Source of the DNA: Dimorphilus gyrociliatus | Lineage: Eukaryota; Animalia; Annelida | DNA: 64,000 bases | Assembly (NCBI GenBank): GCA_904063045.1 | Contig: CAJFCJ010000004.1 | Span: forward strand, 1,109,713 to 1,173,712 | Direction: 5' to 3' | Part shown: one piece after another, positions 1 through 64,000 of the stretch | Layout: each line of letters opens with the position of its first letter | How positions within the stretch are numbered: position 1 is the stretch's first letter | Made by a program: the position numbers and the translations under genes | Notes under the pieces: model-generated | Database searches by the model: none | What the model saw: only the letters and a program-made list of their open reading frames with translations | Told to the model about the DNA's origin: nothing

Positions 1-3000
1 TCTAAACGTCCCAAACTTAATCCATTTCCATTGACTCCTTTTATAATATTTGAAGATTGTTGTGTCCACCACCAGCCTCTTTCATCAGACAGATCACCTA
101 GACTATCCAGATCTTCATAGGATTCTCTGATAGATTGAAATATTATTGATCTATCAGTTTCATCAAAAACATAATTTTCCGATATATATAGATCATCTAT
201 TGCTAAAAAAGTTCCATCATACTGTCTTCCGACTACTAAACAATGATTTACATCACAGAAGGAAGGTCTACCATGAATTGACAAGGGATTTTGAGTAAGT
301 ACAAGTTGTGTGCCATTATACTTTACAACATCAATATTATTAATATAAAGAGACAACCCTTTTACTGAATGCCATGTGAACATAACATTAAGCCAATTAC
401 GTATTACAAATGTCTCGCTTGTTGTTCTCCAAACTGTGTCCTTAGTAACTACTTCTACAGTCAATTTATATTGATCGTAAACAACGTAATAGCCAACCTC
501 TGTTGTATTTGACATCAGCAATAGAGCATAATTTGTATTTGATGAAGGACGAAACCAGAATGATACAGATAGGCCCAGTTCACACTCCAAAATATTTGCA
601 AAGCATCTTGTTAAGTGATGCTTATTTGTGTACAATTGAAAACTATGATAATCTATGAGTTTTGCTGCTTTTCGCTCTCCATCGGCAAATGGGATTAGCT
701 TTGAAGTACTGTAAGAAGCTTTATATTGTCCATCAGAAGGAAATTTGCCGATATCTAGTTCGTCAAAACTAAACAAAATTCCAATTCTTTCATGTTCAAG
801 ACATTCGACACCGTCAATATTCCATTGAAAATTTCCACTACTAGTTGGTTCACTTATTAGAACCGTAGCAATTGGTAGAAACATTCCAGAATTATAAGTC
901 AAAAATCTCTCCCCTTCGTATGATATGTAGCCTTCATCAATACTTGAATCGCTAATACCATTGCAATTACAAGTTTCAGTATCATTACAACTATTGTCAT
1001 TTTTGCACGGACAAGTCATTGCAACATCAGCTCCAGGGAATGTTTTTGTTTTTACACTGAAAAGTCCTCCGAATTCCGTAACAGATCCACCTCCAAAAAG
1101 TTTATACTTATTTTCACACTTGAATGTAAACTTTTGACGGCATGAAGACGATCTACTCGATATGTTAGTAAGTATTTCCTGATCATAAGCCAAACTATCG
1201 GCCAAGGAAAATTCTTTACTCCCAGAAGTAAACCAAGTGCCTTCATCCTTCATAGGTATATGCTTATAAGTTGACTTTTTAGATGAATTTGTAAATTTAC
1301 AACGCATCATATAGGAATCTACTCTTAATGGATAATCGTCATCAAAATAAGCAGAATTCTCGTATTCCGAGCATGTTTTCATATCTAATTAAAAGAAATA
1401 AAATCTAACATTAGCTTTAAATAATATTATTTTTAATGTATTAATAAATTACCATAAAAATCGTATAATCCTATATCATCAATTATTCTATAGTGCTTCG
1501 TTGAAGTCATTAAATAGTATAAATCGTCAAATTCTCCTTTTCCTCTATTTGATATAGTAAATGGAGCTCCAGTCAATCTTCCTCCAACAACTATATATCC
1601 GTCAGTAGCTGAGCTTTCAATAAAATCTGAGGTTTTCCAACAAGTATAATTTAGCTCTGTATTATGTAAATAAAATCTAGCTCTTATAATGAGCCCTGCA
1701 TGATTTGAGACATTATATCGAAGTTGGATAAATTGCCAACTATGCATTTTTATTATTGTCCATGAAGCGCACGTTTTATTTTGACCATTAATTGTTATTG
1801 TCATATTATCATTCACGTTTGAAACTTCTATATGTGTTTGCTGCATATCACCAACCCAAAAATGGGTTCCTGCAGTTGACGATATTTTAAGCCAGAATGT
1901 CCATAAAAAATTCATCCCTAAACAATATCTTGGACTGGTCAGACAATTTTTAAAAAACTTTTGAGAGATTGCATAGCCAGTTTCATAATTAATGTGATTC
2001 CTAAAGTACAGTGATCCGAATTCTAAGCTGGCACCTTCTTCCAATTTAAAATAAACTCTAAGGTCTTTAGATAGACTTAATCCCCACTTTCCCCTGTCAC
2101 CAACTGTATAGCCATTTACAACAGATTCGAAACTAGATGTTCCTGAAGCAAATAGATTCTTCGTCTCTATTCCTTCATATAATTGAAGTGATAAAATTTT
2201 TTTATACTGATTAGAGATTATAAAATTGAATATCATAAATGTTTTAAAGCATTTGTTTTGATCGAAATCGCATCCTACATAATATTTAGGCATTTTATAA
2301 CGATTTTCAAGCAATCGACCTTTACATTCAGTTATTGTTCCAACTTCTTCAGAATTTATAAAAACGGTTAAGCCTGCAAAAGGTTTATACAAATAGTGAA
2401 GGTAAAACCATTGACTGTTTGGAAAATATCCTTCATATTCATATAAACATGTAAAAGTGGCGATTGAAATGACCAATTTTCCATTTCTAACAAAAATCGA
2501 TTGCCCATAATAATTGGGATGATTACCACCATTATCAAAGATATATCCTTCCTGAGAATCATTCGGTACTCCTGCTATGTACAGCCATAATTGAATAGTT
2601 ATTCCTGATATGCATTCCTCTATATCTTTCAGGCATTTATGCGGGGGTACATTTTCTTCTAAATAGTATCTCCCATCAAATATGTGTGCATTTGCTATAT
2701 CTTTTAGAATGGTAACCGCAGGTCCACTTGCTTTACTCTGTAGAGGCAATGGTTCGCTTATGTCACTTACATTAAAATACTTGGCACCCGGAAGGCCCAT
2801 TTGCCAACTTGATACAGTTTCTATAAATTACAGCTATTTTGTTCAAATGAACATTTTACATTAATCTAAGCTTACCTATTTTGTGTATAGCTTGATAAAT
2901 GTCCAATTTATAGGAAAGAAAGTAAAGTTCATCAATCCCAAGGGCTATCGAAGGCGAGTTACTTCCTGTTTATTATCAGAGATTTTTGATTATTATTAAA

Positions 3001-4893
3001 TGAAATGTGTAATAGGAATGATGTTTTTTACCAAGGATTAAGGGAGCTGAGAAATTGACTGAATACGGTGAAGGAAGATTTCCAATGGAACCTTCGGTGG
3101 CCAAAAATTCAAACTGATCACTTACAGAACTGTCACTCTCAGAAATTTTAATAGTTTTCTGTGTAAAAAGATAATAATCTGGAGTGTTTAGGTAATATCT
3201 TTTAAGTAAAATTTACTATAAATCCATTTATAATAGGGTCATAAATAAACAGTATATGATACCATTCATCTAAGAGTAATTTCGGACTCTGATATGTCAG
3301 AGTTCTGTGTTTCATATTTATTATCAGATTTAACAGAATAGTTGATTTCATTTGTTCCAAATATAAATAAAAGCCTGAAAAGACACTACATTTTAGATTA
3401 AATTAATAATACTATTGCTAAAATTGCCTTCATGCTGGATGCCTACATCCACATTTCCTATTACATACACTCTTTCTGAAGCATTAAATTCAACAAGCTT
3501 CAACCAGAAATCTAGTGTGAAACCATTGGGACACCAATGAGCTCCAGCAGCATTTTGATTTAAACATGTTGGATATGAACCCAAACTAAAAGAAGTGCCA
3601 TTTAATAATAAACCACCGTCTTTCCTTCCAGCAAATATTGACAATTTTTGTGGATTAGATAGTTTTATAGGTTTAGAGCCAGAAAATATGCTGTTTTCGT
3701 TTATTTCATCAAAATTGAAGAAAAATTTATCAGTATGGGTTTTAGAGAGTTCGTCTATAAAAGATTGGAGTATTTATTAATGTCTTTACGATTTTAATGC
3801 AAAAGATAAAATAGAAAGAACTCTTTATCGAAATTATAAGATACTCTGATGATTATAATGTTAATTTATTAATGTTTTTCGTATCTAACGGATCAGCAAA
3901 ACTAATCAATATACATTTCTTGAATAACGAAAAACTTTTTAAACCTTTTCTTTTCAATGAATGAATTGTAAAAGATGGAGCATCTATTATCTTTGAACAC
4001 AAATACACTGTGAAAAGCAATATTCCTCATTCATTTCTGATATTGAGCTGATCGGTTTAAACAAATAATCCGTAAGAAACCGTACAACAGGATAATATAA
4101 ATACACTTTCTTTTTTATAATAATGTCCTTGTTTGCTACTGCTTGTAGTTTTCATCAATAATAATATAGAGTTATACTATTTCATGAAACTAAACTAGAA
4201 AAGATATTATAAAACTAACTTACCGTAAATTTTCTCAACATTGTAGGTACTGTAAACCCGGTCACCTATTCTTAATTCATCAACAAGAATGGATCCACTA
4301 TCAAGATATTTTACGATTTTTAATGCTGAACCAGGGCTTGTAATGGTTTCATTCACGTAATTACTTGAAAAAGAAACAACTTCTTTATCAAGCCAAACAA
4401 TTATTCCTTGAGATTTTATATTATACGATACAGCAATATGGCACCAATTATGTAAGCATGATGATAACGTTGTCATTATTCCATAATATTTTCTTTCTCC
4501 TGTATTCAAGTGCACATATAAGGTACTGTTGCTTCCGTAATATCTCATTTCAATGCCTCTAGAATCTGACTCGATTGTAGATATTAATTCAACTGCTGCA
4601 GTGGAACTTGTTTGAATGTTCAGCCATACCGAAATAGATATACCATATTGACAATTAATGGGACTTTTTGGGCACTCTGTTGCCTCTGCCCAATTAGCCA
4701 CTATCACATCAGAAGAGGGGGTCACTTCAAGGCATTTTTCTTTAACTCCATTTAAATAAGATAAACCAGTTGTTGAAGCAATATATAAACTGTCGAATGC
4801 AGGATCATTATCAAGAGCCCAGAACCAAGATTTAGCACTGGTATATGATAATGAGGATAGGAAATATAGCAAAAACAACATGGCAAATTTCAT
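1..4893 (-). CDS. Polycystin-1-like gene copy A, 5' part only (signal peptide, LamG-like domains 1-5, start of domain 6, fibrinogen-like insert); continues beyond the left edge
   Basis: Hand-spliced, frame-consistent exons: 4893-4224, 3754-3428, 3374-3217, 3158-3032, 2965-2876, 2820-1453, 1384-<1. The last exon (MKTCSEYENSAYF...GLSLGRL) is open to base 1 but is absent from the ORF track. The N-terminus MKFAMLFLLYFLSSLSYTSAKSWFWALD parallels copies B and C, and the exons are colinear with theirs. The PKD/TM part is not visible, so the family call rests on paralogy. Confidence 0.85.
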
Positions 4894-5654
4894 CTTTTCC
4901 CACGGTTTTAAATTAAAACTAGAAAATCTTTCGAGAACAATCGGGCTTATAAATCATCAAGTATCTAATGAATTTTTAATCCGTTATTATCATAATTGAT
5001 GACGGATTTCTTAAGATCAATTCATCGGGCCTCAATCCTAGCAGCTTTCTGAGAGAAAGAAAAATAACTGAGAGGATATTAATTCATCTACTGCAAAATT
5101 TCCTGGACAAATATTCATTCAATAAAGTTACATTTTGCTATTCTTAAGTTACACCTAAAAATTTTAATTATTTCACTTAAAAACTTCTTATTTTCCTAAA
5201 AAATAGAAGTATCATTCAATTGGTTCAAGGAAAATGGAAATCTATAACTAAATATAATAATATATATAATAAATACTCTAGTTTCCAGCCTATAACTGAG
5301 GTAAGATATCGACCTACATATTATCAGATTAAATTAATTTCCCCCATTTACATATGAATAAATTTCGTTAAAAGTAGTATTTAATGCCATAAATTATAAT
5401 TTATTTAAATTGACACTCTGGGATTAATAAACATATTTCAAATTCATAATAACTAACATTTATCTTTTTTTCTTCGAAGAAAGCATTTAAAGAGAATGAA
5501 CTTCTGATATTATCAATATATAGAAGTTTTATGCTTTTTAACAAAGACTTGTAGTTATATATAATTTTCTGTTTTATATTCCGTATTGGTTCAATCAATT
5601 TTTAGATTAGCCCAATATTTGTATCAATGAATAAATAATGCTCCAAGAAAAAGA

Positions 5655-8600
5655 TTAATATATTGTTATTTTTCTTCCTTTTTTCTCATTGAATCCAAAA
5701 TATTCTTTAAAATCTAACAAACAACTTTGTATCTTCTTATCCAAATACTCTAAAACATAAAAATCACTTTTTATGTTAGATTTCTTTGCTCTGCCTCTTG
5801 CTTCATTCAGAATACTTATCAAGATATTCAGGCTTAAAACCGGTATGCATAAGACAAAAGTAACGAAAAACATGTGCCTGTAAGGAACTCTTGCTTTTTC
5901 CAAGTCTCTCATAAGTGGTGAGTTTAGAGACGATATGCAAAGAGTATACACTGATGACAACATCGTTGAAAATGATGACAAGTGTGTAACGTAAAGTAAG
6001 TAGCTCATATGAGCATGAGCTAAAAGGAAAAAGAGAAATACAAAGAATAAGGATTTAAGAGAACTTGATGCATTATTAATAGTTTTTATAAGCAATAGAA
6101 TAGTTTTATGATATTGTAGGACATACAACATTTTCAAGCATGATATTCCACTTACGAATGCCACGATGTAAGTATATGACTCATCTATGACTATAAGGTG
6201 CTGCATTTCCACAAACTTATCTTTAAGACCTATTTTCACTTTGTTGCGTAAAACAGTTTTAGCTAAAAACAGTCCAATGGTACATAGAGACAAAATCACA
6301 TTTATGAATGAAACTTTGTTCCATAAACTCTTGAAATATGCAAGTCGTTCTTTCCGCATATGTTTAACTACTTTGTAGAATTCGTAGAAAACGAAAAATA
6401 TAAATAAGATCTGACAAACCAAAACAGTAATTCCGTAGTTTGAATGATACGGATATAAATCTATCACTGCAATTCGATTCCATTTCGTAATTGCAACGTC
6501 CATTCCCTGTTCAACAACAATTGTTAAACTGATAAACAAATTGGAATCAGCGTTATATAGAGTTGATTCTATTATAATAGCTCTCGTTTTGGCATCTAAC
6601 CAGTCTTTAGGCGGTAGAATCGGTGTTGAATGTTCAAATATATAGCCCCCAGTCGGATATATATGTCGTTGTGCAACAATAGGATAAGATAACGGATTCT
6701 GGTAGGACCATTCGTTTTTAACAGTATCAGGGCTGTGACTTGAGAATGATTTGTTATAATTTTTCTTATCGATATTATTGGAGGAAAGATCATAGGAACA
6801 GTCTTTAATAACATCTTGTAGTTGTTTACAAGACTGTGAGACAACTCTAATTTGTCGCCAACGAATTGAACCAACTCTAATCCAACTTTGTTCGAATGCT
6901 CTAATCTTTTGTTCCTTCCAATGAAGTTTTTCGCCATTGTAATATTCCGTATCAAACATTGATGGGTTAAAATAAGTTGCTGTCCAGTTGTATAAGTCAT
7001 GTAATTCAGTAACTTTATCAAGATGATTTATAAAGCCATTTCGAATAGTTTGAGCAGCATGATAGCTCTTCAAGGGAACTTGTTTATAACCAATTACCAA
7101 TACTAATATGATATAAATACATGTTGTTACAATTCTTAATAACACTTTTTCTGTTTTAGAATTTTTAACGTTTTCCAGATGACTTTTAACCATATCATTG
7201 AGATTAGGTTTTGGAATATTTTCAATTGAACTCTCCACTAAAAGATTAACATTTTTTAATTATAAAGTAATTTACATAAAATAATAATAATAAACATAAA
7301 ATATACCTCTTATTCGCAGAAAATACTGGCAAATCTTTGTTGCTTTATTCACTGTTTCGACATGTTGTAAAAACTCTTCATCATCAAGATCAAAGTCAGA
7401 TTTTTTGAATAAGATCGATAGAATAAGAGCTATCACAATGACCTAAATGTGTATTATTTTAGTAGATATTACTATACCTATACTTTTTGTAATTGATTAA
7501 TTACAAACCTTAAAAGGTTGGATAACTATTACTGATTGAGTGAAGCTGATAAGCATGGATGTGAGCCATTGCTCTGATTTTGTTTTACCCCATTCTAAAG
7601 AATATAAAAGTACAAAAAAGAAGGAAAGAAATACTGTTATTGCCACTAATATCCATGAAACATAGATAAATATGGGTGGTAATGAAAATGACTTCAGCTT
7701 AATCATATAATCTCTCCTGGTCTTTTTAAACAAAGTCATAACTAAAAAGTTTATTGGAACGACCACAAGTGCCGATATTGTACCAATCCACAATTGTTGT
7801 ACGGAAAATATTAATGGTCCTAGCTTATATGTCAGATCACTTTCGGCATTTCCTGCTTGATAGAACATTGCTGAAGCAATCATGGATGCTGCAATCATAC
7901 ATAAGCAGCATCCAGCTCTTTGCACTCGAGTGAAATGGCTTCGAGTAGGTCTGGACACTACACTTAACCATAAGTGATCGTCAGTAAACTTATTCCTTAA
8001 CCACATTGGCCATAATCTTTTAAAAGAAGTAATATCTTTATTTTCCGATACGTTAACGTGAGCAGAAGGAGAGAGTTTTGATAGCAACGAATGGGCATAG
8101 AAGTAATATTTTTTCATTGTAGAGACATCTACTAAGATAATTTCTTCTAAAAACCAAGACGGTGATTTAGTTTTAATTGTCGGATTTATCCAAATTCGAA
8201 GGTTCTTTGGTTCTCCCAAACTCTTTTGCGTCGTCATATGATAATGAGATATACTCGATCTCTTTAGCTCATCTCGATATCCATCATATAAAGTTCGTAT
8301 ATTTGACGACGACTCTTCTCCTTCAATCATGAATTTTATCTGACTATCCGTTCCTGCATTTCGGCCATATCCCGTTCTAACAATTAGAGCGTAATGGTGA
8401 CGATCTAGTGCAGAATTATCCAAAAGACTTCTCATTTTCCACATTTCTTCATCTTTTTTATCAGCTCTTCTCAAAATTAGTAGAGAACACCAGAAGAGTA
8501 CCAGCATACAAATAATCAAAACCAAGACGGCTATATTGTCGCCAATTCGTTTCAATTTTCCGAATGCCGAACTAAAATCTATAGGATTCGGAGCGACGAG

Positions 8601-11600
8601 AACATTCGATCCGAAGAAAGTGAGATGGTTGCATTGGCAAGTGATGACATCCTTCTTTTGAACATCGGCCACCTATCGAGACGATGATTTCATTTAATTA
8701 GATTACTCGACTGTCCCTGAAGAGAACACTAAATAAAGAACTTACAGAGCAGTTATCCTTTTGCCATAAATTTTCACTTTCAGCCCAAAACAGACAGGAA
8801 ATTTTCTCCATAAATACTGAATAGTGAATTAAATCCGACTCTGCAAATGGTTGAATGAATCAATTCATTACAAATTCATCGTTGGGAGTTGTCAATCAAC
8901 AATAAATGTGTGACTTACCGAGTTTCATTCCAATGTATACAGTTCCATTTTGAGAAACTGGAATGATTCGTTCAAAATAATTTACTGCCGATGCAGTAGA
9001 GTATACAAGATATTGTTCATTCTCAGTTGGATTCTCATTCAAACGAACGTAAATTCGAAATTTTTCTCTTTTTTTCATCTTTAATTTCATAAATATGGCA
9101 GAAGTAGGCCAATCGTATGTTATATTGTGAATGATCATGGAAGATTTCCTCTCGGATAGATCGGGAATGAAAACATTTAGATATTGAGTTTTACGATTGT
9201 CCATTTTGAGTTCAAGTTTAATATCTTCTTTAAGATTACTGATATGAATCGGTCGGAAAAAGTTATCAAAAAGCTTAACAGAGAGGGTATGAGAGTTAAT
9301 AAGATTTTTCGATTGAGTTCCCCAGATTATGGGATTGAATTTAGATGATACTGACTTTTAAAGAAAAATTAATAGTTTAATATTTTGTTTGTCTCATTCA
9401 TGTATTTACCTGTATAGCTATTTCTTTTCCTTGATATGATTTTAATAGTTCGGAAGAAAGGGATGGAAAAGATATTGTGTTCTTTTTTTTATTATATTCA
9501 TATTTATTGTTGAATATGCTAGTTTTTTCTAGTTTTTGCACTTTGAGCAGCCAATTTTCATCACCCAACGTTACAGGCTCCTCACCTGTTACTTGAAATT
9601 GCATCAATTTTCTTGTTATAGAATCACTGATTGATTCAGCTCTCGTTATAACTTCTTTAGCCTAATCAATATCGAATGATGTGAATAATCAGAAACTATG
9701 TACTTTTAATGTATACATACTAAAGACTTGTCAATTTTATCAATATCCTCTTGCGATTTGGTAATATTTTCAAGATATTCCTCCCTCTGTTCCGGGGGTA
9801 AATCAGGAATTTTTAATGTTGGAGGAGTCGAAGGTTGACTTTTTGCTATAATACTTGTTAAAGTCTTCATTATTGCTAAGGAATAGGGAAGAATATTTTT
9901 AGTTAATTAAACTCTTGTTTATCTATTTCAGTACCTGTTGATGTACTGAAAACAGCATCAGGCGATTCGGTCAAAAGAAAGAATTTACTGGCTATATTCT
10001 GTAATATTTTGATTCCTTCCACCTATTATAAAGTATTTTTAGTTATTTTCAATATTAAGACATAAAAGGTAAGTTTAGTTTACTTTTGTTTCAAACAAGT
10101 AATAGATATCCTTTGATTCAAAAATAGCTGCCAAGGTAAACGAGGCTTGCTGAATGTCTAATTCGGTTGTAAGTAAAGGATTTATTTTTGAGAAGATTTT
10201 AACTAATTCATGTCGAATTTGTCGCTGTTCTTCCACAGTAAATTCTGTGGAAGAAGAGCAAGAGAATTTGGCGTTTAGAAGGGAGGCAACCGATGTTTCT
10301 AGTCTCAAAGCTCCATTATGATTGTTAGATTGTAATAGTCTATTCATTTCTCCATTTGGATTTAGAAGACTATTTAGAATTTCCTTCGCTCCAGCTGTGT
10401 AAGGTTGAACATGAGCTGTTAAAAACACAGTTTCTTTTGCCCCAATCATATCGATTATTTCAACTTTAATTTTTAAATTAGGATTGACTGGTAAATGCAT
10501 GGCTGGTGTTTTCGAATTAACGGACGAATGTAATAGGTTCCATTCTGAATTTGTCTCATAATAGATGCTAAAAGTCATTGGTCGATAAAAGTATAGATCT
10601 TCGGACGGGCTTCTTTTCAAATTCAAATCTTCATCGGACCAATCAGAGCAAATAATTTGAAATTTTGTCAATAAAGAAATACCTATAAAATACAGAAGAA
10701 ATGAATTACTTATAGTATAAATAGTCTTATAAGCAGTATTTACCTTGGTTAGGTTCAATAACGCATTTTCCGTTATATGGAGGATAATTAACAATAAATT
10801 TCTTCTCTATAAAACCAACGATATTTCCAGATCTCCATACAGATTTAAATAAATATTCTTTACCAGATTCGAAAAAATGTTCTTTAAATGCCAAATGTTC
10901 TAGTTTATGACCTATAGAAAATTAACATATCTATAAACTAATTACAGACAAAGCTTTAAATAGATCTTACTTGTTGTTATATTCTGACTGATGTCAATTT
11001 CCTTAGAATTACTATCATAAACAGTCCACGTTTTATCCCAAATTAAATTATCCTGACAATTGGCACATTTTGCTAATAGAGTGAATTTCTGCGATGGATT
11101 TATTTTTTTATTACAATTTATTAAACAAACAATATCCAACTCAGGTACAATGCCAGAATTGTCAATAGTATAAAGCTGTTGTAATTTAGTGATGATTGAG
11201 TCTCCTTGAACAGCTTCAACTTTTACAGAGAATGACCCTGTTTCAGTTACTTTCATTTCATAGCATCCAAAACCACAAGTAGAACGTTTTCTTCTTATTG
11301 GATTTTTATGTCGAAATAGAATTTTCCATTCGGTACTTTTTGAACCTTTCGTACTAAATATAAATTCATCAATTTGACCTCCATCTTCATCTTCAGAGTT
11401 CGAAGCATCTATTTTTAGTTTCTCATTAAATTTTACAGATCTAGCATTTCCTCCTTTAATATTTAACTCTAATGGAGTTTTTAGAATCTCAATGTATCTC
11501 AGTTCGGTAATAGTCATCTGATATTCGATAATGGTAGCGGTAAAATTTACTGTATGTAAACCATAATCTAATGCTCTTTTAGGAATACTAAACCAAGGCT

Positions 11601-14600
11601 TATTATTCGGTTTAATGTTCAATTTTGCCTCAACTTTATCAAACACACTCCATATCATACTTATAGGATAACTATTTTCGCATTTATTCTCAAACTCAGC
11701 CTGAAAATAGACCGTCTCTGATTTGTATATGTATAATGGTTCAGTTTTTATCATTCCAAATTCACTAAGCGTTATTATAGGTCTCTTACATCTTAACACA
11801 TTTATTTTCAAGAACTTTGTTGAACGTGAATTTGAATTAAATGCATATACAGAAATATCATAAATTCCAGGTTGTGTCCAAGTGTGTAGATGCTGGAGTT
11901 TATTTCTACCTCCCCGAAAACTTACCAAAGTAACATCTTTATAATTTATTGTACAATTTTCACTTCCATACATATATTGAGTTGTTGAGTCTCCAAAATT
12001 CCATAAAAGACATGGATCTAATCCCAAGGTGGAATAACTAAACTCTAACTTTGTGACTTCATTCACTACTGCATAGTCTATAAGCTTTAAAGCGGTTCCA
12101 GTTACACCGTATTCAATTCTTAATATTTGCCATTTAGTTTTCGTACAAAATGTATTTTGAGCACTGGCAGTTACATTGAAAATCCCTTGCTCTTTATAAA
12201 AATGGGAAAATTCAAAGCTTTTCTTTACAAGTGACTCGGGTGTTACTTTATTTTTTCCAGTGGAAATAATGAGAGAAACATTTGAACCCTTTTTCCAAGA
12301 AGTTTTAAACAAAATTTCAGATAGTGGCTCAAAAGTATTACCATTCACATTAAACTCAAAATCGTCAATGCATTCTCCTACTCTAATACTTGAAGTTTGA
12401 CTTTGAGCGCTTATTATATTCTTTACTTCTCCTTTTACATCGTAATATCTTTCATTTTTGTATTTATGAGTTACAGTGAAATTTTTCAAGTTGTTTAGAC
12501 TAACATTTTCAAAAGTAAATGTTTCTCCATCACCTGTTTCCAGTGTTAGAGTCGCTTCTTTGAAATTTTCTTTCTTATCCTCCAGATAGAATACGAATTT
12601 TGCATCCTCATAGAAAGATGCAATATTCTTTGCCTCCAATAAGACTTTTGGTAATCTTCTCACAAATCTTACTCTTTTCCATATTTTTTTTGTGCTATAA
12701 TCGTTCTTTACTGCCATTGTTATGTTTCGATAACCTTCTTTTGTAAAATTATAGGTCAAGGAAACAGTTTTTACTGTTGGATTATCTCCATTCATAAAGA
12801 AGGCTCGCAATAAACCTTCAACGTTTGATTTTATATCAATTCTATAATTGGAACCTTCACTAATCACTCCTGATATGTTAAATGCCTTTCCAGTTTCCCA
12901 TTCTGTTGCCTTTACATCTATATAGATATCACCTATCTCTCTTACTACCTCAACTTCAGCAACAGCAGCTTTCGAGGACAATTGATTTTCAGCAGTCAGG
13001 TGATAAAAATGAGTACCAATAGTTATTGGAATTGGGATATGAAGGTTTTTTGTAACTTTCGGGCAAGTAATTCTATTATCATATACGGTTCTGTCTGCCT
13101 CATCAGCTTTTTTATCTAATATCAAACAAGATATCGGATCACCATCGACAATGTTCCAACTGATTGGAACATATGCATCTTTAATTCGGACGTTGAATTT
13201 ATCTTTGGTTAATTGTAAGCTCGTAATGGGTTCTTCTACTTCAATATTTTTTAACTGGCAGACCTTCGTTGAAAAGAAATTCGTTGCCAATAGATCAATT
13301 TCATATTTCCCAGTTCTACTGTAATTAAAATCTTGAGAATATTCATTATAAATCTTTACGTTATGATACTTGAGTTTTACTCCATTATTATAGTTTATTT
13401 GAAATGTTACATTCGTACCTCCATGTATTCTATACTGAAATTTATATTCTAGTTTGTTCGAAAGTATATGATTAGCCATGCTACACGTTACTGATGAGAT
13501 ATTCAAGCCAACTTTGACTGTTATAATCCTGTCTAGTATACTAACTGGATTGGTGGCAGTGACAAGTAAATCATAATATCCATCATACTGGTAAAGATAT
13601 TGAACTTGTCGCTTATATTTGTCGATAAAATTTAGCGAAGTTGTTTGGTTGTTATCTCCAAAAGTAACTAGGAATGAAGGATTTGTTGGAGCATCAGCAG
13701 TTTGGAGGAAAGTAGTCAATAATTTCAAAGGCGTAGTTGTTGTGGTAATACTCTGAATTTCTAATTTCATATCGACAATTGGATGGAAAACATTAAAAGT
13801 TACTGTTTTTGTAATGTTACTTAATCCGTTGTAACAATTCACAGTTACATTGAATGATCCTTCTTTAGAGCTTAGGACTGAAATTGTGTTAATGTAATCG
13901 TCAATAACACCTATTCTGTAAGATGTTGAAGAGGAAATATTAACATCGGTATTTATGATAATATTTACGCTAGTTCCTTCTTTAACTTTAATTGTAACAA
14001 GTGTTTCTTCATTAGATCTTAAAATAGTTTTTTCGATGCTTAATTGAAAACCGATGATTCTCTTTTCTACTGCTATATTTGTAGAATAAAAAGACGTTGT
14101 ACTAACTCCATTTGTTGCCCAAATTTTTAGAGAATGATTTCCTATGCCGATTCTCGTAATATTTGCATAAAAAGTGGTATAGTTCAATCTTATTTCTTTA
14201 AATGATTTATCATCCAATAACATGGTGGTATTAACTGGATTTCCTGTTGCTAATGTCCACCAGAATATTTTCTCTTCCTCTACGTCAAAGAAATATGGTC
14301 CTATACCTTTTAAGCCAGATATACTATCTTGTATTTCAATACTCTTATCAAATTCAAGTATTTCCCAACCAAATGAGTTAGAAATATTAACAGAAACGTT
14401 AAAAATTCCTCCGAATGTAGGCTTTACATTATATTCGTAAATTATAGTTTTATTAACTAATGGTTCAATGAAATGTTCGTCTGTCATAGGTCCATAGTTA
14501 ATTTTAATTACAGCATTGCTTCCTTCTTCTATTCCAATTTTAACCTCAAAAGTATCAGCGGTTGTTAAGAATAAAGGACTAACATCATGTAAAACAGGAT

Positions 14601-17600
14601 TTTTTAAAGGTGTACCTGCTCTAAAAACCATACTCTCTCTCGTCAAATTAGATACATTGTTGTGAATTACAGCTCTGATTTGGTAAAATCCTTCCTTTTC
14701 AAGATATGAATAATTCTGTTGAAAATTTTCGAATTGTTCTGTGAAAAGTTCAAAAAATGGCTTCTCTTCTGATGAATCAATGTCAATAATTGATAAATTA
14801 ACATAAACGTTAGTCGCCAAGTTGCTTGAAACAACACTACAATTGACACCCTTTTGATAGTAGCTTAGATTTTGTACTACAATATCTAAGTCATTAATGG
14901 GATTTTCAATATCAATTAAATTGCTGTATGATGATATATTTCCAACTATATTAGATGCATTTCCGTATAACCTGTATATTCCAGGTTTACTGTAACTTAT
15001 CTCATAGTTTTCCCTATAGTTTATATGATCTCCTGTCAAATTTTTTGTAGCAGTTCCTTCATTAAGATAAATGCTATATTCCAAATTTGATCCAGAAATT
15101 TCCAAAGTTGTGTTGAAAGTTTCGTTTGTTTTATAAAATAACTTTTCAAAAGAGATTGAAAGATTTGATACTTGACGTTCAATTTGAACTGTCGTATTAC
15201 CAGTCAATTCTGATATGTTATTCTTTGCAGTGATAGTAAGGTCATGTATTCCAATAGTTGTAAAGTTATCAGGAAGGATAAAGAAATAATCTCTGGTTTT
15301 TCCCAGAGATGTATCGTTAAATACCTCAAAAGTAACATCATATCCATGATCAAGAGTCCATGAAATATTTTTTAAGTTATCTCTTTCGAAAAGATAAAAT
15401 TTGGATATATTCAAACCCATAATAGGATCTTGAACAGTTACATTCCTGCTTAACTCTTGAGAACTGATAAAATTATTACATTCTACCCGTAACTCTACTG
15501 TAACTTTTTCGTTAAATGATACTGAAAAAGTAACCATTTCAGTTAAATTAGCAACTGTCCTGTTATCTTCAATTTCATTATTTCTATAAAGTGTGCAATT
15601 TCCAGGAGCTCCTGATGAAGCTCTATAAGAGATATTGACTGGTTTATCTTTTAAAACAACACTAGGAGCTATCAGTTTTAGCCCTTTTATTGCTATGACC
15701 GGCTGTATTACCTGTACCGTAACATTCAAGGGATAGTTGGTTTTCTCATTCCTTGCTATAATGTTCATATCATAAATTCCAACTTTTTCAAATTTATGAC
15801 GTATTGTAATATTTTCCGTGAAATAAACGGGTTTTGTTTTTAAATCAACTAGGAATACAGGAAAAGTCTTTTCTGATGTAAATAGCAACATTTCAAAGGT
15901 TTCATTAACATTTATAAAAGTGCTGCTGAGATTCATTTCTGAGTAGTGATCTAAAACAGTCACATTAAAACTAAGAATGGGCTCTGGGTTAACAATTGGA
16001 ATTGTTGCATCCAACATATAGATTTCTATGTCTGCTGTTGGTGAGCAGGGCTCAGTAGTAACAGCAATTGCTTCTGTGCAGTAACAATAGTTTATACCAG
16101 TCTTGCTTGAAATAGCACTAAAAGTATAAATTACATCACAGTGACTTCGGCATTCCAAAGGATCCACAGCAGAGCCCTTTGCATCCCAAATATCAGTGAT
16201 TTGTGTAATGCATTGAAGTTTATATTTTGCTGTATACAATTTAGCTGTTATAGTAGGAATATATTTGACTGAATATATAACAAACCCGAATCAAAATGTG
16301 ATTCCTCTGGTAAAACTAAACCATTCCAGAATCCCAGTTCATCAATTAAAAAAGATGATTCATTATTTCCAATTGATATTAAATTATTCTGAATCATTGT
16401 TTGATTGGTGCTGTTTCCAGATGAATGTGCTCTTAGAATATTGTCAACGTATACTTTCAAACCTAATTTCCAACTCCACATTACTTGAAAATGAAACCAT
16501 CTATTTGTATGAAAGTTTAGTATATGTTCCCATTGTCTATCAGGAAGATTCATCTGTATGTAAAATATATATGTTTCTTAATACAAAACTCCTCTAACAC
16601 TTAAAATATCTTATAAATCTACCTCAATTTTACAATATCTACGGAAAGGTAGACTTTCATTGAAAGAATCGCAATAGAAACTCAGCCAAGGCGAAGAAAA
16701 AATATTTTTCGATTGATCATCTGGAAATTTAATATAAAGTGACAACGTAAAAGCCAAACACTCTGTGAGATCAGTGAAGCAGTTTTCATCGGGGATACTA
16801 ATATTAATATGACCATTTTTTAACTCCGCTGCATTAGGTGTAATACTACCATTCACAAAGAAAACGTTAACAGCTTGACTGTCTACAAGGTTACCATTAA
16901 GTTCTCCAATGTCGTTAATATTTTTAAAGCCAAGCGAGAGATTTCTTGTTGGGATAGTGGCATTCTCTTTATGGGAAAATTTTAATTAATACCAGCTGTG
17001 ATAATTTAAGAGACTATTGAAACCTTACCGTACAAGTAAAAAATATCTAGTGGTCGCGTTAATTTATCCCTAAAAATGAACTCATCAATCTGAATAGAAC
17101 TTGGACCGGTATCTCCTAGCTCAATTTTTGAGGAGAGGTAACGATTGATTGGCTGATGAGTCACATTTGGAGTAAAAATTTGCTGCTCGCCATTCAAAAA
17201 GACTCGCAAGTAATTATGCGGTTCTATCGTTAAAGTAAACATATTCCAGAAGAGCCTTCGCATAGGAATTTTAAAGTTAAAGTTTCCGGTGGATGTGAAA
17301 TATTGCCCAATTAACGTTTCGTCTGATGGTAAGTAGTTCAACGATAGGGAAGTTTGCAGATTAAAAACATAAATTAAAGGATCAGATTTACGTGCTAATA
17401 TTCTTAGCCAGAATGAAAATGTTAAACTATTTGCACACCAATCATTGTTAGCAATGCATTCTTTTGAAAATGAATAATTACTAAATGTGCTACCTTGAAC
17501 TAAAATAGATTGTTTTTTTATTCCAGGCTTCTTGAAATAATCACCATTCCACGGTTCTTCAAAATGATTCATATCAAATGAGAAGTCATATTCTCTTGAT

Positions 17601-20600
17601 ACAGCATTACTGACGTTTTGAATATATGCTCTAGTAATAGGCCTTATATCAAAATTTAGTTCATCAAGCTGTACATTTTGACCAGTAAAGACCCAATCAA
17701 TATTTTCATTTCTTTCATTTTGATTAATAACTGATGTATTAAACGAAGAGTAAGGTTTCCCGTTATAGGTCATATTAAACGTATTGTTCGTCAATGTAAA
17801 ACAAATATGAGTCCAAACACCTACTGAAGTTGAAAAGATAACTGATTCATCCAGGAAAGTACTATTTACTAAAACAACTCCTGAACCATTGTAATTCATA
17901 CTAAAGACGTGACCAAAATTAAATATTTCTGAACCTTGAAAATTGACTGGTAACTTATACCAGAAAGCAATACTAAATCCATCCTGACAGAGTGTTAAAG
18001 TAAGGGGACATCCATTGATCATATGAAATGATAATCTTCCCAATTGTATTCCCTTATCTATTGCTCCATCAATTTCTTGAATATCTGTGACATTCCAAAG
18101 CAGACCAATATCATCAGTGAGTATTGCTACTTCATTCAAACTTTCATACACTCCCCCTAATCCAAGCCGATACAAAGCATTTCTTTCTTCATTAGAGTAA
18201 AAATAATTTTCTGATACATATAAGTCATCCATACCCACGAAGAGCCCGTTGCTATCTAAACCAATCACCAAGCAATTTTCAGTATTACAAGATACTGATC
18301 TCCAAAATTTCACTACACCATCGGTCGATTTGGTTTTCTCTCCTCCATCTTTTGTGGCGTCTACACTATTAATGTAAAGGTCAATCCCTTTGTAACTCTG
18401 CCAAGCAAATATCACATTCATCCATTGAGTAACTGCGAATTTAAAACTAGTTGCCCTCCACACTTCATTTTTTTTGAAGACTTCAACTTCTATTTGATCA
18501 TCATGGTATACTACGTAAAAGCCACTATCTGTACTATTAACCATTGCCAAGACAGCAAAGGTTGTATTTGACGATGGACGAAACCAGAAAGACATTGAGA
18601 GGCCAAAGGGACACTCCATAAGATTACCATAGCATCTATTTTTTGAATGAAATAAACTCCATATTTGAAGACCAGACGTACCATAAAATCGTATAGCTTT
18701 CATATGGTTATCTTGTATTGCTAACGTTTGTGCATCTTTTAATCCTCTAAAATTATTATCAATTGGAAATATCGACTGATCGAATTGGTCAAATGAAAAT
18801 AAAATTCCAGTTTTTTTGTATTCTAAACATTCAAACGTTCCTACTTTCCAACGAAATGCACTTGATATACTAGATGTAAATTCAACTTTTTCAAACGGTA
18901 GAGAAATCTCAGGATTTGATAAAATATCTGCTGCTGATAGTTTTTCATAACCTTCATCGTTAACATTGGTCATTATTCCATTACAATTACACACAGTTTC
19001 ATTAGCACAGGACTTATCATTATAACAAGGACAGGTAGACGGTGCCTTTGCTCCAGGAAATTTGGTAAACGTATCGCCTTTAAGAGATGACATTTCGATT
19101 TGTAAGTCATCGTAAAGTTTTATACTGCTGTTACAATGAAATGAAAGTTGTTGTTGACAAAATTCCGAGCTGTAAGCGGCGACAGAAGCTGCCGGCAAAC
19201 CAAGATTTGGACCATCATCAGGAAAAGAATAAGAGAATGTCTGGGACGAGTCAGTGAACCATTTATTTTCTTGTGCAAGTGGAAATTTCTTTTTTGTTGC
19301 AACATCTAAAACGTAACATGAATTTTAGAAATAAAGAGCAACATTTCTATTTATTTCACTGAAGTTTACCGTAGGAACTGGAAAATTTGCAATAAAAATC
19401 AGTTCCATTGACTTTTTGCATATTAGATTCATCAAAATATTTTGCATATTCATATTCAGAACAAGATTTCATATCTAATATATTCATGTAATTTGATAAT
19501 ATTTAAAGATACACACTTGATAATTAACTTACTGTAGAAATTATGAAGAGAAATTTTATCTAAAAATTCTTCTATGTCAATACTGGCATAGGAATAATAT
19601 AAGTCATCAATACCTCCATTTCCATTATATATAATTTGATTATTTATTAATTTACCACCTAATATCACAAACCCTTCAGTACTGGCAACCCAATCTCTTT
19701 GATCATCACTACAATTTGCCAAGTATCTGATGTTATTTATGTAAATTTCAATATGACTTATTATTTCTCCTCGATTAGTTATATTATATCTTATCTCATA
19801 AAATTTCCACGAATAAAGATCTACATTTATGACAGCTACACATGTTTTATTACTCGAATATCCCGTGAAATGTACACCGTCGATATTATTTGATATCTGG
19901 AAAACAGTTTGATTTGCATTCCCAACCCAGAAATGAATGCCTGAAGATGATGCTATTTTTAACCAGAACGACCAGGAAAAGGCAGTTGGAGGACAATGTT
20001 CAGGACTGGTTAAACAACTTGCTAAGAAAAGCTGAGATTTAGCATAGCCCGAGCTGTAGTTAACATAGTTTTTGAAATATAAAGATTCATATTGCAAAGT
20101 AGCACTTTCATAAAGTTTGAAACGAATTTTAAACATTTCATTGACTTTATTAGATCTATCACCCCTTTCTCCAATAGTATAATTCTGAGAGTCAAAACTA
20201 TCAAAACTGCTCGATCCAACACCGTGTGTGGGAGAATTTGTGAGTGTAAGAATGCCCTGAGTTTCGTTCTCATCAGCTCTATCAGATAGAATGAAATCAG
20301 ATATCATAAAATTTTGAAAATTATTCAAGCTTGTAAAATTAGTTCCAACATAATTATTAAAAGATCGAGTACGACTTTTAAGCAAACGACCAACACAGGT
20401 ATTTGCAGTATCTATCAGTTGAGAGTTTATAAAGACTCTTAATCCCTTTTTCCCAAATTCAAATGTATAGAGTAAATTGAACCATTGATTCAGTAAAAGT
20501 TCATGTTGAACTTTGAATATACAAGAAAATGTTGTAACAGAAACTACCAATTGTCCATTTTCAATATAAACTGAATGTCCATATTTATCATCAGCATTGC

Positions 20601-22964
20601 CACCAAAATCGATAATATAATTTTTATTATTAGGATCAGCTGGAGCTATTTTTAAAATATGTCGTATAAGTATATATGACTCTGAAAGCGAAAGCTAAAC
20701 CTACTAGGAAAATACAACCACATTCGTGACGTTAAGCCCGAAAAACAAACTTCTAAATCTTGCAAACAACTTGACAGACTTGAATCATTAGTTTGAAAGT
20801 ATTTTTCATTGTAAAATTTATAAGGAGGATGTGCTTTTGTAAGGTCATCACCAACTGAAAAAAAACAATCCTCACATGTATCTGGAGAAGTAGGGAATCC
20901 GTCAGAAGTTTTAAAATCGCTTTCGTAATCTTTCATTTCCCATTTTCTTAATACGACTGTTTTCAAAACAGAAGAACAATTCATTATCTTGAAGAAATTT
21001 ATATTTTTAATTTCCTCACCTATCTTATCTAAAGCATTTGTCACATCAATTTTTTTTGATTGAAAATAAAGTTCATCTACAGTAAACTGTATACTACTTG
21101 AACCATCTCCTATTTAATTAATTACAGAATATTGAGGATAAATATAATTAATGAATGCTCAATTAATCCCTACCTAGGATAAGTGGATTATTAAATTCAG
21201 CTTTTCTAATCTTATCTTCTTTATATGGTTTGCTTGAAGAGCCAAGAAAGTCAAAATCTCGTGAACTTATTTCTGTCTCCCCTGAATTCAATTTTTTCTT
21301 AAAGAATTGAAGAAAGAAATATTATAAATTGCTTAAATTTTATATAAATTGCTTTATTTAACTTACAACATATCCGGCAATGAATGGATCATATATTAAT
21401 AAAACATAATACCATTTATTCAGCTTTATAGCCAAACTTTCATAATATGCAGAACCAGTTGATTTGAATATATATACCCTTATTGTAATAAAATTATCTG
21501 TTTCATCATAATAAGCGTATATTGCGAAACCTATATAAATTATAATTAGTTGTCATTAAATGAATTATCATTTTTAAGCCCCGTACCTTCATTTGAAGAA
21601 TCAAAATCTGCATTTCCTATTATTTTACCGAATTTATCAAATTTTGAGTTAATCTTTAACCAAAATTCTATTGTAAAACCGTTTGGACACCAATCACCAG
21701 TAGTCGTATCTTGAGAAAGGCATTCGGAATATGTCCCTAAATTAAGTGTAGTACCACTAATATGCAGTCCTGATTGTTTCAGTCCATCAACTAAGGTTAA
21801 GCCATTTAAAGAGGCTAACTTTAAAGGCGGTAAGCCAGAGAGAATATTTCCTTCATTGATTTCGTTGAAACTCCAAAATATCTTATTGGTTAAATTGAAG
21901 CTTATTTCACCTGAAAGTAATTTTAATTATTGAACTAATCAATTTAACATTTTCTAAATATAATAAATATACAATTGATTAATCGTAATCAATAATATAT
22001 CTAAATAGAATGTTACATATTTCCGTGTTGTCAACACTTTTAACTGAAAAGAAGAACTACTAGTTTTTCTCAAGTGATAAATTTTTATTGAAAGTGAACT
22101 ATTTAATATTAATAGATTAATTAATAATTAAACGCAGATAGAGAATAATATTTCATTGAACATACTTTCTTATTTGTACTAAGAAATAGCTCAATGAAAT
22201 GTATTAAAAGTAATTATTTTACTAAAATTTTTATGTAAAATTCTATCTAAAGAAAATCCCTTTTTCAAAGTTATGATAGGTCTTGGGAATCTATTTTTTA
22301 ACTCACCATAAAACACATCAAGGTTTATTGGATTGTAAACATTATCTTGAATATAGATTTCATCAATTCTAATAGAACCTGTGACCAACGTTTCTGCTAT
22401 TTTTAAAGTTGATCCAGTTGAAGATGTAGTATAATTTGTATATGAACTATTAAATACATGGTTTGTGTTATTTATTGCAATAATTAAAGTGTCTGAAAAT
22501 TTATTCCAAACAGCTTCTACATGACACCAATTATTGAAACAATAACTAGTGTCTGTAGTCATTGCTACAAAGTTTTTTTCCCCAGTATGTACTGTAAAAC
22601 TAATGGAATTATCTATCCCATTAAAACTGATTTGGAATCCTCTTGAATTTGAACTTATGGTGGAAAAAATGTCTACATATTGACTAGCTACACTTGATAG
22701 TGAAATCCAAAAAGCCACAGTTAAGCCATTCTTACAGTCTAGTGGACTCCTAGGACAATCTTTAGAGTCACTCCAACTAGCCACGGTAATTGTAGAAGAA
22801 CCTGTTATTTCCAAAGCTTTTTCTCTTCGGCCACCAATATAGTTGGCATTTGATAAAGTAATGATTAAACTATCAGTATTAATATTGCCATCAAGTGCCC
22901 AATACCAAGATTTTCCATAAATAGACGGAAGAAGAAATAGCAATTTGAAAAATAAGATCATCAT
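5655..22964 (-). CDS. Polycystin-1-like (PKD1/REJ family) 11-TM receptor-channel subunit, copy B, ~5,222 aa, 22 exons
   Basis: Exons: 22964-22307, 21910-21587, 21530-21367, 21297-21174, 21109-21020, 20956-20705, 20645-19533, 19474-19370, 19305-17029, 16966-16623, 16553-16286, 16244-10971, 10911-10744, 10682-10084, 10022-9935, 9875-9721, 9661-9410, 9354-8919, 8840-8746, 8672-7509, 7442-7307, 7237-5655. All introns are GT-AG, phases are consistent and the total is 15,669 nt. Motifs: WSC (KLQC...CRSHC...YCYC), PKD repeats (WNFGDST, FGDNNQ), REJ (NYPPYNGKCVIEP, FQIICSDWSDED), GPS (CLFW...W...C...CQCNHLTFFG), PLAT (YALIVRTG...AGTDS...SWFLEEI), TDDHLWLSVVSRPTRSHFTRVQR, TOP and S1-S6 (LNILISILNEA). 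Confidence 0.93.
6385..7099. repeat. Near-identical duplicated tract, copy 1 (partner 24356-25070); encodes the TOP domain of copy B
   Basis: Direct line-by-line comparison: 715 bp, 5 mismatches, no indels. Confidence 0.97.
15182..15360. repeat. 179-bp near-identical patch shared with 33170-33348 (within a PKD repeat)
   Basis: 3 mismatches in 179 bp; the flanks diverge. Confidence 0.9.
16619..16709. repeat. 91-bp identical patch shared with 34595-34685 (LamG-like domain 8)
   Basis: No mismatches; encodes KNIFSSPWLSFYCDSFNESLPFRRYCKIE plus the splice donor. Confidence 0.9.
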
Positions 22965-23628
22965 GTACTAATCAGTTTAAAGTGCAAGCAAGTACTAAAA
23001 AATATGCGCAGGTGGTAATTTATATAATAAGTATTTTTTTCAATGTCACCTGCATTATGAATTTTTAACTTTATTGAATTAGGTATATTGAAAGTAATTA
23101 CAAATAAGCAGTAACCGGTCTCCATTGTACCTGTTATAGATCAAAAAATCTATATTCAATAATTTTGTCTGAAGAAGAGAGAAAAGAAGTTGTTTGTTTC
23201 TATTTTTATGTCACAAGATAAGCAAAATTACCTAGCCAAAAGTATTACCATTGTGCAGGCTAGCCTATAGCGTATGATGAACTTGATAAAAATTAGTTAG
23301 ATAATTAATCCTAAAGTATTGGTTTTTTTTAAAGTTACATGTATACTTTATTCTATCTTATGTAATTTAAGAAATATATTTAGAATTGTTCAAGTTTCTA
23401 TTATCTTAAATAATTTATAAAAAGATTGAATATTGATATTTAACAGACGTTCTTTAGATGAAACAATCCGCTCAATGCCCTGAAGTTACTTGCATGAAAA
23501 TAAGCTGTCAATAAAAACACAAAGAAACACCTTATGCGACAGATATATTCAATGTATTTAGTAGTTATCCTTTGAAATGTACAAGAATAGCTTTTATACA
23601 TGCAACGTTTATTCCTCTTGTGAATCAA

Positions 23629-26600
23629 TTAAAGTTCATTAAACCTTCTTTTCCTTTCTGATAATCCAAAGTAATCCTTGAAATCAAGCCAGTGAGCTTT
23701 AATTTTCTTATCTAAATATTCCACTAGGAAAAGGTTTTTCTTTGGATTAGTTTTCTTTGCTCTACCTCTGGCTTCATTTAGAATGCTCATCAGAGTATTC
23801 AAGCAGAATACAACTATGAACAAAACGAAGCTAACATAAAATACATGTCGAAGAGGGGCCCGATCTCTATCCATTTTTCTCATTATTGGAGAATTTAAAG
23901 CAGCAATACATATTGTGTACATAGACGAAAGAATTGTTGAAAAAGAAGAGAGGTGTGTAATATAGAAAAGGTAGCCAAAATGAGCATGAGCCATCAGGCT
24001 AACCATAAAAATGAAAAATAAGGACTTCAGAGATTGGGACGCCATTCCAACTGTTCTTAGAAGAAGTATAATTGTTCTATCGTATTGAAGGACATATAAC
24101 ATTTTCAAGCAAGATATTCCGGTGATGAAGGCTATCATATAAGTATAAGACTCATCAATAACTACCAGATGTTGCATTTCCACAAATTCATTCTTTAGAC
24201 CATTTTTAACGCTATTTCTTAAAGCCATTTTAGCGAGAAATAGTCCTATTGCTGAGATTGCCAATATCAAATTGGCAAATGAAACTTTGTTCCATAAACT
24301 CTTGAAATATGATAGTCGTTCTTTTCGAAGCAGTTTAATTGCCTTGTAAGATTCATAGAAAACGAAAAATATAAATAAGATCTGACAAACCAAAACAGTA
24401 ATTCCGTAGTTTGAATGATACGGATATAAATCTATCACTGCAATTCGATTCCATTTCGTAATTGCAACGTCCATTCCCTGTTCAACAACAATTGTTAAAC
24501 TGATAAATAAATTGGAATCAGCATTAAATAGAGTTGATTCTATTATAATAGCTCTCGTTTTGGCATCTAACCAGTCTTTAGGCGGTAGAATCGGTGTTGA
24601 ATGTTCAAATATATAGCCCCCAGTCGGATATATATGTCGTTGTGCAACAATAGGATAAGATGACGGATTCTGGTAGGACCATTCGTTTTTAACAGTATCA
24701 GGGCTGTGACTTGAGAATGATTTGTTATAATTTTTCTTATCGATATTATTGGAGGAAAGATCATAGGAACAGTCTTTAATAACATCTTGTAGTTGTTTAC
24801 AAGACTGTGAGACAACTCTAATTTGTCGCCAACGAATTGAACCAACTCTAATCCAACTTTGTTCGAATGCTCTAATCTTTTGTTCCTTCCAATGAAGTTT
24901 TTCGCCATTGTAATATTCCGTATCAAACATTGATGGGTTAAAATAAGTTGCTGTCCAGTTGTATAAGTCATGTAATTCAGTAACATTATCAAGATGATTT
25001 ATAAAGCCATTTCGAATAGTTTGAGCAGCATGATAGCTCTTCAAGGGAACTTGTTTATAACCAATTACCATTAGTAATGTCACATAAATGCAAGTAATAA
25101 TTATCTTATATAATATCTCTTCTGTATGTTTATCTTTTTCCCTCTCTTTCTGTTCTCGTCTAATTTCGTCAAAGTTAGTTTTTGGAATACTCTCAGGTGT
25201 ACTTTCAGCTAGAAAAATTTTGCTATAATTTCCCAATGGATTCTGAAAAGCATATTCTTACCTCTAATTCTTAAGTAGTATTGACATATTTCAGTAGCCT
25301 TGTCAATAACTTCAACGTGATTTAAAAATTCTTCATCATCATTATCAAAGTCAGACTTTTTAAATAAGATTGATAGAATAAGAGCTATCACAATAACCTA
25401 TTTAAATATATATTAAAGTATATATATATATTATTATACAATTTACATAGTTTACGTGTTTAATTAATGAAGATTTACCTTAAAAGGTTGGATAACTATT
25501 ACTGATTGAGTGAAGCTGATAAGCATTGATGTGAGCCATTGCTCTGATTTCGTCTTTCCCCATTCCAAGGAATATAATAGAACAAAGAAGAACGACGAAA
25601 ATACTGTTATTATTACTATAATCCATGCAATGTATATGAAAAATGGTGGAAGTGAGAAAGATTTTAACTTTGTTTCACTGTCTTTTCTTGTTTTCTTAAA
25701 CAAAGTCATAATTATAAAATTAACTGGAATAACTATAATTGCCGATATTGTACCAATCCATAATTGTTGTAATGAAAATATCAAAGGTCCTAGTTTGTAT
25801 GTGAGATCTGTTTCCTCATTTCTTCTTTGATAGAACATTGCAGATGCGATCATAGATGTAGCAATCATTGATAAACAACAAGCAGCTCTTTGAACTCTAG
25901 TAAAATAGCTTCGAGTAGGTCGTGACACAATACTAAACCATAAATGATCATCAGTAAATTTATTTCTCAACCACATGGGCCATAATCGTTTAAATGCCGT
26001 TATTTCTTCATTATTCGATTTTTGGACATGAACACAAGGTGATGACTTTGATAACCACGAGTGAATATAGAAATGGTGCTTTTCCATGGTAGAAATATCA
26101 ACAAGAACGACTTCCTCCAGAAACCATGATGGAGATTTTGTTTTCGGTGTAGGATTAATCCAAATTCTTAAACTTGAAGGAATACCCAAACGATCTTTCG
26201 TCGTCATATGAAAATGACATATACTAGAACGTTTCAGTTCCTCTCTATGTCCGTCATAAAGAGTCCTTATACTGGACGACGACTCTTCACCGAGAACGAC
26301 AAACTTAATTTCACTATCGGTTCCCGAGCTCCTCTCATAGCCTGTTCTTACGATGAGAGCATAATGGTGACGATCAATAGCAGAATTATCCAGCAGACTC
26401 CTCATTTTCCACGTTTCTTCATCTCGTACGTCAGCTCTTCTTAATACAAATAAGGAACACCAAAACAGCACTATAATACAGATAATCATAACTAGCACTG
26501 CAAAGTTATCTCCAATTCGTTTAAATTTGCCAAATGCTGAACCAAAGTCAATAGGATTTGGTGCAACAAGTATATTTGATCCAAAAGATGTTAAATGATT

Positions 26601-29600
26601 GCATTTACAGACAACTGAATTTGTTATATATTCTTTAGCAACCTAAAAAATAATCGATATTAATAATCAAATTTTATGGATTTATGAATTTTTACAGAGC
26701 AATTATCGTACTGCCACATTTCATTGAGTTCATGATAATAGAGACAAGATAATTTTTCTATGGTAATAGAGTAATCCGCTTTTGATTGTTCTGTAAAGTA
26801 TTAGTTGGAATTTAATAAGTATAGTATAAATAATCATTTGAAACATTTGCATCAAAGAAATAAGCTTTCCTTTACCTAATTTCAATCCAATATAGGCCGT
26901 TCCATTATTACCTGTAACAGGTATTATTCTTTCAACGTAATTCGTCTTAGAAGAAATAGGATAGGATGAAGAAAACTTATTTCCTTTAGGCTCTTCATTT
27001 ATATTTGAGTAGATTTTTAATTTTTGCCTCTCTTTCAATTTTATCTTTAGTAGTATGGCTTGAGTTGGCCAATCGAAAGTTATATTATGAATAATAATTG
27101 AAGATTTCCTTAGATTTAAATCATCAATTTCAACTTTTAAGGGCTTAACCTTTTGTTTCTCGTAGTTTAGCTCAATTGTAATATTTTCGGTCAGATCTTT
27201 GACAATGATTTCTCTGTCATATTTATCAAATAATTTAATCGATAAAGTATGAGAATTGATCAAATCCTTTGGCTGACTTCCCCAGATAATGCTGTTTTTA
27301 TCGCTTGCTATAGTCTGAAAATTGATGAAATGTATATTGTCTATCATAGCAAATACAAGTGAAGAGTGACTAACTTGCAAATTAATTGAATTATCATCAT
27401 ATCCCTTTAACAAACCAGAAGAAATTGAAGGAAATACTACTCTATTCTTATCATTCCCACTTTGGAACGGTAATGTAAAAAGACTTGATCTTTTAAGCTT
27501 TTGAATTTTTAGCTTCCAATTCCTATCTCCCATAACTATTGGACTTTCATCAGCTACATGATGCTTCAACAGTTTCCAAGTTATAACATCACTGACTCTC
27601 TGAGCAGTGGTTACTACCTTATTTGCCTTTATAGGAAAAAAAATATTAATATTCATTTAAAGACCGACAATAGACAAACTGTTAGTTTTTCTCTTTTATC
27701 AATCATTTCCTGCTTCTTTGTGATATTTTCCAAGTACTGTTGTTGTTCTGCAGGAGGAAGATCTGGCATTGCTCTTGATAATAGAGGAGTGGGCAAACTC
27801 ATATTTATAGAATTCGACAAACTATTCATTAGACCTTGAAAATATTAATTAAATTATATAGATTAATGATTTAGAGATGTTTATTCTCTTTTTAATACCC
27901 TTGGACATGGAATAGGACAAATGTGGATATAAATTCTTAAACTGGTACACCTTATTCGCCAAAGTGTACAGGTTTGCAGCGCCTTCTCTCTGTAAGTAAA
28001 TTGCCGCTTAAATGAAGATGCTATATTAGCAATAAAAATATACTTTAGCATCTTCCGAATAGAATTTGCGATCTGCTGCCAAAATATTAGATAGAGTATT
28101 AATTCCTTGCAGTAAATCAGCTTCATTTTCCAAGAAAGGATTAATACTTGAAAAAGTGTTAATTAACTCTGATAGTAAGTCTTGATTTTCTTCATCAGTC
28201 AATTTTTTTGATGCCGAACATGACGGATTACTATTTAAATGAGCTGATATCGCTGATTCTAATCTCAAAGCTCCTCTATAGTTTTGATTGTCCATTAGTT
28301 TTTTCATTTCACCATTAGGATCTTTAAGAATGTGCATAATATCATCCAAGCCAGCCGTAAAAGGTTGTACATGAGCTGTTAAATATACAATTTCCACTTC
28401 GCCAATGAAGTCACTGATCTCAACTTTAATCGATAGATTTGGATTGAAAGGCAGGAACATTAAAGGTGATTGTGAACTAGTTGAAGAGTGCAATAAATTC
28501 CAGTCGTTTTTATTCTTATAATAAAAATTGTATTCGAGAGGACGAGTAAAGTAGATGTCATCGGACGAACTCCTCTTTAGCTGCAGATCCTCATCAGACC
28601 ACTCGGCGCAAGATATTTGAAATCGGGTAACGAGCGATACTCCTGATAATTAATTGTAAATTTGTTTAATTAAAAATAAATGGATTGAACTATTACCTTG
28701 AACAGGCTCTATTTGACAATTTCCATTATATGGAGGATAATTGGTCGTTATAAGCTTTTCTGAGAAACCGTAAGAATTTGAAGACTGCCATATAGCTCTT
28801 ATCCTGTAAGTATTACCTGGCTGTAATACTCCCCTTTCAATAGAGAAGAACTCTTTATTGGAACCTTTATTAAGGAAAGATGAAATACGATAAGATATCG
28901 AGTAATATTAATAATAATAATAAAGTAATTATTATATAATAAATTATACCTGACTTTATATACTTATCAACGTTGACAGCTTGAACACTATTTTCTAACA
29001 GCATATCAATTGACCATGAATAAGTCCAGACGGTAGTTTTAGGGCAATTTTCGCATTCACCTATCAAAGTAAATTTCTTTGATGGATTAACCTTTCGTCC
29101 ACAATTAAGCACACATTTAATATTTATGTTGGGATGAAAAAACGTAGAATTGGTGACTATTAATTTTTGAATGCTCGAAGCAATTTTGTTCCCCTGCCTT
29201 GCTTCAACTTTTACAAAATGTTGCCCTGCAGCTGGCGTCTTAATTATAAGGCAACCGAAACCACAGACCTCCCGTCTAGCTCGTTCCGCATTTTTCTGCC
29301 TAAGAATAACCGTCCACCTTGAAGATGCATGTTTTTTTATACTAAATATAAATTCATCAATGAATTTCCCATCTTCATCCAATGTATCCGACGCGTCAAT
29401 AATAATATCGTCATTTGAACGGGCTGATCGAGTTGAACCACCTTTTATATTTACTTCCAAAGGGGTACGCAATATCTTTAAATATCTTAGTTCTGTTGCC
29501 TTTAAGTTGAATTCTCTGATAAAAACTGTAAAGTTTAAAGTGTACGATCCATAAGCTAATAAGTTTGAAGGCAATCTAAACCAAAGTTTGTTATTCTGAG

Positions 29601-32600
29601 CTATATTAACAGGAAATCGTCTTTCATCCGTTATAGACCATATAAAATTAACAGGCCGGGAAGTCACACATTTATTTTCATAATCCGCTTGAAACAGTCT
29701 GGCCTCTGAGCGATAAATTAGTATGGGACTTTTCTCAGATTCTCCAAGTGATCCCAAATCAATAGTTGGTTTATTGCACTTTAAAACATCCACTTTCAAG
29801 CGAACTATTTCTTTCGAATTGGAGTTAAACACATAAACAGAAACCATAAAAGTTCCCGCTTTTTGCCAAACGTGATGATGTTGTAATTTCCTTCTGTCTA
29901 TTTGGAAATTCTTTAGAATGATATCTTTATAACCCTTCTTACATGACTTTTCTCCGTATAGATACCGCTTACTCGAATCACCAAAATCCCATAACAAACA
30001 AGGATATAAACCTAAGGAAATATAACCAAATTCCAATTTTGAGCTCTTACCAACAAAGGCGCTACTGATTAGATGGAGCGACAAACCCGCTATTCTATGA
30101 TCCACCGTTACCAAGAGCCATTTTCGTACACTGCAGAAGGAATTTATACCAATAACAGAAACATTATAGACGCCTTGGTTTTCATATATATATGACATTT
30201 GAAATTCCTTATCCCTTGCTTTCATTGCTTTTTCCATCGAAGTAGACATATTAAAGAGGAGAGTAACATTTGAACCTTTTTTCCAGATAGTATTAAAAAA
30301 TATTCTTTGTCCGGGAGAAAATATACTACCATTTATATAAAATTCAAAATCTTCAATACACTCTCCTACTCTTATCCTTGAAGATTGATTTTGAGAACTT
30401 ACTAAATTCCTAACTTCTCCCTTAATGTCATAGTATCCTTCCTTTTTGTATTTGTGAGTTATAGTGAAATTTTTCAAAGGATTAAGACCGACATTTTCAA
30501 AAATATCCTTTTTACCATCACCTGTTTCAAATATTAGTGTTGCTTCTTCAAATGTTTCGTTCCTATCTTCCAAATAGAATACGAATTTTGCATATTCTTT
30601 GTGCGACGCTACATTTTCTGTCTTCAACAAAACTTTTGGCAATTTTCTCACAAACTTTACTCTTTTCCATATTTGTTTTGTGCTATAATCATTTTGAACT
30701 GTCATTGTAATGTTTCGATAACCTTCTTTTGTAAAATTATAAGTCAAGGAGACAGTTTTTACTGTTGGATTATCTCCTTGAATAGAGAATGATCGTAATA
30801 AACCTTCAACATCTGACTTAATATCAATTTTATAATTTGAACCCTCACTAATCAGTGCTGTTATATTAAATTCTTTTCCGGTTTCCCAAACAATTTCGTT
30901 TGTAGTGATGTATAAATCCCCAATTTCTCTAACAACTTGAACTTCAGCAACAGCTGTCTTGAGAGATATTCGATTCTCAGCTGTCAGATTGTAAAAATAA
31001 GTATCAATAGTTAATGGCATAGGAATTTTGGTCTGATTAGAAATTTTAGGACAAGTTAGTGCTTTTGAATAAACTCTTCTATCGGACTCATTTATTTTTT
31101 TTGCTGTCATTGAACAAGTTATAGGAACTCCATTGATAATCCTCCAGCTCATTAAAACATATGGATCTTTGATTCGTACCAAATACTTTTCAGGTGAGAA
31201 TACAATTTCTTGTATTGGTTCTTCAACTTCGATGTTTGTTATTTGACACGTTTTTGATGAAAAGAAATTTTGGGCTAAAATGTCAATTTGAAATTTTCCG
31301 GTTTTGGTATAGTTATAAAGAAAACTTTGCGTTTGATTGGATATAACATTCTGTAACACTTTCTCTCTTCCATCACCAAAAGAGATATTTAAGCTAACAT
31401 TTGTTCCATGATGTACTGTATATTCTAGTGTATAGATTTTTTTATTTGACAATAGAAGCTCACTTGTACTACACAATAGGGAAGATATTGATATTCCCAC
31501 TTTAACTTGTATTTCTCTTTGTATTTCACTCACAGGATTACTCGCCTTAGCAATTAGCGTATAGAAGCCATCATGTTTATATAGATAGTATAGCTGCCGT
31601 TGATATTTATTTACATATGCTAATGAACTACTTTGATTCCCATCACCAAAATAGATTGTAAAATTTGAATGACTTGGAACGGCTACCGTTTCTAAGAATT
31701 TAATAAGCAAATTTAAAGGTTTTATTGTTGTTGAAATATCCAGAATTTCAAGATTCAAGTCAACAATAGGCTGGTAAACTTGAAAAGAAATTGTCGATGT
31801 CAAATTGCTAAGAGTATTGAAGCATGTTACAGATGTAGTATAAATTCCTTCGAATTCTCCAAGGATACCAAAATTATAGATATAATCTTTACCATTTGAG
31901 ACAAAAAATTGATTGGGAATCACAATCGAGCCATTAGTTTCAATACTAAAGTTGACATTTGTTCCTTTGTAAAGGCTTATTTGAACAGTAGTAGTTTCGT
32001 TGCTTTTAAGAATAGTTTTAGAAATGGATAGATTGAAATTCTTAATCTCTTCTTCAATTGTTACAGTTTTTGTATAATACGTCGCGTTGCTCACTTTGTT
32101 GGTTAACCAGAGTTCTAAATTATGATTTCCAATAGTTAAATTAGTTATATTCGCACAGTAATAGGTATTATTTATTTTAGTAGGCAGATACTGAATGCTC
32201 TCCAAGAGAAATTTTGTTACTACTGAAGTTCCTGATGATAACATCCAACAAAAGAGTTTAATGCTATCTAAGTTGTAATAAGATGCTCCTAACGCTCTAA
32301 ATCCTTTCAATTCTTCCTGAACCTCAACAGTTTGATTCAATACTTTTGAAACAGATCCAAATTCATTTGATGATTTAACAGTTATGTTAAAAATCCCTAT
32401 GGCATCTAGCTTTATAGTGAATTCGTGTATTTGACTACTGTTTACTAGAGATTCAATATAGATTTTTCGTGTATACAGCCCTAGAGAGACTTCTGTGTTC
32501 ATATTACTTCCTTCTTCGATCATTATTTCAATAGTTATTTCTTCTCCAGTTTTGAAAAACACCTTACGAGGACGAATAATTGTGATATTTCTTATTTCTG

Positions 32601-35600
32601 TTCCAACTTTAGCGAATGTACTATTTTCCTTGACAATAGATACATTGTTACTCAATTCTGCTACAACTTTATAAAATCCATCTGATGTTATTGTTGGACA
32701 ATTATTTTCTAGTTTTTCAAAATTTTTCACGAAATAATCTCCACAATCCAATAGTTTTGAAGAGTTAATTTCTTGAATTTTGACAGAAATCATAACGTTC
32801 GATGCCAAATTACTTGAAGCTATTCTGAAATTTACTCCTCCCTGATAATAACTTGAATTCTGAATGCTTACGGTTATCATTTGAATTGGATTTTCAATTT
32901 CTACATAATTACTGTATAATGATAAATTTCCAAGTATATTTGATGAATTTCCGTATAATCTATATACTCCGGGTTCATTATATTTCGTTTCATAGATTTC
33001 TGTATACTTTACATTATCCCCATTTAACTTCATAAAAGCATTTCCTTCACTAAAATGAATATTATATTCCAAATTTGACCCAGAAATTTTTAAAGTTGTA
33101 TTGAAAGTTTCATTTGTTTTATAACATAATTTTTCGAAAGAGACTGTAAAGTTGGATATTTGACGTTCTATTTGAACTGTCGTATTACCAGTCAATTCTG
33201 ATATGTTATTCTTTGCGATGATAGTAAGGTCATGTATTCCAATAGTTGTAAAGTTATCAGGAAGGATAAAGAAATAATCTCTGGTTTTTCCCAAAGATGT
33301 ATCGTTAAATACCTCAAAAGTAACATCATATCCATGATCAAGAGTCCAGAAAATTTTTTTCATGTTATCTCTTTCGAAGAGATAGTATTTAGATATGTTA
33401 AAACCGGATATGGGATCTTCAACTGTTACATTTCTCTCAGATGTATTGGAACTGATTAAGTTATGGCATTCAATTTTTAAAGTAGAAATTCCTTTTTTAT
33501 CGAAAAGCATAGAGTTTACGATAGGGTTAGTCAAATTGTCAGCAAATGTAAAGTTTTCTTTGAAGTTGTTGCGATAAAATGTGCAATTGGCCAAAGTTCC
33601 AGTAAATGCCTGGTATTTAATTATGGCTTCGGTACCAATTAATACGGAATTAGGTGCTTCCAATCTCAACCCAATTATATGCAAAATTGGCTTTGTGACA
33701 TGAACTTGTATGTTTACCGGAAAATTACTCTTTTCATTCACTGCTATAATTTCAATGTTAAATATACCAATTTCTTCAAATTTGTGTTCCAGAATTCTAT
33801 CTTCTGTGTAAAATTTGAATTCATTTCCGATGCTAACTCTAAACATTGGAAAAGTTTGGTTGTCAATGTGTAGAAACAGTTTAAAACTTTCATTAACATT
33901 AACAAGATTTATATCTAAGTTTTCCCTGGTGTAATGATCTGCAATAGTTACGTTAAATGCCAAAATCGGATCTGGATTTATGAAAGGCTTTACACCATCC
34001 AACCGATACATTGGATATTTATTAGTCTCATCGCAAGATTTCGCCGACAGATTTGCAGAGATAACACAATAACAATTAGTTATGTTTTCACCAGGTTTAA
34101 CTATGCTATAAAGATCCTCAATCCCACAGAATTGTCTACAAGACTTAAATTCAGATTCATTTCCAGCTAATGTCCAATTTTCGTTTATTTCTGACACACA
34201 TCCTTCTTTATACTGATCTGCGTAAAAAGGATTTATTACTATACTTTCTGAAAGACATTAGGTATTAAGCTAACTTAGATTAAAGTACGATTGTTGTGGT
34301 GTTATCAGTCCATCCCAAAAACTCAGTTCATCAATTTGAAAAGAAGATTTGCCACTTCCTATCGATATTACATTGTTCTGATCTGTTGTTTGGTTAGCGC
34401 TACTTCCAGATGATTCTCCTCTTAAGATATTGTCAACATAAACCTTCAAGCCTAATTTCCAACTCCACATGACATGAAAGTGGAACCATCTGTCTAGGTG
34501 AAAGTTTAGCATATGCTCCCAAAGTAGGTTTGAGAATTTCATCTAACATGAAAAAATAAAAGTTTGGTGAAGAAATTAAAAGAATGATATAGAACTACCT
34601 CAATTTTACAATATCTACGGAAAGGTAGACTTTCATTGAAAGAATCGCAATAGAAACTCAGCCAAGGCGAAGAAAAAATATTTTTAACTCCATTTTCGGG
34701 AAATTTAACATAAAGTGACAATGTAAAAGCCACACACTCTGTGAAATTCGTCAAACAACTTTCATTGATCATTCGAATATTAATATGACCATTTTTTAAC
34801 TCCGCTGCATGAGATGTAATATCTCCATTTACAAAAACAACATTGGAAGTTTGACTGTCTATGAGATCATTGTTAATTTTTCCTATGTCACCACTATTCT
34901 TGAAGCCCAGGGACAAGTGATTTCTATGAACAGTTCCGTTATCTAAAAATTTTAAGAGACAAAAATACTAGAATTCAAAGGAAGGAGTAAAATTGAAAAT
35001 CGAGAGGTGAACCTACTATAATCGGATTCAGCTGAAAAATTGGATGTACTTTCATCATGGAAATATAATTCATCAAATAGTAAACGGCTAGGACCGTCAT
35101 CACTAAGAACAATCTTCGATAACAAATATGTATTATCAACTGTAGCATACTTGACGAAGGAAACGTTTTGCTCGATACTATTAAGAAATATACTCAAGGT
35201 TTCATTGAAAGGATTCGAGTAAGTTAATGTGATAAGGTTCCAAAACAGTCTTCTAACCATTATTTGAAATTTATAAGTTATCTCTTTAGTAATAAAGGTA
35301 CCAATTAATGATTCGTTATGTGGTATATAAATTAGAGAGATCATTGTTTTAACATTTAGAACAATTATCATTGGATCGATTGATTGCGCTTCTATTTTCA
35401 ACCAAAAAGATAAAACTAATCCTTTATCACACCAGTTTGGACTTGACAAGCATTTTTTAGAAAAAGAATTATTAGTTTCTACGGAACCTACGATTTCAAT
35501 GGCGTCATTTTGAATCCCAGATCTTTTTGAAAATACCCCACTCCACTTTTCCTCTATACTGTCGTCAAAACTGAACATAAAATTTTCCATATTATATCTT

Positions 35601-38600
35601 GTTAAGTCACTTAATACAGTTTTATTAATAACAGATTTATGCAAATAAACCTCATCAATTTGAACTTTACTTCCTGAAAAGCTGAGTGTAGTGTTAGTTC
35701 CATGGCTTTCATAGCTCTTAAGCGTATAGGATGAGAGAAATTTTCCATTATAGTTTATATATAATGATTGATCATTCAAACTAAAGCTTATATGAGTCCA
35801 AATACCAATAGAGGAAGAAAAATATATTTCATCATTCAAGTAAGAACTTGTTAAAGACAAATTTCCAGGACTAACGAGCCTTAGCGTTAATACGTCTCCG
35901 ATGCTCAGTATATCAATTGGTTCATATTTTAAAGGTAACTTAAACCAAAAAGACAAACTAAAACCGCTCGGACACAATGACAGTTTTAAAGGACATTCAT
36001 TTGTAAAAGTGGTAGATAATTTTCCCAACTCTATGCCTTTTCCTTTCACTCCTTCAACTTCTGTACAATTTGATATATCCCAGAGCCGCCCTGTTTCATC
36101 GCTTAAGCTTCCTAAATCCTCCAGACTTTCATAAATTTCACTTAGGCCTTTCATATATATATATTTACGATCCTCTTCGCTATAAAGGTAATTTTCAGAA
36201 ATGTACAAATCATCTATAATCATAAATTGTCCAGTTAGCTGTTTCAAAAGACATACGCATGCTCTAATACTACAAGGCGAATTTCTTTGATATAGAACAG
36301 AACCAGTGACCGCTTGTAGAGAGACACCATCAAAATTTGATGCATGTATGTTATTAATATATAGATTAAGACCTAAAGTGGGATGCCAACTAAACATAGC
36401 ATTTAGCCAGTATTGTGTATTAAACTTAAAGCTTGTTACCCTCCATATTCTTTTTTCAAAACTTATTTCCACAATTATTCTGTTATTGTTATAAATGACA
36501 AAGTAGCTATTTTCAGTGTCATTTAACATTAATATCTCAGCAAATGTTGTAGTTTTTGATGGACGAAACCAGAATGATACTGAAACACCTAATGCACAAT
36601 CGGTAAGATTATTAAAACATCTTATCAATGAATTTGTTTGACTTGTTAATTCTAAACCAGTATCATCCATAAATTTAATTCCTTTTATGTGATTGTCTAT
36701 TAGTGGTACAGATTTCAATGGTTGGTAACTTGCTGCAAAATTTTTATCTATTGGAAAATTTGGAGGCGAATCACCCAACTCGTCAAATGAAAATAGAATA
36801 CCAGTTCTTAGATACTCTACACATTCTAGTGAGTCTAAATTCCAAGAGTAACTACCTGATGAAGATTCGCTTATTTTGATTGTTCTTATTGGTAGCACTT
36901 GAGAACCTGATAATCTATACTTGTACGATTCAACAGATAGCGTTCCCTCATCAAAAGTTGGAGTGTCCAATCCGTTACAGTTACAGATTTTAGAGTCTAG
37001 ACAAGATTTGTCATTGTAACATGGACATGTTTTTAATGTGTCGGCTCCAGGTAATTGATTAAAATAGACTCCATACATTGATCTAAAAGTAGTTCCTGTA
37101 TTCTCCCCAAATAAGGTGAACCCAGAGAAACATTTTATGGTAAAACGCTGACGAAATATAAGTGAAGTATCCGAAAACTTTTTCAGTGTAGTTATATAAT
37201 AATTATCGTACATAATACTATCTTCTTTTCTAAATTGATAGTTGCTAGAACTGTACCACGTATTCTCTCTCGTGAAAGGAAACCTCTTAAAAGTAGCTCT
37301 TTCAGGTGATCTTGAAAATTTACAGTATATCCATTTACCATCTACTCGAAGCAGTTCAAAATCCATAAAATACTTCGAATGTTCATACTCAGAACATGTT
37401 TTCATTTCTAAAATACAGTTTTGATTGATAATACTCCAATATGTATAACTAACTTACCATAAAATCCTTCATTGTGAACAACATCAATTTTCTTAAAATG
37501 CTTCTGTCCTATAAATCTATAATATAGATCATCAATTCCTCCACTTCCTGTATTTGTCACATTTCCTTCTTCCAGCTTTCCGCCAATCACAATAAATCCA
37601 TATAACGACGCATTCCATACTCTAGGTATCATATTACATTTAGGAAATAGTTCAAGGTTATTGATAAAGAACTGAGCTCTAAGTATAGTTTTTGCATTTG
37701 TAGACATGTTGTATCGTATTTCAAGAAATTGCCAAGTATCTAAAGTAATATTTTTGGAAAGTGAACACGTTTGTTCATTTGCATATAAAGATATCGTTAA
37801 ATTTTCAAAACTATTTTCAACTTCCAAGATAGTTTGATTTTCGCTTCCAACCCAGAAATGCGTTCCTGACGTTGATGTTATCTTTAACCAAAATGACCAT
37901 AAGAATAACATAGGCTCACAAAGTTCCGGACTTGTTAAACAATTCTTGAAAAAGGGGTGTGAAATGGCATAGTTTCTGGTGTAATTTAAATATTTTTTAA
38001 AATATAACGAGTCAAATTCCAGTTTAGCATTCCCCTGAACTTTAAACTGCACCTTCATAGATTTTTCAAATTGTGCAGATCTGATTCCCCTCTCACCCGT
38101 GAGATAATTACTTGAATCCAATTCATCAAATGTACAATGCCCTTGTCCAAAAAGTGTAGTTGAATTACTAACAATCTCACCAATTAAAAGTTTATCATCG
38201 AAGACATCAGTTATTTTTAAACCGTAGATCATAAAGTTTTGGTAGTTAGTACTGTCGTTGAAACGTTTACCAACAGCTATAGAAACTGCAGGTAAACGAT
38301 TTCGAAATACTCGACTTTTACATATTTTTGCTTCGCCCATCACTTCCGAATTGATTAATACTTTTAGACCACGTCTTCCGCTTTTATAGGTGTAATGCAA
38401 GTGAAACCATTGATTTGTTAACATTTCAAGTCTAACAACGTAAGAGCATATGGTAGTCGCAACAGAAACGATAAGTTTACCGTTTTTAACTAGCACAGAA
38501 TGGCCATATTCTCCATCGCTGTATCCTCCAAAATCTAAAATGTGCGCATCTTTTCCCGCAATAGCTGATCCTATAGATGAATTAAAAATATTATAAAAAT

Positions 38601-40874
38601 ATTCAGAGCTTTTAGGAAAGTATACCTGTTAAATACAGCCATAATTTAACATTTAGTCCTCCGTCGCACAACTCCAGGTCCTTAAAGCAAGGTGAAAGAG
38701 GATTATGAAGCTTTATAGGATCATAATTGAAGTAATAATCGCCATCAAACAACATTGGCGAAAGCAATTTGTAATTATTATAAGAAATTTTAAGCATATA
38801 TGGCCCGCATTCATGACATATTTTTGGAACGCTTGAAACGTCGCTAGATAATTTAATAAAGTTTGACGGTACAAGATAATGCGGTATGTCCATCGACCAT
38901 GTAACCAATAATTCTTTAGGAGAAAAATATTATTCTAACTAAATGGAACAATAAAGTTAAACATTACTTATTCGTGATCTCGCTTTCTTGACATCAATTT
39001 TTTTAGATTGAAAGAATAGCTCATCCACGCTGAATGCAACATCATTTGTTCGCGAACCTAAAGTAATTTATTTTTATCTAATTAATTGACCATAAATTAA
39101 CTACTAATTATTTTTCTCTACCTAATAATAATGGTTCGGTAAAATTCACTTCCCGTTTAGCAGACTGGTAAATGCTGGAGGTAGTTCCTAAAAAGTCAAG
39201 CACGTTTGAAGTATCCCAGTAAAGAATTCTTTTCTGAATAAAAAAATCAAATAAACAAGATGATATAACTATATTAGTATAAAATCTTTTGTATGTACTA
39301 TAAATCCAGAAATAATTGGGTCATAGATAAGCATAATATGATACCAATGATTTTCAATTATAGTTTGAGACGTATATCGCAATGTATCTGTTTCCTTATA
39401 TATATTGACCTCTATCCGATTGCTTATTAAATAAATAGCAAACCCTATAAAAGCGAATAAAAAACAATTAAAGATAATACGGAATTGACAAAATATAATT
39501 GTCTTTATATAATACCTTGATTTGAAGATGTTTTGTCCGCATTACCAATGAGCTTTGTGTATTGGTACCACTTAAACTTTTCAATTCTCAGCCAAAAGTC
39601 TAGCGTAAAACCAAATGGACACCAATAACCACTTTGAGTATTCTGAGTTAAACAATCAGGATATGTTCCTAAATCAATTTCAACTCCCTTCATTTTCAGA
39701 GCACCCCGTCTCCGTCCATCCGTTATAGCCACATTATCTGAAGAATTTAACTTTAGAATCGGTAGACCAGATAGAACACTTCCTTCGTTTATTTCATTAA
39801 AGTTCCAAAAGACTTTATCAGTAAAATTTTTGCTTAGATCATCTATAATTAAAGAAAGAAAGAAAATATAGTATATCAATTTGTTTGTTGTTAATCAATA
39901 GATATTAAGTTTCTTGTTAGTCTAACATATGTATAATCAATGAAGGTTAGTTAATTGATATAAATAATAAAATAGTTTACTAAATCATGTCATTTCTTTT
40001 TCATAACCTTCGCCAAGACATGGCGCTTATTTCTAAATCAAATGGCAATTGGTTGTCAATATAATTGATAATGTCAACTTTTTTTTTGTTTGGTCTATTA
40101 ATTTTATATAGAAAAGCTATATTTAAAAAAACCCCCAATAAATTGACAATACCTGATGAGAGTACTTTAAAAACTTTGGATTTAATAAAAAAACATTAGA
40201 AATCTGATAATAAAAGTCATACCATATAAGATATCGAGGTCATACTCAGTGTATACATCGTCCTGAATGTATACTTCGTCTATTAGCAATTTTCCTGATA
40301 TTATATCATTTCCAATTTTTAATGCAGAACCTCTTGTGGCTATACTGGCATTTGCATACAAACTGCCATTTGTTGCAATTTTATTATTAATCGCCAAAAA
40401 GTAATTCTCTGCACGTTTATTCCATACAAGAAGAACATGACACCAAGTACTTAGACATTCTGTTGTTACGCACTCATCATCATATGTTCTTTCTCCAGTA
40501 TTCACTAGAAATTCTAGTTTATTGTTTGGACTATTATAGAGTATTTGAAATCCTTTTGAATTTCCTTCAATCGTTGATAAAAGTTTTACTTTTGAACTCC
40601 CAACATTATAAAGTATCATCCAAAATGATACACTTAAACCTTTCTGGCATTCTGAAGGACTGATCGGACAATCATTCGAACTTGCCCAATTTGCAACTTC
40701 GACACTTGAAGAACTTCCTATTTCAATAGCTGCATTACGTTTCCCTCCAACAACATTAACATTGTGAAATGTTAGATTCAAACTGTTAAAATTCTCGTTA
40801 TTATCAAGTGCCAAATACCATGATTTTCCATCGGTTAGTGAAAAAGTGGATAAAAAAATTACTATGAAGAACAT
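23629..40874 (-). CDS. Polycystin-1-like (PKD1/REJ family) 11-TM receptor-channel subunit, copy C, ~5,225 aa, 21 exons
   Basis: Exons: 40874-40223, 39842-39516, 39444-39299, 39233-39122, 39057-38968, 38913-38626, 38570-37458, 37407-35017, 34942-34599, 34542-34275, 34217-28950, 28864-28697, 28642-28044, 27989-27899, 27834-27680, 27626-27375, 27314-26876, 26790-26696, 26642-25479, 25397-25262, 25208-23629. The total is 15,678 nt and in frame. Many exon lengths match copy B exactly (1113, 344, 268, 168, 599, 155, 252, 95, 1164, 136). GPS reads CKCNHLTSFG. Confidence 0.93.
24356..25070. repeat. Near-identical duplicated tract, copy 2 (partner 6385-7099); encodes the TOP domain of copy C
   Basis: Same comparison; constant offset of 17,971 bp. 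Confidence 0.97.
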
Positions 40875-42837
40875 TTCATCAACGGCGAGAGAATGAGAGT
40901 GGATAAAAACTTCATTATAGATTTATAATATGGAATGTATATATATGTGTATATGAACATATATTCGCACACACATATATAATCATAAAATATAAGAATT
41001 CAATAAAATTTAAATATTAGATTTTTGCACTATAATAGACTGTCTATAATTAATGATTTATAAAAAATAACTCATAACACTTTCATATTTTTCTTCCGAA
41101 ATTGATTGATAATAAGTATTAGCTCAATCATTAACCAATCTAGTTTATCAATACAGAAGAGATAACAATTAATGAACATTTTTTTTATTAATTTAAAGTT
41201 TTTAATAAACTATTGAAGTTGTAAACAAACTATTCTTACTTAAAGACAAATTTTCACTTATCATCTACATCACTAATATTCAACTTTCCTTCATAAAATC
41301 GAATGTAGCTAGCAGCTCAATAAATATAGGCATTGATTTCTATCCATAACGGTATTTGAAATCAGTAATAAATAGGATTTTGGTTCATCTATCCTATTTT
41401 TTCAATTATGTAAATGTGAATTCTAGTTTTTATCAAACTATAACAAGAAAAAATTGATAATATATCAAAAAAATCATTTATTTAGTCTCATAACTTAGCA
41501 TAAATTTTTTGAAAGTAAAATAAGAATGAAATTTTAGATATCAATAAGAAGAGGAATTAATTTATACGTTGAAAGTAATAAAATAATAATAAATATATCT
41601 AAATTTCATAAATAGTTATCATGTAATTTAACTACTTTTCTCTGCCATATTAGCACAAAATATCATTAACAAAAAAAGATTGCAATTTCAAATTATATAA
41701 GACTGTTCTAAAAAAGTGTTTATTTAGGCCTAAGACAAATATAATAAGTAATTTTAAAAGAGCAAAGCCTCTTAAAGAAAACGAAGAAAAAGTTTAGAAT
41801 AGGACTAATTAACACTTGAGAGGTAGATTATTTTCTCAATACTGACTGTCCTTACTTTTATTGGATAGGTGAACTTCATTCCTTTTTCTTTATACATATA
41901 CCTATATGTTACAGCACTTTCGAAATGGGAATTTGAGTAATGAAGCAATAAACGGCGTTTATATTGTAATAAACTAATTAGAACTCTTTGATAGTGGTCG
42001 TTTCAATGTATATGGCTAATTTTCTCCAACTCTTTGTATACTTTCTTTGTATATTTAGTATGTCTATACATATTTAGTTAAAAATAATGGCTCAACCCTG
42101 TGGGAGAAGGAGAGACTTAACTAAAGCCAGTAAGTATGGCTTCTTCTTTCCATATGAGGTATTATGGAAGATACAGTGTCAGCTATAAAAAAACAGGAAA
42201 CAAGTAAATTTTTGTCTTGTCTTATACTCTTGAGCCCTTCTGCAAAGATTTATTTTATAAAAATAAAGTTAAATAAATAGGCAAGGTACTTTTCTTTCAT
42301 TCAATTATGCCTAAGTCATCTACAATTTATTATAAATTAAAAGTTCCTTCTCTCAGGTAAATAAATATTTCTTTCAAGACTCTTTTCTTTTAAAGATCAA
42401 TAGATATAAAATACATTACAATTTCAAACTTCAGTCAACAACCTACTAATTAATATATAAATTTATACAATATAAAATGCATACACCTGTATATTAAGCT
42501 ATTCAGTATTATCTATTGTTAAATATTATTGAAATATCATTAACACACAAAAATTTTAATTAGTGTTATTCGAAACTAAATTTATGAAAACCGTCGCAGA
42601 GTCTTTTTAATAATTTTAAACAGGGTTTGCATAATTAATTCTTAGAAAACATTCTACAATTCAGTGCGCTTCTTTGTGCTTATAACTGTAACCGGAAGAC
42701 GTATAAGAAGCATTTTTTCAGATTTCAGAATTCGATATAGCCGATATCACACTTCGATGCGATTTCCAACGCATTTATTAAAACGTGTAGTCACAAAATA
42801 ATCGACCCCCAATTCAATACGATTAATCGAGTCTTGA

Positions 42838-42882
42838 GTGACGCATGCGTATAAAAAAATAACGATAACGCGCATGCGTCAC
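42838..42882 (+). promoter_or_regulatory. SET proximal promoter: 12-bp inverted repeat of NRF-1-like sites flanking a TATA-like box
   Basis: GTGACGCATGCG (42838-49) ... CGCATGCGTCAC (42871-82), with TATAAAA at 42850. An ETS-like CCGGAAG lies near 42692 and a YY1-like GCCATTTT near 42885. The SET ATG is at 42926. Confidence 0.55.
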
Positions 42883-42925
42883 GGCCATTTTTGTCAAAGG
42901 CAAGCCGCTAGTGAAGCTTATAATA

Positions 42926-44338
42926 ATGACGGACGCAAAAACTAAAAAGACTCCTGCTAAAATCCACAAATCCGAATCGGATAATAATCACGATGGACTA
43001 GAGGAACTAAAAGGTATTAAAAAAATAAAAGAAAACTTTTTTGATCTAGAAGAAAACATCGCTTTCTTATTTTGACCGGCGTGTACCTGTATTTTCGCGC
43101 GCTTTCATCGAATACTCCAATATTTCAAAGCTAGAAGCTTTCTTCAAGTATATTTTAAAGGTGAAATATCTATTTACAAATCAAATATCCATTGCTGTGT
43201 ATTTTCGATCTTGAAAATCAAATATTAGAAAACACGCTTCCGCTAAAATGTATCTAATATCGCTCAAAGATGGCGGTTATTTTCCTTAAGACCTTTATCG
43301 TGTAAGTGGGTCCGTTTGATTAAGATAAATTCAAAAACTTGAGAGTTAAAAACCTTTTTTTTCGCCTCATTCATAATAAGCACCCTTAGTTTCCCTCGTA
43401 GCCGACAGAGAAACACAAGATGCTATCGAAAAAATTGATGAAGTTCAAAATGAGATCGACAAGCTGAATGAACAAGCTTCGGAGGAAATTCTTAAAGTTG
43501 AGCAGAAGTATAACAAGAGCCGTCAGCCGTACTTCGCTAAGCGCGCCGAATTGATTGGAAAAATTCCGAATTTCTGGGTCACGGCATTTGTTAACCATCC
43601 TCAAATTTCCGCACTCCTGTCTGAGGAAGATGAAGAGGTGAGATATTTTATCTAATGACTGTCACAAGTGATCATATCAGAACATTAGATAAATCTCTTG
43701 AGTTCTATTAAAACTTTTTAGCTGATTTGTATTAATTAAGTCAATTTTTCCAGGTTTTACAATATTTGACCAAGGTAGAAGTAAGCGAGTTTGAAGATAT
43801 CAAGTCCGGCTACAAGATCGTTTTCCACTTCGATTCCAATCCGTTTTTTAATAATGCAGCCTTAACGAAAGAGTTCCACTTGAATGAAACGGGTGAACCA
43901 TCAACAAAAGGTACTAACATCGATTGGCAACCAGGAAAGGATTTGACAAAAAAATCAGGATCCCCAAAAGCCGGGAAAAAGAGGGCTCATGACGAACAAG
44001 AATCATTCTTTAACTGGTTTTGCGAGGCCGGAGATGCCACTACTGATGAGCTGGGTGAAGTAATCAAGGATGAAATCTGGCCCAATCCTCTCCAATACTA
44101 TTTGGTATGTACCAAAAACATGTATTAGATAAATGAACATTAAATTGTACTCCACAAATAGGCTTCGGAGATCGATGAAGATAATGAAGACGGAGATGAA
44201 GATTGTGATGTTGATGATGAGGTAAATAATTGAAAACAGTGGAAAGAAAATATTTAAGTGTGTTTATTTTAGCCTGAAGATGAGGAGGAAGATGAAGAAG
44301 ATGTAGCTGATGAAGACGGCGATGAAGAAGACCCTTGA
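42926..44338 (+). CDS. SET: SET / TAF-I (NAP-family histone chaperone, I2PP2A), ~266 aa, 5 exons
   Basis: Exons 42926-43013, 43402-43637, 43754-44104, 44162-44221, 44273-44338 (an alternative in-frame acceptor lies 12 nt upstream of 43402). Hallmarks: [77 protein letters not shown] and an acidic tail. AATAAA at 44397. Confidence 0.96.
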
Positions 44339-44520
44339 GCTTGTAAAAACTTTTTATTTGTACATATAAAAGAGCTACGAAGAGCCAAACGTTCATAATA
44401 AACATCTAAAAAGGCGCATTTAAAAAAAAAATCAACTACTCTGTCTGTTTTTGGTTATTTGTAATATTTTAGTTATCATGTGTTTTGTTTCTCTCCATGT
44501 AAAATTCAAAAACAATAGTT

Positions 44521-45030
44521 TTATTTTCGTTTACTTTTAAATTTGCAGTCATTAAGTCTCCGTTTTATGTTAATAAACTGTAATTTATACGCAAGAAGAA
44601 GTAATCTAAAGTTCCTGCGATACCATTCAGAGTTATATTTGACATGGCTGTTATAGTTTGCGTCTAGGAATTCTTTGTAGAATGTAGAATTTTTTTGTTG
44701 TCCACAAGCAGTGAATTTACGATTGTGCTCTAACCTGTAAAAGGAGTTTGTTGAGCAGTTTTTATTAACAGTCAAGAATTTTCTGGAACGTTTTCTAAAA
44801 CGGTTTTACAATAGAATATTTTTTTTAAATATATTTTGGACTGACTCCTCAATGATTAGCTTCACTTACCAGAAATCGTGATGGAACTTAACTAGTTCTT
44901 TTCGTTCGACATGATATTCAGATTCCACGAGTGCGCCCTCGTATTTAATCGGTCGAATATTAGATACAGCATGAGGAGGACCAATCCATTCGACTGGCTT
45001 TCTTTTAAACATTGATAATAAGCGTTTCAT
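44521..45030 (-). CDS. COA8: Cytochrome c oxidase assembly factor 8 (APOPT1), ~124 aa, 2 exons
   Basis: Exons 45030-44870 and 44734-44521, with a phase-2 intron splitting TG|G. Family motifs EWIGPP..SNIRPI, FW..HN..F, FYKEFL..N...H..YN.EWYRRNF. Basic N-terminus MKRLLSMFKRK. Confidence 0.88.
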
Positions 45031-48000
45031 ATTTTCACGTTGAGAGCGATAATATATGAAGCTGGTAGCAGACCACTGGCGCAACCTATTGTTAATTTAC
45101 ATTAAAACTGAGATGGCGCCATAGCTTGTGACTTTTTTGGTACATAATATAAATAGAACTGAAACTTAATTGGTTAACAAAGTCCACATAAGGTGACGCA
45201 TATATAAATTAATGATGGATTCTCAAACGGAAATACAATTCTTCTATTTCAATACTTGACTCGTTCTGTTTCCGAGTTAACATCTGTAAAATCAAAACAG
45301 TTTTACAGTATACAAATAGTAATAACTTGCAATATAACTTTTATAGTTCAAGATGCGAAAATAATAGAATAAAATACTGCTGTTTTACGTAAAAGAACTT
45401 TTTTGGTTTTTTAGCGCCGTGGGCAAAGGAATTCTATTTTATCGTTACACATGATTTTACAATATATAATTTCATTACAGGGAAAGTGACACTATTCTTG
45501 TCTAGTTTTATTTTGTTAGCACTAGTTATGTAACAGATTCATAATAACTATTTTATTCTGGCTTTTTGTGCGCGTGTACTTTTTATTACTGGAACTTTGG
45601 CCAGGTGTAGAGAAGATTAAATCACCCTATAGCAAAATATTGTTTAAAGACCAGGTGGACATAATTTTCATCTATTTAACAGAGTACACACATCTTAGAG
45701 AAATTTGACCCGATTCGGAAAGGCTTTTATCAACAATCCCTACTCTTAAAAATGTATTCTTTTCACACGTCGGAAGAAAGTAGCCTTTTATTCAATTCAT
45801 ATTTAGCAACAACTAAATCTCTAGGTGAACTTGTTATAATATCGTTTATATTATCCTTTTACGCCATTAACTAATACTTATAACTATAATAATAATAATA
45901 ATGTTAATTAATTTATGAATGAATTTCTATTTCCCGATGTTCTTAGCTTCATTAAAACTACTTTAAAACCATGTTTTTCTTTAAAGAAAATATAGGCTAA
46001 TGAACAAAGAAAATATTAATTTAGTATACTTTAAATTGCTTTTAATTAGAGCCTTATTGATTTTTTTAGTTTATTATTTATTAAGTAATTAATTGTCCCT
46101 TTTAATGTTAGTCTCTCTCAAACGTATGTTTTTTCTCCGTAAATAGTTCATTTACTTACCATAATGACTCTGAATTTGTGTGTATCGAGAGAGTTGCCTG
46201 AATGGACAGATCAATATTGGAGTCAGTCTCTATGAAAATTGAAGGAAATTTTAGAAGACTAATAAAACCCCAACTGAAAAGAATAACTAAAGACTTTAAA
46301 TATATTATAGATTATTCTTTCAATCCACAGAGAATCTAAAAAAATTTAGAGATAAACCTATAACCGCTAGATGGCTCTGTATGAATTTTATACCGCAAAA
46401 GTAGGCATTACTATTGAATTAGATAAAGACACTTATAAAAGGAAAAGTTAAATGTAAATTTAAAAAGAATGATAGAAATAATTTACAAATGTTAATTCAA
46501 TTTGTAACTTCTCTTTGTAATGCAGAAATGAGTTTCCAGACAAAAAAGATGAAGCTACATTAGCTACTTTATTGTTATTTTGTTCTTTAGATATTGTAGT
46601 ATATTAATGTATATTGAAATAAAAATTTTATAACATAAGGTTAATTTAAGCATAAACCCAGCACTAATAAGTGTTTTGTTTACATTAATTAATTTGTTAT
46701 TAATAATTAACACATTTTCAAAATTGTATCACCAAACGGCCTACATATTGAATATTAATTCAACCATTATTTTTTATATAACAACTTGTTCGTTGAAAAT
46801 TTAGAACTTTGATTAATTTTTTCATTGAATATTGTTGAATATCATTGAATATCTCCCGCTTTCTTTATATTCATTCATTTGCGTATTAGATTCCTTATAT
46901 GTTTTAGTAGACTATAGCAATAAAATGGCCAACAGATTTTATTGATAAAATGTGCATAGAATTATTGACAAACTATAGAATTTCAATATAAAAAATAAGT
47001 GATATTTAGATAATTTTAAGAATTTTCTTTCGATTTATTGAAATCGAGAAGACTATGTCGATTTTCTACAAATTTATCTATTATTTGTCATAATTCCCGA
47101 AAAAAAAAAGTCTATTTGGTTTTCTAAAATCATTTATACTCTTATCTTATATGTTTACTTTTATCTTAACACTCTGAGCGTCTATTTAATGTTTTATTTA
47201 TAGAGAGAATTGAATAGCTTGGCTAAAAACTATTCTTTTACCATTAGATATTTCATATATAATTAATTTAGTTGTTATCTCTAATTTTAAACTTTCTACA
47301 TAAATATAAAGATATAAATATATTAGTATCTGTAATCAATACATTGTTTTTTTTGTCCATAGTTACTGATGACGTCATTGTTAAGTTTTTAAAGATAGAA
47401 ATAAAATTTTAATATTACCACTATGATATAAGCTCTAGTCCGTTTAGGTGAAATGTTTAAGCTAAATGTTTTTGTTATTGTTACACTTGCACTCTTCGAT
47501 TCTAATGGTAGATCATTTTGAGAAACCTTATATGAGAATTACTTTTGAAACCATGCCAAGATATATTCAAATCTCAAAGATGCTGCTCTAAAATATCTAT
47601 TTTTTGAATACAACTAATGCTAGTATACTAATGGCAAACTGCAATTTAGTATTGAATTCATCTACTACCAATAGTGCTTTTGGAAAATTAGAACCAAGTA
47701 ACAAATGTTCCTGTTAAGAGCTAAGAACGATTGTTTTTAAAACTTTAGTAGTTGTAATAATGGTTTTACATTTTCTAATTGGATAGCAATTGACGAATCC
47801 TCCTCGTCAATATTTTCTTTACAGTCTGGTACAATTGGTAATAAACATACTATTCCTCCAAAATATATTGTATGATGAAGTAAGAACTATTATAGTCACT
47901 CAGAGTGGGGGCAAATTTAAATGTTACGTAAGCTAATATTCGATTGTTTGGGTTGCCTTAAATTTTGGTTATTAATTATAATCAGAAGGGTAAATTTACA

Positions 48001-48626
48001 CTCTATAATAATAATAGATTGGATTACAACCTTGGCTAATTTTAAAACATCAATTTGTTGCTTTTAGAGATGAATTAACAATTCAGAATATGATTCTTTA
48101 GAGTAACAAGGTAAAAGAACATTATGCATCTCTTTTTGAAAGGGGAAGATTTTTTTATGCAATCCGTTAAAGTGCAAACCAAATATTGTTGTGATGGTTC
48201 AAAATGGCTTCCAAATAGTTACAAACTTTAAACTATAGAGATAGTTCAAATAAACTAAATTTTCGTTTAATATATCACTATTAAATAGCTTCTCTTAATT
48301 CATTTTACTAGAATCAATCTCTTCTTATAGTCCTCGTGTGGGATATAAATTATGGACTATGTATTTTGTTTTTGTGCTTGTTTAAAGATTTTATGTCAGA
48401 TTATCTCAATTTATGAGGGATATTCAAGAAAATTTATGAATTTGAAGTTCAATATGTAAATTAGCTACTTTTCACCAGATCATAAGCAAACAGTAATTTA
48501 AATTATGCAGAAGATAAGATGATACTTCAAACAATATTGTATTTAAAGAATTAATCACATGAAATTGTTCGGTTTCCTTTATCCAGAAGAATTTAATTTA
48601 TTGTCAATTAAGCAATTTTTGGAAAA

Positions 48627-49213
48627 TTATGGTTTTAAACACGTCAAGCTATTGAATTTTGCCATCTTACATTCTTTAGCTTTATCCTTACAAACCTTAT
48701 AGCATTCACATTTTTCCAGACAGTCCTTAAAATTAGAAAAAAACATAAAGAGACATTTATTATTAAGATTAATATACATTTTTGTATATTTAATTATAAA
48801 AGGTTTTACCTTTACTTCAGTTCTACACTTTTCAAAAATTTGTCGCTTAAAGAAATATTTTAAATCCCTTTCCTGTTTCCATATTTCAGACCTACACTTC
48901 TGAGCTAAGTTTCTCAGATTAGAATTACATGTGTTTCGTGCTGTAACACAACTGTTTACACATTCGCACTCTTTTAAGCATGTCTACAAGAAACAAAATT
49001 TTAATGATTATGTTTTATATGATTATATTCTCTAACCTTTTTAGTTGTTGTACATTCAGAAAGAGATCTCCAAGCCCGAAATGAATGTCTTTGTTTAAAA
49101 CCTTTTCGTGACTCTACAAAATTCGGCGCGATGAGGACAAACAAGAGAATCGTGCATAACACGGTCTCTTTAATAAACTTCATACTTATTTTCAATTCAG
49201 AGAAAGTACTCAA
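48627..49213 (-). CDS. Unrecognised secreted cysteine-rich protein, 149 aa, two 7-Cys modules, 3 exons
   Basis: Exons 49213-49037 (59 codons), 48983-48810 (58) and 48725-48627 (32 + stop), joined by phase-0 GT-AG introns of 53 and 84 bp. Product: MSTFSELKISMKFIKETVLCTILLFVLIAPNFVESRKGFKQRHSFRAWRSLSECTTTKK|TCLKECECVNSCVTARNTCNSNLRNLAQKCRSEIWKQERDLKYFFKRQIFEKCRTEVK|DCLEKCECYKVCKDKAKECKMAKFNSLTCLKP. The true start may be the second Met (49183). Confidence 0.85.
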
Positions 49214-52200
49214 AAAAGTAAAAAAGTATCACTTGTAAAATTCACTAGCTGAGAAGTGTGTGTTTTGATCTTTCGCATTTATACGTCTTTCTAAATCCTA
49301 AATATAGATTATTTTTTGTAAAATGTTAAAATAACTAGTAAAAATCTATGATATTCATCATCAAGCTTTACTTTACTTCAAGAATTCCTTACTCATTTGA
49401 TCTATAAAATAACAGATGATGACAAACTGTTACTATCATCAATAAATAGCATACTTTGTTTTGTGGACTTAGAAAATTTGTTTTTCATATTTTGTAATGT
49501 TTATTTTTATATTTTCTTGCTATAGGAAAACTCTTTTCATTCTAAGAAATGAAAAAAATACGGTACAGTTGAAGTATGAAATAGAAAAGAAAAAGTTTTC
49601 GAGAGCATAAAGACTAAAACTAATCGTTTAATAGTATAGTTGTTAGTCAGAGTGAAAGGAAACTTTCTTCATTATGATTTATACAATGTAAGCTAAGGAT
49701 TTGTTATGGTTAAGAACCACTTGAGGCTTCTCCAGTCGGAAAATTGGTTAATGGTAATCTATTGAATAAGTAAGATTTTATAGCAGCTGAAGTCGATAAT
49801 CCCCGAGAGGAAGTTCGTCGTCGAATCGGTGAATAATCGACTTCCAAATCGCCGCCTAATCCAACCGGTAAACAAAGAAAGAAGATTAAGAATGGAAAGA
49901 AAACATTTCCCCATACAAAGAAATCCTTGAAATGTTTCTTCTATTATAAAAGGAAAAAGTAACACGAGTAGAATTTGACAGTTTTATAGTAACTTTAGTC
50001 TCGAAAACCTAACAAGAGTGGAAACGACTGGCTATTTACTTAGTCGATGGAAAGATAGCCAGTAGCAAAACAGCGAAAAAGAGGTAATTATGTAATAAAG
50101 GAAGCCGGAAGGTATTACCAAGCTGTATAAGGCACTAATTGCAGTTTCTTGGGTCATTTTTTATTGCCTACACTATTTCACAACAACTGTAGAGTAATAA
50201 AATAGCATACTTTATAAGTGAAATCGTCTTAAAGATATTATCTTTTATTCAATACCGATATGTAAATATGATGACTCATTTATCTTAGAATCGTGTTCTC
50301 CGTGCAAAAATAGGTTTTCTAATAAGCCCCTGGAAATTTATCTCATAGATTCCTTTTTCTATACTAAAAAACAAAAAAAAACCATAAAATTTTCTCCTTC
50401 TTGTTTTTATGTCACAAAAGTAGGGAAAGATAAACTGTAGGAAACCTTTCACTCATGAGTGAATACTTGGAAAAGATGCCCTAAAGCTCCCATTAAAATA
50501 GGACCGAATGTTTTCGAATCAAAATAACGGATTACGAAATATTAGGCAAAATAAAATTAAACAAAACTATAATTCATGAATAGGAAATATGAAAGTAATA
50601 CAACAAGTAAAGTAGTAGTTGCTCCCTCTTTACTCCGCTGTTTGTCTCACATATCAAGGTGACATTGTAACTGTTAGTATTCTAATTAAAAATCATAAGA
50701 GAATTCCTTTTATGCTAAATCAGCCACTTATTCACTATGATACTTTATTGAGTTTAATTTTTCATTACTAAAAATATTCTCCTATGTATACAATTGGTAA
50801 GCACAAGGCGTTCAATGCTTGGGCATTTTGTATATAATATAAATTATTAAAGGTAATTACTTGTTTCTCACTATAATTGCACGTTTTAAACTTTTGACAT
50901 CTGATTTATAGTCTTTATGACAAATCTCTTTGAGTTTGTCGATTGACTATAATATAATTCGGGGTTACTATTATAACAAGTTGAATATTTAATATATTAA
51001 TTTACATGATAAACGCAAGATGTCGCTGTAAATATTTATTTTTAACCATAACTACGGGTTAAAAAGAAGAGATGAAAGCATATAACCATCGATTAACGAC
51101 GTCTGTTCAACTATCGATCCTAATTCCCTATTATCTCACCAGATTACGCAATAACTGTCAATTCTGAAAGCGTCCCAGCCATTTCGTCGGTAAACAAACG
51201 CGCCATAAAAAATTCAAAATTAACAATCAAAGTGTCGGCGGTCTCTGCTCGAATATTAATGAGCAGGAGTGTAACTAATAATACACCGATAGACAGAGGC
51301 ATTTAGCGGCTAATGCTCCTACAAACAAAGGCCGCAAGCAAAATCCGATATACTCCATACTCGTGTTTGTCTTACTACTTTCGTCGTGTAGTTTAATGCT
51401 TCGCGAACTTTTCGCGCGTTCGATTCTTTTTCATTAGCTGTAAATTTCTCAATCAATTTGCCCATAGCGTTTTTAAACATAAACTAAAAACCGATAATCT
51501 AGGTCTATTTCTTCACTCATATTTTATATGTATATCCCTGCTCGCCCCCCTCCTGTCTCTACCCGCCGTTGTCTTTCTTAACTTGTAATTCAGTATAACA
51601 AAGCGATAATTAAGTAAAGTAGAGGGACAGGCTTTTCCACGTGTCTTTTTTGTAAAGAAACAATCTTTTAATTTTCAAAATAATTAACTATTTATATAAA
51701 ATTCTATTTGAATATATTGAAAAAGTATATCCTAAAGAAGAAGCTTATGAACAAAAGATATTTATGAATTAATACGATACCTAGTTCTTATTACATAACT
51801 AAATTACTTACTTAAAATAAGCCGCATTTTTTGCGCTTTTCTTTACATAGCAGATAAGGATTAATCATAAAGCACTAAAATTCCTAGGATAAGCAAATAA
51901 CGATCATACAAAATGAAATTAACGTTTTCTCTTGGCTTAATACCCATAGGGAGTAGCAATGATTTAAAAGTTTATAATAGCAATAAATACATTATAGTAT
52001 ATCTTTTATATCTTTAAATAATTATACATATATATACAGCACTACCTAAAGGATTCTTGCAAGAAAAAAAATCATACTAATGATAAGGAGATTTGTCAAT
52101 TTAGTGCTTTTTTTTCTAATTATTATTTTGGAGTATGTCATAGACCAATTCAAGCAGAAAAGCATAAGGATAAATGTAATTAATTAGTACTTTGTATTTT

Positions 52201-54109
52201 TGTAATAATAATAGAAAATTTTTTTAGCTTTTTAACGGATTATTATGAATTAATTTACTTGTATGGTTTAATCAAGAATTTTGGATTAAAAGCATCCTTT
52301 CCATTAGATTATTAAACAATATATCCAATTATACATAAGAAACTCAATATCACGACAAAAAACATCTGTTTCTCAAAAGGAGCTTTGTTGTTCTTTTATA
52401 TATCTTGATATTAATATATTTTTAATAATTTTACAAATTTTTTATAGTGTATTTATTACATTATTAAAATAAAAACTATTTGTCACTTCTTATGGCATAT
52501 TTCTAAGAAAACTACTATAGTATATAGTAAAGGAAAGTGTAAGTGGGCTATCTCTTCCACTTAATAAAAGAGATATTTAATGAAGATTGTATTAAGATTG
52601 TGTACGCTTTCTAGACTGTTATATTGTTAAGCAAATAATTGAAGAACGACTTCATAGCGAAAATTGTGAAAATATGTCAACGGGAGGTGCTTCTTATCAA
52701 CACGTAAAATCTCGCTAATCCTCGCCGGCAAACATTGTTCAGACTCGAGAATTACGCCTTCACCGCTCACTAATCCGATCGGCCATCTAGTAATTCCAAC
52801 GTCTGTCGTCTTGTTAAAAGTAATCAATTTACAGTACCCATATAGCTTTGAAAGCAGGGGCGGTCCGAAAAAAAGGAAAAGCGCAATAAGCAATTCATTA
52901 ATATATTATGAATATATTATAGGATCGATATTGTACTTGCCACAATAATTTCCTTTAAAATATCCATATAATATGCATGATATAAAGTGTAAGTCATTTA
53001 GTTTTTAGCAGTTATTCACTTTTCGCTTCCTATTCATAGGTTTTCCTTTAGAAACTATTCATAAATTATTAACTAAAAATCGGTGATAAAATATAGTTAG
53101 GACCTTTTTTTTAAATATTTAAATAGACAACTACCATATTGTTATAATTAATACTGTTATTTCTCGAATTAAAGATGACCTTTTTATATAAATAATCCCT
53201 TTTAAAGCAAATTTTTATGTAAGTTTATTAAATTAGTTGATTAACATTTGTTAGTGTGAAAATTTTACTTCTATTTGATACGAAACAAATAGGAAGCAAG
53301 TCAAAAAACGGTGTCAAAGTGTGAAAATGACACAACGTAAATGTTTACAAATCACAAGCCTATTTCCTTTTTTTAAGCCTATTAATTTAAATTCTCCAAA
53401 GTGTTCTCCGGTGACTTGAATGTATTAGGACGAGAAGAAAATGATTGATGAAGCGAAAAACGCCTTAGGTGATCATATCTATGCAATATGTGACTTTATT
53501 GACAGTGGAAAGAAGTATACATCGTTTTTTCTATTCATACCAAGAGTATGAGAATTCTAATCATCCTCTTCCCCAACATTTTATAATATATTATTTCCGT
53601 ATAAATATTTATATACAAGTATCATCTCAAGATAGATATAAAACGAATAAGAACTTGTCATTGGCAGTTTCCTATTACCCCAAGTAAAACACACGTATGG
53701 GTGAAATTATATAGTGTTGTGTAGCTTATGATGTGTTAGCACATCATTTTCTTAAGTAGTAACAGCTTTGTGGGAGATTATTAGAGATTATCACATAATC
53801 CTCGTCCGCTACCTGCCTCCTTAAATACATTCGTGTTTTTTAGGTTAATGAAGTATAATGTAACTATAAACTATACTAGCTCAAAATTTTCCCAACAATG
53901 GCCGCCGTAACACCTTGTAAAAACACATTTTCGTCGGGCAAGAAAAATCTTTACAAAGAGGATTACGGCATCCGGTTTGAGAGTTTTAGGAATTTATCAG
54001 TTTACAGTCTTCGACAAAGACTTCATTTTCACCGGCTTTATTCCTCGCTAAACGCCCCGCTTTGTTCAAATCTTTTTTACAGTCCCTAAAAGACGCGATT
54101 CGCCGTAGT

Positions 54110-54145
54110 GGGAGGAGCTTAATTTGCATACGGCTCCTGATTGGT
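54110..54145 (+). promoter_or_regulatory. goosecoid proximal promoter elements
   Basis: GC-box-like GTGGGAGGAG, octamer ATTTGCAT (54122-29) and inverted CCAAT (ATTGG 54140-44), all within ~70 bp upstream of ATG 54176. Confidence 0.45.
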
Positions 54146-54175
54146 TAGCAGTTGGAAAGGTGAGCTAGCCGCTTC

Positions 54176-56460
54176 ATGTATTCATTTCTTCAGCAAAATC
54201 GGGTGAAAATGCACCACTTGCCACTATATCTCTCTGCAGACCATCTCAAGAATTCTTTTACAATTGAAAGAATTTTGGCACCGAGACCGTTTTTCCCAGC
54301 TCCTAGACCGACTCCTTCAAATTTTTTCCCATATTTTCCAACAGAAAGTCCAGCTCCGTTCTTATTCCCCTTCCCAGCGGGAATGATAACCCCAGATATG
54401 CTTAAGAGTGGTCACAAGAGGAAACGAAGACACCGAACAATCTTTACTGAAGAACAACTAGAAGAGCTAGAGAAAACATTTCAAAAAACCCATTATCCGG
54501 ATGTTCTACTCAGAGAGGAATTGGCATTGAAAGTTGAATTGAAAGAGGAAAGAGTTGAGGTAAGCATAGCGTATTTATAGTTCAGTGACGTCTTTCTTCT
54601 CATCTCGTTAAATCAGTAAGACAGTCGTAGATAAGGGAAAAGCATCAAGCTCACTGATGTATAAAATTTATTGTACACTTATATAATTAGATACATCTGT
54701 ATATGCATAGTCGCTATATTTATCAGATCATATACCAGTACTACATCGAAATATCTATAAACAGCGATACGTATTATCTTACGTCATAAGTTGTAAGAAA
54801 GCATTCGCTTTCATGTCTTCCCATAGAGTGATCACGCAATAAATGTAAAAGTGTCTATTGATATTATAGATAAATTTTGAAACACTTTAAAAGCCGTAAC
54901 GTTCAAAGATTCAGTATAAATAGAATTAAAAAATAACCAACTTTTATATTTTGTACTTTTCTACTTATTTATTCTGTTGATATTTTCATTTCTATAGTCT
55001 TTAAAATAACATTAAGGAACTTATTTCGTGTATTTTATGTTAAGGAGGGAAGTAAGAGTTAAAGTAAAAAAATATAAAGGAAGCCTTTATTAAATATCCC
55101 CTTCAGCAATGAAAACCGAAAAATGAGTAAAATGTTCAGCTGGGCGGAAAACGGCTGATATTATTAGTTTACCTCTCTGCGAAATTAACGGCTACTAAAT
55201 ATTGATTTAGTTGTAGGCAATTAAGCGGATTTATGACGTCATCAAAGAGAACTCGTAGAACGTTTAAAAGGCGCCAAATAGCGAAGCCGTTTATCAGCTA
55301 ATGACGGCTAGTTTTTTTAAATTAGAAAGGCTGAAATGGGTTAAAGAAGACTATTGGTACAGTCGTATACTTATATATTTTTAAATTGCTTACCTTAAAG
55401 ATTACTATCCATTGTTTCCTCTTAAAGTTTTAAATTCTATTGAAAATGATCCTTTAAAGTAAACTATTTTGTAGGTGATTTTCTTTTCCTAATTAAAACA
55501 AAATATATACATAGTAGCTATTTTGAAGTAGGTCTCGAAACATCCTTTTCTGTTAACATAATAGGTTTTTCAATCTTTTCCCTAACGCTACATTATTATA
55601 CTATTTCGATCAATATAACTAACCTTTAGGCTATATAAACCAATTTTTTTAGTTAAGAAACCTGAGAGCTGTTTAATAACCCTAAATAAACTATTGTTAC
55701 ATTTTAGACACTCGTAGCTTTCTAACGGATTGCATTTATTTTTATACTAATTTCTTAGTTAAATCATTCGTTAAAAAGTTTACAAAGGACACAATTGTGC
55801 TAGTTTTGTATGTTTTTCTTCTGATTCCCTTATACTTTTCAACTTGATTATGTTCGAAAAGAGATTTATAGAGGAGGGAGAAATAGCTCAGGATTTTAAA
55901 TTCATTGAAACGCATAATATAAATATTTTAGAAATAGATATATTATATCAATTATACAAAAGCTATTTAGGTCAATCATTTTAGAATATTAGTTTTACCT
56001 TTCAGTCTTTTAGAAAAATATACGCTATATGACGTAAATTATTAATTCAAGTTTTATATAATAGATTTATAAGATGATTAAACTATTGAAAGAAAAAAGC
56101 CTGAATTGATAACAAATATTTGAAAAATAAGTTCAAATAAAAAATTATATTCAGGAGCTTGGTACTTGATAAATTGTGGTTTATCTAACTCTCACCACAA
56201 CATGAGCAACTCAAGTGTTTAATCCCCTCAGTAAGGGGTGGTGTCTCTATTTGCTACCTTCTGTTTTTTTTCTTTTTAGACAATACAGACTATATTTATA
56301 CGTAATAAATCAACAGGTATGGTTTAAGAATCGACGCGCAAAATGGAGAAAGCAAAAGCGTGAAGAACAGGAGAAGAAAAGGCGAGAATCTGATTTGTGC
56401 GTCGATGTGACTGATGTGGAAGACGATACTGAAGAAGATATAAATGGTAATTCTACATAA
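54176..56460 (+). CDS. gsc: Goosecoid, K50 paired-class homeobox protein, ~175 aa, 2 exons
   Basis: Exons 54176-54559 and 56317-56460. eh1 motif FTIERIL. Homeodomain [48 protein letters not shown]|[15 protein letters not shown] has K50 and the conserved intron at homeodomain position 46/47. Confidence 0.95.
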
Positions 56461-56550
56461 AAAAAGCCCCAATATACTCTTGTTGTTGTGAAAAAAAAAT
56501 AATCTGTACATATTTATTGGAAGTTATAGATCACGGTTGAAAAGAACAGG

Positions 56551-56582
56551 GAGAGAGAAAGAGATAGAGAGAGAGAGAGAGA
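56551..56582. repeat. (GA)n microsatellite in the gsc 3' region
   Basis: gagagagaaagagatagagagagagagagaga. Similar tracts lie at ~58148-58203, ~59540-59610 and ~62122-62146. Confidence 0.85.
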
Positions 56583-57784
56583 ATGATAGATTTGTACTTT
56601 TAAACATATTCTATTAAACTGTATATATTTGAAGTAAATCTTTCTCCTCTCTTGATATGAAAAATTAACAAAAAAAGAGAATGTCAATTAATTTCTCTAT
56701 AAAAGTTCAAAGACAAAAAATCACTTTTCTTTTTTGCTTAGTGTTGAAAATATGGCTAATATTTCCATTATTTATTCACATATGCCCTATATACTATATA
56801 TAATATACTTATATATACATTAAATATAAATATATGTATATAATTAACTAATATATATTTATTAATAATCATCTATTGCTTAAAAGACAAAAAATCCAAA
56901 ATCTTATATTATGAAAAGAGAAAAAATCGTTGAGCATTCATAGATTCACATTTCCGCAAATTGATTTTTTGGTAATTTAACGCTTAAATATTTACAACCG
57001 TTCCTTTTTCTCTTCCCAAAGCTTATAGCATTTTCGGGTTTAATCAAAGTAAAAAGTGTAAAGGAATTATTTACTAAAGAAAATTTGTGAAAGCTTTCGA
57101 TTGATTTAAAAAAATAAAGCGTTCTACGGATACTTTACATTGAGACAGAGGCAGAGAGACAGGGGGAAGTGGGATAGGATAGACAGACAAAATTAAACTG
57201 ACAGAGGGATAGAAAGAAAATAAAGAATAGAGACGAAAACAGAATAGGTATAGGTAGATTTGCTCCTCTTTTTCTCTCTCAATCAATTTTGTTTAGCAAC
57301 AGAGTACCGAGAGTAAAGAGCGACAATTAATGGAAATATAGCTATTAATATCTGTTAAGAATTAAATATAATAGGTGTCCTAATTGTGCATAAAACTCTT
57401 ATGTGTACATAAAGTGTGTATGAGTATATTTCATTAATGCCAGTCAACTGCTGATCTATATGATTTAGAGTGAATGAGATAATGTACCATTGGCCATTTT
57501 TGTTTTTTTTAACTCTATATATTACTTAATGTTAAAATGTAAAGCGAAAAGTAGTTTGTCATTATGTTTTCATCATGTATGCTATATATTTATAATTAAT
57601 ACATGCTCTTTGAAAACAATTATCAGTTACTCATTGATATGATAATGATGTGTGTTAAACTAGATATTTAGCTTATATTTACAGCTATAGCATCATAATG
57701 ATGATAGGTAAAAAAAAAGGACATTTAAAAATATAGTCAAGTTTTGGATAGATTTCAAAGATTGTGCAACTAAATTAGGAGTGA

Positions 57785-57818
57785 GGGAGGGAGGGAAGGG
57801 TTGTGGGGGGGGGGGGGG
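57785..57818 (+). other. G-rich tract with a canonical G-quadruplex motif and a G14 run
   Basis: GGGAGGGAGGGAAGGG (57785-57800) followed by 14 G (57805-57818). Confidence 0.7.
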
Positions 57819-60059
57819 TGAAATAAAAAAAGCACGCATGCATTTGTCAGTTGAAGAATCGTATTCCATTAGTCGGATTTTCGCCGCCGACGGCGTAGTT
57901 TTGCGCTTATAATCGGCACCGATTTTTTCTTCTAAAAAGTTGTATCGTTGAATGGCGGCGAGTAAATGCTAAAATAAACGTTTACTTAACGGATTAGGGC
58001 GTCGGAAAAAAATACTACGCCGATAAACTTTTAAGGATCGCGCTTAGCGTTATGCGAGCCTTTGTCAATATATGACAATGCTCTTCTTGCTTTTCTCAAC
58101 TTTTTCTTTCACTTATTCTTTCTATTATTAAGTTAAGCTGATTATCTAGAGAGAGAGAGAGACAGGCTGACAGACGGACAGAAATAGAGAGAGAGAGAAA
58201 GAGAAAAGTATGTCGGCCAAAAGAATGAAGAATTAGAAGAGTAAAAAAAATTAAGTATATTATTCAAAAAAAGAAGAATAATTATCTTTTTTCTCTCTGT
58301 TTATTTATTCATACTTCTTTGCTGTTTTGTTTTTGTTTTCTCTCCATTATTTACCCATCTCAAATAACTTAAGAAGTGAATAATACATAAATCAAAGGAT
58401 TGATTTCAATTGTCACTTTAGAAAATATACTTTTCTTACTCTCCCTTTCTTTCTCTCATAAAGGCAGTTCTAGTTTAAAACTATTTTTATAAGTTATAAA
58501 TTATTTAAATAGATCTATAAAGTTTTTCTCTTTTTTTTAGAAGATAAGGTAAGTTTTTCTTTATTATTACGTTTTGTAAAAACTTCACTTGAAAGCATTT
58601 TTTTTGATTTAGTGAAATATACATTTATTCTTTGTATCAATCATAGTACTAATACGCCATCTATAAGATATTTACTCTTCATCTTCGTCGGAGAGTTTTA
58701 TAACGTTTTTAATAGATTATACATATATACTATAAACAAGGCTTGAATTTATACAAATAGATATTTCTTTATAGATTTAAATTGAGAAAAAAAGTAAAAT
58801 AAATTTTATTTTAATTATTGAAATGATCAAAAGATGGCAGCACTATATACTTTATGAATTAATTATTCTAAAACAGGATAATGACTTGATAGGCGACAAT
58901 GAGACACCTTATAGAAGTATAATAATTAGCGTTTTATTTAATAATTGATACTAATACAAAAAAATCGATATTATTAATATGAACTGCAAGATATAAATAA
59001 GAACAGTTTTACCCCAGAGGTAAATGAACACTTTTATGCCATAGTTCTTTATTTGCATTTTTATTATAATACCAATTTTTTTACAAATAAAAAGGCTTGA
59101 ATTAATGTTTTTTTTTTGTAAATTTTGCAGTTCAATAGTCACAATTCATGAACAAAAGCCTAAAACACATTATATAGTGTAAAATTTTGTGTGTCTATGG
59201 CATATATCTAGTTCAGAAAAACAGTAGGCTTTCTTATCAATGTTATTCAAAGATAAAAATGTACAATTTGAGAATTTTTCCATTCTATTTTGAGAAAATG
59301 ATGTATCCCTTTGAGGTACCAAAAATCATTCTAGTAATCAATCTTTATTAGGGTTCTTATTATGTACCCTTTTTCCCCTAAGATAATCTATAATAACTAG
59401 TTGTTTCATAAAGCTATTAAAATTTTACAAGATTTTAGTTTTATGTCAAGTGCAAAAGGTCTTCGTTTAGTTGATAGAGATTTCTTTCTATAAGATTCAA
59501 ATGATAAGAATTTAAGTTACAAAGAAAGGGCAGAGTGGGAGTGAGTGAGTGAGAGAGAGGGAGATAGATAGATAGAGAGGGGGAGAGGGATAGGAGGAGG
59601 GGGAGAGAAGAAAAAACTTCTCTCTGCATATTCTCTATCTCTCCACCCATTCCCTGTTTTTCTATCCGTTTCATAGAATTTGTATGCTTTAGCGAGGCAA
59701 TCCATTGGGAGGGGAAAATACTTTAATTATGAATACGCAAAAGATAGGTTTGATATTCGCAAGGAGTTAAGTTCTAGGATATGTAGTAATGAACTTGAAG
59801 ATATCTGTTTATTATCTATGTAATTTTTATTCGTAAATTTCAGAGAAACAACTAGTCTAGTATTAGAAGTTTCCTAAAAACTAAATCATTTATCGGCAAA
59901 AGCAGAATAATAGATAAAAAGTATTAAATATTGAACAAAGTTGTATATTGAAGAAAAAATAGTAGCAAAAACAAAAATAAAAAAAGAAACATGTGCCATT
60001 CTTTCTCGTTCATCCTTTACCCTCCCTTAGCAACTGATCTATAGTCTTTTTTCTTTTTT

Positions 60060-60122
60060 ACTACCACTACTACTACTACTCTGTCTCTCTTTCTCTCTTT
60101 CTCTCTCTTTCTCTTTCTCTCT
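60060..60122. repeat. (CTA)n followed by a (CT)n-rich microsatellite
   Basis: actaccactactactactactct...ctctctttctctctttctctctctttctctttctctct. Confidence 0.8.
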
Positions 60123-60338
60123 CGCTAGCTGGCTAGCTAGCTCTCTTTTTTTCTATGATCCTTAACCCGAAATCCCAACCCACATCGTATCCCATCAATT
60201 TCTTTTTTCTTTCCCATTGTCATTCTCTATCATGCATATATGTATTTATAAACATCGACTTATCATAAAATAGCCATAAACAGAGAAACAATGTGTAGTA
60301 AAATATATACACGAAACGTTTAGTATAAACGTTTTATG

Positions 60339-60360
60339 TATATATATATATATATATATA
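60339..60360. repeat. (TA)11 microsatellite
   Basis: Direct reading. Confidence 0.85.
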
Positions 60361-61089
60361 TGTATATGTACTTTATAACATCGTTAACTTGATGCACTTG
60401 GTTTACTAATAAGTATATATTTAACAGAAAAAATTGAAAAAGACTTTACTTATAGGTCAATACTTGATTATCCAATTCATTTCAAAGGATGACAACAGAC
60501 AAACACTTGCAAACACTGTATGCATATATTGTAAGTACATCATAGACTTAAGGGATAAATGATCAAGAAAACTATTACTTTTAGGCAAACAACTGCAAAG
60601 TGAATAGTTATTATAGTAAATGAATTAAGTTTAGTATACTAGATGTTTGATTTATAAGTCTATCTATCATCCTTTGATTTTTAATAGTTTATACAAGTCG
60701 ATATTATTTTGCTTTGCATAGAGGCAATTAAAAAATCTCTCATCTACATTAAGAAAGAAATCTACAATACGTTCGCATGACTTGATTTGCTAAAAAGTTC
60801 TGAAAAGAAGAATGATCATCATTTAGCGCTTTGAATCTACTTTATCAAGTTTGGATCAACAGCAGTCGAAAGAGAATTAAAAAAAAGAAAACAGAAACGT
60901 TTTTAAGTACACTTTGAAAAAAGAGGATAAATTTTTTTTGTTTTTGCATGCGCTCCATTGATTTAGAAAGAAAGTGAAGTTAGAATAAAAATTGAAAGGA
61001 ACAGTCCTGAATAAAATAGTAGATGAAATAGGACTTTTTCTTCTTCTGAATTTTCTACTTCTTCTTCGTCATTTTCATCTTCTCTTTTT

Positions 61090-62318
61090 CTATTTCGGTT
61101 CCTTTGAGCACATCATTTCTACGAATTCTGTCGCGAGAAAAAAATTTCATTTATAATCGTAAATTATGTGAATGAGGGTAATAAACAGAAATATATCGGA
61201 ACAGAATGATTCCATTCAAAAAAGAGCCATCTGTTGGGAATAAACCTAAACTATGCTAGTAAATCGAATCTTTGTACGCAGTCATATGATAAATTTCTGT
61301 AATTAACGAAAATTAATCAAATAGAATATTTGAATGTTATATACTAAAATGTGAAATTGGCTGTAAAAATTTCAGGGTCAGGGCTTTCAGATCAAGGATT
61401 ATACTTTTTTCTCGGATTAATTTTAATCCAAGAATAAATATTATATAAAAATATAAAAGCTTAATCTACTAGTGCCACCTGTAGTATCATAATACCTTTG
61501 TAATTAATTTCTCCATCACCATCAGTGTCTGCCTCTTTGATCATGTCATCAATTTGATCATCTGTTAGATTTTCTCCCAATCTGAAATGAAACGTAATTA
61601 AGATTAAGATATTTTGTAATCAACTATAATAAATGAATATAAATAGAAGAAGTGGAGCTTATAGTGAAATATCTGTCGAAAAGTCTGAGGGAACATTTTG
61701 TATAAATTGTATTCTTTCTTTTTTTTTATATATATAAATTACTTAATTTATTGGACAAAATGGTGGAAATTTTTTTCATTAACTTTGCCAAATAGATACA
61801 TTGAAGGAAAAAAATTAGAGAACCCCTTCAAAATGGAAAATCCTTAATATTTCGAATAAGACGTAAAAGACGAAAGTAAAAGGCAATGTTTCATTATTGA
61901 TTTCGTGGGGAAATACAGCATTTAGCCCTCAATTCACTTTTATTCTAGTCGCATGACTAGTCATTTAGGAATGAGATTGTGCAAAGACGATGAATACAAA
62001 TTTCAAATATTCATTCAATTTACACCGTTTTAAGTAACTAACGAAACAAGAAAAACAACTTCGATCCTTACAATTCTAATTGATTCGTAAAGAATAATTG
62101 CAACATTAAAAAAGAATATAAGAGAGAGAGAGAAAGAAAGAGAGAGTCTTACTTATGCATGACACTCTTCAGTTCGTCAGCTGTTATCTTGCCAGATCTA
62201 TCCTTATCGAACATTCTGAAAGCAGCCATAAGCTGTTCTTCTTGTTCATCCTTATTATCATCTCCGCAATACGAAGTCATCAAAAAGACAAATTCATCAA
62301 ATTCGATTTGTCCACTTT
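61090..62318 (-). CDS. Calmodulin-like EF-hand protein, 3' exons only (5' exons not found in the window)
   Basis: Exons 62318-62153, 61581-61496, 61127-61090, frame-consistent: (x)[55 protein letters not shown]|[28 protein letters not shown]|[12 protein letters not shown]. This covers part of EF2 and all of EF3 and EF4. Confidence 0.88.
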
Positions 62319-62873
62319 CTGTCCACATGAGAAGAATAATCATTATTCCTTTTTACCCTTAGGAAACAACTAAAGAATACTTTCACCCCCTATACAATTG
62401 CGTAATACAATGTATTTATTAACCTTACATTAATCTGTTATATAGCATATACACGTAATATACTAATGGACGAATATAGGAAAAGCAATAAAGATGACAA
62501 AAACTAGGTTTTCTTGCTTTTCTTGGTAGAAAAATAGTGATTCATTTCCATTAATAAAAGGCATATAAGCTGGATTGTTATTACTTTTTAACGTGGCGCT
62601 TTTGAACAAAGTTGAATATGAAACGTAAGTGCTATTAATTAACATCAATATTTTAATATGCAGTTTTTTGTACTTTTTCATTTATATTTATACTTTTTCT
62701 CTTGCAAAAAAGTAGCCTGTAAAATTTTCAAATCCATTTTCATTGTACAATGCTTTTTATTTAACTAGGCACGCCAAGTTTGTAAAATAAACACTTTTAA
62801 AGAGTTTCCGCTCTAAATAAGCTTTATATGAAAAACAAGAGGGAGAGAGCGAGAGAAATAAAGAAGTATAGAA

Positions 62874-62909
62874 GGGGTGGGGGGAGGGAAAGGGAGGGAG
62901 AGAGGGGGG
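62874..62909 (+). other. G-quadruplex-type purine tract in an intron of the calmodulin-like gene
   Basis: GGGGTGGGGGGAGGGAAAGGGAGGGAGAGAGGGGGG. Confidence 0.6.
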
Positions 62910-64000
62910 AAAGAGATTGTAGAAAAAACAGTTATTTTATTTACTAAGATAGCAGTTTCTTTCCAGGCTTAAAGGAAGAGTAATAGTAATATAAAGAAAA
63001 ACTAAAACTGAAATAGCTTGCAGTTTGGAGATCTTAACTGTCTGAGCTTTTTATTTATAGCCTTTATTTACTACGACAACCGGACAAAATCTACCAAAAA
63101 AAGAATGTTAATAGGACAGAAAAAGATAGAGACTAAGACAAACACGAATAGTAACTGTCTACTTTCATTAATGATTGAGATTTTTATTATTAGACAATGA
63201 AATTTAGCAAACTTGCTCATATAACATTAATTGACCATAGTCAAAATTTTACATACATAAGCTCTAATTAGTTTAGATTTTATTCCAGTTTTTATTAAAT
63301 ATTCAAATTTCTATACGCTTATATTCAGGAAATTTTGTCCAATTGCATAGAATGGTAACGAAAATTTTATGCAAAATGTATAAAACCCGCAATATTCTCC
63401 TATTGTAAAATGATAATACGACTAAAATGCCAGAGCGTTTCGCCATCATCGGACTGTGGCGTCCTAAAAGTGGTTCATGTGAAAAAGCGTGATGAGATGT
63501 CTAGATTATTATAGATCAGCTCTTTTCGTTCCTTGTTTTTTGCATGAAATATCGAAATAATCTTAATTGACATTATAGATTCCATTTATTGATGCTCTAT
63601 TTTGTAATTATATAATAAAAAGATGAGATTTTAATGACATTTCTAGAGAAATTGCTATCAATTAGAATTTATCTAATTGGATAAATAAAGAAAGCTAATT
63701 TCGCTAGTCATCCGTATGATGACTAATTAAACGAAGTATAAACTTTTGATACTAATTACAAACACTTCAGCTCTTACGATACTCGTGTTTTTTCTATATA
63801 AATATATCTCTTTCGAATTCCTATATTCTATAGACAAGAAAAGAAAATATTCATTCATTCTTTTATTGCAAAAGTTTTTTTTTTATAAAAAAACCTCGTT
63901 TTGTATATATACAATATATATCTGTATAAAAGAACTTATTTGACCAAAAGATGGCAGTATATTGAGGGAAAAAAATCATTTTATGATAAAATTTTACTGT

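Follow-up and report, generated by a model that had tools for sequence, protein, structure and literature searches.

A tandem array of predicted polycystin-1-family genes with a multi-LamG ectodomain in Dimorphilus gyrociliatus

Do the many long open reading frames (ORFs) at the left of the window—the whole 64,000-nucleotide stretch of Dimorphilus gyrociliatus DNA analysed here—stand for as many proteins, or for a few very large ones read across short introns? All long ORFs in positions 1-40874 lie on the minus strand. Here, using comparative exon models, profile searches and structure predictions, we propose that they form a tandem array of one partial gene (A) and two complete genes (B and C), each encoding a single very large, type-I-start glycoprotein of the polycystin-1 family with 11 transmembrane (TM) segments, a reading to which we assign a probability of roughly 0.8. 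The domain order of the B and C models, from the N terminus, is a signal peptide, eight LamG/ConA-like jelly rolls with a Cys-rich insert of ~300 residues after the fourth, a 6-Cys module, ~13-15 PKD repeats, REJ, a GAIN-like region, a GPS (CxCNHL↓T), TM1, PLAT, TM2-5, TOP and a six-TM polycystin channel-like module.

Layout and gene models of the array

The copies and their extents are as follows.

1..4893, minus strand: 5′ portion of gene A, with signal peptide and the first LamG-type exons; the gene runs past the left window edge
4207..4893, minus strand: ATG-initiated ORF of gene A, from the ORF list
5655..22964, minus strand: gene B in full; predicted to comprise 21 exons and to encode 5,284 aa; stop codon 5657-5655
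23629..40874, minus strand: gene C in full; predicted to comprise 20 exons and to encode ~5,250 aa; stop codon 23631-23629

The ATG-initiated first exons of A, B and C begin at 4893, 22964 and 40874, at spacings of 18,071 and 17,910 bases, and the three genes are mutually collinear by tblastn; start codons, strand and spacing all agree with the preliminary description, which had listed three head-to-tail paralogs with a period of ~18 kb. In-frame stops lie just 5′ of each ATG, where a signal-peptide-like N terminus opens, followed in all three copies by a conserved KSW(Y/F)xALD motif. Gene A stays collinear with B and C down to base 3 of the window (35-42% identity, tblastn), with a Pfam Laminin_G_3 match in 3-1388. 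To the right of 40874, no further copy was found within the window.

The exon models of B and C come from comparative exon chaining with PWM- and homology-guided passes, and their boundaries are predicted. These passes replaced a chaining with a flat intron penalty, which had missed small exons and yielded 4,912-5,096 aa. Neither model contains an in-frame stop, and all splice sites are canonical; the predicted introns of B are GT-AG and 34-312 nt long, and the median intron of the two models is 56-61 nt. C has an extra 54-nt intron (38967..38914) that B lacks. Very short predicted introns, of 34 nt in B (8706..8673) and 38 nt in C (27664..27627), are uncertain, as are several small exons. The earlier estimate that B and C are intact at ~5,220 aa comes within about 1% of the stop-free models of 5,284 and 5,250 aa. 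With ~30% GC and introns of 40-85 nt, the window fits a compact genome such as the one of 73.8 Mb in ~350 scaffolds (PMC7854359).

Domain composition of the predicted proteins

Two relatives serve for comparison: L003, a syntenic ortholog of C in another species, and L005, a more distant paralog. The parts of B, with one equivalent in C, are listed from the N terminus.

16286..22964, minus strand: B exons 1-10; signal peptide and eight LamG-like units
16003..16244, minus strand: B 6-Cys module at the start of the big exon; C-x7-W-x11-C-R-x2-C...C-x-C...C
10971..16002, minus strand: rest of B exon 11 (exon of 5,274 nt); ~13-15 PKD (Ig-like) repeats followed by the N-terminal REJ portion
8707..10911, minus strand: B exons 12-18; remainder of REJ (C-terminal) plus the GAIN-like region, collinear with C and L003
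8619..8627, minus strand: B GPS tripeptide H-L-T, part of C-x-C-N-H-L-T-F-F-G
26597..26589, minus strand: equivalent GPS tripeptide of C
7509..8672, minus strand: B exon 19; GPS end, TM1, PLAT domain, TM2-TM5
5658..7237, minus strand: B exon 21; TOP/polycystin domain and five of the six channel-like TMs (all but the first)

The N-terminal ~1,955 aa constitute a multi-LamG region, close to the ~1,900-aa LamG-like region described beforehand. A self-derived HMM finds eight units in B (domain E 1e-17 to 1e-33) and also in C, those of B starting near aa 69, 320, 565, 796, 1216, 1425, 1608 and 1813, and several exons match Pfam Laminin_G_3 above the curated cut-off, at up to 64.8 bits. The AlphaFold model of B exon 8 (pLDDT 77) folds into three jelly rolls with Z scores of 12-18 to ConA-like, pentraxin and LNS domains, and its top Foldseek match is Neurexin-1 alpha LNS1-6. 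In the L005 junction model, the LamG part has low confidence (pLDDT about 26), and its LamG identity is drawn from alignment to B and C and from the self-derived HMM. Between units 4 and 5 lies the Cys-rich stretch (B aa ~900-1215), in which TCPC...C...CNCNG...DEG is invariant; considered as a possible fibrinogen-like domain of the Caspr/neurexin-IV type, it gave no Pfam match at E<=5 and a best PDB profile match of E 0.34.

The 6-Cys module follows in the position at which PKD1 proteins carry WSC. Aligned across four genes, its W, six C, R, S and Y are invariant, and in the L005 model it forms a beta-beta-alpha-beta-beta unit (pLDDT 65-83). No WSC was found by Pfam at E<=5 nor, for the isolated module, at E<=10 or in a PDB profile search. 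WSC stands ahead of the PKD repeats in human PKD1 and some sea-urchin SpREJ proteins, and its presence there is not universal. The repeat directly after the module folds as a PKD domain, with Z 10 to that of SorCS2. For the body that had been read as WSC-PKD-REJ-GAIN-PLAT-channel, Pfam recovers PKD, REJ, GPS, PLAT, Polycystin_dom and PKD_channel, and it is the WSC label that finds no match in Pfam or by PDB sequence.

Within that body, B exon 11 matches Pfam PKD (1.1e-27) and REJ (2.8e-20), the repeat number of ~13-15 being that of a self-derived HMM, and a second REJ match (5.5e-15) falls in the next exon, at 10078-10794; L003 and L005 also have a REJ domain. The GPS motif reads CQCNHLTFFG in B and CKCNHLTSFG in C, in each case some 30 aa ahead of TM1; the Pfam GPS match of B is weak (0.0045). 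Exon 19 of B matches Pfam PLAT (1.9e-10) and, from TM1 through PLAT to TM5, the structure of human polycystin-1 (6a70_B, E 4.5e-36). Exon 21 matches Polycystin_dom (1.9e-25) and PKD_channel (1.7e-26) and, among PDB entries, PKD2L1 (1.5e-31), PKD2 (about 1e-30) and PKD1L3 (7d7e_A, 9e-20); TM6 lies upstream of the five TMs in this exon, in exon 20 or early exon 21. Both B and C show 11 TM-like hydropathy peaks at the C terminus, with PLAT between the first and second. The five extra TM segments of PKD1 type and the PLAT domain indicate that the B product is not a PKD2-type subunit. In the phmmer alignment, the PKD2L1 filter stretch ILGDFDY corresponds to SLNSPLM in B, LGD becoming LNS; as the LGD pore filter of PKD2-type channels is not conserved, a B-type protein may not conduct ions itself. 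With PKD, REJ, GPS, PLAT, 11 TMs, TOP and the six-TM module present in B, A, B and C are, on their predicted sequences, genes of the polycystin-1 (PKD1) family.

One predicted polypeptide per copy, and the state of the array

Whether the LamG region and the polycystin body belong together depends on one short gap in each gene.

16245..16285, minus strand: B junction intron; 41 nt, phase 1, GT..AG, also picked independently by the exon-chaining model
34218..34274, minus strand: C junction intron; 57 nt, phase 1, GT..AG, giving the stop-free 5,250-aa protein

The B intron links the last LamG domain with the 6-Cys module and the PKD-REJ body, and both introns, which the preliminary description had already placed here as short phase-1 introns, read as exact GT..AG. 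For C, the automatic model offered a 45-nt alternative (34288..34244), also in frame, which was dropped for its worse alignment to paralogs and ortholog; the 57-nt intron is preferred because of that alignment—its junction aligns with B, L003 and L005—and its better acceptor. In L003, the junction intron is 62 nt long with a GTGAGT donor, and intron position and phase are identical in B, C and L003. L005 has no intron at this point: a single ORF of 1,972 codons runs on from the last LamG domain through the 6-Cys module into PKD repeats and REJ. A phase-1 intron kept in the ortholog and an intron-free junction in the more distant paralog together argue that LamG array and polycystin body form one predicted polypeptide per copy, and the earlier view that the many ORFs are one protein per copy is upheld.

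It could be held instead that each repeat unit contains two genes, one for a secreted multi-LamG protein of ~1,950 aa and a separate polycystin-1-like gene beginning with the big exon, the in-frame 'intron' of 41 or 57 nt being coincidental. The ORF track does display separate ORFs. However, a gap of 41-57 nt leaves no room for a terminator plus a promoter; the downstream part lacks an initiator Met with a signal peptide, the B and C models having a signal peptide at the N terminus only; and the upstream part lacks a stop or an anchor, hydropathy giving no hydrophobic segment in B aa 18-4372 and, over the corresponding ectodomain of C, only two marginal peaks (scores of 1.64-1.66 against a threshold of 1.6). 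Set beside an intron shared in position and phase with the ortholog and a junction that one ORF of L005 spans uninterrupted, two genes per unit seem to us barely credible. Nor do the single-polypeptide genes look like a dead array of decaying copies or silent duplicates, although their ectodomains are very divergent: identity in the LamG array is 34-50% between paralogs and ~52% between orthologs. Against decay stand two ORF chains of more than 5,200 codons that keep an open frame and canonical splice sites throughout; the retention of the GPS motif, the Cys patterns and the TM module, B and C sharing 77-88% identity in the last of these; and the comparison of C with its ortholog, in which the dN values of 0.37 (ectodomain) and 0.11 (TM exon) fall far below a synonymous change that is saturated (pS ~0.7). 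From this last difference C appears to be under purifying selection, and we consider a dead array very unlikely.

A third reservation concerns not the layout, which would be real, but how special it is: unannotated proteomes of spiralians or other invertebrates may often contain LamG-type domains ahead of a PKD1 core. The modular make-up of PKD1-family ectodomains is established (CTL, SUEL, EGF, LRR and WSC modules; PMC1934368), and we regard this reservation as a possibility to be kept in mind, though doubtful. On the other side, when the LamG exon was compared exhaustively with 1.84 billion representatives by HMMER, there were 4 matches below 1e-30, all of them ORF-sized pieces from Logan runs SRR233722xx, and among the results, judged by sequence, no long annotated protein joining the LamG exon with PKD/REJ was found, the long matches carrying other partners. 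The literature searched yielded no LamG or Laminin_G_3 together with a polycystin/REJ architecture. Queried with the PKD-REJ part, a word-indexed protein search yielded the Logan ORF P0039 alone, and feature searches of Atlas protein clusters returned only generic LamG or bacterial LamG+PKD clusters. The family thus looks lineage-restricted and expanded, as first suggested, with its four strong matches all from one Logan assembly set. On the contigs of a related species, each of A, B and C finds its own best match, and we propose that the tandem array is older than the split from that species; we also propose that its copies are being homogenised patch-wise by gene conversion.

Proposed role and comparison with known receptors

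If the proteins behave as their family does, autoproteolysis at HL↓T would leave an extracellular fragment of ~4,340 aa tethered to the 11-TM stalk, and the conserved membrane module would assemble with PKD2-type subunits, as in PC1-PC2 and PKD1L3-PKD2L1. The solved complexes of these two pairs have a 1:3 composition. The fast-diverging LamG array may then give each copy its own binding of a glycan or protein ligand, possibly at a sensory cilium or gamete surface. A further-reaching and rather improbable idea, argued by analogy, is that the array serves the recognition of gametes, mates or conspecific surfaces and evolves fast in this role: the copies would differ in the ligand that their LamG arrays read, and gene-conversion patches would shuffle the binding surfaces, the channel-coupling membrane module being held constant. 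Analogues are the sea-urchin REJ proteins and the PKD1-like self-sterility receptors (s-Themis) of Ciona.

Polycystin-1 proteins are medically important, yet what they bind is, to our knowledge, not yet known. Naturally occurring variants whose outer end has been replaced by a homogeneous LamG array, made of a well-understood binding fold, could help here; existing as several divergent copies that share one conserved membrane module, they offer a comparative handle on how ectodomain and channel are coupled. The array also indicates that one more class of 'antenna' can be mounted on the PKD1 scaffold, and that 18-kb genes are kept and multiplied in a genome well known for being compact. Knowledge of the expression sites and the ligands would be needed for more than a modest practical yield. 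The combination of eight LamG domains with polycystin-1 was not found described in the literature; it is a variation on a known receptor family and not a new kind of system.

The closest known relatives in overall plan are human polycystin-1 and PKD1L2/PKD1L3, which share the core order: a Cys module in the WSC position, a PKD run, REJ, GAIN/GPS with HL↓T, TM1, PLAT, TM2-5, TOP and a six-TM module. The PKD repeats of the array genes are close in number to those of PC1, which has 16, and their channel module is closer to PKD2/PKD2L1 than to PC1. Where PKD1 has N-terminal LRR, C-type lectin and LDL-A domains, the array genes instead have eight LamG-type domains and the Cys-rich insert, ~1,950 aa together, and their products are ~950 aa longer than PC1 (4,303 aa; PMC1934368). 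In sea urchins, the SpREJ proteins likewise form a PKD1 subfamily of multiple copies confined to their lineage, in which a REJ-GPS-PLAT-TM core bears variable N-terminal modules of lectin type; channel domains occur in some members, the binding domains evolve fast and a role in sperm has been demonstrated (PMC1934368). Their ectodomains are built of C-type lectin, SUEL and EGF modules in place of LamG, and the word 'laminin' is absent from PMC1934368. The LG arrays of neurexin, Caspr and laminin offer the other half of the comparison, being tandem LamG (LNS) jelly rolls that form an elongated ligand-binding ectodomain; the array domains, however, match Laminin_G_3 and not Laminin_G_1/2, and whereas proteins of the neurexin/Caspr type are single-pass adhesion proteins with EGF spacers, the array genes have no such spacers and join their LamG domains to an 11-TM polycystin body.

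A tandem array of three collinear genes

All open reading frames (ORFs) of at least 150 amino acids between positions 1 and 40874 lie on the minus strand, in a window with a G+C content of about 30% throughout. This interval holds three head-to-tail paralogs:

1..4893, minus strand, copy A (partial)
5655..22964, minus strand, copy B
23629..40874, minus strand, copy C

The first exon of each copy carries an ATG (4893, 22964 and 40874, spaced about 18 kb apart), with in-frame stops upstream of each; the N terminus of each copy comprises a hydrophobic, signal-peptide-like stretch and then a conserved KSW(Y/F)xALD motif. Comparison of the modelled proteins with each copy by tblastn showed the copies to be fully collinear, upholding the three tandem paralogs and the spacing reported in the preliminary description. 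Spacers of 664 and 761 nt separate the stop of one copy from the ATG of the next. Copy A crosses the window edge at base 1, still within its LamG part. Copy C is the right-hand end of the array, and on both strands of the sequence to its right (41000-64000) no polycystin-related sequence was found, the ORFs there being short only.

Genes were modelled by exon chaining, a dynamic program using codon usage trained on long ORFs, splice-site matrices learned iteratively and a bonus for frames matching other copies or related loci; flat-penalty passes overlooked small exons, and the final models come from later passes. With boundaries so predicted, B has 21 exons encoding 5,284 amino acids and C has 20 exons encoding 5,250-5,254, both stop-free, with GT-AG at every intron and a median intron length of 56-61 nt. 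The earlier estimate of intact copies of about 5,220 residues agrees with these lengths within small-exon prediction error.

The junction between the LamG array and the polycystin body

In B and C, a short intron separates the last LamG domain from a conserved six-cysteine (6-Cys) module directly downstream:

16285..16245, minus strand, junction intron of B, 41 nt
34274..34218, minus strand, junction intron of C, 57 nt

Both are exact GT...AG introns in phase 1, as first described. The part upstream of the junction has a signal peptide and no stop or anchor, and the part downstream is without a start of its own. The related locus L003, a 34-kb Logan contig with the same layout as C, carries a 62-nt phase-1 intron (GTGAGT...TTTAG) at the homologous position. 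In L005, a more distant paralog present in three runs, there is no junction intron, and one ORF of 1,972 codons spans the last LamG domain, the 6-Cys module, the PKD repeats and REJ. Taken together, these four lines of sequence evidence (the short phase-1 introns, the lack of an internal stop or start, the layout of L003 and the uninterrupted ORF of L005) lead us to predict that the LamG array and the polycystin body form one polypeptide per copy, as had been proposed. Two genes per repeat unit, split at the junction, would have to be parted by phase-1 introns of only 41 and 57 nt, at a site that is intron-free within the L005 ORF, and we put this alternative at a few per cent.

Domain composition of the predicted receptors

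Pfam places Laminin_G_3 in B exons 1, 6 and 8, with weaker matches in other exons, and a hidden Markov model grown from the last LamG unit detects eight units each in B and in C, with corresponding positions in the two proteins (domain E 1e-17 to 1e-33). B exon 8, as modelled by AlphaFold (pLDDT 77), shows three jelly rolls that align with domains of the ConA-like, pentraxin and neurexin LNS types at Z 12-18; the best Foldseek match of the model is neurexin-1 alpha LNS1-6. Between LamG units 4 and 5 lies a Cys-rich insert of about 300 residues:

~18638-19770, minus strand, insert of B (residues ~900-1215)
36701-37405, minus strand, insert of C
699-1388, minus strand, insert of A

The insert holds an invariant TCPC...C...CNCNG...DEG pattern, found no match in Pfam and PDB sequence searches, and is modelled by AlphaFold with a confidence of 50-70 only.

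The 6-Cys module (16003..16244 in B, at the start of exon 11) occupies the WSC position of PKD1-type proteins. Neither Pfam (E<=10) nor a PDB profile search returned a match for it, which leaves the label 'WSC' it was originally given without sequence support. It is followed by a PKD-fold domain (structure model, Z 10 against the SorCS2 PKD domain), and the PKD repeats total about 13-15. By Pfam, the 5.3-kb exon of B contains PKD and REJ, the C-terminal half of REJ falling in the following exons, and exon 19 contains both GPS and PLAT. The GPS motif lies some 30 residues ahead of TM1; its sequence is CQCNHLTFFG in B and CKCNHLTSFG in C. Eleven TM-like hydropathy peaks mark the C terminus; after its signal peptide, B has no such peak before residue 4373, and the C ectodomain has two marginal ones.

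Exon 19 of B matches solved human polycystin-1 (E 4.5e-36), and its last exon, Polycystin_dom plus PKD_channel in Pfam, matches structures of PKD2L1, PKD2 and PKD1L3 (E 1.5e-31 to 9e-20). Where PKD2-type channels such as PKD2 and PKD2L1 have LGD in the selectivity filter, B has LNS (last exon 5658-7237, aligned to PKD2L1), and its subunit, unlike those of PKD2-type channels, may shape a pore or may take no part in one. Pairing with PKD2 may be proposed by analogy with the solved human complexes.

Divergence, distribution and known relatives

Beside copy C lies a neighbour gene that is shared with the flank of L003:

42670-46720, multi-exon neighbour gene, 78% DNA-identical to the L003 flank
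43754-44116, plus strand, its NAP-domain exon

This identity, together with up to 97% protein identity of the NAP-domain neighbour, identifies L003 as the positional ortholog of C. Synonymous divergence of the neighbour gene (dS ~0.6) is much below that of the polycystin-like gene beside it (pS ~0.7, saturated). Intron content varies among the paralogs: L005 (3732-9650) has neither of the two short introns that interrupt the last LamG domain and the junction of B (16245-16285 and 16554-16622), C (34218-34274 and 34543-34598) and L003, and C has an additional 54-nt intron (38967..38914) within a region that is one exon in B.

Between C and its ortholog, the ectodomain has a dN of 0.37 and the TM exon one of 0.11, against saturated synonymous sites, so that C is under purifying selection with a fast-evolving ectodomain. 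B and C share 34-50% identity over most of the ectodomain; their membrane part is better conserved, at 77-88%. Over B 14891-15483 and C 32877-33471 they are 83.7% identical in DNA and 92% in protein, compared with about 70% protein identity to the ortholog of C; further patches (12271-13315 with 30259-31303; 5674-8635 with 23645-26605) are likewise far more alike than to the ortholog, and in the 3' 3-kb block 78% identity continues through the introns. Because these patches are closer to each other than either is to the ortholog, they point to patch-wise gene conversion between the tandem copies.

Each of the best database relatives of the LamG exon corresponds to one copy (P0001 to B, 44%; P0002 to C, 52%; P0003 to A, 50%), so the triplication predates the divergence from the species that carries these relatives. 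When 1.84 billion representatives were searched exhaustively with HMMER, this exon gave 38 matches, only four of them strong and all four ORF-sized pieces from Logan runs SRR233722xx, in keeping with the lineage-specific expanded family postulated at the outset; the long matches had other partners and no PKD/REJ combination. A literature search, confined to one paper library, found no paper joining LamG with polycystin/REJ. The original observation is confirmed, and its interpretation was largely right.

The receptors may act on sensory cilia or on gametes. Planarian pkd1L genes label both ciliated sensory neurons and reproductive organs, and pkd2 genes are expressed together with them (10.1101/2024.07.17.603829). 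The array probably represents a new form of PKD1-family ectodomain that arose in a lineage-specific expansion, and the kind of system is a known one. Sea-urchin REJ ectodomains are built from CTL, SUEL, EGF, WSC and PKD modules, in a survey that never mentions laminin (PMC1934368), whereas copies B and C each carry eight LamG units.

What the first reader, a model, noticed from the sequence alone, without database searches (positions are those of the whole stretch)
6385..7099. Gene conversion confined to the TOP domain between otherwise divergent paralogs
Seen: 6385-7099 and 24356-25070 differ at 5 of 715 nt (2 synonymous; K/N, L/S and Y/F replacements). Immediately outside, the proteins are only roughly 60-65% identical by eye (S2-S6), and much of the ectodomain is lower still. 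The tract runs from the end of S1 (VIGYKQVPLK) to S2 (FIFFVFYE), almost exactly the extracellular TOP domain. Near-absence of synonymous change means purifying selection alone cannot explain it. Known: TOP domains form inter-subunit contacts in 1:3 PKD1:PKD2 heterotetramers. Inference: conversion tracts over the partner-binding module are retained, keeping the divergent receptors compatible with one PKD2 partner while their ligand-facing ends diversify.
Basis: partly seen in the sequence, partly recalled or inferred. Interest (0 to 1): 0.85.

Follow-up and report, generated by a model that had tools for sequence, protein, structure and literature searches.

The report
Gene-conversion patch in tandem polycystin genes
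Two neighbouring, anciently diverged polycystin-1-like receptor genes share a 715-letter patch that one gene recently copied from the other (or both from a third copy); this is a clean case of a known process, and nothing here shows that selection keeps it in place.

Summary
Window 6385-7099 and 24356-25070 differ at 5 of 715 letters. The flanks inside the same exon differ at about 33% of letters. Silent-site divergence is 0.02 in the patch and 1.5-2.5 beside it. The patch encodes the last four residues of S1, the whole TOP (polycystin) domain and most of S2 in two tandem polycystin-1-like genes 17,971 bp apart. Contigs from two independent studies break at the patch edges and carry copy-specific flanks, so an assembly artefact is unlikely.

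The best reading is recent ectopic gene conversion. Conversion is not confined to TOP. The ectodomain has a second young tract (15182-15360, 3/179) nested in an older one, and a decayed third (12582-12879).

In an ortholog pair of related worms, TOP silent sites change freely (dS 0.37). Contig break points and one contig with a foreign flank hint at a third patch-bearing copy; I could not read it.

The ectodomain tracts weaken it, and so do earlier notes of this scan, which report similar sharp conversion patches on other DNA of this genome (TLR-like, adhesion-GPCR and CYP4 genes; notes not checked here).

The parts
6385..7099 (-). Converted tract in gene B: end of S1, TOP/polycystin domain, most of S2
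   Evidence: 5/715 mismatches to 24356-25070 with sharp ends at 6384 and 7100. Pfam Polycystin_dom and the start of PKD_channel.
24356..25070 (-). Converted tract in gene C
   Evidence: Same alignment. Pfam Polycystin_dom in ORF 23629-25236.
5655..7237 (-). Last coding exon of gene B (S1, TOP, S2-S6, C-terminus, stop at 5655-5657)
   Evidence: Open frame. The exon start at 7237 comes from a spliced contig of run X2. phmmer matches to solved PKD2L1, PKD2 and PKD1L3 chains.
23629..25208 (-). Last coding exon of gene C (exon start placed by homology to B)
   Evidence: Open frame 23629-25236. Offset of 17,971 to B.
7238..7306 (-). Intron of gene B (69 nt, GT..AG on the minus strand)
   Evidence: Joint 7237>7307 in a contig of run X2.
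7441..7506 (-). Intron of gene B (66 nt, GT..AG on the minus strand)
   Evidence: Joint 7440>7507 in a contig of run X2. The spliced reading frame stays open.
15182..15360 (-). Second young conversion tract in gene B, in the PKD-repeat part of the ectodomain
   Evidence: 3/179 mismatches to 33170-33348; third-position identity 0.97. Pfam PKD match immediately downstream in the same fragment (window ~14944-15162); the tract itself has no Pfam match.
33170..33348 (-). Second young conversion tract in gene C
14891..15483 (-). Older, partly decayed block (84% identity) that encloses the second tract in gene B
   Evidence: blastn 83.7% over 596 letters against 32877-33471. Shoulders with 17-24% mismatch against about 45-50% background.
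12582..12879 (-). Decayed third tract in gene B (84% identity; third-position identity 0.72-0.85), PKD-repeat region
   Evidence: The partner in C is 30570-30867.
42670..44107 (+). NAP-domain gene upstream of gene C, used as a synteny anchor to the related species
   Evidence: L010:35-1456 matches it at 78% nucleotide and up to 96% protein identity. A NAP Pfam hit is recorded on the L010 gene.

Best explanation
The tract is a recent ectopic (interlocus) gene conversion between tandem, same-strand polycystin-1-like paralogues B and C, which lie 17,971 bp apart. A break in one copy was repaired by homologous recombination using the other copy, or a third family member, as template. This overwrote about 715 bp inside a single exon and left both flanks with their old, silent-site-saturated divergence. 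Five substitutions, or polymorphisms, have arisen since. Both genes stay open, and at least B is transcribed and spliced. The same gene pair shows younger and older tracts in the ectodomain, so conversion is a recurring process along these genes. That the largest, youngest tract covers TOP plus S2 is most simply chance, or a self-reinforcing island of similarity; selection for it is not shown. Shown here: the identity pattern, the silent-site contrast, the intact frames, the splicing and the copy-specific flanks in independent data. Inferred: the repair mechanism, its direction and its neutrality.
For: 5/715 mismatches with sharp ends. dS 0.02 in the tract against 1.5-2.5 beside it. Third-position identity 98.7% against 42-48%. 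Longest identical run 322 letters against at most 84 in 20,000 shuffles; binomial 3e-112. Both ORFs are open and carry Polycystin_dom and PKD_channel. The tract tree groups (B,C) at 99/98, whereas the post-tract tree groups B with L001 of another species at 81/87. C has a positional ortholog, L010, next to the same NAP gene; its TOP region is only 70% identical to B and C, so the homogenisation is far younger than the species split. In the ortholog pair L003/L011, TOP has dS 0.37, so TOP silent sites are not constrained in this family. Contigs of two studies carry B-specific flanks that stop at the tract edges (7070, 6336) and a C-specific flank. An X4 contig bridges 7099/7100 into the B flank. 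X2 is spliced (loose end matched to C at 24325). Further tracts lie at 15182-15360 and 12582-12879. No Rfam hit and no plus-strand ORF lie under the tract.
Against: Only de Bruijn contigs were available, not raw or long reads, so no single molecule was seen to span a whole tract with both unique flanks. The B-type letters at 6537/6552/6556 appear in none of the four runs' contigs. The direction and donor of the conversion cannot be told: B and C are about 70% identical to both L010 and L001 in the tract. AU tests do not reject the alternative tree placements. No GC3 rise marks the tract, so there is no GC-biased conversion signature. Conversion between sequences only about 70% alike is expected to be rare, which fits a long-maintained island or selection somewhat better than a one-off event.
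Confidence: 0.85

Rival explanations
1. Selectively maintained concerted evolution. Conversion tracts over TOP are repeatedly fixed because the paralogues must fit one shared PKD2-type partner, or their own tethered-agonist stalk, while the ectodomains diversify.
For: The tract matches TOP plus S2 closely. Contig breaks at 6440 and 6958, and an X4 contig with C-type letters and a flank that is neither B nor C, hint at a third tract-bearing copy with different end points, which would mean more than one event over the same domain. In the tract tree the related species' paralogues L010, L001 and L004 also cluster together at 81/87, unlike in the post-tract tree. TOP-mediated subunit contacts in 1:3 PKD1-type:PKD2-type channels are established (PMC8357825, PMC12183636).
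Against: Conversion also hit the ligand-facing ectodomain at least twice. Family-wide, TOP protein identity is only slightly above that of S2-S6: 71 vs 64% and 53 vs 44%. The AU tests are non-significant, p 0.08-0.15. Similar sharp tracts are noted in unrelated gene families of this genome, in unchecked notes. No PKD2 partner was identified here.
Confidence: 0.12
2. Both B and C were overwritten separately by a third family member (copy A or an unlinked paralogue). The B-C identity would then be indirect, and the tract would belong to a multi-copy island.
For: The same contig observations: breaks at 6440 and 6958, where B and C are identical. X4 contig 21 is C-type from 6341 to 6691, then neither B nor C. 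The majority contig mixes C-type 6537-6556 with B-type 6691, even in the RNA run where the C-type flank is five times deeper. The tract core has 2.6-3.5 times the depth of the unique flanks in X1.
Against: Contig depth is not a copy number, and the source paper reports strong GC bias in the reads (PMC7854359). De Bruijn paths through a repeat can be chimeric. No third copy could be read.
Confidence: 0.25
3. Assembly or polishing artefact: one of the two tracts was written over by reads of the other during consensus building.
For: The reference is a long-read assembly that needed correction (PMC7854359). The B-type letters at 6537-6556 are absent from all short-read contigs.
Against: Flanks about 70% alike cannot recruit each other's reads. 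Five differences remain between the copies. Contigs from two studies, one of them spliced RNA, break exactly at the tract edges and hold both B-type and C-type flanks. An X4 contig bridges tract and B flank.
Confidence: 0.03
4. Extreme constraint on silent sites from an overlapping functional element (RNA, antisense gene or regulatory element).
For: None found.
Against: No Rfam match at E up to 0.1 and no plus-strand ORF of 40 aa or more. Third positions of the same region are 43% identical to L001, and dS is 0.37 between the orthologs L003 and L011.
Confidence: 0.01

Closest known systems
Ectopic gene conversion between human PKD1 and its duplicated pseudogenes (established knowledge, not re-read here)
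   Same: The same gene family, and the same process of short tracts copied between nearby duplicated copies.
   Different: There the donors are pseudogenes about 97-98% identical to PKD1, and the outcome is disease alleles. Here both partners are intact genes, only about 65-70% alike outside the tract, and the tract covers TOP.
Domain-restricted concerted evolution in tandem receptor families, for example the CEACAM family (PMC7042247) and long-lasting conversion in mammalian gene pairs (PMC2720389)
   Same: Sharp islands of near-identity, silent sites included, inside otherwise diverged paralogues.
   Different: In those cases recurrence over long times or across species is documented. Here only one species shows the young tract, and recurrence at TOP is only hinted.
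Other conversion islands noted by this scan in the same genome (TLR-like signalling module s1-080434, adhesion-GPCR GAIN/GPS s1-080620, CYP4 s1-080607)
   Same: The same genome, tract sizes of 0.7-1.5 kb, sharp ends, old paralogues.
   Different: Different gene families. Some of those tracts include introns, whereas this one lies wholly inside one exon. The notes were not checked here.
Polycystin-1-type:polycystin-2-type 1:3 heterotetramers (PKD1L3/PKD2L1, PMC8357825; PC1/PC2, PMC12183636)
   Same: B and C have the S1-TOP-S2..S6 module that matches solved PKD2, PKD2L1 and PKD1L3 chains, behind GPS/PLAT/REJ/PKD parts.
   Different: No partner subunit, stoichiometry or TOP contact was examined for these worm proteins.

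Membership tests
Interlocus (ectopic) gene conversion tract | A block of near-identity with sharp ends inside otherwise diverged paralogues, far beyond chance | tested here: met
   5/715 in the tract against 267/821 in the same exon outside it. Identical run of 322 letters against at most 84 in shuffles.
Interlocus (ectopic) gene conversion tract | Silent sites homogenised as much as replacement sites | tested here: met
   dS 0.02 against 1.5-2.5; third-position identity 98.7% against 42-48%.
Interlocus (ectopic) gene conversion tract | Tree of the tract disagrees with the tree of the flanks | tested here: inconclusive
   Tract tree (B,C) at 99/98; post-tract tree (B,L001) at 81/87; PLAT exon unresolved. 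AU tests p 0.08-0.5.
Interlocus (ectopic) gene conversion tract | Both copies exist physically, each with its own flanks, in independent data | tested here: met
   Contigs of two studies hold B flanks on both sides and a C flank. They break at the tract edges. An X4 contig bridges 7099/7100. Contigs only; no single-molecule reads.
Interlocus (ectopic) gene conversion tract | Non-reciprocal transfer with an identifiable donor | not testable with these tools
   B and C are equally distant (about 70%) from L010 and L001 in the tract.
Polycystin-1 family (PKD1 / PKD1L / PKDREJ) receptor | PKD repeats and REJ module in the ectodomain | tested here: met
   Pfam PKD 1e-27 and 3e-32; REJ 3e-20 and 6e-25.
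Polycystin-1 family (PKD1 / PKD1L / PKDREJ) receptor | GPS motif and PLAT domain after the first membrane span | tested here: inconclusive
   PLAT is above the cut-off in both genes. GPS scores only 17.9 bits against a 22.5-bit cut-off in B and is not listed for C.
Polycystin-1 family (PKD1 / PKD1L / PKDREJ) receptor | C-terminal six-helix TRP-like module with a TOP/polycystin domain between S1 and S2 | tested here: met
   Pfam Polycystin_dom and PKD_channel. phmmer matches to PKD2L1 (1.5e-31), PKD2 and PKD1L3 chains. Nearest named relatives are PKDREJ-like, PKD1L2-like and polycystin-1-like proteins at 27-28% identity.
Polycystin-1 family (PKD1 / PKD1L / PKDREJ) receptor | Assembly 1:3 with a polycystin-2-type subunit through TOP contacts | not testable with these tools
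   No partner gene was examined.
Selectively maintained, domain-restricted concerted evolution | Conversion limited to the one domain | tested here: not met
   Further tracts at 15182-15360 and 12582-12879 in the ectodomain.
Selectively maintained, domain-restricted concerted evolution | Independent, repeated homogenisation of the same domain in several copies or lineages | tested here: inconclusive
   Hints only: the contig break points and the foreign flank, and the L010/L001/L004 cluster at 81/87, which the AU tests do not back.

The most novel reading that the evidence does not exclude
The TOP-plus-S2 module is a long-lived conversion island shared by three or more polycystin-1-like paralogues of this worm, with separate events and different end points, and possibly homogenised in parallel in a related species. 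Selection would hold it together because all these receptors must dock onto one common polycystin-2-type partner, or onto their own stalk agonist, while their LamG/PKD ectodomains diverge.
Probability: 0.12. Interest if true: 0.6.

Novelty: new member of a known kind. Interest (0 to 1): 0.33.

Why it matters
This is a very clean natural example of a short conversion tract between intact genes that are otherwise saturated at silent sites. It shows that recombinational copying still works between copies only about 70% alike in this compact genome. For annotation and phylogeny, trees of the polycystin family built on the TOP or channel region will mislead for these genes. Short-read assemblies break at the tract. 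If later data showed that several paralogues keep the same TOP through repeated events, it would give a testable handle on which surface of polycystin-1-type receptors must match the partner subunit. As it stands, the finding is an ordinary instance of a known process.

Tried and rejected
- **Copy A:** I tried to reach its 3' end, left of the window. The exact look-up of ORF 1436-2800 found nothing. Three protein searches returned only relatives at 78% identity or less, and none of this species' own contigs.
- **Fragments carrying the tract:** a search with a 337-aa query found none.
- **Depth as copy number:** dropped. The tool warns against it, unique flanks differ threefold (134, 291, 390), and the source paper reports strong GC bias.
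- **GC-biased conversion signature:** GC3 is 0.27 in the tract and 0.31 after it, so there is none.
- **Overlapping RNA or antisense ORF:** none found.
- **Donor inference from related-species paralogues:** uninformative, with about 70% identity to all of them.
- **AU tests of per-domain trees:** nothing rejected.
- **L007/L010 as copy A of this genome:** rejected. It has no near-identical overlap with window 1-5000, and it sits next to the NAP gene as C does, at 78% identity.
- **Literature:** a search found no report of TOP-domain conversion in polycystins.

Full report
**Observation**

Aligned without gaps, 6385-7099 and 24356-25070 differ at five places: B positions 6537, 6552, 6556, 6691 and 7014. 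The rest of the same exon differs at 267 of 821 letters. At that rate, 5 or fewer mismatches in 715 has a binomial probability near 3e-112. The longest identical run is 322 letters, against at most 84 in 20,000 shuffles. Identity in 100-letter windows jumps from 60-78% to 97-100% and back within about 50 letters. The five differences are K/N, L/S, Y/F and two silent changes.

**What the genes are**

The window holds a tandem array on the minus strand with a period of 17,971 bp.
- Each unit has LamG-type modules, PKD repeats, REJ and PLAT; B also has a weak GPS match, below Pfam's cut-off. All this precedes a last exon that carries Pfam Polycystin_dom and PKD_channel.
- That exon matches solved PKD2L1, PKD2 and PKD1L3 chains at E-values from 1e-31 to 1e-20.
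- The nearest named proteins are PKDREJ-like, PKD1L2-like and polycystin-1-like proteins of molluscs and amphioxus, at only 27-28% identity.
- These are therefore polycystin-1-family receptors.
- Earlier notes of this scan name the genome as the annelid Dimorphilus gyrociliatus. I did not prove this. The 66- and 69-nt introns and the run years fit that species' genome paper (PMC7854359).

**Where the tract sits**

- It lies wholly inside the last exon. The exon starts at 7237, as shown by a spliced contig.
- It encodes residues 47-285 of ORF 5655-7238: the last four residues of S1, the TOP domain and about 18 residues of S2.

**Why this is conversion and not constraint**

- Nei-Gojobori dS is 0.02 in the tract and 1.5 and 2.5 in the flanks. 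dN is 0.007 against 0.24-0.49.
- Third-position identity is 98.7% in the tract against 42-48% in the flanks.
- Relatives fetched from public short-read assemblies give two controls.
  - The paralogue L001 is 69.5% identical to B in the tract region, and 43% at third positions, the same as elsewhere.
- The ortholog pair L003/L011, from two related samples, has dS 0.37 in the TOP-equivalent part and 0.50 after it. TOP silent sites therefore change freely in this family.
- No Rfam family and no plus-strand ORF lies under the tract.

**Age and orthology**

- L010 is a 20-kb contig of a related species that carries a whole gene of the same layout.
- Its upstream neighbour is a NAP-domain gene that matches window 42670-44107, just upstream of gene C, at 78% nucleotide and up to 96% protein identity.
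- L010 also aligns with C in stretches of 4.1-4.6 kb over the ectodomain, but with B only in short pieces. L010 is thus the positional ortholog of C.
- Its TOP region is 70% identical to both B and C, so the B-C homogenisation is far younger than the species split.
- Trees: the tract gives (B,C) at 99/98. The post-tract part gives (B,L001) at 81/87. The PLAT exon is unresolved.
- AU tests reject none of the alternative placements, p 0.08-0.5. The incongruence is suggestive only, and the donor cannot be named.

**Is it an assembly artefact?**

Only Logan contigs could be laid, not reads.
- In runs of two studies, B-specific contigs end at 6336 and start at 7070, just outside and just inside the two tract edges (6385 and 7099).
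- A contig with C's own flank is present; its loose end matches window 24325.
- An X4 contig runs from 6929 to 7203, across 7099/7100 into the B flank.
- Run X2 skips 7238-7306 and 7441-7506 with GT..AG ends, so it is RNA and B is expressed and spliced.
- Flanks 70% alike cannot attract each other's reads during polishing, and five differences remain between the copies.

I rate an artefact at about 3%. A single-molecule test is still missing.

**Not confined to TOP**

A scan of third-position identity along all paired ORFs finds two further regions.
- B 15182-15360 against C 33170-33348 differs at 3 of 179 letters. It lies inside a block of 84% identity (14891-15483), in a background of about 50%. 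Pfam places a PKD repeat just downstream of this tract in the same fragment. This is a young tract nested in an older one.
- B 12582-12879 is 84% identical, with third-position identity 0.72-0.85. It looks like a decayed tract in the PKD-repeat region.

**Hints of more copies**

- The contigs break at 6439/6440 (X1-X3) and 6958/6959 (X1-X4), where B and C are identical.
- X4 contig 21 has every C-type letter from 6341 to 6691. It then has letters that are neither B nor C at 6299 and 6312, and a continuation about 60% like C.
- The majority contig combines C-type 6537-6556 with B-type 6691, even in the RNA run.
- The simplest reading is at least one more paralogue carrying the tract, with end points near 6313 and 6958.
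- It may be copy A, whose 3' end lies left of the window. I could not read it. The collections searched hold no contigs of this species.
- Depth was not used as a copy number.

**The adaptive reading**

- TOP contacts between subunits of 1:3 polycystin complexes are established (PMC8357825, PMC12183636).
- Nothing here ties the tract to them.
  - Among family members, TOP protein identity (71% B-L001, 53% B-L003) is only a little above that of S2-S6 (64%, 44%).
  - The tract has no GC3 excess.
  - Earlier notes of this scan list some forty mentions of conversion in this genome. They include follow-ups on TLR-like, adhesion-GPCR and CYP4 genes with tracts of 1.0-1.5 kb. These notes are unchecked, but they suggest a genome-wide mutational habit.
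- In favour of something more than chance:
  - the close fit to one structural module;
  - the possible third copy;
  - the weak within-species clustering of TOP in the related species;
  - the fact that recombination between 70%-alike DNA should be rare unless an island of similarity is kept up.
- I give the selective model about 12%.

**Verdict**

The mechanism is ordinary ectopic gene conversion. It is a new example in a family where conversion is already known in humans (PKD1 and its pseudogenes). The 'confined to TOP' claim and the functional inference are not supported by present evidence.

Noticed in passing
window 6267-6958 (run X4 contig 21) and contig break points at 6440 and 6958: Short-read contigs break where B and C are identical. 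One contig joins C-type letters to a flank that is neither B nor C, which hints at a third paralogue carrying the tract with other end points.
   Followed up: partly
window 14891-15483 vs 32877-33471: A young 179-letter tract (3 mismatches) nested in an older 84%-identical block in the PKD-repeat ectodomain. Conversion seems to have struck the same place twice.
   Followed up: yes
window 7511-7628 vs 25482-25599: A membrane stretch before the 66-nt intron has 97% protein and 72% third-position identity between B and C. Its protein sequence (…FFFVLLYSLEWGKTKSEQWLTSMLISFTQSVI…) is also kept in the related species' L001. This may be strong constraint or an old tract.
   Followed up: partly
window 42670-44107: A NAP-domain gene upstream of gene C is conserved at 78% nucleotide and up to 96% protein identity with the related species' contig L010. 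It anchors C and L010 as positional orthologs.
   Followed up: yes
L004:2920-3591 (also L005, L006): In the related species one family member has its last exon split into two ORFs (102 and 113 aa) inside the TOP region. Its contigs end at the same letter in three runs. This could be a broken copy, a repeat edge, or both.
   Followed up: no
L007/L008 contig ends (L007:12484, equivalent to window ~6186 / 24158): The ortholog of C in the related species ends at the same letter, in the S2-S3 region just after the TOP-plus-S2 part, in two runs. A graph branch of this kind would arise from a repeat shared with another paralogue there.
   Followed up: no
window 5500-8000, run X2: In the spliced (RNA) run the C-type flank contig is about five times deeper than the B flank contigs (114 vs 23). 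This suggests unequal expression of the paralogues; contig depth is only a rough guide.
   Followed up: no
window 4207-4893, 22191-22964, 40182-40874: Three homologous ORFs (45% protein identity between the B and C versions) lie about 0.7-1.7 kb from the neighbouring units' ORFs. They look like the first coding exons of A, B and C, so the intergenic gaps would be under 1 kb.
   Followed up: partly
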